Assembly: GCA_004431415.1 (NCBI GenBank)
Contig: QPMI01000245.1
Coordinates: 1-64,000, forward strand
From: Cyanophora paradoxa CCMP329
Taxonomy: Eukaryota; Plantae; Glaucophyta
Reading direction: 5' to 3'
Length of the DNA: 64,000 nt
A program made the translations under genes and the position numbers. Within the stretch, counting starts at the first letter, position 1, and every line of letters starts with the position of its first letter. Below the pieces are notes generated by a model. It worked only from the letters and a program-made list of their open reading frames with translations, was not told the DNA's origin and did not search any database. Of the stretch, positions 1 to 64,000 are shown piece by piece.

Positions 1-3000
1 ACAACGCGTCTACGCCGAAAGGCACGGTGGGCGCCCTGCAGTCGGCCATGACGCGCACGGCGTCGAGCTCCAAGCTGCTGAAGGAGCGCTTCGAGCTGCC
101 GCACGAGGCGCTCGCGCGCGCGTCTGAGAACGGTTCGCTGGAAGCGGAGAGCGGCAACGTGTGGCGGCAGGAGCACGAGAACGACATCGCTCAGGTCGTG
201 CTGGTACGCTCCAAGCGGCGCCGGCGCGCGCGGCGGCGCGGCGGCGCCTCACGGCCCGGCGCAGGTCCACGACCCCGGCCTCCACGTCTACATGGGCACG
301 CTGCACCCTTCCGGCTCCCTGTACGAGGCGCGTCCCTCCCGCTCCCCTCGCGCAGCGGGGGGCCGCCGGGGCGCGCGCCTCCGGCCTCCGCCCTCGGGAT
401 CGAGGCCTCAGCCGCGCGCTCGCGCGGTGCGCGCCAGCTCACGGGGCGGGGGGCGCAGACGTCGGTGGACCTGGAGCGCGCGAAGGCGGAGCACGCGAAC
501 TTCATCCGCACGATGCAGACGTACAACTGCGAGGTCCACACCGGTGCCGCCCCGTGCCGCCCGCGTTTCCAGCTCGCCGGCGGCGCCGGCGCGGCCCTCC
601 CCGGCTGACCCCGCCCCGCCTCGCCTCCTTTCGAAGTGCGCGGCCTGCTCGCGCTGGTGCGGGCCGCCCTCCCTCGCGCCCCGCCGGCCGCGCCGCGCCG
701 CTGAGCGCCGACGGGCCCGCAGAAGTGCGCGACGAACGTGCGGGAGCGGCTGGCGCTGGAGGACCTGGCGTTCAAGTCCCTCGAGTACAAGTACGACACC
801 AGCCTCGCCGGCGAGGAGGCCCGCCCCGCCCCCGCCCCCGCCCCCGCCCCGCCCCGCCCCTGCCCGCGGCCGAGCGCGGCTGAGCGGAGCGGTGGTGCGG
901 GGCGGCAGGTGGTGCTGGAGCCGCACGACGAGTTCCTCCTCTCCGACGACTACAAGCGCCAGTGCATCGGTGCCCGCCCGCGCCGCCCGCTCGCCCCGCC
1001 CGCGCCTGCCGCCGAACCGCGCGGGCGCAACGGCGTGCAGCGGCGATGGACACGGAGCAGCTGGTGGAGATCGTGATGACGCGCCCGACGATCACCCTCG
1101 TCAAGAGCGACCGCGACACCCCCATGACCGCCACATCCTTCGCCTTGTCCGCCCCTTCCCCGCGCTTAAGCTTAGCTTTGAGGGGCTGACTAACCGCCGC
1201 CCGCGGCACGGCAGCAACCCGCTGTGCAACCTCACCTTCACCCGTGATCAGCAGGCGCCCCGCCCCGCCCGGGCCGCGAGCCGCGAGCCTCCCCTGGCCC
1301 GCGAGCTGACCCGCCCGCCCGCCGCCCCTGCGCGCGCAGATCACGACGGCGCGCGGCATCGTGCTCGGCCGCATGTGCTCCCGCCAGCGCTGGATGGAGA
1401 CCGAGGTGCGCCCGTGCCCCCTCCGCCTCTCCTCCCCCTCGCACTCGCCGCCGAGCGCGCCCCGCCCCGCCCCGCCCCACCCCGCAGGTTATGAAGTTCT
1501 GCTTCAACAAGCTGCACCTGCCCGTGCGCGCCCCGCCACCCCCGCCCCCGCCCCCGCGCCCGCCCCCGCCCCCTCCGCCGCAGCGCGCCTCCGCCTCACG
1601 CGCCTCCTTTAGATCGTGGGGGAGATCGTGGCGCCGGGGACCCTGGAGGGGGGCGACTTCTACCCCGCGGGGGACATCTGCTACATCGGCGTCGGCCTCC
1701 GCACCAACTACGACGCCTGCCGCCAGGCCCGTCCCCTCGCCCAGCCTCGTCCCGCCCCGCCCGCTGAGAGAAGGCGGACGCAGATGATGAAGAACGACTG
1801 GTGGGGCACGCGGCGCGTGGCGATCGTGAAGGACCTCTTCGAGCGCTCCCAGGACCGCATGCACCTCGTCCGCCCCGCCCCCGCCCAGCCAAGCTCAGCT
1901 CAGCTGAGCTGACCTGGGGGCAGGACTGCATGTTCAACATCGCGGGGGACGACGTGACGGTCATGCTCGACGAGTGCATGGGGCCCACCGCTCCCACGCG
2001 GTCCGCCCTCCCCCGGCCCCGGCCCCGGCCCCCTGGGGCCGGGCACCGATGTGGCGCGGGCAGGCGGCTGGTGGACGAGTGGGTACGGGGGGAGGACGGC
2101 GCCTACGTCCTCGCCCGCCACGACGTCGAGTTCGCCGCCTTCATCCGGTCCGCCCCTGTACCCCCGCCCGCGCGCTCCTCCCGCTCCGCGCCCCGCCCCG
2201 CCTCGCCTCGCGCCCACCGTCTCTCTCCCCCGCGCGCGCAGGGAGGAGGGGTACCACATCATCCCGATCAGCGGGCAGCACCAGCTCGAGTACGGCTGCA
2301 ACTTCGTGAACCTGGGCCACGGCAGTGCGCCCCGCCCCCGCCCGCGCCGCCTGCCTTCGGGGCCTCCCCGGCTTACGCTCAGCGGGGTAGACCTCATCAC
2401 GGTGCACAAGGAGACGGCGCGGCAGATCGCCCGCGACCCGCGCTTCAAGGCGCGGCCGGCCCCCGCCCTCTCCGCCTTCCCCCGCCTGAGCTCTCTCTCG
2501 CGCGCAGGGGAACGTGGAGCTGATCGAGTACCGCTCAATCACCTCCATGTACGGCTCCGTCCACTGCTCCTCCCAGGCCCGCCCGCACGCCCCTCCCTCT
2601 CCCTCGCCCCCCGCTCCGCCTCGCCTCGCCTCGCGAATCGCTGAGGGCGGCGGGGCGGGCAGGTGATCAAGCGGGTGCCGCGCACCGCGTCGAAGGCGGC
2701 GGACCCGGCGGCACGGAGGACCGCCTCCCTCCAGCGCGCCCCTTTCCCCCGCCCTCCCCTAGTTCTTTCGCCCTTGTCTGACTCGGTTCCGCCCGCCCGC
2801 GCCCGCGCAGCGCGAACATGGCGGCGGTGGAGGCGTGCATGAACGGGGCCGGCGCGGCGGCGGAGGCGGCGGCCAACATCCCCGGCGGCTCCGGCCGCGG
2901 CATGGCCCGCTGGGAGGCGCGCCGCGCCCCCTCGCCCCCCCCTCCTCGCCCCTTGTCCTCGTCTCCTTACGGAGCCGGCTGCTGTCGCAGGTGGAGCGGG

Positions 3001-4731
3001 CGCGGGTGGAGGGCATCATCGCCCGCCGCGCGTCTCCAGCACCCGCGGCCGCGGCGCCGGCGGCGGCCTCGCCCAGGTGCCCGGCCCCTCCGCGCCGGCC
3101 CCGCCCCGCCCCCCGCTGAAGCGTCGGGCGCGCGCGCAGTCGAGCAGCGCGGCGATTATGTGCGCGCCGACCTCCTTCTACGCGCCCAAGTCGGAGGAGC
3201 TGAAGAGCTACAACGACCTGCGCGCCGCCGACGCCCCCAACGCCCGGCCCCTCTCCACCCGCGAGGTTCCCCGCCCCGCGCCGCGCACCGCGCCGCCGCG
3301 CCGAGCGGCGGGTGCAGGTGCAGAGCCGGTGCCTGCGGGAGTTCTCGGGGCTCCTGGCGGCGCTGACGGAGCGGGCCGGCATGGACGTCCACGTCTTCCA
3401 CCGCGAGGTCCCACCGGCCCCGCGCATCGCCCCGCGGGGCGGGGCGCATGGCGAGCGGGGCGGGACGCGGCGCAGGCGTACGAGAACGTGGCGAACTCGA
3501 TCTTCGTGAACAACATCCTCTCCACGCACCAGCGCGGCGAGGCCGGCGACGCCGGTCCGCCCGCCTTCGCTGGCTTGGCCTGCCGGCCCCGCGCAGCAGC
3601 GGCCGAGCGGCTTGGGCGGGGGCAGGGGGCCAGACGGTGGTGATCTACCCGATGGCGGGGGAGGACCGGCGCTGCGAGATGAAGGAGGACATCCGCGAGC
3701 GCCTCCGCGGTCCGCCCGCCCTGCTGGCCCTCCTTCGTTTCAAGAGAGTCCTGCGCCTGAGGGCCGGGGCGGGCGTGCAGCGCGGTACCGGCGGGTGGTG
3801 GACCTCTCGGGCGAGGCCGCCGAGGGCCGCTTCCTTGAGGGCACCGGTGCGTGCCCGCCCCCGCCCCCGCCCGCCGCGCCCACGCCCCGCCCACGGTGGC
3901 GCAGGGTCGCTGGTGCTGGACCGGCCCTCGCGGACCGCGTACGCCGCCATCTCGAAGCGCACGCACCCCGAGGCCGCCGCCCGCTGGGCCCGCGAGACAG
4001 GCTACTCCCTCGTGCGCCCCCGCCAGCGAGCGAGCGAGCCGCCCCTGCACGGATCTAGAGTCGAAGCTGGCGGCAGGTGACGTTCACGGCGGACCGCGGC
4101 GTCCTCCACACCAACATGCTCCTCATGGCCCGCCCCCGCCCCCGCCGGCCCCGCCCGCCCAGCGAACTTGGGCTCAGGTGGGGTCGACGTACGCGCTGCT
4201 GTGCGCGGAGGCGATCCCCGACGCGGCCGAGGCCGAGGCCGTCGCCGCCAGCCTCCGCGCCGCCGGCCTCGACGTCCTCCCCATCCCCCGCCCCCAGGCC
4301 CGCCCAGCCCCCGCCCAGCCGGTTCCTTAGATTCGATATAGATAGATAGATCTCTGATCATGACGGGGCGGGGCGGGGCAGATGGCGGCGTTCGTGGCGA
4401 ACTCGGCGGAGGTGTGCGGGCGGGACGGGGAGCCGCTCCTCGTCATGTCGAGCCGGGCGCACGCGGCGCTGCTGCCGGCCCAGCGCGAGGCCCTCCTCTC
4501 CAAGCACGTCAAGGTCCGCCCCGCCCCGCCCCGCCCGGGAGAGAGGCTGCGCGGCCGCGTCGGCCTCGAGGGAGAGGGAGCTAGAGGGCCGCCGCTTCCT
4601 CTCGGTCGCGGCCGGTCGCCGTCGCTCGCGTGACCGCACCCGCCTCGCAGGGGATCCTGCACGCCGACCTCGAGACCATCGAGACGGTCGGCGGCGGCTC
4701 CGTCCGCTCCGTCCTCGCCCCCCTCTTCTGA
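1..4731 (+). CDS. arcA: Arginine deiminase (eukaryotic ADI type) fused to a C-terminal CtlX/COG4874-like amidinotransferase domain; 5' end outside window; about 30 exons
   Basis: Spliced exons give QEHENDIAQVVLVHDPG..., NLTFTRDQQI, LEGGDF, RMHLDCMF and SMYGSVHCSSQV (ADI catalytic motifs). They continue into SIFVNN, IYPM..EDRR.E, FLEGTGSLVLDR, LHTNM and IETVGGGSVRSVLAPLF* (TGA 4729-4731). Confidence 0.85.
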
Positions 4732-5009
4732 GCCCCCGCCTCCGCCCCGCCGCCCTCGACCCCCTCTGCGCTCTGCTTTGCTTCTGTGTATTGCCAAGCC
4801 TTGAAGGCAACCCACTAGCATGTACCGTACCTAGGCCTACATCTACGAGTCCGGGCTTTTGCGAAATCGATATCCGCTTGGGCACGTCCACGTGCATACT
4901 CGATAAGCTCAAATTTCACGTTGCGCGCCGGCGGCGGTTGAGTGCCACGGTGCACAGCTGCAGCTGCAGGCCTGGGTGCAAATTAAAGTTGATCGATCGG
5001 AACCTAGCT

Positions 5010-5148
5010 CCGGTTTCAAACCCGGCGCCGGCACATGTTTTGCGCTGTTTCGCGCAGTTTTGCATATGCACAATGCATGTACCGGTTTCAAATTTTAAAC
5101 CCGGCACATGTTTTGCGCTGTTTCGCGCGCGCAGTTTCGCGCAGTTCA
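5010..5148. repeat. Imperfect direct repeat (2 copies) between convergent genes
   Basis: ccggtttcaaa...ccggcacatgttttgcgctgtttcgcgc occurs at about 5010 and about 5082. Confidence 0.7.
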
Positions 5149-5224
5149 AAATGACTGCACACGTGCATGCCTGGATATAAGTCAAGGGCCGACGAGCGCT
5201 AGTGGCCATGGCCATGGCCAGCGC

Positions 5225-7841
5225 TAGTTGCAGGACGTCGGCGTCGGCGACAGTGCGCCCTCCTCGCACGCTCAGCGGCCGGGGCCCCCGCCACCCCCGC
5301 GGGCGGCGGCGCGCGCGCCGGCAGCGCGGCTCAACGCGAGGGCGCACTGTCGCTTGCTCTTGTTCACCGTCTCCATGATGTCCTGCGAACGGTGGGGTGC
5401 ATCCGGAGGTCGCATCCAGAGTATTATTGAAAGGGCCCGCACGGGGGCGCCGGCCGCGGGCGTGGGCGGGCCGGGCCCGGGGCCGGAGCCGCGCACCCAG
5501 AAAGGAAAGCCTTGTTTACCCGCCGTCACCAGGTGCCTGCGCCCGAGCGGCCCGGCCTCGCGATCGGCGGGGGGCGGCGGTCCGGTCCCCTGGGCCGCCG
5601 GGCCTAGCCTAGGCCTGGGCCGGCGTGGCGTATGCGTACCGGAGGTTGCGGGCGGCCTCGCGGAGGCCGAGCGGGGTCGGCGCGGCGCCCAGGTCGTCGC
5701 GATCGCCCGCCCACCACGGCTGCCTGCACCCGGACCGTGATCGCGAGCTCGCCCGGGAGGCGGGGCTCGAGGCCTAGGCCAGGCCTAGGCCTAGGCCTGG
5801 CCTAGAGGACGGGGTTCCGGCCCGCGCGCGCGCGATCGATATCGGGGGGCCGGGTGCGGGGGGCGGGGCGCACGCCAGCGCGCTGTAGGCGATCCCCAGC
5901 GGAGTCACGAGGGCGAACGCCGCCGCCGCCGTCCTGCGCGCGACTAATTATGAGCTCTGATTTTATTTGTATTTACTTTCGAGGCGACGATGGAGCAAGC
6001 TGCGTTGCCCCGGGCCGGGGGCATGCGGGGCGCACCAGGCGAGCCAGGGGAGGAGGCCGCCCCAGGCCGAGTCGCCGGCCAGGAGGGCCCGCTCCAGTGC
6101 CGCGCGCCCCAGCAGGCCCAGCACCGCCGCCTGCCCCCACCCGGCCCCGCTTCGAAGGGGCCGCGAGGGGCTTGGCTTCAAGCGAAAGCTCGGGGCGAGC
6201 GGACCTTCCTCGCGAGGAGGAGGGCGGCCGAGGCGGCGAGGACGGCGACCAGGAGCACGGCGCGCCCCGCGGGGTACCGCTCCATCGCCCGGTCGACGAA
6301 GAGCCGCGCCAGCCCGACCCGCGGCTGGGGGTACGCGGGCGTCGGCGTTGCAAAATTTAACTTAGTAAAGGGCGGCGATCTCGATCTCGAAGGACAAGGG
6401 CGATGGCGAGGCCTAGGGGGGGGGGGGGGGGGGGGGGGGCACCGCGGAGAGGCCGTTCCAGAAGAAAAGGGTGTCGGAGGGGATGAGCGTCGCGCTCAGC
6501 GGAGTGCCGCTGCGCGCTCCGTCGTCCTGCGAGGCCGCGCGCAGCGATCGCGATCACGAGCGAGCTCGATCGAGATCTAGATCTAGAGGCCGCAGCCGCA
6601 GCAGCTATCGCAGTATAAATGTTGCCTGGGCCGGGGCGCGATCGAGAGTGTGGGGGCGCCGGCGATATCGATCACGATCGGGCACCTTGACGCAAATCTC
6701 GAGGAGGCGCTGGAGCACGTCGGAGTTGCGGGGGTCGGCGGGGAGCGGCCGCGGGTGCTCGAGCCGCCCCAGGGCGAGCAGCAGCTCCTCGAGCCCCTTC
6801 CGCCGCGCCGGCGCCGCGCCCTGGAGCTTGGAATCGATCCGCTCCCGAGCGGCGGCGCCCAACGCGCGGAAGAAGTCCGAGAGCTCGCCCGTGGCCGCCC
6901 CGCGCGCGCGCGTGTCCTTCAGCAACTCCCGCGCGATCCAGAGGCGGGGCGGGGGGTCGACGCCTGCCGCTGCGTCGACCGCCAGTGCGGCTTCCAGCTC
7001 CTGCGTCTCCATAACCATTAGTCATGAATAATTGGAATTTAATTCTGCAGAGTGAGAAATTTTCCCCACGCGCCCGTTCATACTCGTCGCACTGCAAAAG
7101 CGAGACGGCGACGTAGGCCTCGAGGCAACGGAGGTCTCGCGCCAGGCCCTCGACCTCCTGCCGCAGCGATTCAGTACATCTAAATTGAATCAAGCATTGC
7201 AAAGCTATTAAATTCTGAATTCGAAGGCGCGCCTTGGCGATGTCGGAGGGGTCCGGAGGGGGCGATGGCGGATCCTTTGAAATCAGCGCAGGCAGAAACG
7301 AGCTCGAGCTGAGTGAATCCCGAAGCACGTCGCGGACTCGATCCACCACACCCTCGAACTCAGCGCCCTTCACAATGATTATCGAGGCCCACTCAGCGCC
7401 ACTGGGCTGCATCAGCGCCCGCTGCGCATGTGCATATGCATCCTTCGACTGATCAGCGCGGCCATCGATGCCAGCGGCTTCAGGATCGCTGCCACCGCGC
7501 GGCTCGCGATCGCCGCCCGCGTCGCTGCGCATGCGCATACGAGCCGCCGCGAACCGCGCGTCGACGTCGTCGCTTTCCGCTTGAATTGGTGGACGTCGAT
7601 CGCGACTGTGATGCCACGAGCGCGACGTGCTTCGAATTCTTGCGCCGACGTCGACAGCGTCGCGTGCGAAGCGCTGATGTGCCGGCCGGCGCCCCTTGAA
7701 CAGCGAATCCGACGCGAACGGCGCGCGTTCGCGATCGCGCCCATGAAGCTCAAGTTGACACGCTCGCGGCTCGGTACAAACACCTCGGCGCGCCGGCGGC
7801 TGCGCGAGCTGCGGCTGCACGAGCTGGAGCGTAATGAACAT
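5225..7841 (-). CDS. Hypothetical multi-exon protein with helical N-terminal part and C-terminal hydrophobic segments
   Basis: Chain of exon-like segments with host-type splice sites: EFEGVVDRVRDVLRD..., ETQELEAALAVD...LLEICVK, TLIPSDTLFFWNGLSA, LFVDRAMERYPAGRAVLLVAVLAASAALLLARK, AFALVTPLGIAYSALA, HLVTAGKQGFPFW, DIMETVNKSKR. Ends are uncertain. Confidence 0.45.
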
Positions 7842-8285
7842 TGCTGGTCTGTATACGCGTACGTATACGTGGACCGTAACGTGGTGCTCTCCGGATCCTG
7901 TAATTAATTATAGAGAAGAGCCAATTAATTAAATTATAACAGAACTTCGGAATTCATTAGAGGCAAATTAAAGATGCAGCAGTGCTCCGGCCGGCGCGGG
8001 GATCCGCGAAAAGCAGATCTAGATGCGAAAATCGCGGCCGTTCAAATTTTGCAAATCGGGGTGCTCCGATCCGGCGCGAAAAGATGCACTCCTAGGGCCC
8101 CTCCCCCTCGGGCCCTGTGCTCCCCCGAATCCCCCACTCCCCACGTCTCCTCTCTCAAGCCCTCGAGCACTCCCCACGATTTCGTGCACCCCTACCCAGC
8201 ACCCAATACGATGATGTAAGCTTGAGATTCGGCGATCACAAGCCACGTGCGATCGCGAAGGCGGGGATCGAGTGGGAGCCGCCGC

Positions 8286-10622
8286 CTACTCCTCGTCGGG
8301 GAGGAACGCCGAGAGAACGTTCACCTTCTTCTGGAACTCGGTCGCCTGAGGGGGGTACCGGGGCGTCAGGAGGGCGCGCCAGCGGGGCCGGCTGGCCGCG
8401 GGCCGCGCGAGCGTGTGCGCAGGGCGCCCACCTTGACGCCGTTGAGGGCCTTGCCGTTGAGCATCTTCTCCAGCCGCGCCTTCTCCGTCTTGGGGTACGC
8501 GTCGCCCTGCCCGGGGCGTGAGCGGCGCGCCAAGCGAGCCGAGGGCGTGGGCAAGGTCAGGGGCGCGCCTTCTCGTCGATGGACTTCATCACCTTAAGGT
8601 AGTAGTCCGCCGACCTGGGGTACCGGGTTTAGGAGGGGGGGGGGGAAAGGGCGGGAGGGGGAGGGGGCGGCGGCGCACGACTGCTTGTCGCCCTGGCCGG
8701 CGGCGAGCTTGGTCGCCTGCTCGCGCAGCTTCGCGCGCGAGTCCGCCGCCTCCTTCACGTAGTCCTGGGGTACCGCGTCGGAACGAAGAAGGGAGGGGGG
8801 AGGGGCGCGGGGGTAGGGCACCTTGGCGAGGGTGTCGAGCTCCTCGATGCGGCCGGCGTCGGCCGAGAGGCCGCCGCCCAGCACGCGGTGCGTCCCCTGC
8901 CCCGGGGCCCCGCGCCTCAGCCTGGGTACAGGGAAACGAGGGGAAGCGCCAAGGGGGGCTACCGCGTTCTTGTTGATGAATTCGACGAAGGCCTCCGGGT
9001 CTGCGGGGGGGGGGGAAGGGGGGAAGGCTCGCGCCGGGGGGTACGCGGATCGGGCGGGGCGCGGGGGGCGCACCGCGGCCGCCCTCGTACTTGACGCCCT
9101 CCTTGTTGTCCTTGGGGAACCAGACCAGGGTGGGGTACCCCTTCACGTCGAACCTGCCGGGCGGTTGGTGGGGCGCTGGGTCGGACCGGGCCGGGACGGG
9201 CGGGGCGGGGCGGGCGGGGCGGGGCCGGGGCGCGCACCGCTCGGCGAGGGAGCGGTGGGCGTCGGCGTCGACCTTAGCCACGACGACCTGTCGCGCCGCT
9301 CGCCGGCGCCGGGGCGGGGCGGGGCGTGGGGCGGCGCACGCTAGACTCGTCCTTGTAGGTCTCCGCCACCTTCTCGTAGTCGGGCGCGAGCCGCTTGCAG
9401 TGGCCGCACCTGCGCCGCGCCGGCCGGCCGCGTCGGGCGCCGGGCGGGGGCCGGGCCGGGCGGGGCTCGAACCAGGGGGCGTAGAACTCGACCATGACGT
9501 CCTTGGTCTTGTCGAGGACGACCGAGTCGAAGTCGGCGGGGGTCAGCGCCGGCACGAAGCTCGTCGCCGCCTTGACCTTGGCCTGCCGCCCCCGCCCCCG
9601 CCGCGTCGGAAGGAGGAAGGAAGAAGGAAGGAAAGGAGGGAAAGAGGAGGACGCACGCGGGTGCCGGCCTTCTGGTTGATGAAGTTGATGATATCATCCG
9701 CGCTGCGGCCGCCGTTGTACCTGAAGGCCGGACGGCCGCCGCGGGGCGCGAGCGTGAGCGCCGGCGCCCGGCGCCCGGCGCAGGGGGCGAGGCGCGGCGG
9801 GCGGACGCACTCCTCCGGCTCGGTGGAGCCCTTGGGGAACCACTTCAGGGTCGGGAAGCCTGCGCGGCGGCGGCGGAGGCGGCGGTCAAGCAGCCGCGGG
9901 GCGAGCGGCGGAGCCGGCCCCGATGCGCCGCGGCCGGCGCGCACCCTGGATGTTGAAGCGGCTGGCGAGCTCCTTGTGCTGCGGGCGGCGCGCGGGGGCG
10001 TCAGCCGGCGGTCGCGGCCCGAGTGCTGACGTAAGCAAAGCCGGCGGCACCTGATCCGCGTCGACCTTAGCGACGAGGACCTCCGGGACCTTCGCGAAGG
10101 CATCGCCGACGACCTCGTACTCCTGTGGAGCGCGCCGTCAGCCCGGAGGAAGGAAGGCCGGAAGGAACGGCAGCACGGACCGGGGCGAGCGCCTGCGAGA
10201 GGACAGGCGCGCGGAGGCGTCGCAAATGTCAGCCAAAGGAAACAACCCGGAAGCGAATGGCACAAAGCGCCGAGCCGGCACGGCGCGCTGGGCGTCGGCT
10301 GGGCCGTGTGTCCGGAGGATGAGCGGACCTTGCAGTGACCGCACCACGGGGCTGCGCGGACATGCGTGAGCGAACGGCTTGCGAACTTGAATCGCGCCAC
10401 CCCGGGCGAGCCGCACCGAAGAACTCCACGAACGCGCCGCGAGAGCCGTCCACATTCTAGACGCGCCGAGGTCAGCGGCGGTGCGGGGCGCGCGAGCATC
10501 GGTCCGCCGAGCGACGCTGTCCGCACCGCGTCGAAGTTGTCGGGAGTGAGGTCCTTGACGTTGCTGGCCGCCGCCAGGACGACCAGCGCCGACAGCGCGA
10601 GAAGCACGAGCCGTCCCTTCAT
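8286..10622 (-). CDS. Protein disulfide isomerase, a-a'-D type (two thioredoxin domains plus ERp29-like C domain; ERp38/PDI-D class)
   Basis: Signal peptide [19 protein letters not shown], two APWCGHCK motifs, [11 protein letters not shown] and [10 protein letters not shown], helical tail [10 protein letters not shown]...EKARLEKML...[13 protein letters not shown]; no KDEL. Confidence 0.93.
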
Positions 10623-10751
10623 CTGGTGCCGGAGAGGCGCGTGAGGTTCGCGCGAGGCTGCGAGGACCGCCAGGGCAACCGCCGACCTTCTTTCGAGGTC
10701 TAGGGGGGTACCGCGCCAGAAGCGAATTCGGGCGGCGACGCAGCGAGGACC
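10623..10751. promoter_or_regulatory. Putative bidirectional promoter between PDI and IFT88
   Basis: Divergent ATGs at 10622 (-) and 10752 (+) are only about 130 bp apart. Confidence 0.55.
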
Positions 10752-13700
10752 ATGGACGACGACCTGTACGAAGGCTTCACTGCTCCCTCGAGCGAGGTGA
10801 GCTGCCGCTCTTGCGCCCGCTTCTCCTGCTTGGCCGAGCTTCAAAAACGTCTAGCTGCGCCGGGTCCACCGCACGCTCGCACCCGCTGACGCTGCCGGTG
10901 CACCTTGCAGCCCTTTGGCTCTGCATCACTCGCACAGGCGCCTCCAGCAAATGACAACGAGTTTGACTTTGGAGACTCCGGCCAGCAGGGCTTCCAGCCC
11001 GGCTACCAACAACCTGCGTTCCAGCCGCCGGCAGCGATGGGCATGGGCATGGGGATGGTTCCGCCCGGCACAGGCGTGCGGCGCGGGCCGCCCTCGTCGC
11101 TCGGGCGGAGGGCGCCACCGTCCCAGATGGGCGGCGCACAGGAGCCCGCGGCTCGCCCCATGACGTCCGTGAAGGCCGCCGGCTACACATCCCACGGCCG
11201 GCCGGGCGGCGCGGGCTCCAAGTCCTTCGACCCGCTGGGCGGTGCGCCTTGGCCGCGCCCCCGCGCTGGGCGGGCGCCGGCGACTGACGGGGGCGCGCGC
11301 AGCACGGGGCCCCGCGCCTGCGCTGCAGAAGAAGGCGGAGAACAGCCCTGAGGAGCAGGCGAAGGACCTGGAGAAGAAGGTGAACGCGCTGATCGAGGAG
11401 AGCGCCATCGCGAACAAGAGCGGCGAGCTCGGGACGGCGCTGGAGAAGGCGAAGCTGGCGGCGAAGCAGGAGCGCGCGCTCTGCAAGATGCGGGAGCAGG
11501 CGGGCCTGCAGGACCAGATCAACATCGACCTGACGTACTCGGTCTGCTTCAACCTGGCGGTGCAGTTCCACGCGAACGGGCTCTACACGGAGGCCCTCAA
11601 CGCGTACACGGCCATCGTGAAGAACAAGCAGTACGCGCAGTCGGGGCGCCTCCGCGTCAACATGGGGAACATCTACTTCGAGCAGAAGAAGTACCCCAAC
11701 GCCATCAAGATGTACCGAATGGCACTCGACCAGATCCCCAACACGGGGTGCGCCCCGCCCGGCCCCGGCCCGGCCCCGCGGGGCGCGGGGGCGAGCTGGG
11801 GGGCGGGGGCAGGAAGGAGATCCGGGCGAAGATCATGCGGAACATCGGGCACGCGTTCGTGCGGCTCGGGCAGTTCCCCGACGCCATCCAGAGCTACCAG
11901 ATGGTCATGCAGGACCACCCCGACTACTCCACCGGTCCGCTCCCCGCCCCGCACGCGGCTCCCCCTGCGCGCGGCCGACCCTGCGGCCCGCCCGCCCGCC
12001 CCCCGCCGGCAGGCTTCAACCTGCTCCTGTGCTACTTCGCGATGGGCGACAAGAAGCTCATGCGGGAGGTGCGGGGCGACGCGGGGAAGGGGGGCGGGGC
12101 GGGGCTGAGGGGCGGGCGGGCGGGGCGCAGGGCTTCGGGCGGCTGCTGGCGATCAAGCAGATCCCGACCGAGGACGAGCTGGAGCCCGTCGCCGAGGCGC
12201 AGCCGGCCTCGATGGTGGAGGACGGCCTCAAGGAGGAGCTGCGGGAGCGGCAGCGCGAGGCGACCAACTTCATCACGATGGCGGCCAAGCTCATCGCGCC
12301 GGTGATCGGGCGGGACGTGTGGGCCGGCTACGACGACGTGGTGGAGATGCTGAAGGCGGGAGGGCCGCCCTCCATCGCCTCGGAGCTCGAGATGGTCAAG
12401 GCCGTCTCCTTCCTCAAGCGCCGGTGCGCCCCCGCCCCCGTGGCCTGGCCTGGCCCGGCCTGGCCTGACGCGCGGGGCGGGGCCGGGGGGTAGGATGTTC
12501 AAGGAGGCGGAGGAGGCGTTCAAGACGTTCGAGAAGAAGGAGAGCCGGGAGAAGGCGCGCGCCTCGACCAACCTCTCCTTCCTCTACTTCCTCAACGGCG
12601 ACACAAAGAACGCCGAGGCCTACGCAGAGGCGAGTACAGCCAGCCCCGCGCCGCCTTGTTTCGGGCGCGCCTGAGCGGGCGGGCGGGGCGCAGCTGGCGG
12701 TGCGGGAGGACAAGTTCAACGCGCGCGCCCTCGTCAACCGCGGCAACCTCTACTTCCAGGCCCGTTCTTGTCCCCGCCCCGCCCCCGCCCCCGCTCCCGC
12801 CCCCGCTGACGGCCGCGGGCGGGCAGGCGGGGAACCTGTCGCAGGCGCAGCGGCTGTACGCGGACGCGGTGGCCGTCGAGAGCGACTGCATCGAGGCCCT
12901 CTACAACCTCGGTCCGCCCCGCCCGAGCGCTCGGCCCGCCCGGCCTGGGCCGACGGGCGGGGGCGCAGGGCTGGTGAACAAGAAGCAGAACCAGTTCGAC
13001 GAGGCGCTGAGCTGCTTCGAGAAGATCGCCCGCGTCGTCCCCTCCAACGCCGAGGTCGCCTTCCAGGTGCTCCTCCACAGCGGGCGCCCCGCCCGCCCCG
13101 CCCCGCAGCGGGCGCCGCCTCTTAACCGGCCGGGGGCCGGGGGCAGCTGGCGAGCCTGTACGAGATGAAGGGGCGCTACGACAAGGCGGTGAAGCAGCTG
13201 ACGATCCTCACGGGCCTGGTGCCCCAGGATGCCGGCGTGCTGCACAAGCTGGGCACGCTCTTCGCGCACGAGGAGGCCGACTCGGACGCGCTGCACTACC
13301 ACATGGAGTCGTACCGCTACTACCCCGCCAACATGGACGTCGTCTCCTGGCTCGGCGCCTACTTCGTCAAGAACGAGGCGCGCCCCGCCGACTGCAAGCG
13401 CTGATGGGCGTTGCCTGATGATGCGTTGCCCCCGCCACACCGCGCAGGCGTACGAGCAGGCGATGAAGTTCTTCGAGCGTGCGGCGCAGATCCAGCCCAA
13501 GGAGGCCAAGTGGCGCCTCATGGTCGCCTCGTGCCACCGGCGGATCGGGCAGTACCAGCAGGCGCTGCGCATCTACAAGGCGATCCACCTCGAGGACCCG
13601 CAGAACGTCGAGTGCATCCGCTACCTCCTCCACCTCTGCCGCGAGCAGGGCCAGAAGGCCGAGGCCGACGAGTACGAGCGCAAGCTCCGCGCCGCCGAGG

Positions 13701-14069
13701 CCGCCCGCGCCGCCGCCGCCGCCGCCCCGCGCCGCCCCGCCATCGACGACGACGACGACGGGCCCTCCGCGCCGGCCGCGCCCCCGCCCCGGGCGACCTC
13801 GGCCGGCTTCGACGACGGCCTCAACGCGATGGCGGGACCGCGGCGGCCGCCGCCCATCCAGGACCCGGACCGCGACTACGGGGCCGGCCTCGAGACGCCC
13901 CCCGCGAAGAAGAAGAACATCAAGATGAAGGCGCGCGCCGGCCGGCCCGCCTCCTGCTTGCTCCCGCGCCTGCGCAGGCCAGCAGCTGACGGAGGGCGGG
14001 GGTGCGCAGAAGCAGGAGGACGACGACTTCAACGACATGGAGCTCGACGACAACCTCCTCCCCATGTAG
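10752..14069 (+). CDS. IFT88: Intraflagellar transport protein 88 (TPR protein, IFT-B)
   Basis: MDDDLYEGF, RPMTSVKAAGYTS, LEKKVNALIEES, QINIDLTYSVCFNLA, GRLRVNMGNIYFEQKKYPNAIKMYRMALDQIP, KWRLMVASCHRRIGQYQQA, C-terminal ELDDNLLPM*. Confidence 0.97.
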
Positions 14070-14550
14070 CCCCCCGCCCCGCCCCTCCCGCCCCGCCCGC
14101 CCACCTTCCCGCCCCACTTCCCGCCCCCTCCCCCCGTCCCCCACCTCCCCATCTCTGTACAAACCGCGACAATGCACGCTCCGCACGTGCCGCCTAGCCA
14201 GATGCGCATGTGCAGGCTCGGAACGAGGCGGGGGGTTTCGGTGGAGCGCCCGCCCCTTTACCGGCCCCCTCTCAGAGTCTCGCTTCCTCTTGGCCTCCCA
14301 GCTCTTCACATGCAAACCGCGGCCGAGGTATGCCGCGATACCGCGCTCCACATATACGCATGTACGTATACCGCCCGGCGAGCTGCAGCTGCGGACTGCG
14401 GCAGGCGCAGCTAGGCCCTAGCTCGTGTTCGCAGGCCCGAGCTCGCGATCGGGAATCTTTAATTTGGTGGTATTCGAGGATCTCAAATCACACGACAGGA
14501 TACCGCACAACAGCTCAGCGGCTAGCGCTGCAAGCGCAGGCTCTGAGATT

Positions 14551-15645
14551 CTAACTGAAATGCCAGACTCTGAGACTGGCACTGAGCGTCGACTCGACCT
14601 GCCTGGAGGGCAGATCCTGCCGCAATAACTCGGCCCCAATAAGTACGATAACGTTAACTAATTCTAAGCCCAGCAAACACAAACTAGCTACTTGATAGAA
14701 TTCGAAAATATTGAATACTGTTAGCACCGCAGCACTATACAACACGAAGGTTCGAACGGTTTGAATGAAAGCAAGACTGCGCATACTGGCAAGGCTCGCA
14801 AAGATGATATGCAACGACACTATACTATGGCACCGGGGCGGCGGCGCGCGCCCCTCAGTGGTGGCCGGCGCCGGCGGCTGCGGGCGCGCCAGGCGCGGCG
14901 GGCTTGGCGGGGGCGTGAATCAGGCAGCGCTGGAAGATGAAGTTCGCGTCGGAGTGCTTGTTGGAGCTGAGGATGATGTCTTTTTGCCTGCGGCCTGCGC
15001 GCGCGCCGCCGCCGCCGCGTCGGGCGCGGCGCGAGGGCCGGTTACTGGGGCTCCGCGCGGACCGTTGTGCCCCGTGAGGAGGTCGACGACGGGCGCGCTG
15101 AGGCTGCGCTTGATCCCGACCTTGCGCTCCTTGTAGTTCGCCGTGATTTTGATCGTCCAGACCCCGTCCTTCTCGTCCATATGCGCCGACATCACGTCTG
15201 CCGCAGGAGCGTCAGCCGCTCGGCTTTCCAGCGAACCGGGAGTGGGGAATGGAGCGCGGGGGAGGGCGGAATAAGGGAGGGCGGAAGCCAACGCGGGCGA
15301 AGGGCGGGAGGGGCGCGCTCGCCCGCCACCGCGGCAGCAAGAGCCAAGTCCAGCTAAGGCCCAGGAGCTCCGGGGAGTGAGGGCGAGCAAGTCGCACCCT
15401 GGAAACTGACGATAAGGCGCACACCCTGCGCACGGACGATCAGGCACACGGCCAGCGCATGAGCGCGGGCGAATTCGAAGACGCACCCCGTCCTCCTTGA
15501 GCTGCCAGAGCGCGTCATCATCAATGAACGCTTGCTCCTGGTGCCATTTCGGATTCATGCCGCGGAACTCGGACACGAAGAACTGGATCTTGCCCTCCGG
15601 ATTGGGACTGCACGCGCGCGCCGAGTCAGAAAACAGCCGGAGCAT
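14551..15645 (-). CDS. Hypothetical small multi-exon protein
   Basis: Exon-like blocks with coding codon bias: KIQFFVSEFRGMNPKWHQEQAFIDDDALWQLKEDG, DVMSAHMDEKDGVWTIKITANYKERKVGIKRSLS, KDIILSSNKHSDANFIFQRCLIH. The 3' end is uncertain. Confidence 0.5.
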
Positions 15646-16411
15646 GCAGGCCGAGCTCGGGCGCTGCAGAATAACTAGCTATCTTTGAGAGTCGAGACGC
15701 GGCCCCAGCTATCTCGCAGAGAGCGAGGGAGAGAGAGGTCGACGGGAGAACTGGTGCGAGCCCGCGCGCCCCTCATTCGAGCGGGGTGCGCACGGATTTG
15801 GCGTGGAAGAGCGCGGGCTGATGGCCCCAGCGACGGGACTGCCACTGAGTTCGCGGTGCATTGCTGCGGGATGTGCTCCGAGTGCCGGAAAGGTCAAGCA
15901 AGCTGCGTCGCGAGCTGCCGGGTATTCTAGCTAAGCGAAGCTCTTTTTACGAAGAATAATGCCCCCAAAATGCAGCGCACGCTGGCCCGGCTGCTTCCCG
16001 AAAACCTCTGTGCGTGTGAAGCGTGTTACGCGCGTCTTTCGTGACGGGCGAGGGGCGAGGCGGCCATCGCAGCACACCGCACGCTCACCTTTGAGTCTAC
16101 AATGAGTTCACAAGGGTAGCTACGCAAGCGCGACCGAACCGGAACGCTGGATGGTGCAGTCCCTGAGGGGGGCAGGAGGGGGCGGGGGGTAGTGGTCTTT
16201 GGCTGCCGAACCGGCGCTTGACCGTCGCGATCGGTCGACGGTTGGGCACTGGGCAGCCTGGCAGCAGCGCTAGCGCTGATCATCGCAGCGCTGCCAGGCT
16301 GGCACCCATGGGCGGCGGCACCGCAGCCGCGCAGTGCGAACTTGCCGCATGCTTTCTGTGGTTCAACACTGCATTTCGAATCCGACGATCCCGGGGGGCC
16401 GAGGGGGCGGC

Positions 16412-19174
16412 CTATGCGGGCGGGGGCGCCTGCCCCGGGGGCGGGGCGGGGCGGGGCCGGGGGGCCGGGTGCGGGGCATGCGGACGAGGCCCATGGACTC
16501 GGCCTGCCGCCGCGCCAGCTCCACGAACTCCTCCTGCGCCCCCGCCGGCCCCGCGCATCAGCGGCGCGCCTGGCGGCGGGCTCGAGGCCGGGCGCGTGTG
16601 CACGGGGACGCTCTGCTCGATCATGCTCTCCCGGAAGTCCATCTTGTCCTGCGCATGCCCGCCCCCGCCTCAGCGGGGCCGTGGGGAGGGCGGGAGGGGG
16701 CGGGGAGGGGGCGGGCCTCGCGCATGCGGGCGACGACCTCGGCGGCGCGGCTCGTCGCCCCCGCCCGCACGCACGCCACGAAGAGCGTCGTCATCGTCAC
16801 CTGCGCCCCGGGCCCGGCGCTCGAGCCCGGCGCCGGCGCTGGGCCGGGGCGGGGCGCGCACGTCGCTGGGGGCCACGCCGGCCGCCTCCATCTCGTCCAC
16901 CACCTGCGCCGCCGCCGTCAGCGCCGGCGGGCGGCGCGGGGCCGCGCGGGGCCGCGCGCGCCTGGAAGCTCGTGTTGATCTTCCCGGCGGCCGCGTAGCG
17001 CTGCGCGGGCGTGCAGCCGGTCAGTGGGGCGGGGCGGAGTGCAGCGCGGGCGCATGCGGGGCGCCTGGATGAGGGCGGAGGCGATGATGTTGTAGGCGAC
17101 GGCGGACTGCAGGCCCCGCCCCTTCATCTCCTCCACCGCCCCCACCGCCTGCACGCAGTGCGAGTCAGGCCCGGGCGGGGGCGGGGGCGGGAAGGAAGGG
17201 GGCGGCGGGCGGGCGGGCCTTCTTCATCTCGCCGCACTCGACGGCGGTGTGGACGAGGGCGGTGAGGAGGTGCGTGTCGGGCTCGGCGCCGGCCTCGCGG
17301 CACAGCTCCACGAGCGACTCCGCCGCGTCCATCCGCCCCAGCGGCGACACCGCCCGCACCAGCTGCCCCCGCCCGTGAGGGGCGGGGCGCCGGCGGGGGC
17401 GCGCCCGGCGGCTCGCTCGCCTCGGTCGCGACGTAGCGGAGGGCCCGCGGGTCGCCCCCGAACCGCCGCGCGTCTGCCGGGGTACGGCGGGTCAGCCATG
17501 TGAGCTCCAGCGGGGCGGGGGTACGGGGGCGGGCGCGCCGCGGAAGGTCTCGAGGCAGAGGGGTACGTCCTCGGCCTCCAGCGCAGCCAGGCACGCCCAC
17601 CGCACCGCCCCCTGCGTCATGTAAATATAGGCGCGCTCGGCGCGGCGGGGGTGCGGGATCTCCGGCGCGCCTGCGGCCAGGGCACGCCGGCGAGGGTGGC
17701 GAGGGCGAGCGCGCGCCGCGCCCCCTGAGCGTCCCCGGCCGTCGCGTACCCCTCCGCGAGCCTGCGCGGGGCGCGCCTCGGACCCGCGGACCGGAGGCCG
17801 GGAGGGAGGGGTACGGCACGCACGCGGAGAAGGAGGCCGGGGTGGGCGTGAGGGGCGCCCCGTCCTCCCCGGACCCCACCTCGCCTGCCGCCCCCCGCCC
17901 TCAGCGGCGCGGGCGGGGGGGCCGGCGGGCAGGCCGCGGGGGGTACCCTTCAGGATCGACTCCAGCAGGGCGGCGGCGCGCGCGGGGTCGGAAGCCGCGC
18001 AGCACGCCTGCGGCGAAAGCGCGGGGTTGGGGCGGGCCGGCGGGAGGCGAAGGGGGCCAGTGCGGGGCGGGGGCGGGCCTTGACGAGGGTCTCGTAGGTG
18101 CTGGGGGCGGGGGCGCCGAGCCCGCGGGCCTCCATGCCCTCCACCAGCGCAAACGCCTCCTCCAGCTCCCCCGCCGCCCCGTGCCCCAGCACCAGGTGCC
18201 TGCCCGCCCCGCCCGTCAGCGCCCACGCGGGAGGGAGGGGGCGGGGCCCCGGGCGTGCGCGCCGGACGATGGTGCGGTTGGCTTCGAGGCCGCGGGCGCG
18301 CATCTCCTCCAGCACTGCCTGTGCTTCCCGCACCTGCCCTTGCCCCGCCAGCGACCCGATCGCCTCCATCTGCGCCCCCGCTCAGGGAGGCCCCCCGGCC
18401 CCCCGCCGGCCGGCGGGCTGCGGCATCGCGCACGTATGTCACGACGTTTGCGGGTACGTTGAAGCGCTTCATCTCGTCGAGCAGCGCCAGGGAGGCCTGC
18501 GGGGGCGCTCGGGAGGGGCGGGGCGGCGGCGCGCGCTCGGGGGGGCGGGGGCTGCGCGCCCTCCAGCTGCGCTTTCCGAAGGTCTGTATCGCCTTGTTGT
18601 ACCGCGCCTGCCACTCCAGTTCCTCGCCGCCGCCCGCCTCCCGCACCTTCGCAGCCGCCGCCTCGGAGAGCTCCGGCAGCTGGAAGTTTGACCTGCGCTC
18701 GGGGCCGCCTCGCGTCCGGCCGGCGGCGCGCGGCGGGCGGGATCGCTCTCGCCTGTGCTTCCCAACCTCTGTCCCCGTCGGCTCCGGCCGCATACGTGGC
18801 TGCCACTCCTCCTGGTCGGCCGAGGGGCCATTGAAGCCCCGCCGATCCCGATCGCCACCGCGCGGCGGGCCGCGCGGGCGACGCTCGGGCGCTGCCGGAG
18901 AGTTGGAAGGGAAGGCCGCTAGTCCGCCAAAGGTCCGCAGCGTCGTCTCGAACTCGGGTCGGGAGCTCGAGTAGGATTCTTCGGGGCCGGCGCTGCGGCG
19001 CCTGGGCCCTGGTGCATCCGTGCGGCGCGGCGCCCGCCTGGGACGGTCTTCGCATGCAATCTTCAGGGGTGCGGCTGGCTGCGCATCTCGCTGCGCTGGC
19101 CTTCGGGCGCTCTTAAGCGGGGCGGCCTGCTGCCGCGCGCGCAGCGCCTGCCCGAAGAAGCTGGCGGCGAACAT
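16412..19174 (-). CDS. Pentatricopeptide repeat (PPR) protein with N-terminal organelle-targeting peptide
   Basis: PPR-like units: ALLDEMKRFNVPANVVTY, AQAVLEEMRARGLEAN, AFALVEGMEARGLGAPAPSTYETLVKAC, VEEMKGRGLQSAVAYNII, VVDEMEAAGVAPSDVTMTTL. The N-terminus MFAASFFGQALRARQQAAPLKSARR is basic with no acidic residues. Confidence 0.85.
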
Positions 19175-19361
19175 CGATCGGCTCCGTCTCGATCTAGCTT
19201 GCAGCGGAAGCGCGGCCGAGATTCTGGGGGTACTACGGTACGAGCGTCAGACCCCTCCCGAAAGAAAGCACAAAAACTCATCCCCAAAGCAAGCGAGGCT
19301 GCATTAGAGCCTGCGAGCAGCGCGTGGAGCGCCCCTAGCAGCCGCCGGGGGCGCCGGACCG

Positions 19362-20819
19362 ATGCAGTACCTCAACTTCGCCAGGTGCGGCCCTATTGAG
19401 CCAGTCACGGGTGGCGTGGCCTCTGCTGGCCTCGTAGCTAAGGAAGGACGCCGCTGCGGCAGTCCCCGCGGCTTCTTAGAGAGCCACCGCCGCTGCTGCA
19501 AGTTCTGTGGTGTTTGCGCAGCTGACGCGGCCGCGCAGGAGGACGCCGGTCCTGGCTGAGGGCGAAGACATCCATGTGATCCGCTGGACCGAGGCCGGGG
19601 AGCGGCGGGCCTTAGCCGTCGACCCCCACACGCGCCGGCAGCAGCTGCGCAGCGCCAGCGCCGCCAGGCCGCCCCCGCCCGCCTCCGCCTCCGCCTCCGC
19701 CGCGCTGGCTAGCCCCGACCTCCCGCCCCGCGTCCCGCCGCTGCCGCTGGGCGGCACCCGCCCGCCGTCCGCCCCGCCGCCCCCGCCTCGCACCGCCTCC
19801 CCTCGGCGAGCTCCTCCCGCCCGCCCTCTGCGCCCTACGCCTGGCCCTACGGGCCCCCGACGGAGCGGCCGCACTCCGAGCCGGGCTCTGCCCGACCTCG
19901 CGGTGCGCCCGGCCGCGCCCCGGCCCCGGCCCGGCCCCGCTGACCGGCTCGCCGCGAGCGCAGCGCCGCGCCCGCCGACGGCGGCGGAGCGGCCGGCGAC
20001 GGCGCGGCCGGCGTCGTCGTCGTCTTCGGGGGCTGGCGGGGCGGCGGGGCAGCGCGCCGGCGCTGCACGGGGTCCGCGTGGAGCCGTGTCGCCTGAGCGC
20101 CGAGGAGGCCCGCCTCGCGCCCTTCGCCACCACGGGCGACCACGGCCTCCGCTTCGCCGTCCCCAGGGCCCGCCCCGCCCCGCCCCGCTCCGGCCCCGGC
20201 CCGGCTTTGCCACCCTCTGACTCGAGGCGGCGCAGGTGCACACGGCGCAGTGGCCGGCGGCGGCGACGCCGCGGGCGGCGCAGCTGCTCTCCTCCGCGCG
20301 CTCGGGGAAGCGATCGCAGCACCCGGACCCCGCCAAGGCCCCCTTCCTCGGCCTCGGCGGCGCCGGCGCCCGGCCCCGATCCCCTACGCCCCGTCCGGCC
20401 CTCCACCGCCCCGCCTGCCGGCCCCGCACCGCCCCGACCGCAGCCCCCGCCCTGCACCACCCTCCGCGCCCTCCCCGCCGCCGTCCCCCCGCAGCCCGCC
20501 CCACGTCTGGTCCCCTCCCCGCCCCCGAAGAGGCGCCGCCGGCGTCCCCCCGCCCTCGCCCGGGCCCCTCGCGGCGGCGCCGCCGCTGGAGCGGGCGGCT
20601 TCGCCGGCGCTGGAGCGGCGGCCGGCGTCGCCGGCGAACGAGGAGGAGCGGGTGCCGGACGACATCGTGGCCGCTCTGCGCGCCTTCGCGCCCCGCGCCT
20701 CCGGCGACGCCCCCGCCGCCCCTGCGGCCGACCTCGCCGCCTACGAGCGCGCCATGGGGCTCCTGGAGTCGGTGCGCGCCCTGCGCCCCAAGTTCCGCTG
20801 GATCCGCCGCAAGATATAG
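19362..20819 (+). CDS. Hypothetical Pro/Ala/Arg-rich protein
   Basis: ATG divergent from the PPR gene; exon blocks EGEDIHVIRWTEAGERRALAVDPH and terminal VPDDIVAALRAF...YERAMGLLESVRALRPKFRWIRRKI*; host-type introns. Confidence 0.5.
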
Positions 20820-21791
20820 CACCCCGTGGCCAGCGGGTTCTTGCGCTGTACAATCTGCCCAGAAGCATGTGCTTTTGCAGCTTGCGGTCCGACGGTCAGC
20901 AAGGCTGGGCCCAGCGCGGCTTGGGCTTCGGGAGGCCGAGCTGCAGAACACCGCGCCCGCCAAGAAGCGTCGGTGGAGGAGCGCAGCACGGCGGACGGGC
21001 GGCGGAGCTCGCGATTGCGCATGCGATCATAGATCTAGAGTGACACAGACTCGCGTATACGTATACGTACGTACCAAGTGAACGTGGTCAATCCGCCAAG
21101 CAGGGCACATTGGTACACCCGCGCGCTAGAAGGAGGCGGGCTAACGTTAACGCTGCACTGCGCATATGCATGCGGCAGATGCGCGCGCTGCGGCGGCGGC
21201 CGCGGAGGCGCGCGCGCGCGCATGCGCATGCACGCGCGGCCGCGGCCGCAGTGCGCATACGCTTCGAATTCGCGCGCGCGCATGCGCATGTGGAACGTGG
21301 CGAGCACGCGTACGCGCGATTCGCGGCGCGAACTCGCAGACAAAAGAAGCTTGAAGAGCGGACGCGGCACGAAGCTAGGCACTACAGCTACGGCAGGCGC
21401 GCGCATGCGCAGGCCGCGGCCGTTACCGCGGGGACCGTTGGGGACCTTGCAATTGGGGTGCGCCCCGGGACCGTTGGGGTGCGCGGCACTGAGCGCCGGG
21501 GATCGGCGTCAACACCCGAAGACCGGTGCTGATGCAGGAGACGTCGCGGGAGCCCCGAAATGAGGCGATGGCGCAATTGCTGCGTGACATCGGGCCTCTC
21601 ATCGGAACCGTACCCCCCTGACCGATCGACCGCGATCGAAATCTTGGGCTCGTTCGTCGCGGGAGCACACTCGGCTGTGGAGAGTTCGTTCAGCTACGCT
21701 AGCCAGCATCCATTCCGCAGCAGACCAGCCCACATTTAGGTGCGCGCGGACTCGTCATCGGCCGACGATCCGCTCACTTGCGCGCAGAACC

Positions 21792-24700
21792 ATGCCGGAC
21801 GAGCATCCCACGTTGATCCCGGCTCCCGCGGATGTTGCTCGGACGGCGCTTGTGCCGTCGTTCGATGCTTACCGCCAAGTCTACGACCGGTCGCTCCGCG
21901 ATCCGGAAGGTTTCTGGGCTGATGTCGCCCAGTCCTTCTACTGGCACAAGAAGGTCCGCCCCGCGCGCGCACCTCCCCGCGCTTCCCGTCATGAGGGGCC
22001 GCTTCGCAGTGGGACCAGGTCTGCTCGTACAACTTCGACCTGCGGAAGGGCCCGATCGAGGTTCAGTGGTTCCTGGGCGCCGAGACGAACATCACATACA
22101 ACTGCCTCGACCGGCACCTCGCGGAGCGTGGCGATCAGGTGGCGCTCATCTTCGAGGGCAACAACCTCGGCGACGATGGCCGCCTCACCTACCGCCAGCT
22201 CCACGAGCAGGCGAGCTCCCCGCGCGCCGCCGCCGCCGCCGCCGCCGCCGCCGGGCGAAGCCCGCCGCGCGCCGCGGCTGACGCGGCTGAGGCGGCGTGC
22301 GCAGGTCTGCAAGTTCGCGAACGTGCTCAAGGCGAACGGCGTGCAGCGCGGCGACCGCGTCGCCATCTACCTCCCATGGTCCTCGAGGTCCGACCCGCCG
22401 CCCGCCGCCCGCCCCCCGCCGCCGCTGCCACCGGCCGACGCTCTCAACACGCACAGTTGCCCATTGCCATGCTCGCCTGCGCCCGCATCGGCGCAATCCA
22501 CTCCGTCGTCCGCCCGCCGCCGCCGCCGCCGCCGCCGCCTCGGGGCCGCGCTGAGGCGGGCGGGGCAGTGTTCGGCGGCTTCTCGGCGGAGGCCGTCGCC
22601 GTCCGCGTCGTGGACGCCCAGTGCAAGGCGCGCCGGCCCGCCGCACGCCGCCCGCCGCCCGCCGAGCGCCGCCGGCCTGACGCGCGCGCAGCTGATCATC
22701 ACGGCCGACGCGGTGTACCGCGGCGCGAAGCCCATCCCGCTCAAGGCCGTCGTCGACAAGTCCTGCGACGTGCGCCCCGCCCAGCCGCCGCCGCCGCCGC
22801 CCCCGCCCCGCCCCCGCCAACACCCGTGCGGGCAGATCTGCACGGAGCGCGGCTTCACCGTCGAGCGCGTCATCGTCTACGAGCGCCTCGGCTCCGTCCG
22901 CCCCGCCCCGCGCCCGCCCCGCGCCCCGCCGGCGCCCCGCGCCCGCCCGGTGCTGACGGCGGGGCGCGGGGCAGGCGCGGGGCGGCGGCTGCGCGATGAA
23001 GGCAGGGCGGGACGTGTGGTGGCACGAGGAGACGGCCAAGGCGTCGCCCGTGTGCGAGCCCGTTTGGATGGACTCTGAGGAGCCCCTCTTCATGCTCTAC
23101 ACCTCCGGGTCCGCCCCGGCGCCCCGCGCCCCGCCCCGCCCCGCCCCGCCCGCCCCGGGCTGCGCCGACGCGGCCGAGCAGCTCGACGGGGACGCCCAAG
23201 GGCGTGCTGCACACCATCGGGGGGTACATGGTGTACGCCACCACCACCGTCAAGGTGCCCCCGCCCCGCCGCCCCGCCCCGGCCCGCCCCGGGGGGCCCG
23301 CCGAGCGCCCCCCGCCCCGCAGTACGTGTTCGACATCCAGCCCGGCGACGTCTACTGGTGCACCGCCGACTGCGGCTGGGTCCGCCCCGCCCCAGCCCTC
23401 CCCGTCTCCCTGCGCCCCGCTCCGGTCCGGTCCGATCTGACGCGGGCGGGCGGGCGCGGGGATCAGATCACGGGCCACTCGTACGTCGTGTACGGCCCGC
23501 TCTGCGCCGGCACCACCTCCATCGTCTTCGAGGGTCCGCCCCGCCGCCCCGCCCCCGCCCCCGGCCCGCCCGGCTGCCGCCGGCTCACTCCCGGCCGCGC
23601 AGGCGTGCCGAGCTACCCGGACCCGGGCCGGTGCTGGCAGGTGTGCGACAAGTTCAACGTGACCAAGTTCTACACGGCGCCCACCGCCATCCGCGCGCTC
23701 ATGCGCGAGGGCGACTCCTGGCCCAAGAAGCACTCCCGCAAGTCCCTCAAGGCCCGCCCGCCCCGTCCCGCCCCGCCTCTGCCGCCACCTCCTGCGGCGG
23801 GCCCCGCTGACGCCGGGCGCGGCCTGCACGCGCAGGTCCTGGGGACGGTGGGCGAGCCGATCAACCCGGACGCGTGGCTCTGGTACTACAACGTGGTGGG
23901 CGACGGGCGGTGCCCGATCGTGGACACGTGGTGGCAGACCGAGACGGGCGGGCACATGATCACCGGCCTGCCGGGCGCCATCGCCATGAAGCCCGGCTCC
24001 GCCTCGCTGCCTTTCTACGGCGTGGAGCCCGTCGTGCTCAACGAGAAGGGCGAGGAGGTGCAGGGCGAGTGCTCCGGCTACCTCGCACTCAAGCGGCCCT
24101 GGCCCGGCATCATGCGCACGGTCTACGGCGACCACGCCCGCTACGAGCAGACCTACTTCTCCACCTACAAGGGTCCGCGCTGCCCGCCCGCCCGCCTCTC
24201 GCCCCGCGCCGGCGCCGACCGGGGCGGGGCAGGCTACTACTTCACGGGCGACGGCTGCCGGCGGGACGCCGACGGCTACTACTGGATCACGGGCCGCGTC
24301 GACGGTGCGGCGGCCTCGGGCCCCTTTGTCCCGGCCGGCCGCGGCGCGCCTCGACTCACGGGGCGGGGCGCCGCGCGGGCAGACGTGATCAACGTGAGCG
24401 GGCACCGTATCGGGACGGCGGAGGTGGAGAACGCGCTGGTGGGCCACCCGGGCGTCGCCGAGGCCGCCGTCGTCGGCTTCCCCCACGACCTCAAGGGGTC
24501 AGCGAGCACCAGCTGAGCTGAGCGGGGCTGAGCGGGGCTGAGCGGGGGGCGCGCTCGCTTGCGCAGGCAGGGCATCTTCTGCTACGTGACGCCCAAGGAA
24601 GGCGCCAACCCCACCATCCCCGAGCTCAAGGACCAGGTCCGCCCCCGCCCCGGCCCCGGCCCGGCCCGGCCCCGGACCCGTCCCGGGCCGAGCGGGGGCG

Positions 24701-24996
24701 CGGTCAGGTGCGGAAGATGCTGGGCCCGATCGCCACCCCCGACATCATCCTCCTCACCACCGCCCTCCCCAAGACCCGCTCCGGCAAGGTCCGGCCCCCG
24801 CCCCGCCCCGCCCCGCCCCTCAGCGCCGCGGGGGCCGGCGGACCGACGCGCTGGGCAGATCATGCGGCGCATCCTGCGGAAGATCGCGTGCAACGAGGCG
24901 GACCAGCTGGGCGACGTCTCGACGCTGGCGGACCCCAAGGTCGTCGACGTCCTCATCTCCCTCGTCAAGTCCGTCGCCTCGGGCGGCAAGCAGTAG
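21792..24996 (+). CDS. acs: Acetyl-CoA synthetase (AMP-forming)
   Basis: [98 protein letters not shown]. Confidence 0.97.
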
Positions 24997-25537
24997 CGCG
25001 GCCTGGCGTGGCTTTGCTTGGCACTGCTTGGCCTGTCCAAGGACCTCCGCGCTCGCGGCGAGCGGCGGGTGCGGCGCCCGCGCGGCGCCGGGCGCTCATG
25101 CGCCCCCCTTCTTTCAATCATTCAATGTCGCCTGTGTTGTGCACTAGTGTAGCTCGGGACGGGTTGTGTATCCTACGTTGCGTGTCCATGTTAATATTAA
25201 GAGAGTAAGCCCTTTATGACCCAAAATGTTGTCGTGCGCGCACATGGCTCGGATCGGGGAGCTGCCGAGTTGCTGCCCGCCGGGACGGCTGCATGCACCA
25301 GCCCCCGGCATGCGCACGGTCCCGGAGTCCCCCACGCGCCGCAAATTCGAAGCGCAAACGGGTTAAGCAACGTTCGGGGTGCATACAAATATATTTTCGA
25401 ATTCAAAAGAAGGGCACAGAATCGGAAAGGGCGCATCAGGGCGGAAGGCTCTACGGGGGAAACGGAGGGGAGGGGCCCGGGGGCGCGCAGGAGGGGCCGC
25501 CCCCGGCTGTACAGGCGCAAGCAACGGGTGCGCGGGG

Positions 25538-26902
25538 CTAGACCTCGACCTCGTGGGAGGCCGGGTCGAGGCCCTCGGGCCGCCGGAAGTAGTGCTCCTC
25601 CAGCGCCCGCCACTGCCCGCCACGTCGGCCCGGGCGGGGGAGGGGCGGGAGGGGCAGGCGGGGGAGGGGGCGCACCCTGAGCATGCCCTCGCGGACCTGC
25701 ATGCCGAGGACGAGGATGAGGAGCCGGATCATGACTGCCGCGCGAGCGCCGGCCGGTGAGACCGCGGCGGGCGGGAACGGCGGGGCGGGGCGGGGCGCCG
25801 GGGCGGGCCGGCGCACTCATGATGCTCAGCTCCTCGAAGGCCCCCACGCTGCGCCCGGGGATGCCCCGGTCGGACGAGGGGGCGGCGCCGGCGGGGCGGG
25901 AGCGGGCGGGGGCGGGGGCACCATATGCTGACGCCCTCGAGCATAACGAAGAGGGTCAGGACGTGCACCTTGCCCTGTACGCACCCCCGGCCCTCAGCGG
26001 CCGGGCGGAGGGGACGGAGGCGGCGCGAGCGGGATCGTGGCGCGCCTTGACTGCCCCAACGAATCCTGTGCGAGGGGTCGGCGGCGGGCGGTGGGCGGGG
26101 GGCGGGGGCGGGCGGGGGCGGACCGACGAGGTCGACGGCGACGGGGACGAAGAGGACGAGGCACTGGAGCGGGGAGGAGGGCCCGCCGACGCGGTTGAGC
26201 AGCGCCAGCGCGAACATGAGGCAGAGCAGGTAGTACGAGCACTCGAAGCAGAGGAGGAAGAGGAAGGAGCGCCGCCGCCGCAGGTACAACGCGTACTCCA
26301 GGTGCATGTACGGGTCGCTCTCGTCCCCGAGCGCCGGCGACGGCGACCGGAACGCCACCAGCGCCGCCCGGATGCGCGCCTCGGCCGCCGCCGCCGCCGC
26401 CTCCGCCTCGTCGTCCTCGGGCGGCGGCTCCGGCGGGGGCGGCTTCGGCGCATTCGGGTCGACCGCCATGCCGATGACCGTCCCGTCGGGGCCCTGGATC
26501 AGATACATCGGCGACGGCTCCGGCCGCGCCCCGCCCGCCCCCTCCGCCGGCGACCGGCTCGGGCCCGCCTCGGCTGCCCGCGGAGCAGAGCCCGAGGGCC
26601 CGGGGGCCGACGAGGAGGGCTCCGGGGCGGGCGAGTCGGGCTGTTCGTCCGACGACAGCGAAGACGCCGACGTCGGCTCGCTCTCCGTCAGCGACGCCGA
26701 GTCGGAGAGGGACGCCCGAGCGTGCGGCTCCTCCTCGAGCAGCTGCGCGCGGGCGTCAGGGAGCGGGGGGAGCATTAGGCGGTGGCAACGAGAGCATCCT
26801 CGAGGGTTCGGGCCGGTGCTACGGAGCGAAAGGACCGCAGAAGGGCGGGACAAGGGCGCAGCTCACCGGATGCCGCTCGTCGCCCCGCCGGTGCTGACGC
26901 AT
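25538..26902 (-). CDS. Hypothetical membrane protein (disordered N-terminus, about 4 TM segments)
   Basis: MRQHRRGDERHP/LLEEEPH..., YLIQGPDGTVIGMA, then hydrophobic segments SFLFLLCFECSYYLLCLMFALALL, CLVLFVPVAVDLVGFVGAV, VLTLFVMLEGVSIW, AVMIRLLILVLGM; stop after HEVEV. Confidence 0.6.
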
Positions 26903-27469
26903 CGCAACGACGATGGGCAGGAAGAAGGAGGCAGCACTGCCGCTGACGAAGGGACGAACGAGCGCAGGTCGCAGCCGATCGGCCGGGGCCTTCTCGGCGA
27001 CAAAACGCTACGCGCTGCACGCTAGTGCCGCAACGACGGACCAGGGTGCGGAAAGCCCGGATGGAGGCTGCACTACAGAGCCTACAGAGCCTAGTAACAG
27101 AGGGCGGGCGGGGGTACAGCGCATCACCTCCAAAGTCAGAGCCTCCGGTCCCAGCGCATCGCCCGGCTCGCGAGCGGAGCTCGCCGAACCACGAAACTGC
27201 GGCAGCGCGCGCTCATGCAGTGCGATCCATGGCCAGCCGGAGCATGCGAGTCGGCTTCTATAGCTAACACCGACCGGGCCGGGCCCTGCAGCCGCTGCAT
27301 GCCGCTTACGGCCGGGCAGCCGCTATCTAGGCATGCCGCGCCTCCGTCCCGCGGCCGCCGCGCGCCCGTTCGCGGTGCGCGCGCATGCGCATGCGCATCG
27401 TTTGTTGCCGGCTTTATTGCCGTCCTCGCTCCGAGGCTCGCTAGATCTAGATAACGCAGCGCAGCGGGG

Positions 27470-27860
27470 CCGGGGGAGGCGTAGCGAGTCGGCGGCCGCG
27501 GGCGGGGCCGAGGCTCGCGATCGGCGGACGGCGGCGCGGGCGGCTCGCCATGCGGCTGCGGGGCGGAGTCCCGGACGCGGCGGGCGGCGGCGCGGCTTAC
27601 CGGGCGGGCGGAGGCGCGGCGGGAGGGCGGCGCGGTTCGCGCTGGGCGGGCGGAGCCTCGGAGGCGCGCCGCCGCGGCGGGCGGCGGCGTGGCTCGCCGA
27701 CCGGGGTGGAGGCGCGCGCGGCGGGCGGCGGCGCGGCTTGGCGGGACGGGCCGGAGGCACGGCGGGCGGCGGCGCGACTCGCTAGGGAGGCGCGGCGGGC
27801 GGCGGCGCGGCCCGCCAGGCGGTGTGGAGGCGCGGGGGGCGGCGGCGCAGCGCGCGGGGC
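27470..27860 (+). repeat. Degenerate G-rich minisatellite, core GGAGGCGCGGCGGGCGGCGGCGCGGCT, about 7-8 copies
   Basis: The core recurs with short variable linkers. Confidence 0.6.
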
Positions 27861-29270
27861 TTTTGAATTTGTACATATTCTGTGCGGCCTTTCCATTTCG
27901 GTTTCGCTAGCGCTGCTGCGAAATCGAGCGTAAGCTGCAGATCTAGATGCTGTCTCTATAATTATATCGAGCCCCTTCCCGCCCGGACCCCACCTTGCAC
28001 ATCCTGAGACGAGCGGGGGGCGAGCGCGAGTTGAAGACCTAGTATTATAGTAGTATATAGCCTAGCTAGTACGTAGCTAGATATATCGATCTGTCTTAAG
28101 CTTCGAATTCGAATTCCCTCGAGCTCGTCTTCGAATCGAATTCCGGCCGGGCGCGTGCGGCCGCGGGCTCGGGGCCGGGCGCGATCAGATCCGATCGCCG
28201 GCGCGGGCGCCGGCGCCCGTCCCTCGGCCCCCGGCCAGGGGCGCTCGGCCCCGGCGCCGGCCCCGGCCTGCGGTCTGCCGCGGCCGCGGGCTAGCGCTCA
28301 GCGGCTAGCGGAGCGCTAGCGGCGGAGCCTAGCGCGGAGCGCCGGAGCCCTGCATGAGCGCTCCGAGGCTCCGGATCCGCTGCGCTCGCACGTGCACTGT
28401 GCACAGTGCACAGTGCACACGTGTGCACTGTGCAGTGGTGCCGCAGGTGCGCGGCGCACAGCCGCGCATGTGCACTGCGCATGCGCGCACCCGCCCGCGC
28501 CTGAACTTCGAATTCAAAGTTCAAAATTTAAACAGTGAATGCGCGTGGCGCCGGCGCGGCCGTTTCGAAATTCGAATTCCGGGCCCGAATTTCTGTTCCT
28601 CGGAATTTCCGGATCCGCCGGCGCCGGTTCAACGGCACATGCATGTGCAGCTAGTTAGTAGTCTGTACCCCCCTGAAGCTTGCAGCTCTCGAAAGCGCGC
28701 GCCTCGCCGGCGGCCGCCTCATGTCACTGATGATGTCAGGCTCATGATGGCCCTCATCAGTGAGCGGCAGCCTCACCAGCGAGCATCCCGCGAGCCTAGC
28801 GCGAAGCTCTAGATCTATCGTAGGATTCGCCGTCAAGTCGTAGCACGCGGACCGGGACAAGCTATAGACGGTCCGGAGTCAGCCAATTCGCGATCATCAG
28901 CTGCAGCTGCAGCTGCCACAGTGCAGCTGTCATCACTGTCGATCGTAATTATATAAGAAGCAGATCTAGAAGTGATCAGAAGCAGCCTGCAGCTGGCGCG
29001 CCGGCAGGCACCGCCATCACGCCGCGGCCCGCGGCCGCCCCGGGCCGCGGCACCGGCACCTGCAGCCTTCGTGACCTCTCCTTGCCAGAGTCCTTGGCCT
29101 AGGGGATGCAGCCGCGGCGCCGGCCGGGCCTGAACATAGTATAGGCGAAACCGCGAAGATCGGCTGGCGGCGAATAGGCTGCTGGCGACTGCAGACAGCC
29201 CTGTACGCGTGACCGCGGCGCCGCGCCCGGCCAGCGCCGCGGCGCCGCGGCTTCCGAAGACGCGCACGCC

Positions 29271-32200
29271 ATGGCCAGCTGCAGCACCGTTACCGCCGTC
29301 GGCCGCGAGCGAGAGGTGAATCTCGCAGTGCGCGTGGCGCTCGAGGCGCACTGCTCCCGCTGGACGCTTCGATTCCATGGGCGCCCCCGGCCGCGCGGGC
29401 GGCCGCGGACGTCGACGTCTGCGGACGGCGCCGATGGCCAGGACCATATTGACGAGGAGCTGCATGCGGAACTGCCCGTGCATATGGCCAGCCGCGATCG
29501 CGACAGGCTGCGAGACTCGCCGCTAGAGCGGTGCGCGCACCCGGCCGCGCCCTATCCCGTGCTCGTGACACACGCAATTCATGCCATCGATATCGCGCAG
29601 GCGGTATGCGACAGCGAACGCGGCCTCGCGCGTGCTGGTCGTCCGCTGGGTCTCCGTTTTAGCCATCATCTATCTGGCAGTCCACGCTGCCGTCGAATCC
29701 GGCATCTTCGCACTCGCCCAGGCGCGCCTGCGCATGCGCCTGCCGGCCGTGAGCGCCCTCGAACCAATCGCATGCGCCTGAGCTCAGCTCGCAGCTCTTC
29801 CCCGTACCCTTCTTTGTCGCCCTGATCGCAGTCAGCTTCAACACGCCACTCTTCTGCCACGTCTTCGACTTCGCCGCGACGGTCTGTATTCTACTCCTCT
29901 CCGTAAGCCAGGTCCGCGTGCACCCAAGATCCTCTACTCGCCCGAGCCGCCGCATGATCGCCCCCTTGAGCTTCCCCGCTGCAGCGGAGCCTCTACGAGT
30001 TTTTGGTTACCCCCGGCGTGCATCATGTCAGCATCGCCTGTAATACCATGCTATGGGTCCGAACCCCCTCCCCCGGCCCCCCCCTCCCCCCCCCCTCCTC
30101 CCCCTTCCGCAGCTGCAAGCCGCGCGCCAAGCTGAGTCTGCGGGGGCGCAGATCATCAACACCTACTTGGGAGTGCGGTGTGACTTACTTTATTTCCCGC
30201 GCTTCTTCCCGCTTGCCTTTTTCTAGATCTGATGCTTCCTGTCGGCTGGCAGGTTTCATGTCTCGGTTATCGCCACTGTATTTCTGGTCGCGGAGGTGCG
30301 TGGGGGCTTGTCCTGTTCCAGGTAATGGATTAGTGACCCCCGCCGCAGTCGATTTGGCCACAGCTTGTGCTGTGGGCGGCGAGGGGGCCGGCGGCGCTCG
30401 TGAACTGGTCCTGGGGCCCCCACATTTCCTGCGCCCTCAGCGGTGCAATTGCCACCGCCGCCTCCTACGTCCGGTACGCAGTAAAATTTCAGCTATTTCT
30501 ACAGCCAGCGCTCGCGGCCTGATCATGATCTTGATGCTGTCGCTCGTGGCAGGGACCGCGGTGAGCGGCGGCTGTTCCTTCTGACTGAGCGGAGCGCTCG
30601 GGCGGTGCGCTTCCGCGCGACTTGCAATTGCAGCCGTTGCGTCGCACTCACTTCCGCCCGCGCAGGCCGCGCTCGCGGACCGGGACGCCGCCGCCGGCGC
30701 GTGGACGGAGAAGGAGGCTTCGAGGGACGAAAGCCTTCAGATCAGCTTACGCATCACAAGAACAGCGCCGGGCGACGGGGTCGGGGGGACCCCGGCAGCC
30801 GCTTCGGTGGCGCAACTGCAGCTGCAATCGATATCCTCGAGGTCGGGCCTCCAAGAGCCGGTCGCTGCAGCTGACGCCGGGGCCGGCCTCGCTTCCATCC
30901 AAGCCGACCTGCCGCCACACGCCGCCTTGATCGCGGATTGGCCGTTAACGTCGGCATCGACCCCTCTCGGATCCGGAGACGGCGACCCGGCGGCGATTCG
31001 GTCGCAGGAGGCTGGCGACGCCACCGGTTTGGGCGGCATCGCCGCAGGCACGATGTTAACGCTGGCGCCCGTGGCGGAGATGCGGCGCTCGTCCCGCTCG
31101 CCGCGTCTCGCGCGACAACGGCTCTCGGGCGACCCGTGGCCTTGGCCATTGTCGTCGATGTCGCCGCAACGCTCGCAATCGGAATCGCCCGTGGAGGGAG
31201 CCAGCGCGGGCGAGTCCGTGCGATCCTTGAGCTTGCGGTCCTTGCAGCTGCCCTCGCGATCGCCCTCGGCCGTCTCCCTCGTGCGCCCGGGCCCTCCGCC
31301 CTGCGCAACCCCGCCAGCCCGCCGACGCCGACGCCGACACCCTCGTAGGCCTCGGCCCAGCCTCTGCTCCCCGCTCTGCGCCGCCCGCCCGCTCCGATGG
31401 CGACGTCGTCGCCTGCGACCGTCCACGCGGACCCAGATCTCGACCTCGAGACGCGCCCGGCGGCCGGGATCGAGGTGGAGCTCGATTACAGCGTCGTGGC
31501 TGTGCGCGAGCGGATGCGGCGGAGGTGCGCGCCGTCGGTGCCGTCCCGCACATAAGATTCAAGCGTTCACGTGCTCGCGGCGGCAGGTTCGTGCGGGCGA
31601 TGCGCTGGCTCTTCCTGGGCGACAGGCTCGAGCCCCCCGAGCTGGAATCGCGCTACAAGGTCTTCTTTCACGAGCTCGCGTGGCAGCGGTGCGCGCTTCG
31701 CTCCGGATCCGGCGCGAAAGCGCACTCGGTCAGGCGCGTGCGCCGCCGCAGGGTGCGCCTCTTCGCGGGCCCGCTCACGGCGGCCTACTTCCTCTCGGTG
31801 CTGGGCTCGCTGCTGCTGCTCCGCGCGGAGGACGGCTCCGCGGCGCCCGTCGCCGGCTACCTTTCCGCCCGCGCCTCGGACCTCGCCTTCGAGGTCCCTA
31901 CCCCCCCCTGTAGCTATATATAGCCCTCCCCTCCGCAGCAACCGAGGGCATCCGTGTTCGCCGCGCCCAGATTGGGGTGTGCGGCACCGTCCAAGTGCTG
32001 GGCGTGATCACGATGCACCTGCGGCCTCGCGCGCTGGTGCGCTGGGTCTCCTGGATTACCGCCGCCGTCCTCCTGCTCACCCAGGTGCGCATGCGCGCTC
32101 AGCGTTTCGTCCTTGCCGCGTGCGGGCGCCGCTGACGACGCCACCGCGCACAGGTGGCAGCCCTCACGTCGCTGCGTCGGATCGTCTCCGTTGGAATGTG

Positions 32201-32642
32201 GGAGTTGAGGCAAGTTCGAAAGGAGGTGCGACAGCGCGGCCGCGGATCGAGCGGCCCCCCGTCCCACCCCGCCCGCAGATGTGGACCAAGCTGGCCCTCG
32301 CGTCGGGCCTCATCTTCCTCCCGCCCGTGCTCTGGGTGCCCACCCGCGGCTTCCTCGCCTGCTCCGCAGTCTTCCTCCCCTACGCCGCCGTCGCCCTCTT
32401 CGCCGGCGTCACCGACAAGGTCTACCTCCTGTGCGCCAGAGCCAGAGCCGCGCCCAGCAGAAGTAATAGTGTGCCGCCTGCAGCTGACCGCTGGCTCGAC
32501 TCTCAGGAACAACGTCAGCGCGTACGTCGGGTTCTTCGTGTGCGGCACGCTGCTGAGCCTTGCGACCTGCTCGCGCCTCGAGTCGGTCCTCCGCCGCCGC
32601 TTCCTCCTTGAGGTCGACGGCGTCGCCGCCCTCGCCGAGTAG
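29271..32642 (+). CDS. Polytopic membrane protein with two adenylyl-cyclase-type multi-TM anchor modules and a Ser/Pro-rich linker; no cyclase domain
   Basis: Module 1: RWTLRF...SPLER/RY followed by hydrophobic exons. Module 2: LEPPELESRYKVFF followed by about 6 hydrophobic segments, ending RLESVLRRRFLLEVDGVAALAE*. Confidence 0.55.
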
Positions 32643-33216
32643 ACGCCCCGGCGCGCCCCCCCGCGCCCCTCCCCTCCATCGGATCCCCTCCTCGATCATG
32701 CTTCCCCATTCTTTCCACCTCCCCGGCCCGAGCCCCCTCGTCCGGATTCACTCCTACTGTCACTTTTCACGACTTTCCCCGGTGCTTTTCATTGAATTCA
32801 TATCATTTTATTGCTGCTCTCGGTCATTTTATCCGCAGTGCTGCTCTCATATGCCTTAGCTTATTGTAATCGCACTGTAGCTAGTTTACGGCTTGCGCGT
32901 GCAGTCATCACTCGCGAGCGGCCTGGCACATGATCGCTTTTTCATCGATCATGCTCTAATTATATATATAATATTAATCAATATAATGTACTCTCTCATC
33001 GAGCGAGCGCTTTTTTTACCGTACCCCTCCCCCCGCCCCGCGCCCCGCCTCGAATGTAGTCCTGCATTAAATATTCGTTACACGGGGTACACGGCGTTGC
33101 AGGCCGGCGCCTGTCAAGCTTTTCGCGCCCTTCTAGATCTATTCGCGTCCAACTGCACGGGACGTACGCGCGCGTACGCAGCTCGGTAGGAGGTACAGGC
33201 CTAGGGAGGGACCTAG

Positions 33217-33357
33217 CTATATATAGTGCCCGAAAAGCTCGGTGATGAGGGCGACGCCGTACCCCGTCGCCCGCTCGCCGCTGTGCACATGCACGGGGTA
33301 GGCCGTGTCGACGTGGACCCACTTGCCCGCGAAGTCGCCAAGGTGGTCCGCCAGGAA
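33217..33357 (-). pseudogene. Orphan last exon of an M17 leucyl aminopeptidase (NPEPL1-like)
   Basis: FLADHLGDFAGKWVHVDTAYPVHVHSGERATGYGVALITELF*, preceded by a branch point and acceptor (gctgac...cgcag) but no upstream exons. Confidence 0.7.
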
Positions 33358-33420
33358 CTGCGTACCCCGTCAGCTGCAGCGTCAGCGTCTGCGGGCAGAT
33401 GAGGCCGCGGGCGGGGCGCG

Positions 33421-33540
33421 CGGGCGTGCCTGCAGCCGTGCGGGCACGTGGTGTGCGGGACGTGCGGGCCGGCGGTGCTTTACGGGGAGGGCGCCTGCCC
33501 CGCCTGCGCCTACCTCCTCGACGCCCTCGACGACGATATA
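33421..33540 (+). pseudogene. RING-finger (C3HC4-like) C-terminal fragment
   Basis: ACLQPCGHVVCGTC...GACPAC; in-frame stop just upstream and the first CxxC pair is absent. Confidence 0.55.
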
Positions 33541-33743
33541 TATTGCAGCGCCAGCGCTCGATTGCAAATTAAACTGCTTTCGAATTCGGTTCAATTTAAG
33601 GGCATTAATATTCGCGGGCATATTTATTTCACACAATTCTCGCAATCAACTGGCAATTGCAATCTGAATTCATGATTATGATCATGATCAAAGCTGAATT
33701 CGAAGGTGCTCCGATCCGATGATCATGACCTGAAGCCGCCGGG

Positions 33744-36700
33744 CTATAGCTGAAATCGCGCGAGCCCCAGCAGGGATGCGAGGAGGCCGGAGACCAGAGG
33801 AAGAATTGCGCCGAGTCCCATCGCGATTGACGCCGCGGCCGAGGGAGTGCTGGCGGTGGCGGTGTAAGGGCCGAGCTTGAGGGTGCGGGCGGCCACGGTC
33901 GCCTGGACGGCGTCGGCGAGCGCCTTGCCCGTCGCGTAGGCGCCGCCGCCGCCGAACGAGGCGGCGACGAGGACGCCGCTGCCGGTGCAGGAGATGCCGG
34001 CGATGGCGACCTGGGAGCGCGAGACGGGGCCCCGCAGCGCGTTGACGGCGACGTACAGCGCGTCCTCCGCCTGCGCCCGCCCCCGGAGAGCGTCAGCGGA
34101 ATTCGTGTCGAGAATTTCGAGTTTATGAGCGCGAGCTTCAGCGCACGTCGAGGAGGCCGGAGGGGAGGGAGGCCATGTACGCCTCGCACTGGGCCTGGGT
34201 CGACTCGAAGCGGATGGAAAGCGCCGCGGGGGCCGCCTGCACGGCCGCCGCCGCCGCGACGGGCGGCGTGTATGTGAACGTGCCCGGTGCGTACACCTTG
34301 ACGACCGGGTCCGCGATGCCCGAGGCCTTCGCCCCGTTGACCTGCGGCGGAGGCGCGTCAGACGGCTTTTCGCGATCAGTGCGATCGAGCCGCTGATCAT
34401 GAGCATCGCGCTCACGGTGACTTGGCCGGCGGTGACGGCCGTCTTGAGCGCCGTGAAGAGGGCGGAGGCGCCGACGGAGCCGGTCGTGCCGCCGGCGGTG
34501 ATCTGGTCCCGCACGACGACGCCGAAGGCGCCCGTCGTGGCCAGAAGGCGGCGGGTCGCCTTGCGCCTGTGGGCGCGAAATTTGAATTCGAAATTAGTTT
34601 GAGAAGTCGACGGCGCAGCAGGCTAGGAATGCGTAGAATTCGAAGCTGCGCACGCGTTCTTGCAGTCGGCGTTGCCGACGGTGATCATCGAGTCGTCAAA
34701 CTTGTCCTTGTCCGAGCGGCCGTTGTTGAGCGTGTCGAGGAGGCCCTTGCGCTCCTTGTTCGGGTTGAACGAGTGCTTCCAGTCCTTGCACTGCCCAAAG
34801 ACCTCGTGGTCAGCTTATAATTAAAACACAGTCGCATTCGCACACTGTGACAGAGTGACGTCGACAGACGATGTATCCAGCTGCAGATATAAATGAATTC
34901 AATTAATATTGGAAGCGCACCTTGCTCTCGGTGTCGAAGCTGGTGGAGATGGTGGTGGACTGCTCGGTGACGTTCGACTTCACGACCACCGTCGACGTCG
35001 GGCCGGTCACGCCGGCCGTCATCGCCGCGTCCGGCGTGGCGCTCGTCGAGTTCGACGCCGCCGCCGGCGTCGGTGTCGGCGGTGCCGGCGCCGCAGTGGG
35101 GCTCGGGCTTGGCGTGGGCGTCGCCGTCGCCGGCGCCGGGGTCGCGCTCGGCGAGGGCGTCGGGCTCGGCGACTGCGCCGAACGCTGAGCGCAAGAACTG
35201 CGGCGGCTCGCGACCGCACTGCGCACCGGAGTGCCGGAGGGGCTCGGGCTGGGGGTGGCGCTGGGGCTCGGGCTGGGGCTCGGCGTCGGAACCACCACCG
35301 TGACGTTCAGCCGGTGCGCGAAGACATACGCCGCCTTGAATGTCGAGTAGGTGTCAGTGAGGTTGCCCCATGCGGAGTAGAAGATCGGGTAGTCGCGCGT
35401 GCCGGTCTGCGCGAGCGCTGGGAAAGGGAGAAGCGCTACCGACGCCGAACTCTGCGCGTCGGGGCTGGAGGGAATATCGCGATGGATTAGTCCATTGAAA
35501 TATGCTCGAAATAATGCGCGCTAAAGACTGCAGCTGCGCACAAGCATGCCCTTAGATTGCAATTGTATACGTACGCATACTCAGATACTGTATTTAATTT
35601 TCGAACTCTTAAATCTCGGCATATTCATGCGAATTGCAGCGCACTTGGCAACGGACGTGATCCTCTCGCCTGCTACCTCGACGCCGGAGGAGTCGTACGA
35701 CGCGATGTACCTGGTCGTGTCCGACTCCTGGATCTGGGCCAGCAACCGCCAAGGCCCGTACCTGTCTCGACACTGACTCAGCATATATATATATATATAT
35801 ATATATATACTAACAAATGGCGCTCGAAGTTTGCACACGCACGTGCTCGTCACGATGGCGAGCCCGTTGACGTAGGGGGGCGTCGTGCCCGCGAAAGTGG
35901 TGAAGTTCGTCACCGTGACTGAAGCCCCCTCGATCGCCACCTTGCAAAATTGACCGGCCACGAGGCAGGAGCCTCGCAGTTTGAGGAGGCCATGGCCAGC
36001 CACAGCAATTGCAAGCACACGCAGGAGCGCGCTGCACCTTTATGATTCGGGAGGGAAGCGCCGGCCAAATCATCGCCGTTGAAGCCCTCGCGCTCACCGA
36101 GTCACGAGTGGCCTCCTTCAAGGCGCTTGCCGGCGCCTCCGACAGCCGCCGTTTAGTCTTCCGACCGGAATCATGATCATCGAATATATATATAGAGAGT
36201 TTAATACGCATGTGCGCATGCGAGCTCTCGATTTGAGAAGCCATTAAATCCAGCGCGCGCACCGCGGCGGACGTCGGCTTCCCACGGACGCCGGTGTAGA
36301 CGTGGATTGCGGAGCCGACTGCCTCGACGGCGATCGAGTTGGCGCGCGGAACGTAGTCCGAAGCGAAGGCAGTCTTCGTGAAGGCCGCAACGAACGTCGA
36401 GCTCCCTCCTGAATATCGATCGATATATCATGATCATGCATATATGTGATCAAGAATGCATCATTAATTACTACGTATACGTATACGTTAGAATTGCAGC
36501 GTTAACGTACGCGTGTGCATCGAAAGGATCGGATCCGGGGCGCTAGCAAGCTTATAATTAAGCGATTCAATGATTTATGAGCACTGATCATGAGTAGCAC
36601 CTGTCGACGGGACGGTGATGAGGACGACGCTGTTGGCGGTGGCCTCGCTGTCCGTGAACTGGCTGAGGGATCGGCGCGCGCTTGCAGCTACGCAGGCGGG

Positions 36701-37964
36701 ACAGCCAGTGTTCGACTTGCGCTTCGCTACGATGTAGAGCTTGCCCTCGTGGTACGCCATAGATCCCGATCCGAACCCGTTGGCGCTCTTTGAGAAATGG
36801 GGATCGTGCAGAAACGCGACCCCGCACGCTGACGACGCGCTGGCGGCGGAGGGGCAGTCGGAGGACGTGGACCACACGGGCGTCACTTTCGAGGTCGCGA
36901 GATTGAGGTAGCCGATGACCGGCGTGTCCGAAACGCTGGATCCGGACATCCAGAAGAGGCCTTCGCTCGAGTTCGCGTGAAGTCCGCTCACGTTCCTGCG
37001 CATGCACGACGTCGACGCCAGCGGGAAATGATCTCAGCATTTTAAACGATCTTATTCACGATCTTTCGCATGCAGTCGCGATTGTGTGCCACTCGCGATC
37101 GAGCTCACTGGAATTTAATGGACTTGGCGTCCGCTGACGCGCCGATCGTCGGGTCCACCAAGGGCGCGGCGCTCTCTCCCTTTTGGCCCGCGACGAGCTC
37201 CGCCGAGCAGGACGAGTTCACGCGGAAGATCCCGCGATGCGTTCCCACGTAGAGGTACCCTGCGCAGCCCAATCGACGGCGCTCTTCTATATCTGGACCC
37301 TAAGCAGCACTATCCGCTGAGCTGCAGCTGCAGCTTATTAAAATATTAATAGGAAAGAATCCGGCCGGACCATCGAACTGCGAGTAATGAAGACCTGAAT
37401 GAAGAATAAATCAGATCGTACGCGATTTCAAATTTACTCAGAATTGAAAGCCTATCATATTATATAATTATAAAGAAATGATCACTCACTGCTGATCCCG
37501 TAGGCTCCTTGGCCTCCGTCGCCGAAATTGGCTGTACCGCCAGTCCCTGTACATGCATGCGCATATGGGCCGAGTCACTGTCGACTCGGCAAGCATGCGC
37601 AGCGGCGCGGTCCGAGTTCGAGGATTTCATTCTGCAAGGCTCGCGACTTGCCTTCAGTCGCGTTGCCGATCAGAGCCAAGTTGCCCAGACAGAAGCTGGA
37701 GTTCCCCTGGGCGAGGTCGTTCCAGCCGCTCCCGGCGGGCAGCGAGCGGATGCCCGGCAGCAGGCGGTCCGAGAGCGCCCCGACCCCTGCGCGCGCCGGC
37801 GCAGGCCGGCGCAAGCCGTGATCAGTCGTTGTGCAAACAAGTCAGGGCTGGCCATGGCGGGCGGGGCGGCTGCGGGCGGTACCGGCGAGGCAGCTGGCGA
37901 GGAGCACGGCAGCAGCGATGGCGACCGGTATCGGCAGCGCCGGCGAGTTCGAGGGGCGGCCCAT
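33744..37964 (-). CDS. Secreted/surface glycoprotein: signal peptide, beta-propeller-like region, (PS/PT)n mucin stalk, C-terminal hydrophobic (GPI/TM) tail
   Basis: MGRPSNSPALPIPVAIAAAVLLASCLAG; GYLYVGTHRGIFRVN and SMAYHEGKLYIV (propeller-like); VPTPSPSPSPSATPSPSPS; ATRRLL; ends ASIAMGLGAILPLVSGLLASLLGLARFQL*. Confidence 0.7.
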
Positions 37965-38416
37965 CGCGCACGACTGAATGCGGCCTGGACCGACTCGGCG
38001 ACGTGCACAGACCAAGGCCTCGGGGGACGCGTACCGTAGTTCACCCTAGCTAGAGTTATCCTGCAGCTTAGCAAAGTTAGAAGCCGCTGAGCGCGCGCTT
38101 ATATTAGCAGGCGCGCGCCTTCACTGCGGCACTGCGCATGCGCCGCGGCAGCCGCGGCTGATCATCATGGCATGAGCCGCCGATAACGTCAACGTTCGAA
38201 GCGCCGCGGCCGGGCCGGCGTCGCGATCGACGTCCCGCGGGCCGCGGCTCCCGCGGCCCGCCGCGCCTTGCCGGCGCCGACTCGGCGAGCCTCGGAGCTC
38301 GAGGGTCGACGTCCCCCGTCGGAGCGTTAAAACGTTGGATATCGATCATCATCGGATACGGGAGTCACGAGTCGACGTCACCGTCCGTCACGACTCACGA
38401 CCCGAGCAGATGAGTT

Positions 38417-38672
38417 TGTCGGATGAGAGGATTCCCACCCGGTGCAGCGTCCGTGCGGTCACGCACGGGCTGTGGCTGTAGCTGGGAGCACAAGTGGTCT
38501 ATTCACCAGTGTACCCGTCCAGGGATCGCGTACCCCCAAACGGAGTCGCGCCCGGCGCTAAGTCAGAATACAGAGAGTGCTAGAGCTAGCTGCTCGATAG
38601 CACTAGACTAGGGCTAGCGGCTACGCATAGACTACCGGCTAGCCTAATCCGAGGGAATCGCGGCACGCGACA
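38417..38672 (-). repeat. 3' LTR (256 bp)
   Basis: Identical by eye to 56714-56969; TG...CA ends. Confidence 0.97.
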
Positions 38673-38684
38673 ACTCCTCACTCT
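38673..38684 (-). promoter_or_regulatory. Polypurine tract (AGAGTGAGGAGT)
   Basis: Purine-rich run abutting the 3' LTR on the coding strand. Confidence 0.75.
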
Positions 38685-39381
38685 GCATACGGTGCGTCCT
38701 CGCACCGGACCGCGCCAGCCGAACGTCGAGTCTGCATGCTCGACGGGGCGTCCACCCCACCGCCGGGGTGTGCACCAACCGCGGCAGCGACAGGGCGGCG
38801 GCGAGTGAACTCCTCTCGAAGTAGAATGTCCGTCATCAGCAACCAGATATGCCAGGTAGCATAGCTCGCGACCGAAATAGGAGCCGATACCAGCATAGTG
38901 CATGTACCTAGGCAACCCCAGGCCAAGCTCGAAAGATGGAAAAGCATAAAAACTCGGAAACCCCCCCAAAAGCTGGCCCAAACTCGCTCCAACGGCGAGA
39001 GCCGAAGGAGAGTGGCACGGATGGGAAGTTTCACCGCCTCGGGAAGAAACCAACGAGGAGGTATCCGGGCCGCCCATCAGGCCCAACGAAAGAGCGGGGC
39101 ACGGCTTGAGCGGACCGCCCGACAACACCTGCTTCTCGGGGCCAGATGTGCCAGCAAAGCTCACGCCCAACCACTCTTTTTCAAGCTCGTGGGCCCAGGC
39201 TCCAGAAAAGTGAACGAAAGGCTCTGAACGGCGCCCGCTACTGATCGTCTCACCCGACAAGACGGTGGCCCGACCAATAACGACCCGCTCCTCGGCCAAG
39301 ACTGAGGCAAAGCGAGCAAAGAAATCTGCCCCACGGCGCAAGCACAGCGATCGCAAAGGGAACGGCAATGGGACAAGCATC

Positions 39382-42300
39382 TCACAGGTCGTCGACCAAA
39401 ATGGCGTCATCCATCTCAACCTCGTCGCCCTCGGCAGCCCGCTCGGGGCCCTCGGCGTCGACGTCAGGGGCGAGAGGTGAGTTTTGTTCTTGAGCGAGCG
39501 AGTCCGCGGGTGCGGGGTCGATCGCCGGCTCGTCAACGTTCGCGGCAGTCTTCCGAGGCCGACCAACGCGAGGGCGGGCTTGAGACTCGGAGAGACGCGT
39601 GCGGAACGGAAGCATGCAGTCGATGTGGGCGACGGTCTCGCGCAAAGGACGGGTACGGGCGTCGTCCTTGGCGGAGTAGGGCTTAGCCGATCCCTTGACC
39701 GTGTAGGTGTAACCGCCAGGGTTAACGCCGGTCACGGTGTAAGGCCCGACCCATGAATTGTACAGCCCTTTGTTGTGTTCGCCCATCCAGCACAATACCT
39801 TGTCGCCAACCTCAAAGCGGCGACGATGAGGCGGGTTGCCGGTGCGAGCAACCATGCGGTTCCGATAGAACCGACGGTACTCGCGCGAGGCAGCGTCGGC
39901 GCTCGCGGCAGCGCGCGTCATCGCGAGAAGGTAATCGGCTGGGTGCGTGTGGTCGGGGTTCACGAAGCGGACGCCGGCTCCGAAGCGCACTTCGCAGGGC
40001 AGGTGCACTTCAGAACCGCGGTGCAGGACCATTGGGGAGAACCCGGTGGCGGAGTGCACGGTGGTCCGTAACGCGAGAACGATATCGGCGTTGTAGAGAG
40101 GCCAGTCAGAGAGCGGCCGCTTGTGCTCACGGCACATGGCGTAAGCGAGAGTCTTGTAGACTCCGCCCAGGCGTTCAGCGCCGCCGTTCGAGGCGTGGTG
40201 GTAGGCGGCCGCGTGCACGAACCGGGTGCCTTTCTCCTTGAAGAACGCGTTCCACGCGCCTCCAACGAGTTGGGACCCGCGGTCCGTAAGGACGCGCGCG
40301 GGCACGCCCTCGTGCATATAGAAGTCGATCGCGGTGGCGAGCAAGGCCTCGCCGGAGATACGGGAGAGCGGGTAGATATAGCAGAACTTGGTGTACGCGT
40401 CGACGTACGCGATGATGTATCGCGAACCGTCTTCGTGCATATCCAAGTGGAAGATATCCACCTGCCACAGGTCTCCCTTGCCCGAAGGCTGTATCACCTG
40501 AATGGCGGTACGGCGGGGCTTCGCGGCCTTCGCGAACTGACAGTGCGGGCACGACCGCACAAAGCGAGCGATGGAGGCGTACATGCCAGGCCACCAGAAC
40601 CGCAGGGCGATCCGACGGGCTATCACGGGCGCGCCTCGATGGGCCCAGCCCTCGTGATAGGCGTAGAGCACCCTGTCGATCCAAGCGTCCGGCAAGACGG
40701 GTAGAAACCGGCCGGCAGGGACCAAGGGGTTGCGCTCGATGACGCCGTCGTCGGCCAGGCTGAACTCGCCGGCCAGGCGTGCAAAGCGCTCCTTGGCCCG
40801 CAGGCAGTGAGCGCAGCTGGGCGAGCAGAGGTCTGCGTCGCGCCTTGAGCCGCGGGTGCAGACAGTTGGGTTCTCGCCCTCTGTGTGGAAGGCGAGAAGC
40901 TTCTTGCAGAAGGAATCCTCCTTCTGAGCGGCGAGCAGACGCTCGCGCCTCTCGGTCGGGAACATACGGCGCAGCGCGTCGGGGAGCGCCCCGTCGACGG
41001 CTGGCGAGGGTCCGCAGGCCCACGCGTCGAGGACGGTATCCACGAAGACCGGCTTGCACGGCGGGCGAACGTCCCGGCCTCTAGGGTCGAGTTCTACCCA
41101 CCGCTGCGGGGCAGCGGTCTCGGCGGCGACCGTCTCGGGCTCGAGCGGGGCGGCGTCGTCGGGAGCCTGCCCGCGGGCAGAGGGGCGACCTCGAGCCCGC
41201 GGCGCTGGCTTGGGGTCCGGAGGGACCGGTCGGACGCGGATCTGGTGACGAGCAGTCTCGGGGGAGAGCGAGCGCCGGCGCGGAGGCCCGGGAGGCGGCT
41301 CGCCCTCGGGGTCCTCCGGCTCCCACTCAATATGGACCGGCACCGGCCGATCTGAGGGGTCGACCGGGGAACGCCAGTGGCGCGTGTTGTACTCGTCTCG
41401 AGGCTGCCGCCTCAAGGCGGGGCCGCGAGGGAAGAGCGCGTCGGGATGCAGGGGCCGCGGCTCAGCAAATCCCTTGGCGCCCCACCGACGGGGCCCGGTT
41501 TCTGAGCGCTTCGGTACCCGCTCCGCAAGAGCGAGGGGGAAGCCGTCGGCGTCGCAGGCGTCGGAGGGGCCAGGCCCTTCCGGCAACGACTCGTCGTCGA
41601 TCTCGCCCGAGGCCTCGGCCTCTGCGTGAGCGTCCTCTAGCAGCGCGGCCGGGGCGCCCAGGTCGCCCTCAGGGGCGTCGGGCATCTCCGCGTCCGAGGG
41701 GGCCTCGCGCTCTTCGACAGCGGGCGCCGGGTCCGGCTCCCGTCGTTTCGGGGGCGGCGAGACCGATTCTGGCGCGGGAGGCGCAAAGCGCTCTGGGGCG
41801 GCCCGCGCTCGCTTGCGCGTGGCGGCGTCGGTAGCCGAGGCGGAGGCCTTGGCCTCAGCGAACCCAGCCGACGCAGCAAGCTTGGCGAGCTCGCGGGGCA
41901 GGCGTCGCGGCGCGCGCTCTGGCGGCGGGGGCTCGGCGTCGGAATCTGTTTCCGCAGCACCGCCAGCCTCGCCCTCAGGCTCGGGCGCGGGCGCTTCAGG
42001 GGCGCCGGCGTCGGGCCCGGCCTCGAGAGCACTGGCTGGTACAGGGGGCCGCGACTCCTCCTCTGCATAAGAGGAGCGGCCCGTCGGGGAGGAGGGGGCG
42101 CTCGCAGGCGCCGTCCGGGGCGCTCGGCGCCTGGCGGCTCGGCCACCCTCGGCTGGGGCTTCCGCGCGGAAGCCGGCGGAGTTGGCGAGCTGGCGCAGGG
42201 CCCGCTCGGTCGGGCCCAGCTGCATCCTAAAGATGCCCAGCGGAACGTCGGGATCCTCAGGCTCAGCCCCTACAGCGTACTGCGGGATGCCGAAGCCCTC

Positions 42301-44871
42301 GGCGCCCTTGTAGGCCGCGGGCTTGGACGAGGAACCGTCGGCACCGCCTGGCTGCCAGACGGGGTGGTCCTTAGGGAGACGCGAGCATGCGTCAGGACCC
42401 CCGTTCTGCTTGCCGGGGCGGTAGACGATCTCAAAGTCGTAGGCCTGCAAGAGCAGGGACCAGCGACCGAGGCGACCCGTCGTCGGGTCCAGCGTCTTCA
42501 GCCACTGGAGGGCGTGGTGGTCGGTCCGCACCAGGAACTGGGGGCCGCCCAGCAGATAGTGGCGCCAATACTTAATGGCCCAGACTACTGCGAGGCACTC
42601 CAGCTCCGTAGCGGAGTAGTTCATCTCGGCCGGCAGCAGCGTGCAGCTGATGAACGCGAGCGGCCGCTCGACGCCTTTGTCGTCGGCCTGGCTCAGAATC
42701 GCGCCGATAGCGTAGGTGCTAGCGTCCGTCTGGAGAATGAAGGGCTTCGAGAAGTCCGGGAACCGCAATATAATATCGCGGCCCAAGAGTTCTTTCAGCT
42801 CCTTAAAGGCACGGTCGGCGGGGCCGTCCTCTGGCCAACTCCAGGCGGCGTCCTTCAATAGAAGGCGCTGCATGGCGTGCACCACTTTGGAAAAGTTCTC
42901 AACAAAGCGGCGGTAGTAGCCGGCGAGGCCGAGGAACGAGCGGAGCTCGTCCGCGTTCTTCGGCGTCTGCCAGTCCGTGATCACCTTGGTCTTCGCAGGG
43001 TCCTGGCGGATCCCTTCGGCGGAGATGCGGTGGCCGAGAAGGTCGATTTCAGGCACGCAGAAGCGGCATTTCGACGGCTTCAGGCGCAGGTTCGCCTTAG
43101 AGATCGTCTCGAAGAGCGCCTTCAAGTCTAGAAGGTGCTGATCGATGGACGGAGAGAAGACCGTGATATCGTCGATGTACGCGACGACACAGGTGGTCAG
43201 CAAGGGGCCTAAGATCGCAGTGATCGCGCGGGAGAAGGCCGCGGGCCCATTGGTGACCCCAAACGGCGTAACTTTCCACTGGAAGTGGCCCCAGGGGACC
43301 ACGAATGCAGTGTAAGCTCGTGAGCCGGGGTGCAGAGGCAACTGCCAGAAGCCGGCAGTCGCGTCGGCAGTCGAGAAGACCATCGAGCCGCGGAGGCGCT
43401 CGAGCTGGTCGTCGATGCGGGGCAAGGGAAACACGTCCCGCTCGGTGATCTGATTCAGCCTCCGATAGTCGACACAGAAACGCCAAGTGCCGTCCTTTTT
43501 GGGGGCCAACACTACCGGCGAGCCATATGCCGCTTGGGAGGGCTCGATCAGCCCGAGCTCAAGGAGTTTCTGAATTTCCTTGCGGGCGTGTTCCTCGGCG
43601 TGCGGGTTCATACGCCGCGGAGGCGTGAACACCGGAAGGCGAGTCGTGAGTTTGATCACGTGCTCGTAATAGAGCAGGTTGCTGGTGCCCTCTTTGGCCT
43701 CGACCTTGTCTGCGAAGACATCCTTGTAGCGCCGCAGGAGCGCGTGAAGTTCGGCTTTCTGCGCCGTCGTGATTGACGGGTGAGAGCCGAGCTCAGGAAT
43801 CTTCTTCAGCAGCTCTTGCCACTCCTCCTCTGCATTAGGCACCGGCCGCGGTGCCTCAGCGGGCTTCGCGTCGGGTGCTGCAGTCATAGGGGGTGGGGCA
43901 TCGGGCCGGGCCGAAAGCGAGGCTGTGACCACACTCTGGGGTGGGGCCTCGGCGTCGGCGACCGGTGCGGCCTTGCGGACCGTAACGTCGCCGCGCATGG
44001 CGCGGACTGCATCGAGCAAGTCGCGCTCCGCTTTTTCGGAGAGACCGGGGAAGGTCGAGCGCAGGGTGGCGTCGCTGGGGACGGCCACTGCCTCGACTGC
44101 GGCGACGAACTCGTCGACCGAAGGGCCTGTGATCGGGGCCGGCGTTGGGGACTCGCTTCGTGACGACGTGCTCATAGCATCGTCGTCGAAGCTGATGATG
44201 CTCATAGCATCAAGGTCCTGCAACGGCCGGTCGGCTGTGTCGAAGGGCAGCTCGCCAAACGTGACGACTATATCGTCGACGTCGTAGGGCGGTGCGCGGG
44301 GTGGGTCGGCGGGCTCCGCAGGCGCTGCGCTAGATAGTGCGCGCTGCTTTTCCGCCTCATCTACGACAGAACGTAGGGTGGAGATTATTTTCTCAACGTC
44401 TTTGGCGGGCTCATATGCCGCGCCAAGCATGCGTGCTTTTCTATTAAAGTGGCGGAGTCCAGTGCGGCGTTTGGCAGGCACGATTCGCAGCCGGCGAATC
44501 AAGAGGTCTGTCAATGCACTCGCACTACAAGGCATTTGCTCAGGTTCGTACTCAAAATCACCAGGCGGTAGGGCGACCGCCGAAGCGACCGCTACTACCG
44601 ATCCTAGCGGCAGGGTTACCGGCTGCCGGCCAGGATTGCACAACCGCACGTGAAACATTTTGTCTCCCGGGTGATTATGCAGCTGGTAAGGGCAGAGTAC
44701 GCCCAAGGCTTGCGGGGACTCCGGCGACGGCTCGACGTAGAGGTGCGGCAACTCACGCGTTGCCGGGCCCTGCCCATTGAGCGTGCATGGGACGAGGGCC
44801 TCTCCGACGGGGAGCTTTACTGGTCCCAGGACTCGGACCAGGATCCCAAGCTGGTCCGGAGCCGAAAAGGG
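39382..44871 (-). CDS. pol: Pol: reverse transcriptase, RNase H, long low-complexity insert, integrase (entered by -1 frameshift)
   Basis: KKDGTWRFCVDYRRLN, PFGVTNGPAAF, AYIDDI, LQTDAS...ELE...RTDH...DACSR, H-x4-H...CPHC zinc finger, WQVDIF / LTDRGSQ / SNGGAER (DDE), WVGPYTV. The frame is open back to the slippery site at 44865-44871. Confidence 0.95.
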   Translation of the reverse strand, partial: PFSAPDQLGILVRVLGPVKLPVGEALVPCTLNGQGPATRELPHLYVEPSPESPQALGVLCPYQLHNHPGDKMFHVRLCNPGRQPVTLPLGSVVAVASAVALPPGDFEYEPEQMPCSASALTDLLIRRLRIVPAKRRTGLRHFNRKARMLGAAYEPAKDVEKIISTLRSVVDEAEKQRALSSAAPAEPADPPRAPPYDVDDIVVTFGELPFDTADRPLQDLDAMSIISFDDDAMSTSSRSESPTPAPITGPSVDEFVAAVEAVAVPSDATLRSTFPGLSEKAERDLLDAVRAMRGDVTVRKAAPVADAEAPPQSVVTASLSARPDAPPPMTAAPDAKPAEAPRPVPNAEEEWQELLKKIPELGSHPSITTAQKAELHALLRRYKDVFADKVEAKEGTSNLLYYEHVIKLTTRLPVFTPPRRMNPHAEEHARKEIQKLLELGLIEPSQAAYGSPVVLAPKKDGTWRFCVDYRRLNQITERDVFPLPRIDDQLERLRGSMVFSTADATAGFWQLPLHPGSRAYTAFVVPWGHFQWKVTPFGVTNGPAAFSRAITAILGPLLTTCVVAYIDDITVFSPSIDQHLLDLKALFETISKANLRLKPSKCRFCVPEIDLLGHRISAEGIRQDPAKTKVITDWQTPKNADELRSFLGLAGYYRRFVENFSKVVHAMQRLLLKDAAWSWPEDGPADRAFKELKELLGRDIILRFPDFSKPFILQTDASTYAIGAILSQADDKGVERPLAFISCTLLPAEMNYSATELECLAVVWAIKYWRHYLLGGPQFLVRTDHHALQWLKTLDPTTGRLGRWSLLLQAYDFEIVYRPGKQNGGPDACSRLPKDHPVWQPGGADGSSSKPAAYKGAEGFGIPQYAVGAEPEDPDVPLGIFRMQLGPTERALRQLANSAGFRAEAPAEGGRAARRRAPRTAPASAPSSPTGRSSYAEEESRPPVPASALEAGPDAGAPEAPAPEPEGEAGGAAETDSDAEPPPPERAPRRLPRELAKLAASAGFAEAKASASATDAATRKRARAAPERFAPPAPESVSPPPKRREPDPAPAVEEREAPSDAEMPDAPEGDLGAPAALLEDAHAEAEASGEIDDESLPEGPGPSDACDADGFPLALAERVPKRSETGPRRWGAKGFAEPRPLHPDALFPRGPALRRQPRDEYNTRHWRSPVDPSDRPVPVHIEWEPEDPEGEPPPGPPRRRSLSPETARHQIRVRPVPPDPKPAPRARGRPSARGQAPDDAAPLEPETVAAETAAPQRWVELDPRGRDVRPPCKPVFVDTVLDAWACGPSPAVDGALPDALRRMFPTERRERLLAAQKEDSFCKKLLAFHTEGENPTVCTRGSRRDADLCSPSCAHCLRAKERFARLAGEFSLADDGVIERNPLVPAGRFLPVLPDAWIDRVLYAYHEGWAHRGAPVIARRIALRFWWPGMYASIARFVRSCPHCQFAKAAKPRRTAIQVIQPSGKGDLWQVDIFHLDMHEDGSRYIIAYVDAYTKFCYIYPLSRISGEALLATAIDFYMHEGVPARVLTDRGSQLVGGAWNAFFKEKGTRFVHAAAYHHASNGGAERLGGVYKTLAYAMCREHKRPLSDWPLYNADIVLALRTTVHSATGFSPMVLHRGSEVHLPCEVRFGAGVRFVNPDHTHPADYLLAMTRAAASADAASREYRRFYRNRMVARTGNPPHRRRFEVGDKVLCWMGEHNKGLYNSWVGPYTVTGVNPGGYTYTVKGSAKPYSAKDDARTRPLRETVAHIDCMLPFRTRLSESQARPRVGRPRKTAANVDEPAIDPAPADSLAQEQNSPLAPDVDAEGPERAAEGDEVEMDDAILVDDL

Positions 44872-47096
44872 ACGACGACTTCGCGGTGCAGGTGGTCACG
44901 GGCCCGGAGGCACCACCCGGACAGCGTCGTGTCGATCTGGCCATGGACGGCCTGGATCGCGTCCAGGCCGAGCAGAATATCCGGCTCAACGCCCATGGCG
45001 CCGCGCGGGACGACGAAGACGCGGCGGCAGAAGCGGAGCGAGCCCAGGACGAAGACTACGTCGGCTCGGCGACAACGAATTTTGTCCCGGTCCATGAAAC
45101 CGCGGACTATCGTGTGGCCCTCGACGTAATTGACTTCGTCGGGCGGCAGGCGGTCGAGGACTTCCTGGGGAACTACAGTTCCCTGGGCGCCCGTGTCGAC
45201 AACAATGCGAGCGGGCCGTTCGGCGCCGGAGCGGCCGTTCGGCAGGCGCATAGCAATGCTGCCGTGGATGTGCAGTGTCTTTGGCCGGAAGAATTCCAGG
45301 GCCCGGTCGCGCGGGAAGCTAGGTCGGGCGCGGCGGACGTGGAATTCTGGTTCCGGCGGCGCGGGTGGACCCGACAGGTCCGGCGCGCTCGCGGGTGGGG
45401 ATGGGGGCCGGGACTGGCGAGCCGCGGCTCGCTCGGCGACTCGGCGCTGCTCAGCCTGGTCGGCCAACGGCGAGGGCTTGGTCCGCTTGCGCGGGCCCGG
45501 GCCGTGGCGGTTGGCGTAGAGCAACTCGTCGCTGGGCGGGTCATAGCCGGCGCGCGTTCCCAGCGGCGTCTCCTCTGCCGGGCGGGGCACGGCGAGGGAC
45601 GGGCGGTTTTTGGAGCCCAGGGCGTGGCCCGCGGGCATGAGAGCTTCCTCGTCGGAGGTCAGGCCCTCGGGGTAAATGATCGCGGCGGCCTCGAGTGCGT
45701 TCTGCGGGGCGAACGCCGCTGTCGGCGCTGAACCCGAGAACCACGCGCGAGTTGGCCGTGGCGGGGCCTTATAGCCCGTTTTGCGCATCGAGATGCCGTA
45801 GCGGTCCATGATCGCCTGATGCACCGCGCGTAAGGCGGGCTCCAGGGTTTTTGGATCGACTTGCAGCATTTGCGCGGGGTTCGACAGCCAGTTGAAGACC
45901 AGCACGGTCGAGCGCGGCCCGAGTTTGTGCAGCAGGCGGCGGGCCCAGGCCGGCGCGGGCTCGCGGCTCTTTGGTGGGGCCGGAGCGGGCGGCGCGGCTG
46001 GCGCCGACGGCGCGACCGTCTGAGCAGGCGGCTCGTGGGCAACCGTCTGGACGCGGCGGATCGAGATGTACTTCTCGTCCGCCGGCACCGGCACGGCGGC
46101 ACGGACCGACGCCGGCGTATGCAAGCGGGCGGGGAGGTCGCGGGGCTCGCGGGCTTCTTGCCCACGGTGCGCCGGCGCCTCTGCGACAGTGTATACCGCG
46201 AAGAAGGGCTTCGGGTGGGCCTTTGCTTCAGCCTGCATCGCCACGCGAGCCTCGTGCTGGCGCTCGCGCTCAAGCAGGGCGCGCCAGTCTTTGGTGCGAT
46301 CGAGCGTGGCCTGCAGGGCTTCGAGGTCGGCACGGGGCCCGTCTGGAAGGAGCGAGATCATCATGCCCGTCTCTCCCGGGGAGAGGCTGATCTGCATATC
46401 GATGCCGGCCCGGAGGGCGCGGCAGACGTCTTCCAGGGCTCGCCGAGCAGCCTGCTTTGCCTGGGCGAAGGCTTCGTCTGAGACCTTCGGGGCGCCACCG
46501 GGCTTGGCGCGCGTCTCGGCGTGGCTAGCGGCGGTACGGATTTGGCGCTCGACTGTTTGAAGCCAAAGCCCCAATTCCGTGACCCCTTGGCTCCGGACCC
46601 TTACGTCGCGGCAGCTCGAGCACTCGCGCACAAACTGCAGGAGGCCCACTGCTGGGACGTCGGCCTGGGGGTTGAAAGTCGTGGCGGCGGAGGCGCGCGG
46701 CGCGGCCACTGAGGCGCGCGGCTGCTCCGGCGTCGACTGGTCTGCGCGCGGCGGCTCGGCCTGGCTCGCACGCGATGACCGCTCCTGGGCCTGAGAGATG
46801 GAGGCGCGACCCTCCGCAGGCTTGGACGGCGCCGCCGACTGCGGACCGGCCTCGCTCTGCCCCTCAGGCCCCTCTAGAAAGGGCCGCGGGCGCTCGTCGC
46901 GTCCGCCCGTCGGCGGCTGCCCGCCCGATGGCGGCGCGGCGGTGCGGGCCGAGGACGACGCGGACTGAGCGTCCATCTGGTTCTGGAGCTTGATCAGGAC
47001 CAGCGCGGTGGCCTGCTCAGCTCGCGCGGGCGCCGAGAGCGAGTCTGGCATCTCAGCGTACTGCGCCTTCCAGACCATGTCGAAGAGCTCGCGCAA
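44817..47096 (-). CDS. Retrotransposon ORF4: unknown N-terminal region plus C-terminal aspartic protease
   Basis: RIVVDTGAQGTVV and DILLGLDAIQA retropepsin motifs near 45000-45200; the frame is open further upstream to about 47265. Confidence 0.85.
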   Translation of the reverse strand: MRELFDMVWKAQYAEMPDSLSAPARAEQATALVLIKLQNQMDAQSASSSARTAAPPSGGQPPTGGRDERPRPFLEGPEGQSEAGPQSAAPSKPAEGRASISQAQERSSRASQAEPPRADQSTPEQPRASVAAPRASAATTFNPQADVPAVGLLQFVRECSSCRDVRVRSQGVTELGLWLQTVERQIRTAASHAETRAKPGGAPKVSDEAFAQAKQAARRALEDVCRALRAGIDMQISLSPGETGMMISLLPDGPRADLEALQATLDRTKDWRALLERERQHEARVAMQAEAKAHPKPFFAVYTVAEAPAHRGQEAREPRDLPARLHTPASVRAAVPVPADEKYISIRRVQTVAHEPPAQTVAPSAPAAPPAPAPPKSREPAPAWARRLLHKLGPRSTVLVFNWLSNPAQMLQVDPKTLEPALRAVHQAIMDRYGISMRKTGYKAPPRPTRAWFSGSAPTAAFAPQNALEAAAIIYPEGLTSDEEALMPAGHALGSKNRPSLAVPRPAEETPLGTRAGYDPPSDELLYANRHGPGPRKRTKPSPLADQAEQRRVAERAAARQSRPPSPPASAPDLSGPPAPPEPEFHVRRARPSFPRDRALEFFRPKTLHIHGSIAMRLPNGRSGAERPARIVVDTGAQGTVVPQEVLDRLPPDEVNYVEGHTIVRGFMDRDKIRCRRADVVFVLGSLRFCRRVFVVPRGAMGVEPDILLGLDAIQAVHGQIDTTLSGWCLRARDHLHREVVVPFRLRTSLGSWSESWDQ
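44834..44871 (-). promoter_or_regulatory. -1 programmed ribosomal frameshift signal (C CCU UUU, 6-nt spacer, 8-bp hairpin)
   Basis: Minus strand gtC CCT TTT cggctc CGGACCAG cttgggatc CTGGTCCG; a -1 slip joins the protease ORF to Pol. Confidence 0.85.
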
Positions 47097-47152
47097 TGTG
47101 GGCGAGCAGCCTCGCAGGCGGGCGTCGTTCTCGTGCCGCTTGTACGCAGCGT

Positions 47153-48217
47153 CTACGGCACCGCGCGGCGGTCCGGCGGGCGGCGAGAGGACTGGCTGCT
47201 GCGAGGGCTGCGGCGGTCTCGCGGCGAGGCGCGGTCGCGCGAGCCCTTCTTCGAGCTCTTGCGCCGCTTATCGTCATGGCGGGGGCTCCGGCTCGGGCTC
47301 CGATCGCGCGAGCGTGAGCGGGAGCTAGAGCGGGACGGTGTTCGGCTCCGGCGGCGTTCCCGCGAGCCTCGGCGAGGACTCCGCCTGTCGCGGGTGTCGC
47401 GAGCCGTGGACCGTCGGCTCGGCGGGCTGCGGTCGCGGCGCGGCGGCGAGCGATCACGGCGGTCCGGGGAGCGGCGGCGGGAGGCCTCGCGGTCCGGCGG
47501 TCTGGCGAAGGGCGTCGGGAGCCCTCGCGATCGCGGCGTTCCATCGAACGCGGGACGGCGGCGGCGCCGGACGGCCGGCGGGGCTCCGGGGAGCGCTCGC
47601 GGCGCGTGGAGGGGCCCGCGTCTCGCGCCTGTCTGGGTGCGAGAGCGGCGACTGGACGGGCTCGGCGCGGCTCGGGTGAGCGGCGCTGAGACGAGGCCGA
47701 TCAGGGGTCCGGCGGGCTTGCGACGCGCGGCTGGCCGTCTCGTCCCGGCGGCTCGAGCTTGCCTCGGCCTGGCGGCTCGAGCTGGCGGCGGCATCAGGGT
47801 CCGAGAGGAAGTCTCAGCCGGCGGGGCTTGGTCTTGCGGGGCGCCCTCGGCGATCCGCTCGACCTTCACCTTCCCGTCCGAGATGGTGACGCGCATAGTC
47901 TTGGGGTCGTACCCCTGCTGCCGCGCGAGGAACGTATCCAGCCCGAACGGGTCGTCCGGGTCGGCCGGGGTTTGTGCGGGCTGCGCCTGGCCACCGCCGC
48001 GGTCGCCGCCACGGTCACGGTGGCCTCGGCCGTCGCGACCGCGGTGCCGGCCGCCCTCTGGTGACCCTGACCGCGGCCGCCGCGGCCGACGGCCTGGCCT
48101 GCGTTGCGCCGGGCTGCGCCTGCTGCGGCGCCGCCGGCGGCGCGGCGGTCTGCGCGGCGGCCTGCGCCGGCGCGGGCGCCGACGTGGTGGCGGAGGGCGC
48201 CGCCTCGGCGGGGTCAT
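47153..48217 (-). CDS. Retrotransposon ORF3 with Arg/Ser (RS)-repeat domain
   Basis: DPDDPFGLDTFLARQQGYDPKTMRVTISDGKVKVERI followed by RRRSPDRRDRSPPRRDRSP...SRSSSRSRSRDRSPSRSPR. Confidence 0.65.
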   Translation of the reverse strand: MTPPRRRPPPPRRRPRRRRPPRRPPRRRRRRSRRSPAQRRPGRRPRRPRSGSPEGGRHRGRDGRGHRDRGGDRGGGQAQPAQTPADPDDPFGLDTFLARQQGYDPKTMRVTISDGKVKVERIAEGAPQDQAPPAETSSRTLMPPPARAARPRQARAAGTRRPAARRKPAGPLIGLVSAPLTRAAPSPSSRRSRTQTGARRGPLHAPRALPGAPPAVRRRRRPAFDGTPRSRGLPTPFARPPDREASRRRSPDRRDRSPPRRDRSPPSRRSTARDTRDRRSPRRGSRERRRSRTPSRSSSRSRSRDRSPSRSPRHDDKRRKSSKKGSRDRASPRDRRSPRSSQSSRRPPDRRAVP

Positions 48218-51200
48218 CCGAGAGCCCGCCGACGATGGTGGAGGGCGGCTGGAACCGCACGCCCGCCCACGTCGCGCGAACCGCCCCCTCGTAGATCGGC
48301 TGGTACGGCGTGCGAACCAGGAGGCTTTCGGCTTCCTTATCGGCGACGGCCGTCGCGGTCAGACTGCGCCGGGCTGAGGGCGCGGCGCCCTTGTTCTGGA
48401 CCGCGTCCCACATCATCGCCGGGCGCAGCGCCTCAACGTCCCAGTCGGGAAGTTCAGGATCGTCCGTCTCCCAGTCGATCGGACGCGCGAGGCGGATCGC
48501 GACGTTCAGATCAGCGTAGAGCGAACGGAGCATAGTCTCGAACTGAGGCCGCAGGGGAATAGCCTCATCGGTAAAGATGAGCCCCAGCGGAAAGTTCCCG
48601 GGACAGTTTTCTAGCTCCTCGGCGGCGCGGGCGGCCTCAAGGTGGCGCTGTATCCCACTCTTGCCCCCGGCGCCAAGGTCATCGCCAGAGGGCCACGCGT
48701 CCTCGGCGCCGGCCATCGGGGGCGAGCCGAGCTCAAGGCGCTGGTACCCAAGGCCGTGCGGCATGTTCGCGAGGTACGCGCGGATGCCGTCCGCCAGCGC
48801 GCGGGCCTCGGACTCGGCGCACTCATCCCTCGTCATAGTGCGCAGGAGGGCCCTGAAGACCTCGGCCACGTTCTGGGGCATGGCGGCGTTCAGGGGCGCG
48901 CAGTTGTCCGCGCGCTGCGCGAGCAGCGGGATGCGGGGATACTGGAAGCCCTGGAGCATTGCGAGCAGGATCCGCCCACAGATCGCTGCGCGACCCTCGT
49001 GGTCCGGCACGACCGCATTGTTCGGGCCGAACTTCCACGCGAGCGTGGGGTGGCCGTCCGGATACGTCGGCCTCGCATCCGCGTCGAAGACCTTCTTGCC
49101 CTGAGGCAAGACGTCCGACCCGCGGTCCGGCTTGGCCGTCGGCTTAGTCAGGAAGGCCTCGTGAATGAACACCATCAGACCGTCCGGCACCACACAGCGG
49201 AACGAGTTCAACACCTTGTTGAAGTCATCCATGTGTTCGGCGACCGCCTGAGCGATCTCAGGGACGTAGTCAGCCGGGCGTTCCGACTCGACGTCCATGG
49301 CCGCAGCCGACAGAAAGTCGTCAGCCCAGTGCTGGCTGCGGAGGTGCTTGCCCGGCGCGTGGCGCTGGAAGAAGCGCGCGTGCCAGGCCAGCGTGAAACC
49401 GATGGCCGTCGCAAGGACTTCCTCTTCCGCCGGGATCGGCGCCCAAGGGCACGTCTCCGGAGGTGAGTTCGGGAAAGGCGGCAGCTCGTAACCGAACGCG
49501 GTGACGAGCCGCGGGTTCGCGTGACTCTTCTTGGGCTGGCTAGCCAGCTGGGCGACTGTCACCGCGAGCCACAGCTTCTTGTTTTCGCGCTGGCGCGGCG
49601 CGCCCTCTGCGACATCCTTGTCGCAGGCGGCGTTCGGCGCAGGCGTGGCCGTGCCGGTCACGAGACGAGGCGCGTAGATACGCCGCGTCTTCAGGCGACC
49701 CTCAACGTTCTCGACGCGCTTGTCAGCGAGCGGGCGCAGCAGGGCCAGCACGGCGACGTCGCGCGCGAAGCGGGTCGAGAATGGCGTCCTGGCGTCCTCC
49801 TCGTTCGGGTCGGCAATGTTACCGCCCAAGACTGAGGTGTGCAGGGTGGGGCGCTCGGGGTGCGGCATGTACGGCGGCGGGGCGTTCCGCGCGCCGCCAC
49901 CTTCGTGGAAGAAGGCGGTATACAGCACCCGCGAGACCTGGCCTAGGGTCGAACACACGGGCACGTGGGCAGTGCCCTCGTGCGTGAGATCCCAGGCGCC
50001 CGCATACGTCGGGACGGCAGACTGTGCGGTACGGGTCCCGACCGCGAGGTACTGCACGATGTCCAAGCTGACGCCGCAGGCAGCGTGCGGGAACGCAAGC
50101 CCCTGCAGGTCGAAGAGTTCCGGGTCCTCGTCGAACGGCCGCTGAGGCGGGCCTACGAGCGAGAACCAGTTCACTATGCCGCGCGCGGCGGGGCCGACGC
50201 GCTTAAGCATAGTCGAGCACAGCTCGCCCATGTGCTGGTCCTGCAGCGCGAGCACGTCGATGTTGTACTCGTCAACGTTGCCGGCGTGCTGCCAGCGCAG
50301 GGGGTAGCTGATCGCGGGCAGCGTCGCCCACTCAGTGAACCCTGGCTCATAGCATTCCAGGGGCCGGAAAAACGCGTGTTTCCGGTCCATATACTCGCGC
50401 AAGAGCTTGTAATCGTTGGCGTACGTCGGGTCCGCCAACGAGAACAACGGCCGCGGCTGCCAGTCCTTGTGCGGCTCGAACGGCACGTGGGCCGCCGCGG
50501 GGATGGCAGCCGGCGCTTCTTCCTCCTCGCCCTCTTCCTCTTCACTCTCGACATGATCAATGTCGAGAGGATCGAGGCGGGGCTCGGGCTCTGTGTCAGC
50601 GCCGTGGCTGCTCACGAGCGCGTCGTCGAACGTGAAAGACTGCTTCGCGGCGTGACGCTCGAGGGCGTGCAAAACCCTCTCCTGGAAGGCCGCGCGCTGG
50701 GCGGTCAGGGCCAAGCCCCGGTGCGGGTCGCTCTCGGCGGCTTCCTCCTGCGCACGCGTCCCTAGCCGCAGGTGGCGGCGTAGCCAGCGGACCCCGTGCG
50801 GGAACTCTAGGCCAGCGCGGTCTGCGGATGGGACAGTTGCCCCGGCCGCCTCGGCACGGAACATGGTATGAGCACGCAGGAGATGCTGCGCCCACGCCGG
50901 CGGAATGACGGCCGAGTTCGGGTTGAAGCGGCCCCCGTGAGTCCACCGCGGGAGGCGCGTGGTGGGGATCGCCCAACGCATAGTCAGGAAATGCTCCAAC
51001 TGCTGCTCCGTCCACTCATGCAAGTGGAACGGAAGGTCGTTGGAGTGGGGCGTGACCGGGGCACGGAGGCCCAGCGCGATCATGAAGAGCTCAAACGCGG
51101 CCGCGTTCAGCCGCGCGAGGCGGATAGTGCGCTCGGCCCTAAGTGCAACGCGTCCCGCCGGCGGCACCTCGTGCGGCACCGGCGGGCCGTCGAGGCGGCT

Positions 51201-51644
51201 CTGAATGGGCGTGCCCTTCTCGCCCGTGAGGAACGCCTTGAGGTGCGGGACCCGCAGATCAGCAAGGGTGCCCTTCAGCGCCTCATAGGGGATGTTCCAG
51301 CGGCGGGCAAGTTCCGCCCGGGCCGTCATCGGCCAGTCGGCAACTTGCCTCCCCTCGCAGAGCTGCGGAGGGCAATGCGGCACCGCGAGGAGGCCGTCTT
51401 CCTCCTCACCCTGCCCCCGGCGGGCGCTGCGGGTTCGAGGCCCCTGCGAGCCACGCCCGCGGGTGCTGACGCGCACGACCCCGTCCCCGCGGCCACGCTC
51501 GCCGCGACGGGCGGTCTGCCGGGGGCCGGTGCCGTCGCGCGCGCGAGATCGAGCGGCGGCTCGCTCAGGCGGGCTCCACAGGCGCGGGTGCAGGGGCAGG
51601 CGGCGTCGGCGCGGCGGCGGGGCGCGGCGCCAGTGGGCTCGCAA
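48015..51644 (-). CDS. Retrotransposon ORF2, about 1,100-1,200 aa, unknown function
   Basis: Long uninterrupted ORF with globular-protein composition and an acidic patch (ESEEEEGEEEE); no recognisable motif. Confidence 0.8.
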   Translation of the reverse strand: MRAHWRRAPPPRRRRLPLHPRLWSPPERAAARSRARDGTGPRQTARRGERGRGDGVVRVSTRGRGSQGPRTRSARRGQGEEEDGLLAVPHCPPQLCEGRQVADWPMTARAELARRWNIPYEALKGTLADLRVPHLKAFLTGEKGTPIQSRLDGPPVPHEVPPAGRVALRAERTIRLARLNAAAFELFMIALGLRAPVTPHSNDLPFHLHEWTEQQLEHFLTMRWAIPTTRLPRWTHGGRFNPNSAVIPPAWAQHLLRAHTMFRAEAAGATVPSADRAGLEFPHGVRWLRRHLRLGTRAQEEAAESDPHRGLALTAQRAAFQERVLHALERHAAKQSFTFDDALVSSHGADTEPEPRLDPLDIDHVESEEEEGEEEEAPAAIPAAAHVPFEPHKDWQPRPLFSLADPTYANDYKLLREYMDRKHAFFRPLECYEPGFTEWATLPAISYPLRWQHAGNVDEYNIDVLALQDQHMGELCSTMLKRVGPAARGIVNWFSLVGPPQRPFDEDPELFDLQGLAFPHAACGVSLDIVQYLAVGTRTAQSAVPTYAGAWDLTHEGTAHVPVCSTLGQVSRVLYTAFFHEGGGARNAPPPYMPHPERPTLHTSVLGGNIADPNEEDARTPFSTRFARDVAVLALLRPLADKRVENVEGRLKTRRIYAPRLVTGTATPAPNAACDKDVAEGAPRQRENKKLWLAVTVAQLASQPKKSHANPRLVTAFGYELPPFPNSPPETCPWAPIPAEEEVLATAIGFTLAWHARFFQRHAPGKHLRSQHWADDFLSAAAMDVESERPADYVPEIAQAVAEHMDDFNKVLNSFRCVVPDGLMVFIHEAFLTKPTAKPDRGSDVLPQGKKVFDADARPTYPDGHPTLAWKFGPNNAVVPDHEGRAAICGRILLAMLQGFQYPRIPLLAQRADNCAPLNAAMPQNVAEVFRALLRTMTRDECAESEARALADGIRAYLANMPHGLGYQRLELGSPPMAGAEDAWPSGDDLGAGGKSGIQRHLEAARAAEELENCPGNFPLGLIFTDEAIPLRPQFETMLRSLYADLNVAIRLARPIDWETDDPELPDWDVEALRPAMMWDAVQNKGAAPSARRSLTATAVADKEAESLLVRTPYQPIYEGAVRATWAGVRFQPPSTIVGGLSDDPAEAAPSATTSAPAPAQAAAQTAAPPAAPQQAQPGATQARPSAAAAAVRVTRGRPAPRSRRPRPP

Positions 51645-54600
51645 GCGGCGGCCATGTCACCGCGGCATGCAAGGTCACGAGCTTCGCCGTCGGTGCAGGC
51701 GGCGGGACAGGAGCGGGCGCTGGCCGGGCGGACCGCATCGGCGCTGGCGTGTCCCTTGGCGAGGGCACTTTCACGGGCGGGCGCGGCGGCGGGCAGGCCT
51801 TAGCCTCCCTGATCGTCGCGCTGACGGCCTTCGCCGTGTAGGCGCCCGTCGTGTCCGACGCCGGCTTCGGCGTGGTGGGCAGGTCGTGGAGCGGAGTGGG
51901 GGTGCGGCTGCCCGCGTCCGTGCGCCACTTCTCCACGAGCGCAATCATGTCCTTGACCGCCTCGTCATTGAAACCGGCCTGCTTCTTCAGCAGCCGCCGG
52001 AATAAAATGACGAGGTGGGCCCGGTCGCCTGCCTGGGCCCCCTCGATGTACCGGAGCAGCTCCGCGGCCCCGGCGGAGCCGGGGACCGTGCGGGCCCAGG
52101 CTGCATCGCACAGGGCGGTGAGTGGCGGGCTCGGGCCGAGCTGGCTCAGCACGTAGAGCTCCTCTGGCACGATCGTGGGCAGCTGCCCGCCTCGCGTCGT
52201 GCCGTGCAGGGGCAGCTGCGTGGAGCGCGTGATCGGGCGCACGCGGCCGACCCTCCACGTGCTAGGCTCCGTCCCCTGCAGGTGCGGCCCATGCAGCCAG
52301 GCATTGCACAAGGGCAGGTCCCGGAGGTGCAGCACGCGGGCGGCGGCGACGCGGGGGTCCACCGGAACGCGCTCCACCGCGCAGGGCTCGCCCTCGTGCA
52401 CGAACGGAAAGGCGGGGGCACGGCCGTCGCGGTACGCAGTCAGGCGCTCCGCGAGCGCTGCCCTCAGCCACCCCTCGGTGTCCCGATCCGAGCGGAGCCG
52501 CGCCCGCCCCGGGATCGGAATCTCGACGGAGAGAGCGAGGACGGCGAGCGAGTGTACAGCCGCCGTGAACTCCGAGTCCGAGGGGACGAGAAGGTCCCCG
52601 TCGGCCGGGGCGACGGCGCTCTTGTGGGCGTCGTGGGGACCGGCGCGGCCGCCAATGCAAGCCACGGCCCTCCACTGGATCGCGTGCTCGAGGGCTAGCA
52701 GGGCGAAGCCGTAGGCGTCGACCCGCGAGTCCACCATGAGCGGCTCGGCGAACTTAAAGAAGCGGCCGAGGATCTTCTCGACGGCGCCGGCGGTGCCCGG
52801 GGCACCGTAGTCGACGCGGTGCAGGTAATAGCCCGCAACGGTCGCGGCGCACGCGAGGCGGAGGCGGTCCTGAGCCGGCAGCAGCTCGCTCAGCTCGACC
52901 AGCTGGCGGCGGCCCGACACCGTCATCTCGTGCGGCTCGAGAGAGGCCGCCGCGGGTGAGTGCTGGCCTATGCTCCAGTGGCGGCGGTACGGATCCAGCC
53001 AGCCGGCGGTGGCCACGCACTCGTCCCCAAGCTTCGCGAGCTTGTGAACGTCGGGCTCGACGGCAGGGCGGCCCTCGGACGTGAGGCCCTCGGCGTGCGG
53101 CCACGCGTGGCCCCCGGACCACTTCGCGGCGACGCGAGAGGCCTGGTGCGTGAGGCTCATGATCTCATAATAGTGCGTCGGCCAGGCGTGGGCCAGCGTG
53201 TCCTGGGACAGCGGGTCATGCCCCAGCATCTGCAGGAACGCAGTGGGGAGGGCCCGCGAGTCGAGGTACGTGCTCTCGGTGGCGAGCGGCTGAGAGAACG
53301 CCGCAAGCAAGAAGGAGAGCGTCTGGCGGGTGCGGGCCGGGCAGCGGAACGCAGTGGCATACCACTGCTCGTCCCGGACCTCGATCAGCCCCTCGCTCAC
53401 AGTGCAGCCGCAGTGAGTCTCGCACGGCGCTGGGTACAGGAACGCCGCGCGGTCGAGCGGGACCGACGCGGCGCCCTTCAGCTTGTGCGCGTCCACGTTC
53501 CAGAGAGGAACGGGCCCCAGCTCGTGCTCGCGGCCCTTCTCCGGGCCGAGCTCGACAGCTCCAAAGTGAGTGAGGTCGAGGCCGGAGCTAGCGGCGAGGA
53601 GGCGAGCGCGGTTGAGGCGCAGGGTCTCCTTGGCCGCTACGGCCATGTCCTCGTCAGCTAGCGAGGCACCATCGTCGGTCACCTCGAGGCTCGCCACGGT
53701 CTCGGCCCCCGAAGAGTACTCCAGGCAGCAGCCCACGCCGGCGGCAGGGTCCGCCGGAGCCTCAGCGGCGGTGGCCTCGGGGACCGACTCGGCGGGAGCG
53801 AGCTCCGTCGCAGGCTCGGGACCCTTCGCTTCTGCGTCAGCGCCCTCGACCTCCGTTGGGTCCGGGGCGGCCGCCAAGAGGAGTGCGACCTCCTCAAGGG
53901 CGGCGTCCACGATGCCGGCGGCGAGCTCGGCGGGGCTAGAAGTCGGCGCGGGCGTCGGCGCGGGACCCTTCGCTTCTGCGTCAGCGCCCTCGACCTCCGT
54001 TGGGTCCGGGGCGGCCGCCAAGAGGAGTGCGATTTCCTCAAGGGCGGCGTCCACTGCGTCGAACGCGACCTTCTTCTCCCCCTCGTCCAGACCCGACTCC
54101 GGGCGGGTCGGCAATAGATCCTGCGCCGCGCGCGGGGCCGGCTCCTCGAGCTCGGGGCCCGGGGGGCACAGGTCGGGGCGGTTCTCCGCCGTCAGCTGCG
54201 CCACCGCGACCGTGAAGGCGGTGGCTGCGGCGGCGACCGTGTCGAGCGCGGGTCCCTCCTGGGGGTTCTTCAGCGCGGCGGCGTTTGCCACGGCGGCCGC
54301 GATGAAGACCCGCAGGGTGTCCTCCAGGGTCGCCTCGTCGCTGCGCACGATGCGCACACGGTACACGTGCTTCGCACTCCGGAGCTCGGCCGGGGAGGGC
54401 GCAGCGACGGGGCCAGACCCCGTGTGGGCTAGCGGTGCCCCCAGGAGGGCGCCCGACGCTGCAGGTGCAGCGCGGACGACCTGCTCAAGGAGGGCGCGCG
54501 CGATCTGAATCGTCGCGGGGTCGTTGGCGCCGGCCTGCCCCCCCGTCTGCTCGGCGAGGGCGCGGCGAACGGAGGCCTGGATCTGCTCTTCAACCGCGGG

Positions 54601-56172
54601 GCAGGCCGACGCGCGGTGGCCAGGCTTCCCGCAGTTGTAGCAGTTGCCGTTGATGGGGCCGGTGCCCGGGGGACCGGGGCTCGTGCGCCCGTTCGCGCCC
54701 GGGGCGGGGTAGAACCGGCGCTTGGGATCGCCGGCTCCCGCGCCCATCGGCCCGCGGCGCTTAGTCGGGCTGATCGCCGACCACTCGGGCAAGGGCCGCG
54801 GGTTGGTCCGGCACTCAAACGAGTAGTGCGATTCGCCGCAGTGGCACGGCCGCCGGGGCTTCTCGGGGAGGCCCCGGGCCTTCAGAAAATCTTTGATCTT
54901 TTGCTGATAGACCGGGTCATCGAGGCGAGGCGGCGGTGCGGACGCCGACGGGTAGAGCGCGCGGACTACGGCGAGGGGCTCGTCCTGAGCAATGAGCTGC
55001 AGGAACAAGACGACCTCGGCGTTCTGATCCTCGCCGTCGTCTGCGTCCCACCCGTGGGCCTCGAGCTCTGCGAGCTCGGCCTCCGTCACCGTCGTCGCGA
55101 ACATGATGCGCGTGCCCGCGCCGGCGCCCGCGTTCGAGCGCGAGGGGACAACGGGAACGGCCGGCGTGTGCGTGGTCGGCGGCGCGCTCTGCGGCGTGCG
55201 CGAGGCAGCCGTGGGCGCCTGCAGCGGTGTTCCGCGCGCTCCCAGCACCAAGGCCGAGCCAGGGACTTTAGAGATATCGACGTCCCAGGCGCCCAGTTCA
55301 TTGGTGCGCTTGGTTACAAGGTCGATGACCGCAGAGGGTCCCGTGATCTCGCGGTCCGCGATCTTCTGCGACAGCTCGTCGTAGATCTTCCGAGCCGTGG
55401 CGAAGTTCGTGATCATGTGCCGGCGATCGGTGTCCGAAATCTCGGAGTCTTCGAAGTCGCGGCACTGATTGCGAGTGCGGCGCTTGAGCATTTGGCCCGC
55501 GTGGCGCATGAGTGCCATGAGCGGCGTCTCGTGCGCTTCGCGGCACTCCGGGATGATGCTCAAGTCGAGGATTCGGCGGTAGAACGCCTCCGGCGCCTCG
55601 CCCACGTGCGGCAGGTCGAGGAGCGCCTTGTACCGGTCAGGGTTCCGCATCTCGGCGTCATCTTCGAGACGGCGCCTGATCGCGGTGTACGTGACCGTGA
55701 GGGCGGTCCGCTGCAAGCCCTCCTCGGCTTGCGCGATCTTCTCGTCGAGCGTCTCAAGGATCGCGACGTCCCACGAGTCCTCCGTGCTCGTGCGCGCGCG
55801 CTCAGCCCGGTACGCCCTCAGCTTCTCGAGCTCGCGCGTGTCGATCTGCTCGGCGCTCTGGAACAACGAGATGTTCTGGCGCACGGGGTGCCCGTGATCT
55901 AGCGTGCTGAGAAGAGCCCACCCAGTTCGCTTCTGCACTTCGATGTGTGCAGTCGGCGAGACACTAAGCAAGTCCTTGCTCATGCTCGCGCAGCTCTCGA
56001 ACTGGCGGAGGTGGTCCTGAACCGTGCGCTGATCGCTGCCCGGCGGCAGCTTCGGCAGGCTCTGGATCCATTGCAAAACATTTGATCCGCTCATAGAGTC
56101 CATGTCGGCGGCGCCACGCGCGTGCGCGGCCCGGACGACGAACTCCGCGGAGGCTCCGGTCCCCGAGGACAT
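51565..56172 (-). CDS. gag: Retrotransposon ORF1: Gag with zinc knuckles plus about 1,000-aa unknown extension
   Basis: First ORF after the 5' LTR; helical capsid-like N-terminus (DHLRQFESCA..., GEAPEAFYRRI), CHCGESHYSFEC and canonical CYNCGKPGHRASAC. Confidence 0.85.
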   Translation of the reverse strand: MSSGTGASAEFVVRAAHARGAADMDSMSGSNVLQWIQSLPKLPPGSDQRTVQDHLRQFESCASMSKDLLSVSPTAHIEVQKRTGWALLSTLDHGHPVRQNISLFQSAEQIDTRELEKLRAYRAERARTSTEDSWDVAILETLDEKIAQAEEGLQRTALTVTYTAIRRRLEDDAEMRNPDRYKALLDLPHVGEAPEAFYRRILDLSIIPECREAHETPLMALMRHAGQMLKRRTRNQCRDFEDSEISDTDRRHMITNFATARKIYDELSQKIADREITGPSAVIDLVTKRTNELGAWDVDISKVPGSALVLGARGTPLQAPTAASRTPQSAPPTTHTPAVPVVPSRSNAGAGAGTRIMFATTVTEAELAELEAHGWDADDGEDQNAEVVLFLQLIAQDEPLAVVRALYPSASAPPPRLDDPVYQQKIKDFLKARGLPEKPRRPCHCGESHYSFECRTNPRPLPEWSAISPTKRRGPMGAGAGDPKRRFYPAPGANGRTSPGPPGTGPINGNCYNCGKPGHRASACPAVEEQIQASVRRALAEQTGGQAGANDPATIQIARALLEQVVRAAPAASGALLGAPLAHTGSGPVAAPSPAELRSAKHVYRVRIVRSDEATLEDTLRVFIAAAVANAAALKNPQEGPALDTVAAAATAFTVAVAQLTAENRPDLCPPGPELEEPAPRAAQDLLPTRPESGLDEGEKKVAFDAVDAALEEIALLLAAAPDPTEVEGADAEAKGPAPTPAPTSSPAELAAGIVDAALEEVALLLAAAPDPTEVEGADAEAKGPEPATELAPAESVPEATAAEAPADPAAGVGCCLEYSSGAETVASLEVTDDGASLADEDMAVAAKETLRLNRARLLAASSGLDLTHFGAVELGPEKGREHELGPVPLWNVDAHKLKGAASVPLDRAAFLYPAPCETHCGCTVSEGLIEVRDEQWYATAFRCPARTRQTLSFLLAAFSQPLATESTYLDSRALPTAFLQMLGHDPLSQDTLAHAWPTHYYEIMSLTHQASRVAAKWSGGHAWPHAEGLTSEGRPAVEPDVHKLAKLGDECVATAGWLDPYRRHWSIGQHSPAAASLEPHEMTVSGRRQLVELSELLPAQDRLRLACAATVAGYYLHRVDYGAPGTAGAVEKILGRFFKFAEPLMVDSRVDAYGFALLALEHAIQWRAVACIGGRAGPHDAHKSAVAPADGDLLVPSDSEFTAAVHSLAVLALSVEIPIPGRARLRSDRDTEGWLRAALAERLTAYRDGRAPAFPFVHEGEPCAVERVPVDPRVAAARVLHLRDLPLCNAWLHGPHLQGTEPSTWRVGRVRPITRSTQLPLHGTTRGGQLPTIVPEELYVLSQLGPSPPLTALCDAAWARTVPGSAGAAELLRYIEGAQAGDRAHLVILFRRLLKKQAGFNDEAVKDMIALVEKWRTDAGSRTPTPLHDLPTTPKPASDTTGAYTAKAVSATIREAKACPPPRPPVKVPSPRDTPAPMRSARPAPAPVPPPAPTAKLVTLHAAVTWPPLASPLAPRPAAAPTPPAPAPAPVEPA
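53818..54054. repeat. In-frame about 93-bp direct duplication (period 144 bp) in ORF1
   Basis: VDAALEE(I/V)ALLLAAAPDPTEVEGADAEAKGP occurs twice with near-identical DNA. Confidence 0.9.
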
Positions 56173-56400
56173 TCTCAGGTCAAGCGGCGACGTAAAGTCA
56201 CGCTAGTCCGTGAGAGAATGTGCCTCGCTCGAGGTCCGAGGCCGTCGTGGTCCACAGCAGCGGCGAGCAAGCTCGGCTGCAGCGATTCTGGAGACAGCTC
56301 GGGCGCGCACGCCTCAGCCGTCGATCCGATCGCTCTTCGTCTTGTCCAGCACGATCGCAGCAGCCGGAGAAGGCTGGCGTCGCGGCGAGTGACTGGCGAC

Positions 56401-56483
56401 CGACCGGGAATAGCACCCTCGGGCTCGCACGGCAGCTCGCGCAGGCGGCGTCGACGAATCCGACCGGGAATAGCACCCTCGGG
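56401..56483. repeat. 23-bp direct repeat in retrotransposon 5' leader
   Basis: cgaccgggaatagcaccctcggg at 56401 and 56461. Confidence 0.9.
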
Positions 56484-56702
56484 TATTCGCGCGCGGGCCT
56501 GGCTTCCACGGGACTAAGTTCTGGTTCTTTCCAGAATGTTCGGTCGCCAACTGCGGATCAGCCCGGAGCGGCGCAGGCGGGGCGCGAGAAGCGACCCACG
56601 ACCTCTACCGAGGTCTACCTGCGCGCCGGCTGAGCCGCGGTCGCCGAGCTGGGTCGGTTGCTGATGACGGGTCGCTGATGATCGGGGTTCTAGCTCCGTG
56701 AG

Positions 56703-56713
56703 CCGATGGCGCC
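56703..56713 (-). promoter_or_regulatory. Candidate primer-binding site (GGCGCCATCGG), lacking the usual leading T
   Basis: Directly abuts the 5' LTR and resembles a TGGCGCC-type PBS. Confidence 0.45.
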
Positions 56714-56969
56714 TGTCGGATGAGAGGATTCCCACCCGGTGCAGCGTCCGTGCGGTCACGCACGGGCTGTGGCTGTAGCTGGGAGCACAAGTGGTCTATT
56801 CACCAGTGTACCCGTCCAGGGATCGCGTACCCCCAAACGGAGTCGCGCCCGGCGCTAAGTCAGAATACAGAGAGTGCTAGAGCTAGCTGCTCGATAGCAC
56901 TAGACTAGGGCTAGCGGCTACGCATAGACTACCGGCTAGCCTAATCCGAGGGAATCGCGGCACGCGACA
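56714..56969 (-). repeat. 5' LTR (256 bp)
   Basis: Identical to 38417-38672 and followed by GAGTT. Confidence 0.97.
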
Positions 56970-57325
56970 GAGTTCTAGGGGTACCGGTAGTAACGGGCCT
57001 AACGGCCCGAGTTTTTGTCTCTTGAATCGGTCAAGTCCCTTTTTTTGCGCAACGCCTTCCTTGATCATGAATGATGGTACTACAGTAGATACCGGGGTAC
57101 CCGCCAGCGACGGGCTGGAGCCTGGCGGCCACGTATGCGTGCATCATGGCACCACCTGCTCTGCACTGCAGCTGAGTCTGCAGTCGCCCCTGTCCCGCTG
57201 CAGCTGCTGACTCCCGCACACTGCCCCGCGCTCGTGCAGCGCGCTCGCCATCGGATCATCGCATGGTTCTGATTGCGGGCGGCAGGCAGGGGCCAGCCGC
57301 AGCCGGCGGGGTGGGGCCGGCTGCC

Positions 57326-60300
57326 CTACTGGATGGAGAGGGTCCAGTCGGCGTCGACGGGGGCGGCCGGCTGCCGCAGCGTCAGCCGCCGCGCCGCCGC
57401 GTCGTACTCGAACTCGACAGGGTGCGGGGCCCCGCCGGCGACTGCGATGGAGGCGGCGCGGGGCGCGGCCGGCCAGCCCAGCACCACCACCCGCTCCACT
57501 ACCGTCCCCGGCGCGAACGTCTCCTGCGCGGCGCGGCCCGCTCAGGCACGCCGTCGCCGGCGAGGGGCGGGGGCGGGGGGCGAGGGCGCGGGGCGGACGG
57601 TGCGGGCGGGGAGGGGGATCTCGGCGCCGGCGGCCTTCGAGGTGAGGGCCTTGTCTGCGGGGCCGGCCCGGTGAGAATGGCGCGCGTGAGCGGGAGAAGG
57701 CGCCCGGCGGGCGGCCCACCGGCGAAGGAGAAGGCGCGGTGGATGAAGCCGCCGCTGCCGCACCCCGTCAGGCCCGCCGCGCGGGGGCGGGGCGGGGCGG
57801 GGCGGAGCGGGCGGCACCGCTGGTAGGCGTAGGAGCGGCCGTCGTCGACGTAGAGCTCGCCCTCCGCACGCCCCTGCGCCCCGCCCGCCTCGCTCGGCCC
57901 GGCCCGCGCGGGCGCCGCGCCGCGCCGGGCGGGGCGGGCGGGGCGGGGCGGACGGCGGAGTCGAGGGCGACGAGGAGGGTGTAGGGGTCGGCGTGGGAGG
58001 CGGCCGAGGAGCGGCGCTGGCGCTCGCGGCGCGGCACGACGGAGCCGCCGCGCTGGAAGACCGGCACCACGTCCAGCGGCGCCTGCACCGTCACCGTCTG
58101 CCCGCCCGCCACCGCCGAGCCCTTCCAGTAGTCGTACCACGGCTGCAAGGGGCGTAAGGGCGGCGGCAGCGCGGGGGGGGGCGTGGAGGCGGACCTGGTC
58201 GCCGGGAAGGTAGACGGAGACAGAGGTCTGGCCCTCCTTCACGGCCGGCTTGACGAGGATGTCCCGTCCCACCAGCCACTGGTCGTCCATCGCGAACGTC
58301 GCCGCGTCCGCCGGGTACTCCGCCCACAGCGGCCTGCCACGGCGCTCGGCGCGGCGCGCGGGCGGGGCGAGCGAGGGGAGCGGGGTGCTCCGCACCGCAT
58401 CGGGGGCATGCCGGTGACGTGGGCGGCGCGGAAGAGGGTGTACCAGTAGGGGAGGAGGGCGTAGCGGGCCTGGATCGCCGCCCGGATGTGCGACGTGTAC
58501 GGCTCGCCGAACAGCCACGGCTCCCGCCGCTTCGTGTCTGGCGACAGCTCAGCCGGGGCCGGCGGAGCGGGGCGGGGCGGGGGGCACCGATGTGGGCGTG
58601 GCCGCGGAAGAAGGGCGTGAAGGCGCCTGCCTGGTACCAGCGGACCATCAGCTCCGGGCCCGGGTTGTAGAAGAACCCGCCCACGTCCGCTGCGCGCGCG
58701 CGCGAGAGCGAGCGAGCCGCGTCGGCCGGGGCGGCGCGGAGAGGGGCGGGGGCGGCGGGGCAGCGAAGGCGGGGCGGACCGCCGGAGAAGACGATGCCGG
58801 AGAGGGAGAGGGCGAGGAGCATCGGGCTCGCCGCCTCCAAATGCTCGAACTTGGCCTGCGCCCCGAGGCTCGCGCACGCCCCGGCCCGGCCCGATGGGCC
58901 CCGGCGGGGGCGGCGGCGGGGGGACCTGGTTGTCGCCGGTCCAGACGGCGCCGTACTTCTGGGAGCCGGCGAAGAAGGAGCGGGAGAGGACGAAGGGGCG
59001 GTCCTGCCGCCCGCTCCGCCGCAGGTGGCCCTCGAACGTCGCCGCGTTCTGCGCACCGCCACCCGCCCCTCAGAGGAGAAGGAGGGCGGGGGCGGGGCGG
59101 GGGCGGGGCGGGGGCGGGGCGGGGCGGGGCGGCGGGCCTGAAGGAAGCCGTACATGTTGTGGACGTCGCGGTGCTCCACGCCGCCCGCGTGCACCGCGTC
59201 CTTCGCCGTCTGCAGCTCCGGCCCGTTGAACTGCGTCGGCTGCGCAAAACGAGCTCAGGGGGGCGAGGGGGCGGGGTGCGCGGGCGGGGCGGGCCTCGTT
59301 CATGTCGTTCCAGGTGTAGAGGGTCTTGGTGGAGCCCTTGTACTGGTCGTAGGCGTGCTTGTCCGCGTACCAGCCGCGCACCTCCGGGCTCAGAAAGTCC
59401 AGGTACGACACCGAGCCTGCCCGCCCCGCCGCGCAGCGCGTCAGAGGGGCCAGGCGCGAGCGAGCGGGCGGGCGGGCGGGGACGGGGGCGGGAACGGGTG
59501 CGCACCGGGCCAGCACCAGCCCTCGTAGTCGGAGCCCTCGGCGGTCTTGATGTAGTAGCCCTTGGAGGTCGCCTCCGAGTGGATGTGGTACCCGCTGTCC
59601 CGCTTGATATGCGGGTCGATGATCGTCACCATCTGCCCCCGGGGCAAGTCAGGCGCCGGCCCGCGGGGCGAGTGAGGAAGCGGGGCGAGCGGGACGGGCG
59701 GGGGCGGGGCGGGCCTTGCGGCCGCGGGAGGCGAGGTCCTCCTGCATGGCGGCGGGGTTGGGGAACTTGGTGGCGTCCCACGTCATGTACCTGCCCCGGC
59801 CCCTCAGCGGGGGCCGAGCGCAGCGGGCAAGGCGGGCTGGGGAGCGGGGGCGCGCTTCTTGCCGTCGGTGTGCTCGATGTCGAGCCAGAGGACGTCGTAC
59901 GGGATGTCGTTCTCGTCGAAGCCCTGCGCCACCACCACCTCAGCCCGGGCGAGAAGGGGCGAGGGCCGGGGCGGCGGGTTCGGGCGGACGGCGTCGACGG
60001 CCTTGACGTCCTCCTCGTTGTTGTAGTTCCAGCGGCACTGGTGGTACGCCGTCGCGAAGTACTGCGGCATCGCCGGGCGGCCGGTGACGGCCGTGTACTG
60101 GCGCTGGACGTCGCCGAAGGAGGGCCCCATCATGAAGAAGAGGTCCATCGCCCCGCTCTCCGCCATCCAGTGCGACTCGGGGCCCGGGCCGGCCTGGCCC
60201 CGGCAGAAGAGCGCGCCCAGCAGGCACTGCACCGGTCAGCCGGCGCGGGGCGGGGGCGGCGGAGCAGAGGGAGGGGCGGGACCTTCTCGGCGGGCTGCTG

Positions 60301-61427
60301 GAGGACGTCGACGAACATCTCGCCGGCGTTGAGCCAGAAGACGGCGCTCGTCTTCTCCGCGTCGTGCCCCAGCATCAGCGGCACCGCCCCGTACAGCCCG
60401 ATGTTGTTCTCCAGCTCGTACCTGCCCCGGCGTCGGCGGCGGGGCGCGGCGGGAGGGAGTGGGAGCGGCCCGCACTCGAAGATGTCGAGGGTGTAGAGGC
60501 GGTACGGCTCCGTCGACTCGCTCACGCCCTCCCCGCTGCCCCGCGCCCCGTCGCCCGCGCCGGGGCCGGGGCCGGGGCGGGCGCGGCGGGGGTACCGGGT
60601 GGGCTTGAGGGCCATGGAGGTGGCGCGCTCGGGGATGCCGTACACGTGCTTCGCCCCCAGGAACGTGAAATCGGTGCCCATCGACGCGGGGCCTGCGCAT
60701 CCGGCCCCACCCCGCTCGCAACCGCGCCGCGCGGCGAGGCGAGGCGGGCGCGGCGCGGCGGGCGCACCGAAGGGCTTCTTGTCGGTGTGCGAGCCGAAGG
60801 ACTCGGAGCCGGCGCTCTCGAGGCCGCTGGAGCCGTCGTCGGGGGAGTTGCGCGCGCGCTCCCAGTTGAAGAGGTTCCGCGCGTTCATCACGATGGCCGG
60901 GCCCTTCGGGCCGCTCACGGTCAGCCGGAACGGCGAGTGCTCGATCTTCACCGACGAGGTGCCGGCGGTCACGACCGTCGCGCCAGCCTGCGGCGGCGTC
61001 GGCGGCGCAGGCGGGGAAGTACTGGAAGGCCCGAGAGAGTTCGCACCTCAGCGGTCTTGGCGTACTGGGCGACCGATGCCTTGAGGTCCTCCTCCTGCAC
61101 GACGACTGGCACCTCGAACCGCGGCCGCGCCGGGTTCACTTCTCGAACGCGCAGGCGGAAAGTGGCATCGCGGTAGGGCGTGAGCTCAAACTGCAGCTTG
61201 TTCTCCGCCTGCTCGCTGTGCACAAGCACGCCGACTACACTGCTGCCATCGCCAGCGATGCTCTCAGGCAGCACGCTCCACTTGGACGGGTCGCCCGCCT
61301 TGTTGAAGCTGCGCTGGCGCTTGCAGAAGCCGGTATCGCCGCACTTGCGAAACTTGTTGGCTTCGAACGCACTCGCAAGGGCGAGGAACGCGACCAGGGC
61401 GACCAGCACCAGCGCCCCGCGACGCAT
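57326..61427 (-). CDS. GANAB: ER glucosidase II alpha subunit (GH31)
   Basis: Signal peptide plus [101 protein letters not shown]; ends DADWTLSIQ*. Confidence 0.96.
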
Positions 61428-61671
61428 CTCGGATGGCCCCCGACGGTCCGCGGCCGACTTTCGATCTACTCCGCGTCGAAAGAAAGGGCCTCTGATTGTG
61501 CGCTTCTGTGTCCTGCTCGAGATTGTGTACCCAGTGCGACGTGCCGTGCCTGTACCCCGCTGAGACGACTGATCTCAAAACCGTGCCGCAGCGCGCGTAT
61601 GACACGACACTTCACGTTCTAAGACGCTTTAGCATCTTTTGCGTCAGCAGCATCATTTGCGTCAGTACGCA

Positions 61672-63385
61672 ATGGGCGAGCTGCTCGAGCTGCCCTCGGA
61701 GCTCCTCACGCGCGTGCTGGAGCTCCTCGGCGCGCGGGACGCGTGGAGGGCGCGCGGAACGAGCCGCGCCGTGCGCGCTGCGGTGGACGGCATCGCCTGG
61801 AACGAGCTTGAGGTCCATTACAACATCCCGGGCGACCCCGACGGTCTTTACAAGTTCGTGTGGATCATGGATTCCACGACAAGGCTCGTCGCGGGCGGGA
61901 AACTGCGGCTCGCCCCCTCCGCGACCGTCGGTCTCGTCGGGAACCTGACCGTCACCGACGACGGCCGCGAGTCCGTCCAGCTGGCCTCCTCGGCGCGCAG
62001 ACTGCTGCACGCGTGGAGCGCGGCGTGCCCGGCGCCGGGCCTGCGGAAGGTGCGCGCGGGGTTGGCGCTCAGGCTGCTGGGGCACGCGGCGCGGTCGCCG
62101 GGGCCGGCGGCGATGCTCCACTCGGTGACCGTGAGCGTGCTCGACGGGCTCTTCCCTGCGGCGGATCGGGAGGAGCGGACGACGGCCCTCTCCTCGCTCA
62201 AGCTCGACGTCGTCTTTCCCGACGCCGGGCCGCACGGCTGGGCGGTTCGTTTGCGCGCCGCCCCCGAGCTCCCCCGCCCGGGAGCAGCGGCCCGAGGCCG
62301 GGGCGGGGCAGGTGAGCGCGTCGGACGGGGCGGTGCTGCGGGCGCTGCTGGCGCCGCACGAGGCGCTGCGGTCGCTGCGGCTGCCGGGCGCGGCGGTGCT
62401 GGACCGGCGCGCCCTCGAGTTCCTCGCCGCGGCGTGCCCGCGCCTGCGCCGCCTGCGCTGCAGCCTCGCGGGAGAGGCCGCCCTCGCCGGCGCCGCCCGC
62501 CTGCCCCTCAACGAGCTCCTCGTCTGCGCCTGCGAGGGGCCCCACGGCGCCGGCCTCGCCGCCCTCGCCGCCGGCCCGCCGGCCGCTCCCTCCGCGAGTT
62601 CGCCCCTGCGCGCTCTTCGGGCGCGACGCCGCCGCCGGCGCCGCGGCCGACCTGCCGGGCGCCGCGCGGCCCGACCCGCCCGTCCTCGGGCCGGCCCTGC
62701 GCGCCCTCGCCGCCCTCCCTCCCTCGAGCACATCCACGGCTGGCTCCACGTGCGCCGCCCCCGCGCCCCGCCCCGCCGCCCGAGCCGAGGCGAGGCGGCC
62801 TGGCAGCTGGGGCACCTGACGGGGATCGGGGAGGGGACTTCCGGGCGATGGCCGCCGGCTTCCCCGCCTACGCTCCTCGCCCTCCGCCTCTACTCCGACG
62901 ACCAGGCCCGCCCCGCCCGCGCACGCCCGCCCCGCCGCCTTCTCCTCCAACGCCCGGCGCAGGTCCTGTGGCTGACCGCCGCCCTCCGCGAGTGCCGCTG
63001 GCCCCTCGAGCGCCTCGACCTCTGCCTCCGTCCGCCCCGCCCGACGCCCGCCTTCCTCCCCGCTGTTCGTCCGACCCGGCGGCGGCAGACGGGGTACAGC
63101 TGGAGCGCTGGGCGCCCCCCCGCAGTTCGGAGCGGCGGCCCTCTGCGGCCTCGCCGCCGCCGCCGCGCCCGCTTCCCCTTCTCCTTCTCCCTCTACTCCC
63201 AGCGGCCCCTGGAGCCGCCCTGCTCGCCGCCCTCGCCGCCCTCGCCCGCGCCTCGTCGCCGCGCAGATCACCGCCGCGCCCCCGCCGACGCCGCCGCCGC
63301 CGCCGGCCCCCGCGCCGCCCTCGAGGCCCTCGCCAGCGAGAGCCGCCCCGTCCGCATCCGCCTCTTCGAGCCCCCGCGCGTGTGA
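61672..63385 (+). CDS. F-box / LRR-like protein
   Basis: MGELLELPSELLTRVLELLGARDAWRARGTSRAVR (F-box), ALRSLRLPG, LEFLAAACPRLRRLRC, PLERLDLC (LRR-like). Confidence 0.75.
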
Positions 63386-63482
63386 GAAGCGACCCGCCTC
63401 GCTCTTTCGAGACACGCGTGCCGCGCCGCGGGGCGGGGCGGGGCGGGGCGGGGCGGGCCACGAGAAGAGTCAAAAGCCCTCC

Positions 63483-64000
63483 TCACTTGCCCTTGGTCAA
63501 GTTCTGGAACCACGAGAAGAATCGGAAGCCCTCCTGAGCGCCCTCCGAGGGCACGCCCTGCGCGGCGCAAGGGGCGGGGCCGAGATGTGAGTGCGCGGGA
63601 GGGCCCGAGGCGGGGAGGGGGCGGGGGCGGGGGCGGGGGCGGGCCTGGTCGGAGGCGAGGACTTTGGCGAGGAGCTCCTCGTGCTCGGGGCGGAACTCGG
63701 AGAACTTGACGCTCGAGTGGCCCTCGTTGGCGAGCGCCCCCGTCTGCGAGTTCAGCACGCACGCCTCCACGCGCGCCGCGAAGCCCTCCGCGTCGCCGCT
63801 GTACCTGACCCCGCCCCCCGCCCCTCGGCAAAGGCGAAGGCAGCGGGGGCGCCGGCCGCGGGGCGGGGCGGGGCGGCGCACAGCTCGGCGGCCTCCCGGT
63901 TGATGGCCCCCTCGAGGCGCAGCGGCGGCTGGAAGAGCTGCCGGCCCCGTCGGCCGGGGCGGCGCGGGGCGGGCGGGCGAGGGGGGCACCTTCTTCAGGA
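63483..64000 (-). CDS. 3' end of an unidentified multi-exon gene
   Basis: Exons ELFQPPLRLEGAINREAAEL, YSGDAEGFAARVEACVLNSQ...KVLASDQ, GFRFFSWFQNLTKGK*, with host-type introns. Confidence 0.65.
   Translation of the reverse strand, partial: LKKVPPSPARPAPPRPTGPAALPAAAAPRGGHQPGGRRAVRRPAPPRGRRPRCLRLCRGAGGGVRYSGDAEGFAARVEACVLNSQTGALANEGHSSVKFSEFRPEHEELLAKVLASDQARPRPRPRPLPASGPPAHSHLGPAPCAAQGVPSEGAQEGFRFFSWFQNLTKGK

Follow-up and report, generated by a model that had tools for sequence, protein, structure and literature searches.

The copy found in the stretch analysed (hereafter the window, 64,000 nucleotides) is a recent insertion of a multi-copy Ty3/Gypsy lineage of the glaucophyte Cyanophora, a lineage that is apparently undescribed. 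We consider it probable, for the reading as a whole, that this recent Gypsy copy encodes a Gag-cargo-protease polyprotein followed by a Pol reached through a -1 frameshift, with a cargo that may serve in the particle.

The whole element measured 18,553 bp (38417-56969), with its coding on the minus strand. The ends described in an earlier sequence-only reading were confirmed: the two 256-bp LTRs were identical (256/256), with TG...CA ends when read on the minus strand, and a perfect target site duplication (TSD), GAGTT, was present on both sides (Table 1). The distance from the first ATG to the last stop spanned 93% of the internal region, with a 541-nt leader and a 709-nt trailer. In two sequencing runs presumed to be RNA, all matches were short or of low complexity; a few pieces fell in the LTR and trailer. 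The element had been called just inserted; it is recent, but the identical LTRs only bound its age, at ~0.6 Myr or 5.9 Myr, at assumed rates of 1e-8 and 1e-9 substitutions per site per year, respectively. No TGG primer start was found directly after the 5' LTR, and the search for a self-priming site in the element gave a longest complement within the LTR of just 7 nt. Flat codon-position GC and single-base indels in the contigs spoke against a gene in a 381-aa frame (38586-39731), which was rejected, and antisense frames of 406-499 aa, with no Pfam match, were taken as shadows of GC-rich coding.

Table 1. Features of the element and their positions in the window
Feature	Position	Strand	Basis or remark
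TSD GAGTT, right copy	56970..56974	.	sequence
5' LTR, 256 bp, TG...CA	56714..56969	-	100% identity with 3' LTR
Expected primer-binding position	56690..56713	-	no canonical TGG start
O1, long frame	56202-51565	-	
Likely Gag capsid region, start ATG 56172	55183..56172	-	weak profile match
MHR-like stretch in Gag region	55486-55614	-	Ty3 capsid profile alignment
Cys/His motif	54811-54846	-	also in subfamily B model P0139
CCHC zinc knuckle	54601-54642	-	PF00098 E 3e-5; also in P0139
Cargo domain 1, ~590 aa, globular by composition, orphan	51853..53622	-	~50% identity in subfamily B
O1/O2 junction, likely assembly break	51460..51656	-	short-read contigs and sibling models
O2, long frame	51656-48015	-	
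Cargo domain 2, ~1,060 aa, orphan	48213..51395	-	47% identity in subfamily B
Cargo domain 2 core, T..V..RGI..G..QG	O2 residues 482-528	-	conserved
O3, long frame	48358-47153	-	
O3 low-complexity stretch, RGG- and RS-rich	47153..48212	-	continuous in P0162, P0173
O4, long frame	47267-44817	-	
Further cargo, O4 N-part, upstream of protease	45219..47152	-	no database match
Aspartic protease, end of ORF1, VVDTGA ... VVPF	44850..45218	-	PF13650 E 1.3e-4
Slippery heptamer C CCU UUU, predicted -1 site	44865..44871	-	heptamer scan
O5, long frame	44895-39382	-	
Pol frame, ~1,830 codons	39382..44864	-	Pfam and motifs
RT	43024-43503	-	Pfam; YIDD
RNase H	42439-42816	-	Pfam; TDAS
IN zinc finger, HHCC	40525-40692	-	Pfam IN-H2C2
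IN core, D..D..E	40198-40479	-	Pfam rve
GPY	39739-39747	-	motif
Purine-rich tract, PPT-like, adjoins 3' LTR	38673..38686	-	sequence
3' LTR, 256 bp	38417..38672	-	LTR pair comparison
TSD GAGTT, left copy	38412..38416	.	sequence

The LTR ends, the TSD, the domain order and the RT-RNase H (RT-RH) region assigned the element to Ty3/Gypsy (Metaviridae). Pfam matched zf-CCHC, aspartyl protease (E 1e-4, below the curated cut-off), RT, RNase H, IN-H2C2 and rve, in the order PR-RT-RH-IN, and the RT, RH and IN motifs previously reported as intact were all found (YIDD, TDAS, HHCC, D..D..E), as was GPY. RNase H was present as a single copy, and two long low-complexity linkers lay within Pol. The RT matched best the Ty3 RT (E 3e-85), against 1e-49 for the caulimovirus type and 1e-28 or weaker for retroviruses, and the best PDB matches for the enzymes were those of Ty3 (4ol8 and 7q5b). 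RT matches outside the lineage were 33-44% identical and came from animal and plant genomes. No Chromo domain was matched by Pfam in O5 or in the siblings, and plant chromovirus-type rows formed a separate branch from the lineage in an RT tree, a quick search of 66 rows in which 8 of 120 matches had been dropped as short, pseudoscorpion rows had been thinned and long branches meet. A beta-rich-looking segment at the start of Pol in all families, considered as a counterpart of the dUTPase-like domain between PR and RT in Burro, gave no Pfam match at E<=10. The region upstream of the knuckle, ~40% identical in subfamily B, is likely the capsid, a weak assignment: no Pfam match was obtained at E<=10, and a profile match with Ty3 capsids, the best of 12 comparisons (1.4%, E 0.036), fell on the major homology region (MHR).

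Five same-strand ORFs had been counted before. They are present in the letters of the window, but as biology the count was not upheld, because the evidence favours one Gag-cargo-protease frame and a frameshifted Pol. Three of the four frame junctions were sites where short-read contigs exceed the window in length. These contigs were a net 2 bases longer at the O1/O2 junction, and one contig piece carried 3,302 letters over 3,284 window positions (net +18, in frame), with listed gaps of a single base (at least nine), of 2 (one) and of 6 (one); of the 18 gap letters one was deduced from piece lengths, without an alignment row, as were both O1/O2 letters. All nine of the extra single bases listed matched an adjacent base (chance ~0.006), and 10 of the 11 gaps listed fell within the GC-richest kilobase. 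Frame bookkeeping from O3 to O4 across the gap sites met no stop. Furthermore, sibling gene models read through the end of O1 (10 of the 11 models that cover it, the 11th being that of the window itself), of O2 (3/3) and of O3 (2/2). P0162 carried O1-O2-O3-O4 as a single chain, and in P0146 (RT 70-74%) the knuckle lay at 560, the PR at 3006 and the RT at 3732. These models are automated, false introns can bridge frames in them, and many visibly skip segments.

Given the extra short-read bases and the siblings that read through, the five frames are most likely two, a ~3,800-codon Gag-cargo-protease ORF1 and Pol, and we regard it as very probable that the first three junctions are long-read assembly errors. 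Five truly separate ORFs linked by several recoding events, although this is the direct appearance of the window sequence, would be very improbable in view of the gaps and read-through at three of four junctions, and in a heptamer scan of O1, O2, O4 and O5 neither O1 nor O2 held a slippery heptamer in frame. The window copy could nevertheless be truly broken, since the short-read contigs give the dominant variant, 4-5% from the window copy, with rare variants dropped. The family ORF1 might be intact and this copy frameshifted, mobilised in trans by intact sisters. RT slippage favours the shortening of homopolymers, and the copy has the private trait of lacking the stretch at 51257-51395, a version backed by minor short-read contigs. 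Such a defective copy is, however, quite unlikely: the single-base differences listed all run in one direction and are concentrated in the GC-richest kilobase, the O1, O2, O4 and Pol frames contain no internal stop, most of the changes relative to the dominant variant are synonymous, and the published C. paradoxa assembly was built from PacBio RSII reads (PMC6704402).

The frame change between PR and RT is real, being present in a short-read contig that spans 44729-45041 with 0 gaps. Since it survives the short reads and holds the only in-frame slippery heptamer of the four long frames scanned, -1 frameshifting is the likely route to Pol, as a predicted fusion of ~5,600 aa. Splicing or internal initiation was considered instead; the host is intron-rich, and the 8-bp stem that starts 6 nt 3' of the heptamer did not exceed shuffled sequences in stability (z -1 to -1.9). 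Both routes are unlikely, because C CCU UUU is the sole in-frame X XXY YYZ in the ~5,400 codons of O1, O2, O4 and O5 and lies within the 79-nt overlap in the correct register, and because the PF dipeptide encoded by it is kept across families whose proteases are just ~30% identical. The protease was 30-38% identical to those of distant siblings, and a [VI]PF motif closed it in 9 of the 11 PR-containing sibling models.

The ~9 kb of cargo noted between knuckle and protease measured 9,383 nt and comprised ~3,100 residues without recognisable relatives. All named relatives of the element (RT 49-100% identical) were Cyanophora paradoxa models in one clade. Cargo models shared contigs with pol models, 2-4 gene numbers apart (e.g., tig00000788, tig00020734, tig00020848, tig00021572, tig00020849 and tig00000658), and short-read contigs from three DNA runs covered every bin of the element above flank depth, a depth that is not a copy number. 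Many copies, and no fewer than three diverged families, carried the cargo at the same position, and a long region upstream of the protease was common to at least six RT families. Over 49494-50416, 43 base differences stood against 11 residue differences, the first number coming from a contig and the second from a gene model; the skew was smaller in two other intervals (96 bases and 31-32 residues; 33 bases and 12-14 residues). Among the substitutions listed, 30 of 39 in O4 (most in 45219..47152) were synonymous against ~32% expected, as were 11 of 17 in O1 and 15 of 19 in O5 (expectation across frames 26-32%).

Hence, the cargo is family-wide and kept by purifying selection, and the element owes its size to coding cargo, as had been proposed. 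A cargo unlike retroelement proteins might suggest that the window copy alone carries a nested insertion, which had been named as a refuting condition, or DNA captured from the host; this was excluded by the sibling families, and the chance of either is negligible for a cargo that is selected, intron-free and with no host-gene homologue found. No paper describing the elements was found in the published literature; Repbase, Dfam, GyDB and supplements lay outside the search and may hold the family. The REXdb main text does not mention Cyanophora or glaucophytes (PMC6317226).

Homology with family C was detected for cargo domain 2 (z 3.3 and 6.2; 0/100 shuffles) and not for cargo domain 1 (z 1.9 and 0.1), and cargo similarity of families D and E to the window family was undetectable. 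A HMMER search of 1.84 billion proteins with the domain 2 profile gave 13 matches, all of them lineage members. The distant P0187, outside the profile-building set, carried the domain 2 core, then an RS-like stretch at the position equivalent to that of O3, then PR. In the window family, the RGG/RS stretch was the site of most length differences between window and short reads. Of the columns in an alignment of five core sequences, 24 were invariant; most of these were G, R or P, one was E, and none was D, H or C.

The cargo had no match in Pfam, PHROG (6 proteins) or the PDB; in PDB profile searches, A1 returned zinc knuckles only, A5 one chance-level match and A6 no match. A word-limited protein search with domain 1 revealed no relatives outside the lineage. 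The ESM Atlas gave nothing for domain 1 and, for domain 2, a DUF6604 lead at 0.78, below the usable level. AlphaFold models of the two domains were of low confidence (mean pLDDT 38.9 and 28.6), and that of domain 1 retrieved nothing from Foldseek at E<=0.001. Forty-six metagenome loci with integrase motifs were set aside as unrelated Gypsy elements (RT <=45% over full length, no cargo match). No strong membrane segment was found in O2-O4, N-glycosylation sequons numbered at most one per frame in O1-O4, and four scans of viral contigs gave 0 relatives. The description of the cargo as virus-like accessory proteins was not supported, since searches for an env, a membrane anchor and viral homologues were all negative.

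Translation would yield one Gag-cargo-protease polyprotein of ~3,800 residues, and the predicted shift at C CCU UUU a rarer fusion of ~5,600 residues with RT, RNase H and integrase added. Because ORF1 encodes both, the cargo would be produced one-to-one with Gag, and cleavage by the element's own protease would then release it as separate proteins. The pair of globular orphan domains may form the scaffold of an enlarged intracellular particle, the RGG/RS stretch may bind and compact the ~18-kb RNA, and replication would be ordinary Gypsy copy-and-paste. That the cargo pieces are non-catalytic particle proteins is the favoured but tentative proposal, somewhat short of even odds; the non-catalytic reading was drawn from the core without invariant D, H or C, the lack of a strong membrane segment and the near absence of glycosylation sites.

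The same two ORFs could instead release, through the protease, counter-silencing or host-manipulating factors. In C. paradoxa repeats are preferentially methylated (PMC12344493) and small RNAs are abundant (PMC3700990), the cargo of planarian Burro is regulatory (PMC6431247), and between subfamilies A and B the cargo is 44-50% identical and the RT 92-97%, an arms-race-like pattern. Nevertheless, the Gag region diverges as quickly as the cargo, known regulatory domains were sought in the cargo and none was found, and one-to-one synthesis with Gag would give more product than a regulator requires; such factors are thus somewhat unlikely. An improbable reading is a glaucophyte-specific reverse-transcribing virus lineage, with a giant particle independent of Burro, cargo of new structural folds and a non-enveloped ~18-kb retroelement that leaves and enters algal cells; were this true, the Gag-Pol of such a virus, at ~5,600 residues, would exceed the Burro polyproteins in length.

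The architecture, previously taken as novel, is not new, because in Burro/GYPSM1 a polyprotein of 4,873-5,140 aa (~4,900-5,100 aa) holds cargo that follows the Gag CCHC knuckles in frame and precedes PR (PMC6431247). As there, the size comes from coding cargo in frame between knuckles and protease, here read across assembly gaps and from siblings. Burro cargo includes BIR, MATH, BCL2-like, SUMO-like and ankyrin domains and an in-frame env, and Gag and enzymes form one ORF1 polyprotein (PMC6431247). In contrast, none of these five domains was found in the Cyanophora cargo, an env before PR was absent by Pfam, membrane segments and sequons, and RT-RH-IN lies in the -1 frame after a PR that belongs to ORF1. 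The 256-bp LTRs and the glaucophyte host also set the element apart from Burro as described, and the two cargoes are likely unrelated.

With Ty3 and other Metaviridae the element shares TG...CA LTRs, a 5-bp TSD, the PR-RT-RH-IN order, the GPY module and a CCHC knuckle. It differs in about three times the coding length, a protease that ends ORF1 instead of lying in Pol, long low-complexity Pol linkers and the lack of a canonical TGG primer site. In Rous sarcoma virus (Alpharetrovirus) the protease ends gag, and RT and IN follow through a -1 frameshift; the Cyanophora scheme is similar, but with ~3,100 residues of cargo and without env or a retroviral RT clade. Ogre/Tat elements owe their length largely to LTRs of 1.9-6.5 kb and separate extra ORFs (PMC6431247, PMC6317226). 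The total length here falls within their reported 16-25 kb, whereas the LTRs are short, the extra coding lies inside ORF1 and there is one RNase H, without the additional RNase H of Ogre/Tat.

LTR elements are described as a minor, unexpanded fraction of the C. paradoxa genome (1.77%; PMC6704402), and the present elements seem to stand in the proteome of the species as dozens of unnamed gene models. The host belongs to a deep Archaeplastida branch, and the lineage offers ~1,650 residues of protein, under selection and globular in appearance, whose relatives were all detected within it. The predicted -1 frameshift, which would set the protease at Gag levels, is testable in a cultivable alga. 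This is a second Gypsy case of growth by thousands of residues in Gag, apparently independent of Burro, and it bears on the limits to retroelement size, namely packaging and RT processivity.

The element carried by the Cyanophora paradoxa window is a real, young, multi-copy giant Gypsy. Its two LTRs (256 bp each, TG...CA termini) were identical, GAGTT was found on either flank and the catalytic motifs of its enzymes were all intact, as the sequence-only reading had described. Pfam placed the CCHC knuckle in O1, and reverse transcriptase (RT), RNase H (RH) and integrase in O5; an aspartic protease (PR) at the end of O4 scored under the curated cut-off, and no Pfam match was obtained for O2 or O3. 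The knuckle-to-protease distance was 9,383 nt, which bears out the claimed size of the cargo (about 9 kb). The description "just-inserted" stood as far as the identical LTRs indicate a recent insertion, but the age was only loosely bounded, at 0.6–5.9 Myr under assumed rates. The same base was present in both LTRs at 38507/56804, where the listed short-read contigs differ, and this is easier to reconcile with a genuine recent insertion than with polishing that pulled the LTRs to a family consensus. No TGG primer site was found 3' of the 5' LTR (56690-56713, minus strand). Contig ends were loose at 56707, and related families carry variants of a short hairpin-like motif nearby.

Features of the element and its surroundings
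Feature	Position	Strand	Remarks
Gypsy element	38417-56969	-	LTRs and target duplication
Five long frames	56202-39382	-	O1 56202-51565; O2 51656-48015; O3 48358-47153; O4 47267-44817; O5 44895-39382
Cargo 1	51853-53622	-	in O1
Cargo 2	48213-51395	-	in O2
Acidic segment	~53750-54100	-	in O1
Slip heptamer	44871-44865	-	C CCU UUU
Long Pol linkers	43504-44864; 40693-42438	-	~450 aa before RT; ~580 aa from RNase H to integrase
Lower-GC left flank	28300-38400		mostly 0.59-0.69; no Pfam match among 34 frames scanned
GH31 alpha-glucosidase gene	57150-61050	-	intron-rich; pieces of PF13802, PF01055, PF21365
tRNA-Val (ARAGORN)	5468-5557	-	without Rfam confirmation; probably spurious

About 40% of the cargo-region words were present in twenty public DNA runs of one organism, four of which were compared with the window. 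Contigs of the three runs compared over its full length covered the whole element, cargo included (30/30 bins), at a depth above that of the flank, a measure not equal to copy number. The dominant short-read variant differed from the window by ~1–2% in stretches of the pol and protease region, and by 4–5% or more in the cargo. The element lies a few hundred bases past the 3' part of the GH31 gene, in which a contig from a presumed RNA run showed zero differences (57253-57523).

The five abutting frames had been taken as separate ORFs, a view that the short-read contigs and sibling models speak against. Over 46240-49523 a short-read contig exceeded the window by 18 letters. The visible rows of the alignment (22 rows were not displayed) contained gaps of one base at nine sites, of two bases at one site and of six at another, all at 47169-48110; 10 of these 11 fell in the GC-richest kilobase, and all nine inserted single bases were identical to a neighbouring base (chance ~0.006). 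Once the frame was shifted at every gap site, the path from O3 to O4 was free of stops, and piece lengths pointed to two more net bases around 51460-51720 and another one close to the end of O2. Stored models read through the O1 end in 10 of 11 cases (the exception being the window's own), the O2 end in 3/3 and the O3 end in 2/2; P0162 spans O1 to O4, and P0173 spans the O2 end to integrase. Since false introns can bridge gene models, the siblings are support rather than proof. According to PMC6704402, the published species assembly was built from PacBio RSII reads and corrected with Quiver and Illumina data. The three upstream breaks are very likely assembly errors, and it is improbable that this copy was truly broken by real frameshifts.

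The fourth junction, between protease and RT, is real. A gap-free contig spans 44729-45041. The slip heptamer, the sole in-frame X XXY YYZ in O1, O2, O4 and O5, sits in correct register within the 79-nt O4/O5 overlap; an 8-bp stem begins 6 nt 3' of it, with a stability no greater than that of shuffles. Of 11 sibling models with PR, 9 end the protease in [VI]PF, across three other families. The five frames are probably two ORFs, ORF1 (Gag-cargo-PR) of ~3,770 codons up to the slip site and ORF2 (Pol) of 1,827 beyond. Besides the Pol linkers, a lineage-specific motif followed RNase H in every family seen.

Sequence comparison indicates that the cargo is inherited and under selection. Homologues (six for O2; 16 for the O1 profile, including the window's own) all came from one source. 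A nested insertion unique to this copy is contradicted by the presence of cargo in two sibling groups, subfamily B and, for cargo 2, family C. In subfamily B (RT 92–97% identical), P0133 and P0139 hold O1-like and O2-like parts in a single chain at 37–50% identity. Beside the close RT match of its models (P0003, P0004, P0008, P0133, P0139) to the Pol frame at 39382-44864, Gag and cargo reached just 37–50%, a contrast that reflects either recent pol exchange between families or an extreme difference in rates. In family C (RT 70–74%), a 4,924-aa model has its knuckle at residue 560, followed by PR (3006) and RT (3732), and the cargo-2 region was homologous to that of the window's family (z 3.3 and 6.2; 0/100 block shuffles); by the same test, homology of cargo 1 and Gag was undetectable. 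A weak LEM-like helix, under threshold (E 0.07–0.15), was seen between cargo 2 and protease in P0146, P0147 and P0151 of family C. A long region ahead of PR is likewise present in families whose RT is near 50% identical (PR at residue 1,150–1,900 in the longer models, some probably incomplete), with no detectable similarity to the window cargo.

Regarding selection, 43 base differences in a contig over 49494-50416 compare with 11 residue differences in sibling models, and two further intervals gave 96/31–32 and 33/12–14. Among the listed substitutions, the best-supported subset, synonymous changes numbered 30/39 in O4, 11/17 in O1, 2/2 in O2 and 15/19 in O5 (expected 26–32%). At 51257-51395 the dominant variant has a different, apparently longer sequence (~40 extra codons in sibling models); the window's version is real, as minor contigs over 50755-51368 match it without gaps. 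The acidic segment of O1, ~30 residues in tandem duplicate, is retained by sibling copies.

For the cargo, nothing beyond chance-level matches came from Pfam, PHROGs, PDB profiles, the ESM Atlas, viral contigs or Foldseek, and structure models of cargo 1 and cargo 2 were both of low confidence, without a usable fold. The cargo-2 profile gave 13 matches at E<=1e-10 each (full HMMER, 1.84 billion representatives), all within the window's family A, subfamily B or family C. Invariant residues of its core are mostly G, R and P, and in P0187 a single chain leads from this core through an RS-like stretch to the protease. A capsid is tentatively assigned at the N-terminus of Gag. The proposal of virus-like accessory proteins was not sustained: no env signature was found in the element frames, and no cargo relative among viral contigs.

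The RT search matched 5,033 proteins; among the 120 matches listed, 22 EukProt proteins were 49–100% identical and the rest <=45%. The looked-up accessions of close RT relatives and their cluster mates were C. paradoxa. A quick maximum-likelihood tree was built from 66 RT-RH rows (from those 120, eight dropped as short, pseudoscorpion rows thinned, without curated references); in it the 19 host rows formed a single branch (support 100) of at least six families. Ty3 enzymes were the best solved relatives of the window RT-RH. Membership in chromoviruses or Ogre/Tat was rejected. An undescribed lineage agrees with the literature, in which no account of these elements was found (repeat databases and supplements lay outside its scope); the main text of the REXdb paper, which covers Viridiplantae, does not name glaucophytes (PMC6317226). 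The architecture itself is not novel, since planarian Burro/GYPSM1 is described with cargo and env in frame, from Gag knuckles to PR, in 4,873–5,140-aa polyproteins (PMC6431247). Going by the published description, both place cargo between Gag knuckles and PR, whereas in the present element neither env nor the Burro cargo domains were found, and it is not single-frame.

Retrotransposition likely follows the ordinary Gypsy route. What sets the element apart is that cargo and protease would be produced in step with Gag, with Pol limited to a fraction of that amount. A comparable scheme is that of alpharetroviruses such as Rous sarcoma virus, whose protease closes gag and whose RT and integrase are reached through a -1 frameshift. 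In the present element the protease would free non-catalytic accessory proteins, which may scaffold an enlarged particle and bind the long RNA. This scaffold or RNA-binding role is the simplest reading; its main rival is that the cargo proteins may be counter-silencing factors. The element is notable for its orphan cargo, which is under selection, for the lineage of its host and for a layout in which the protease precedes a predicted frameshift.
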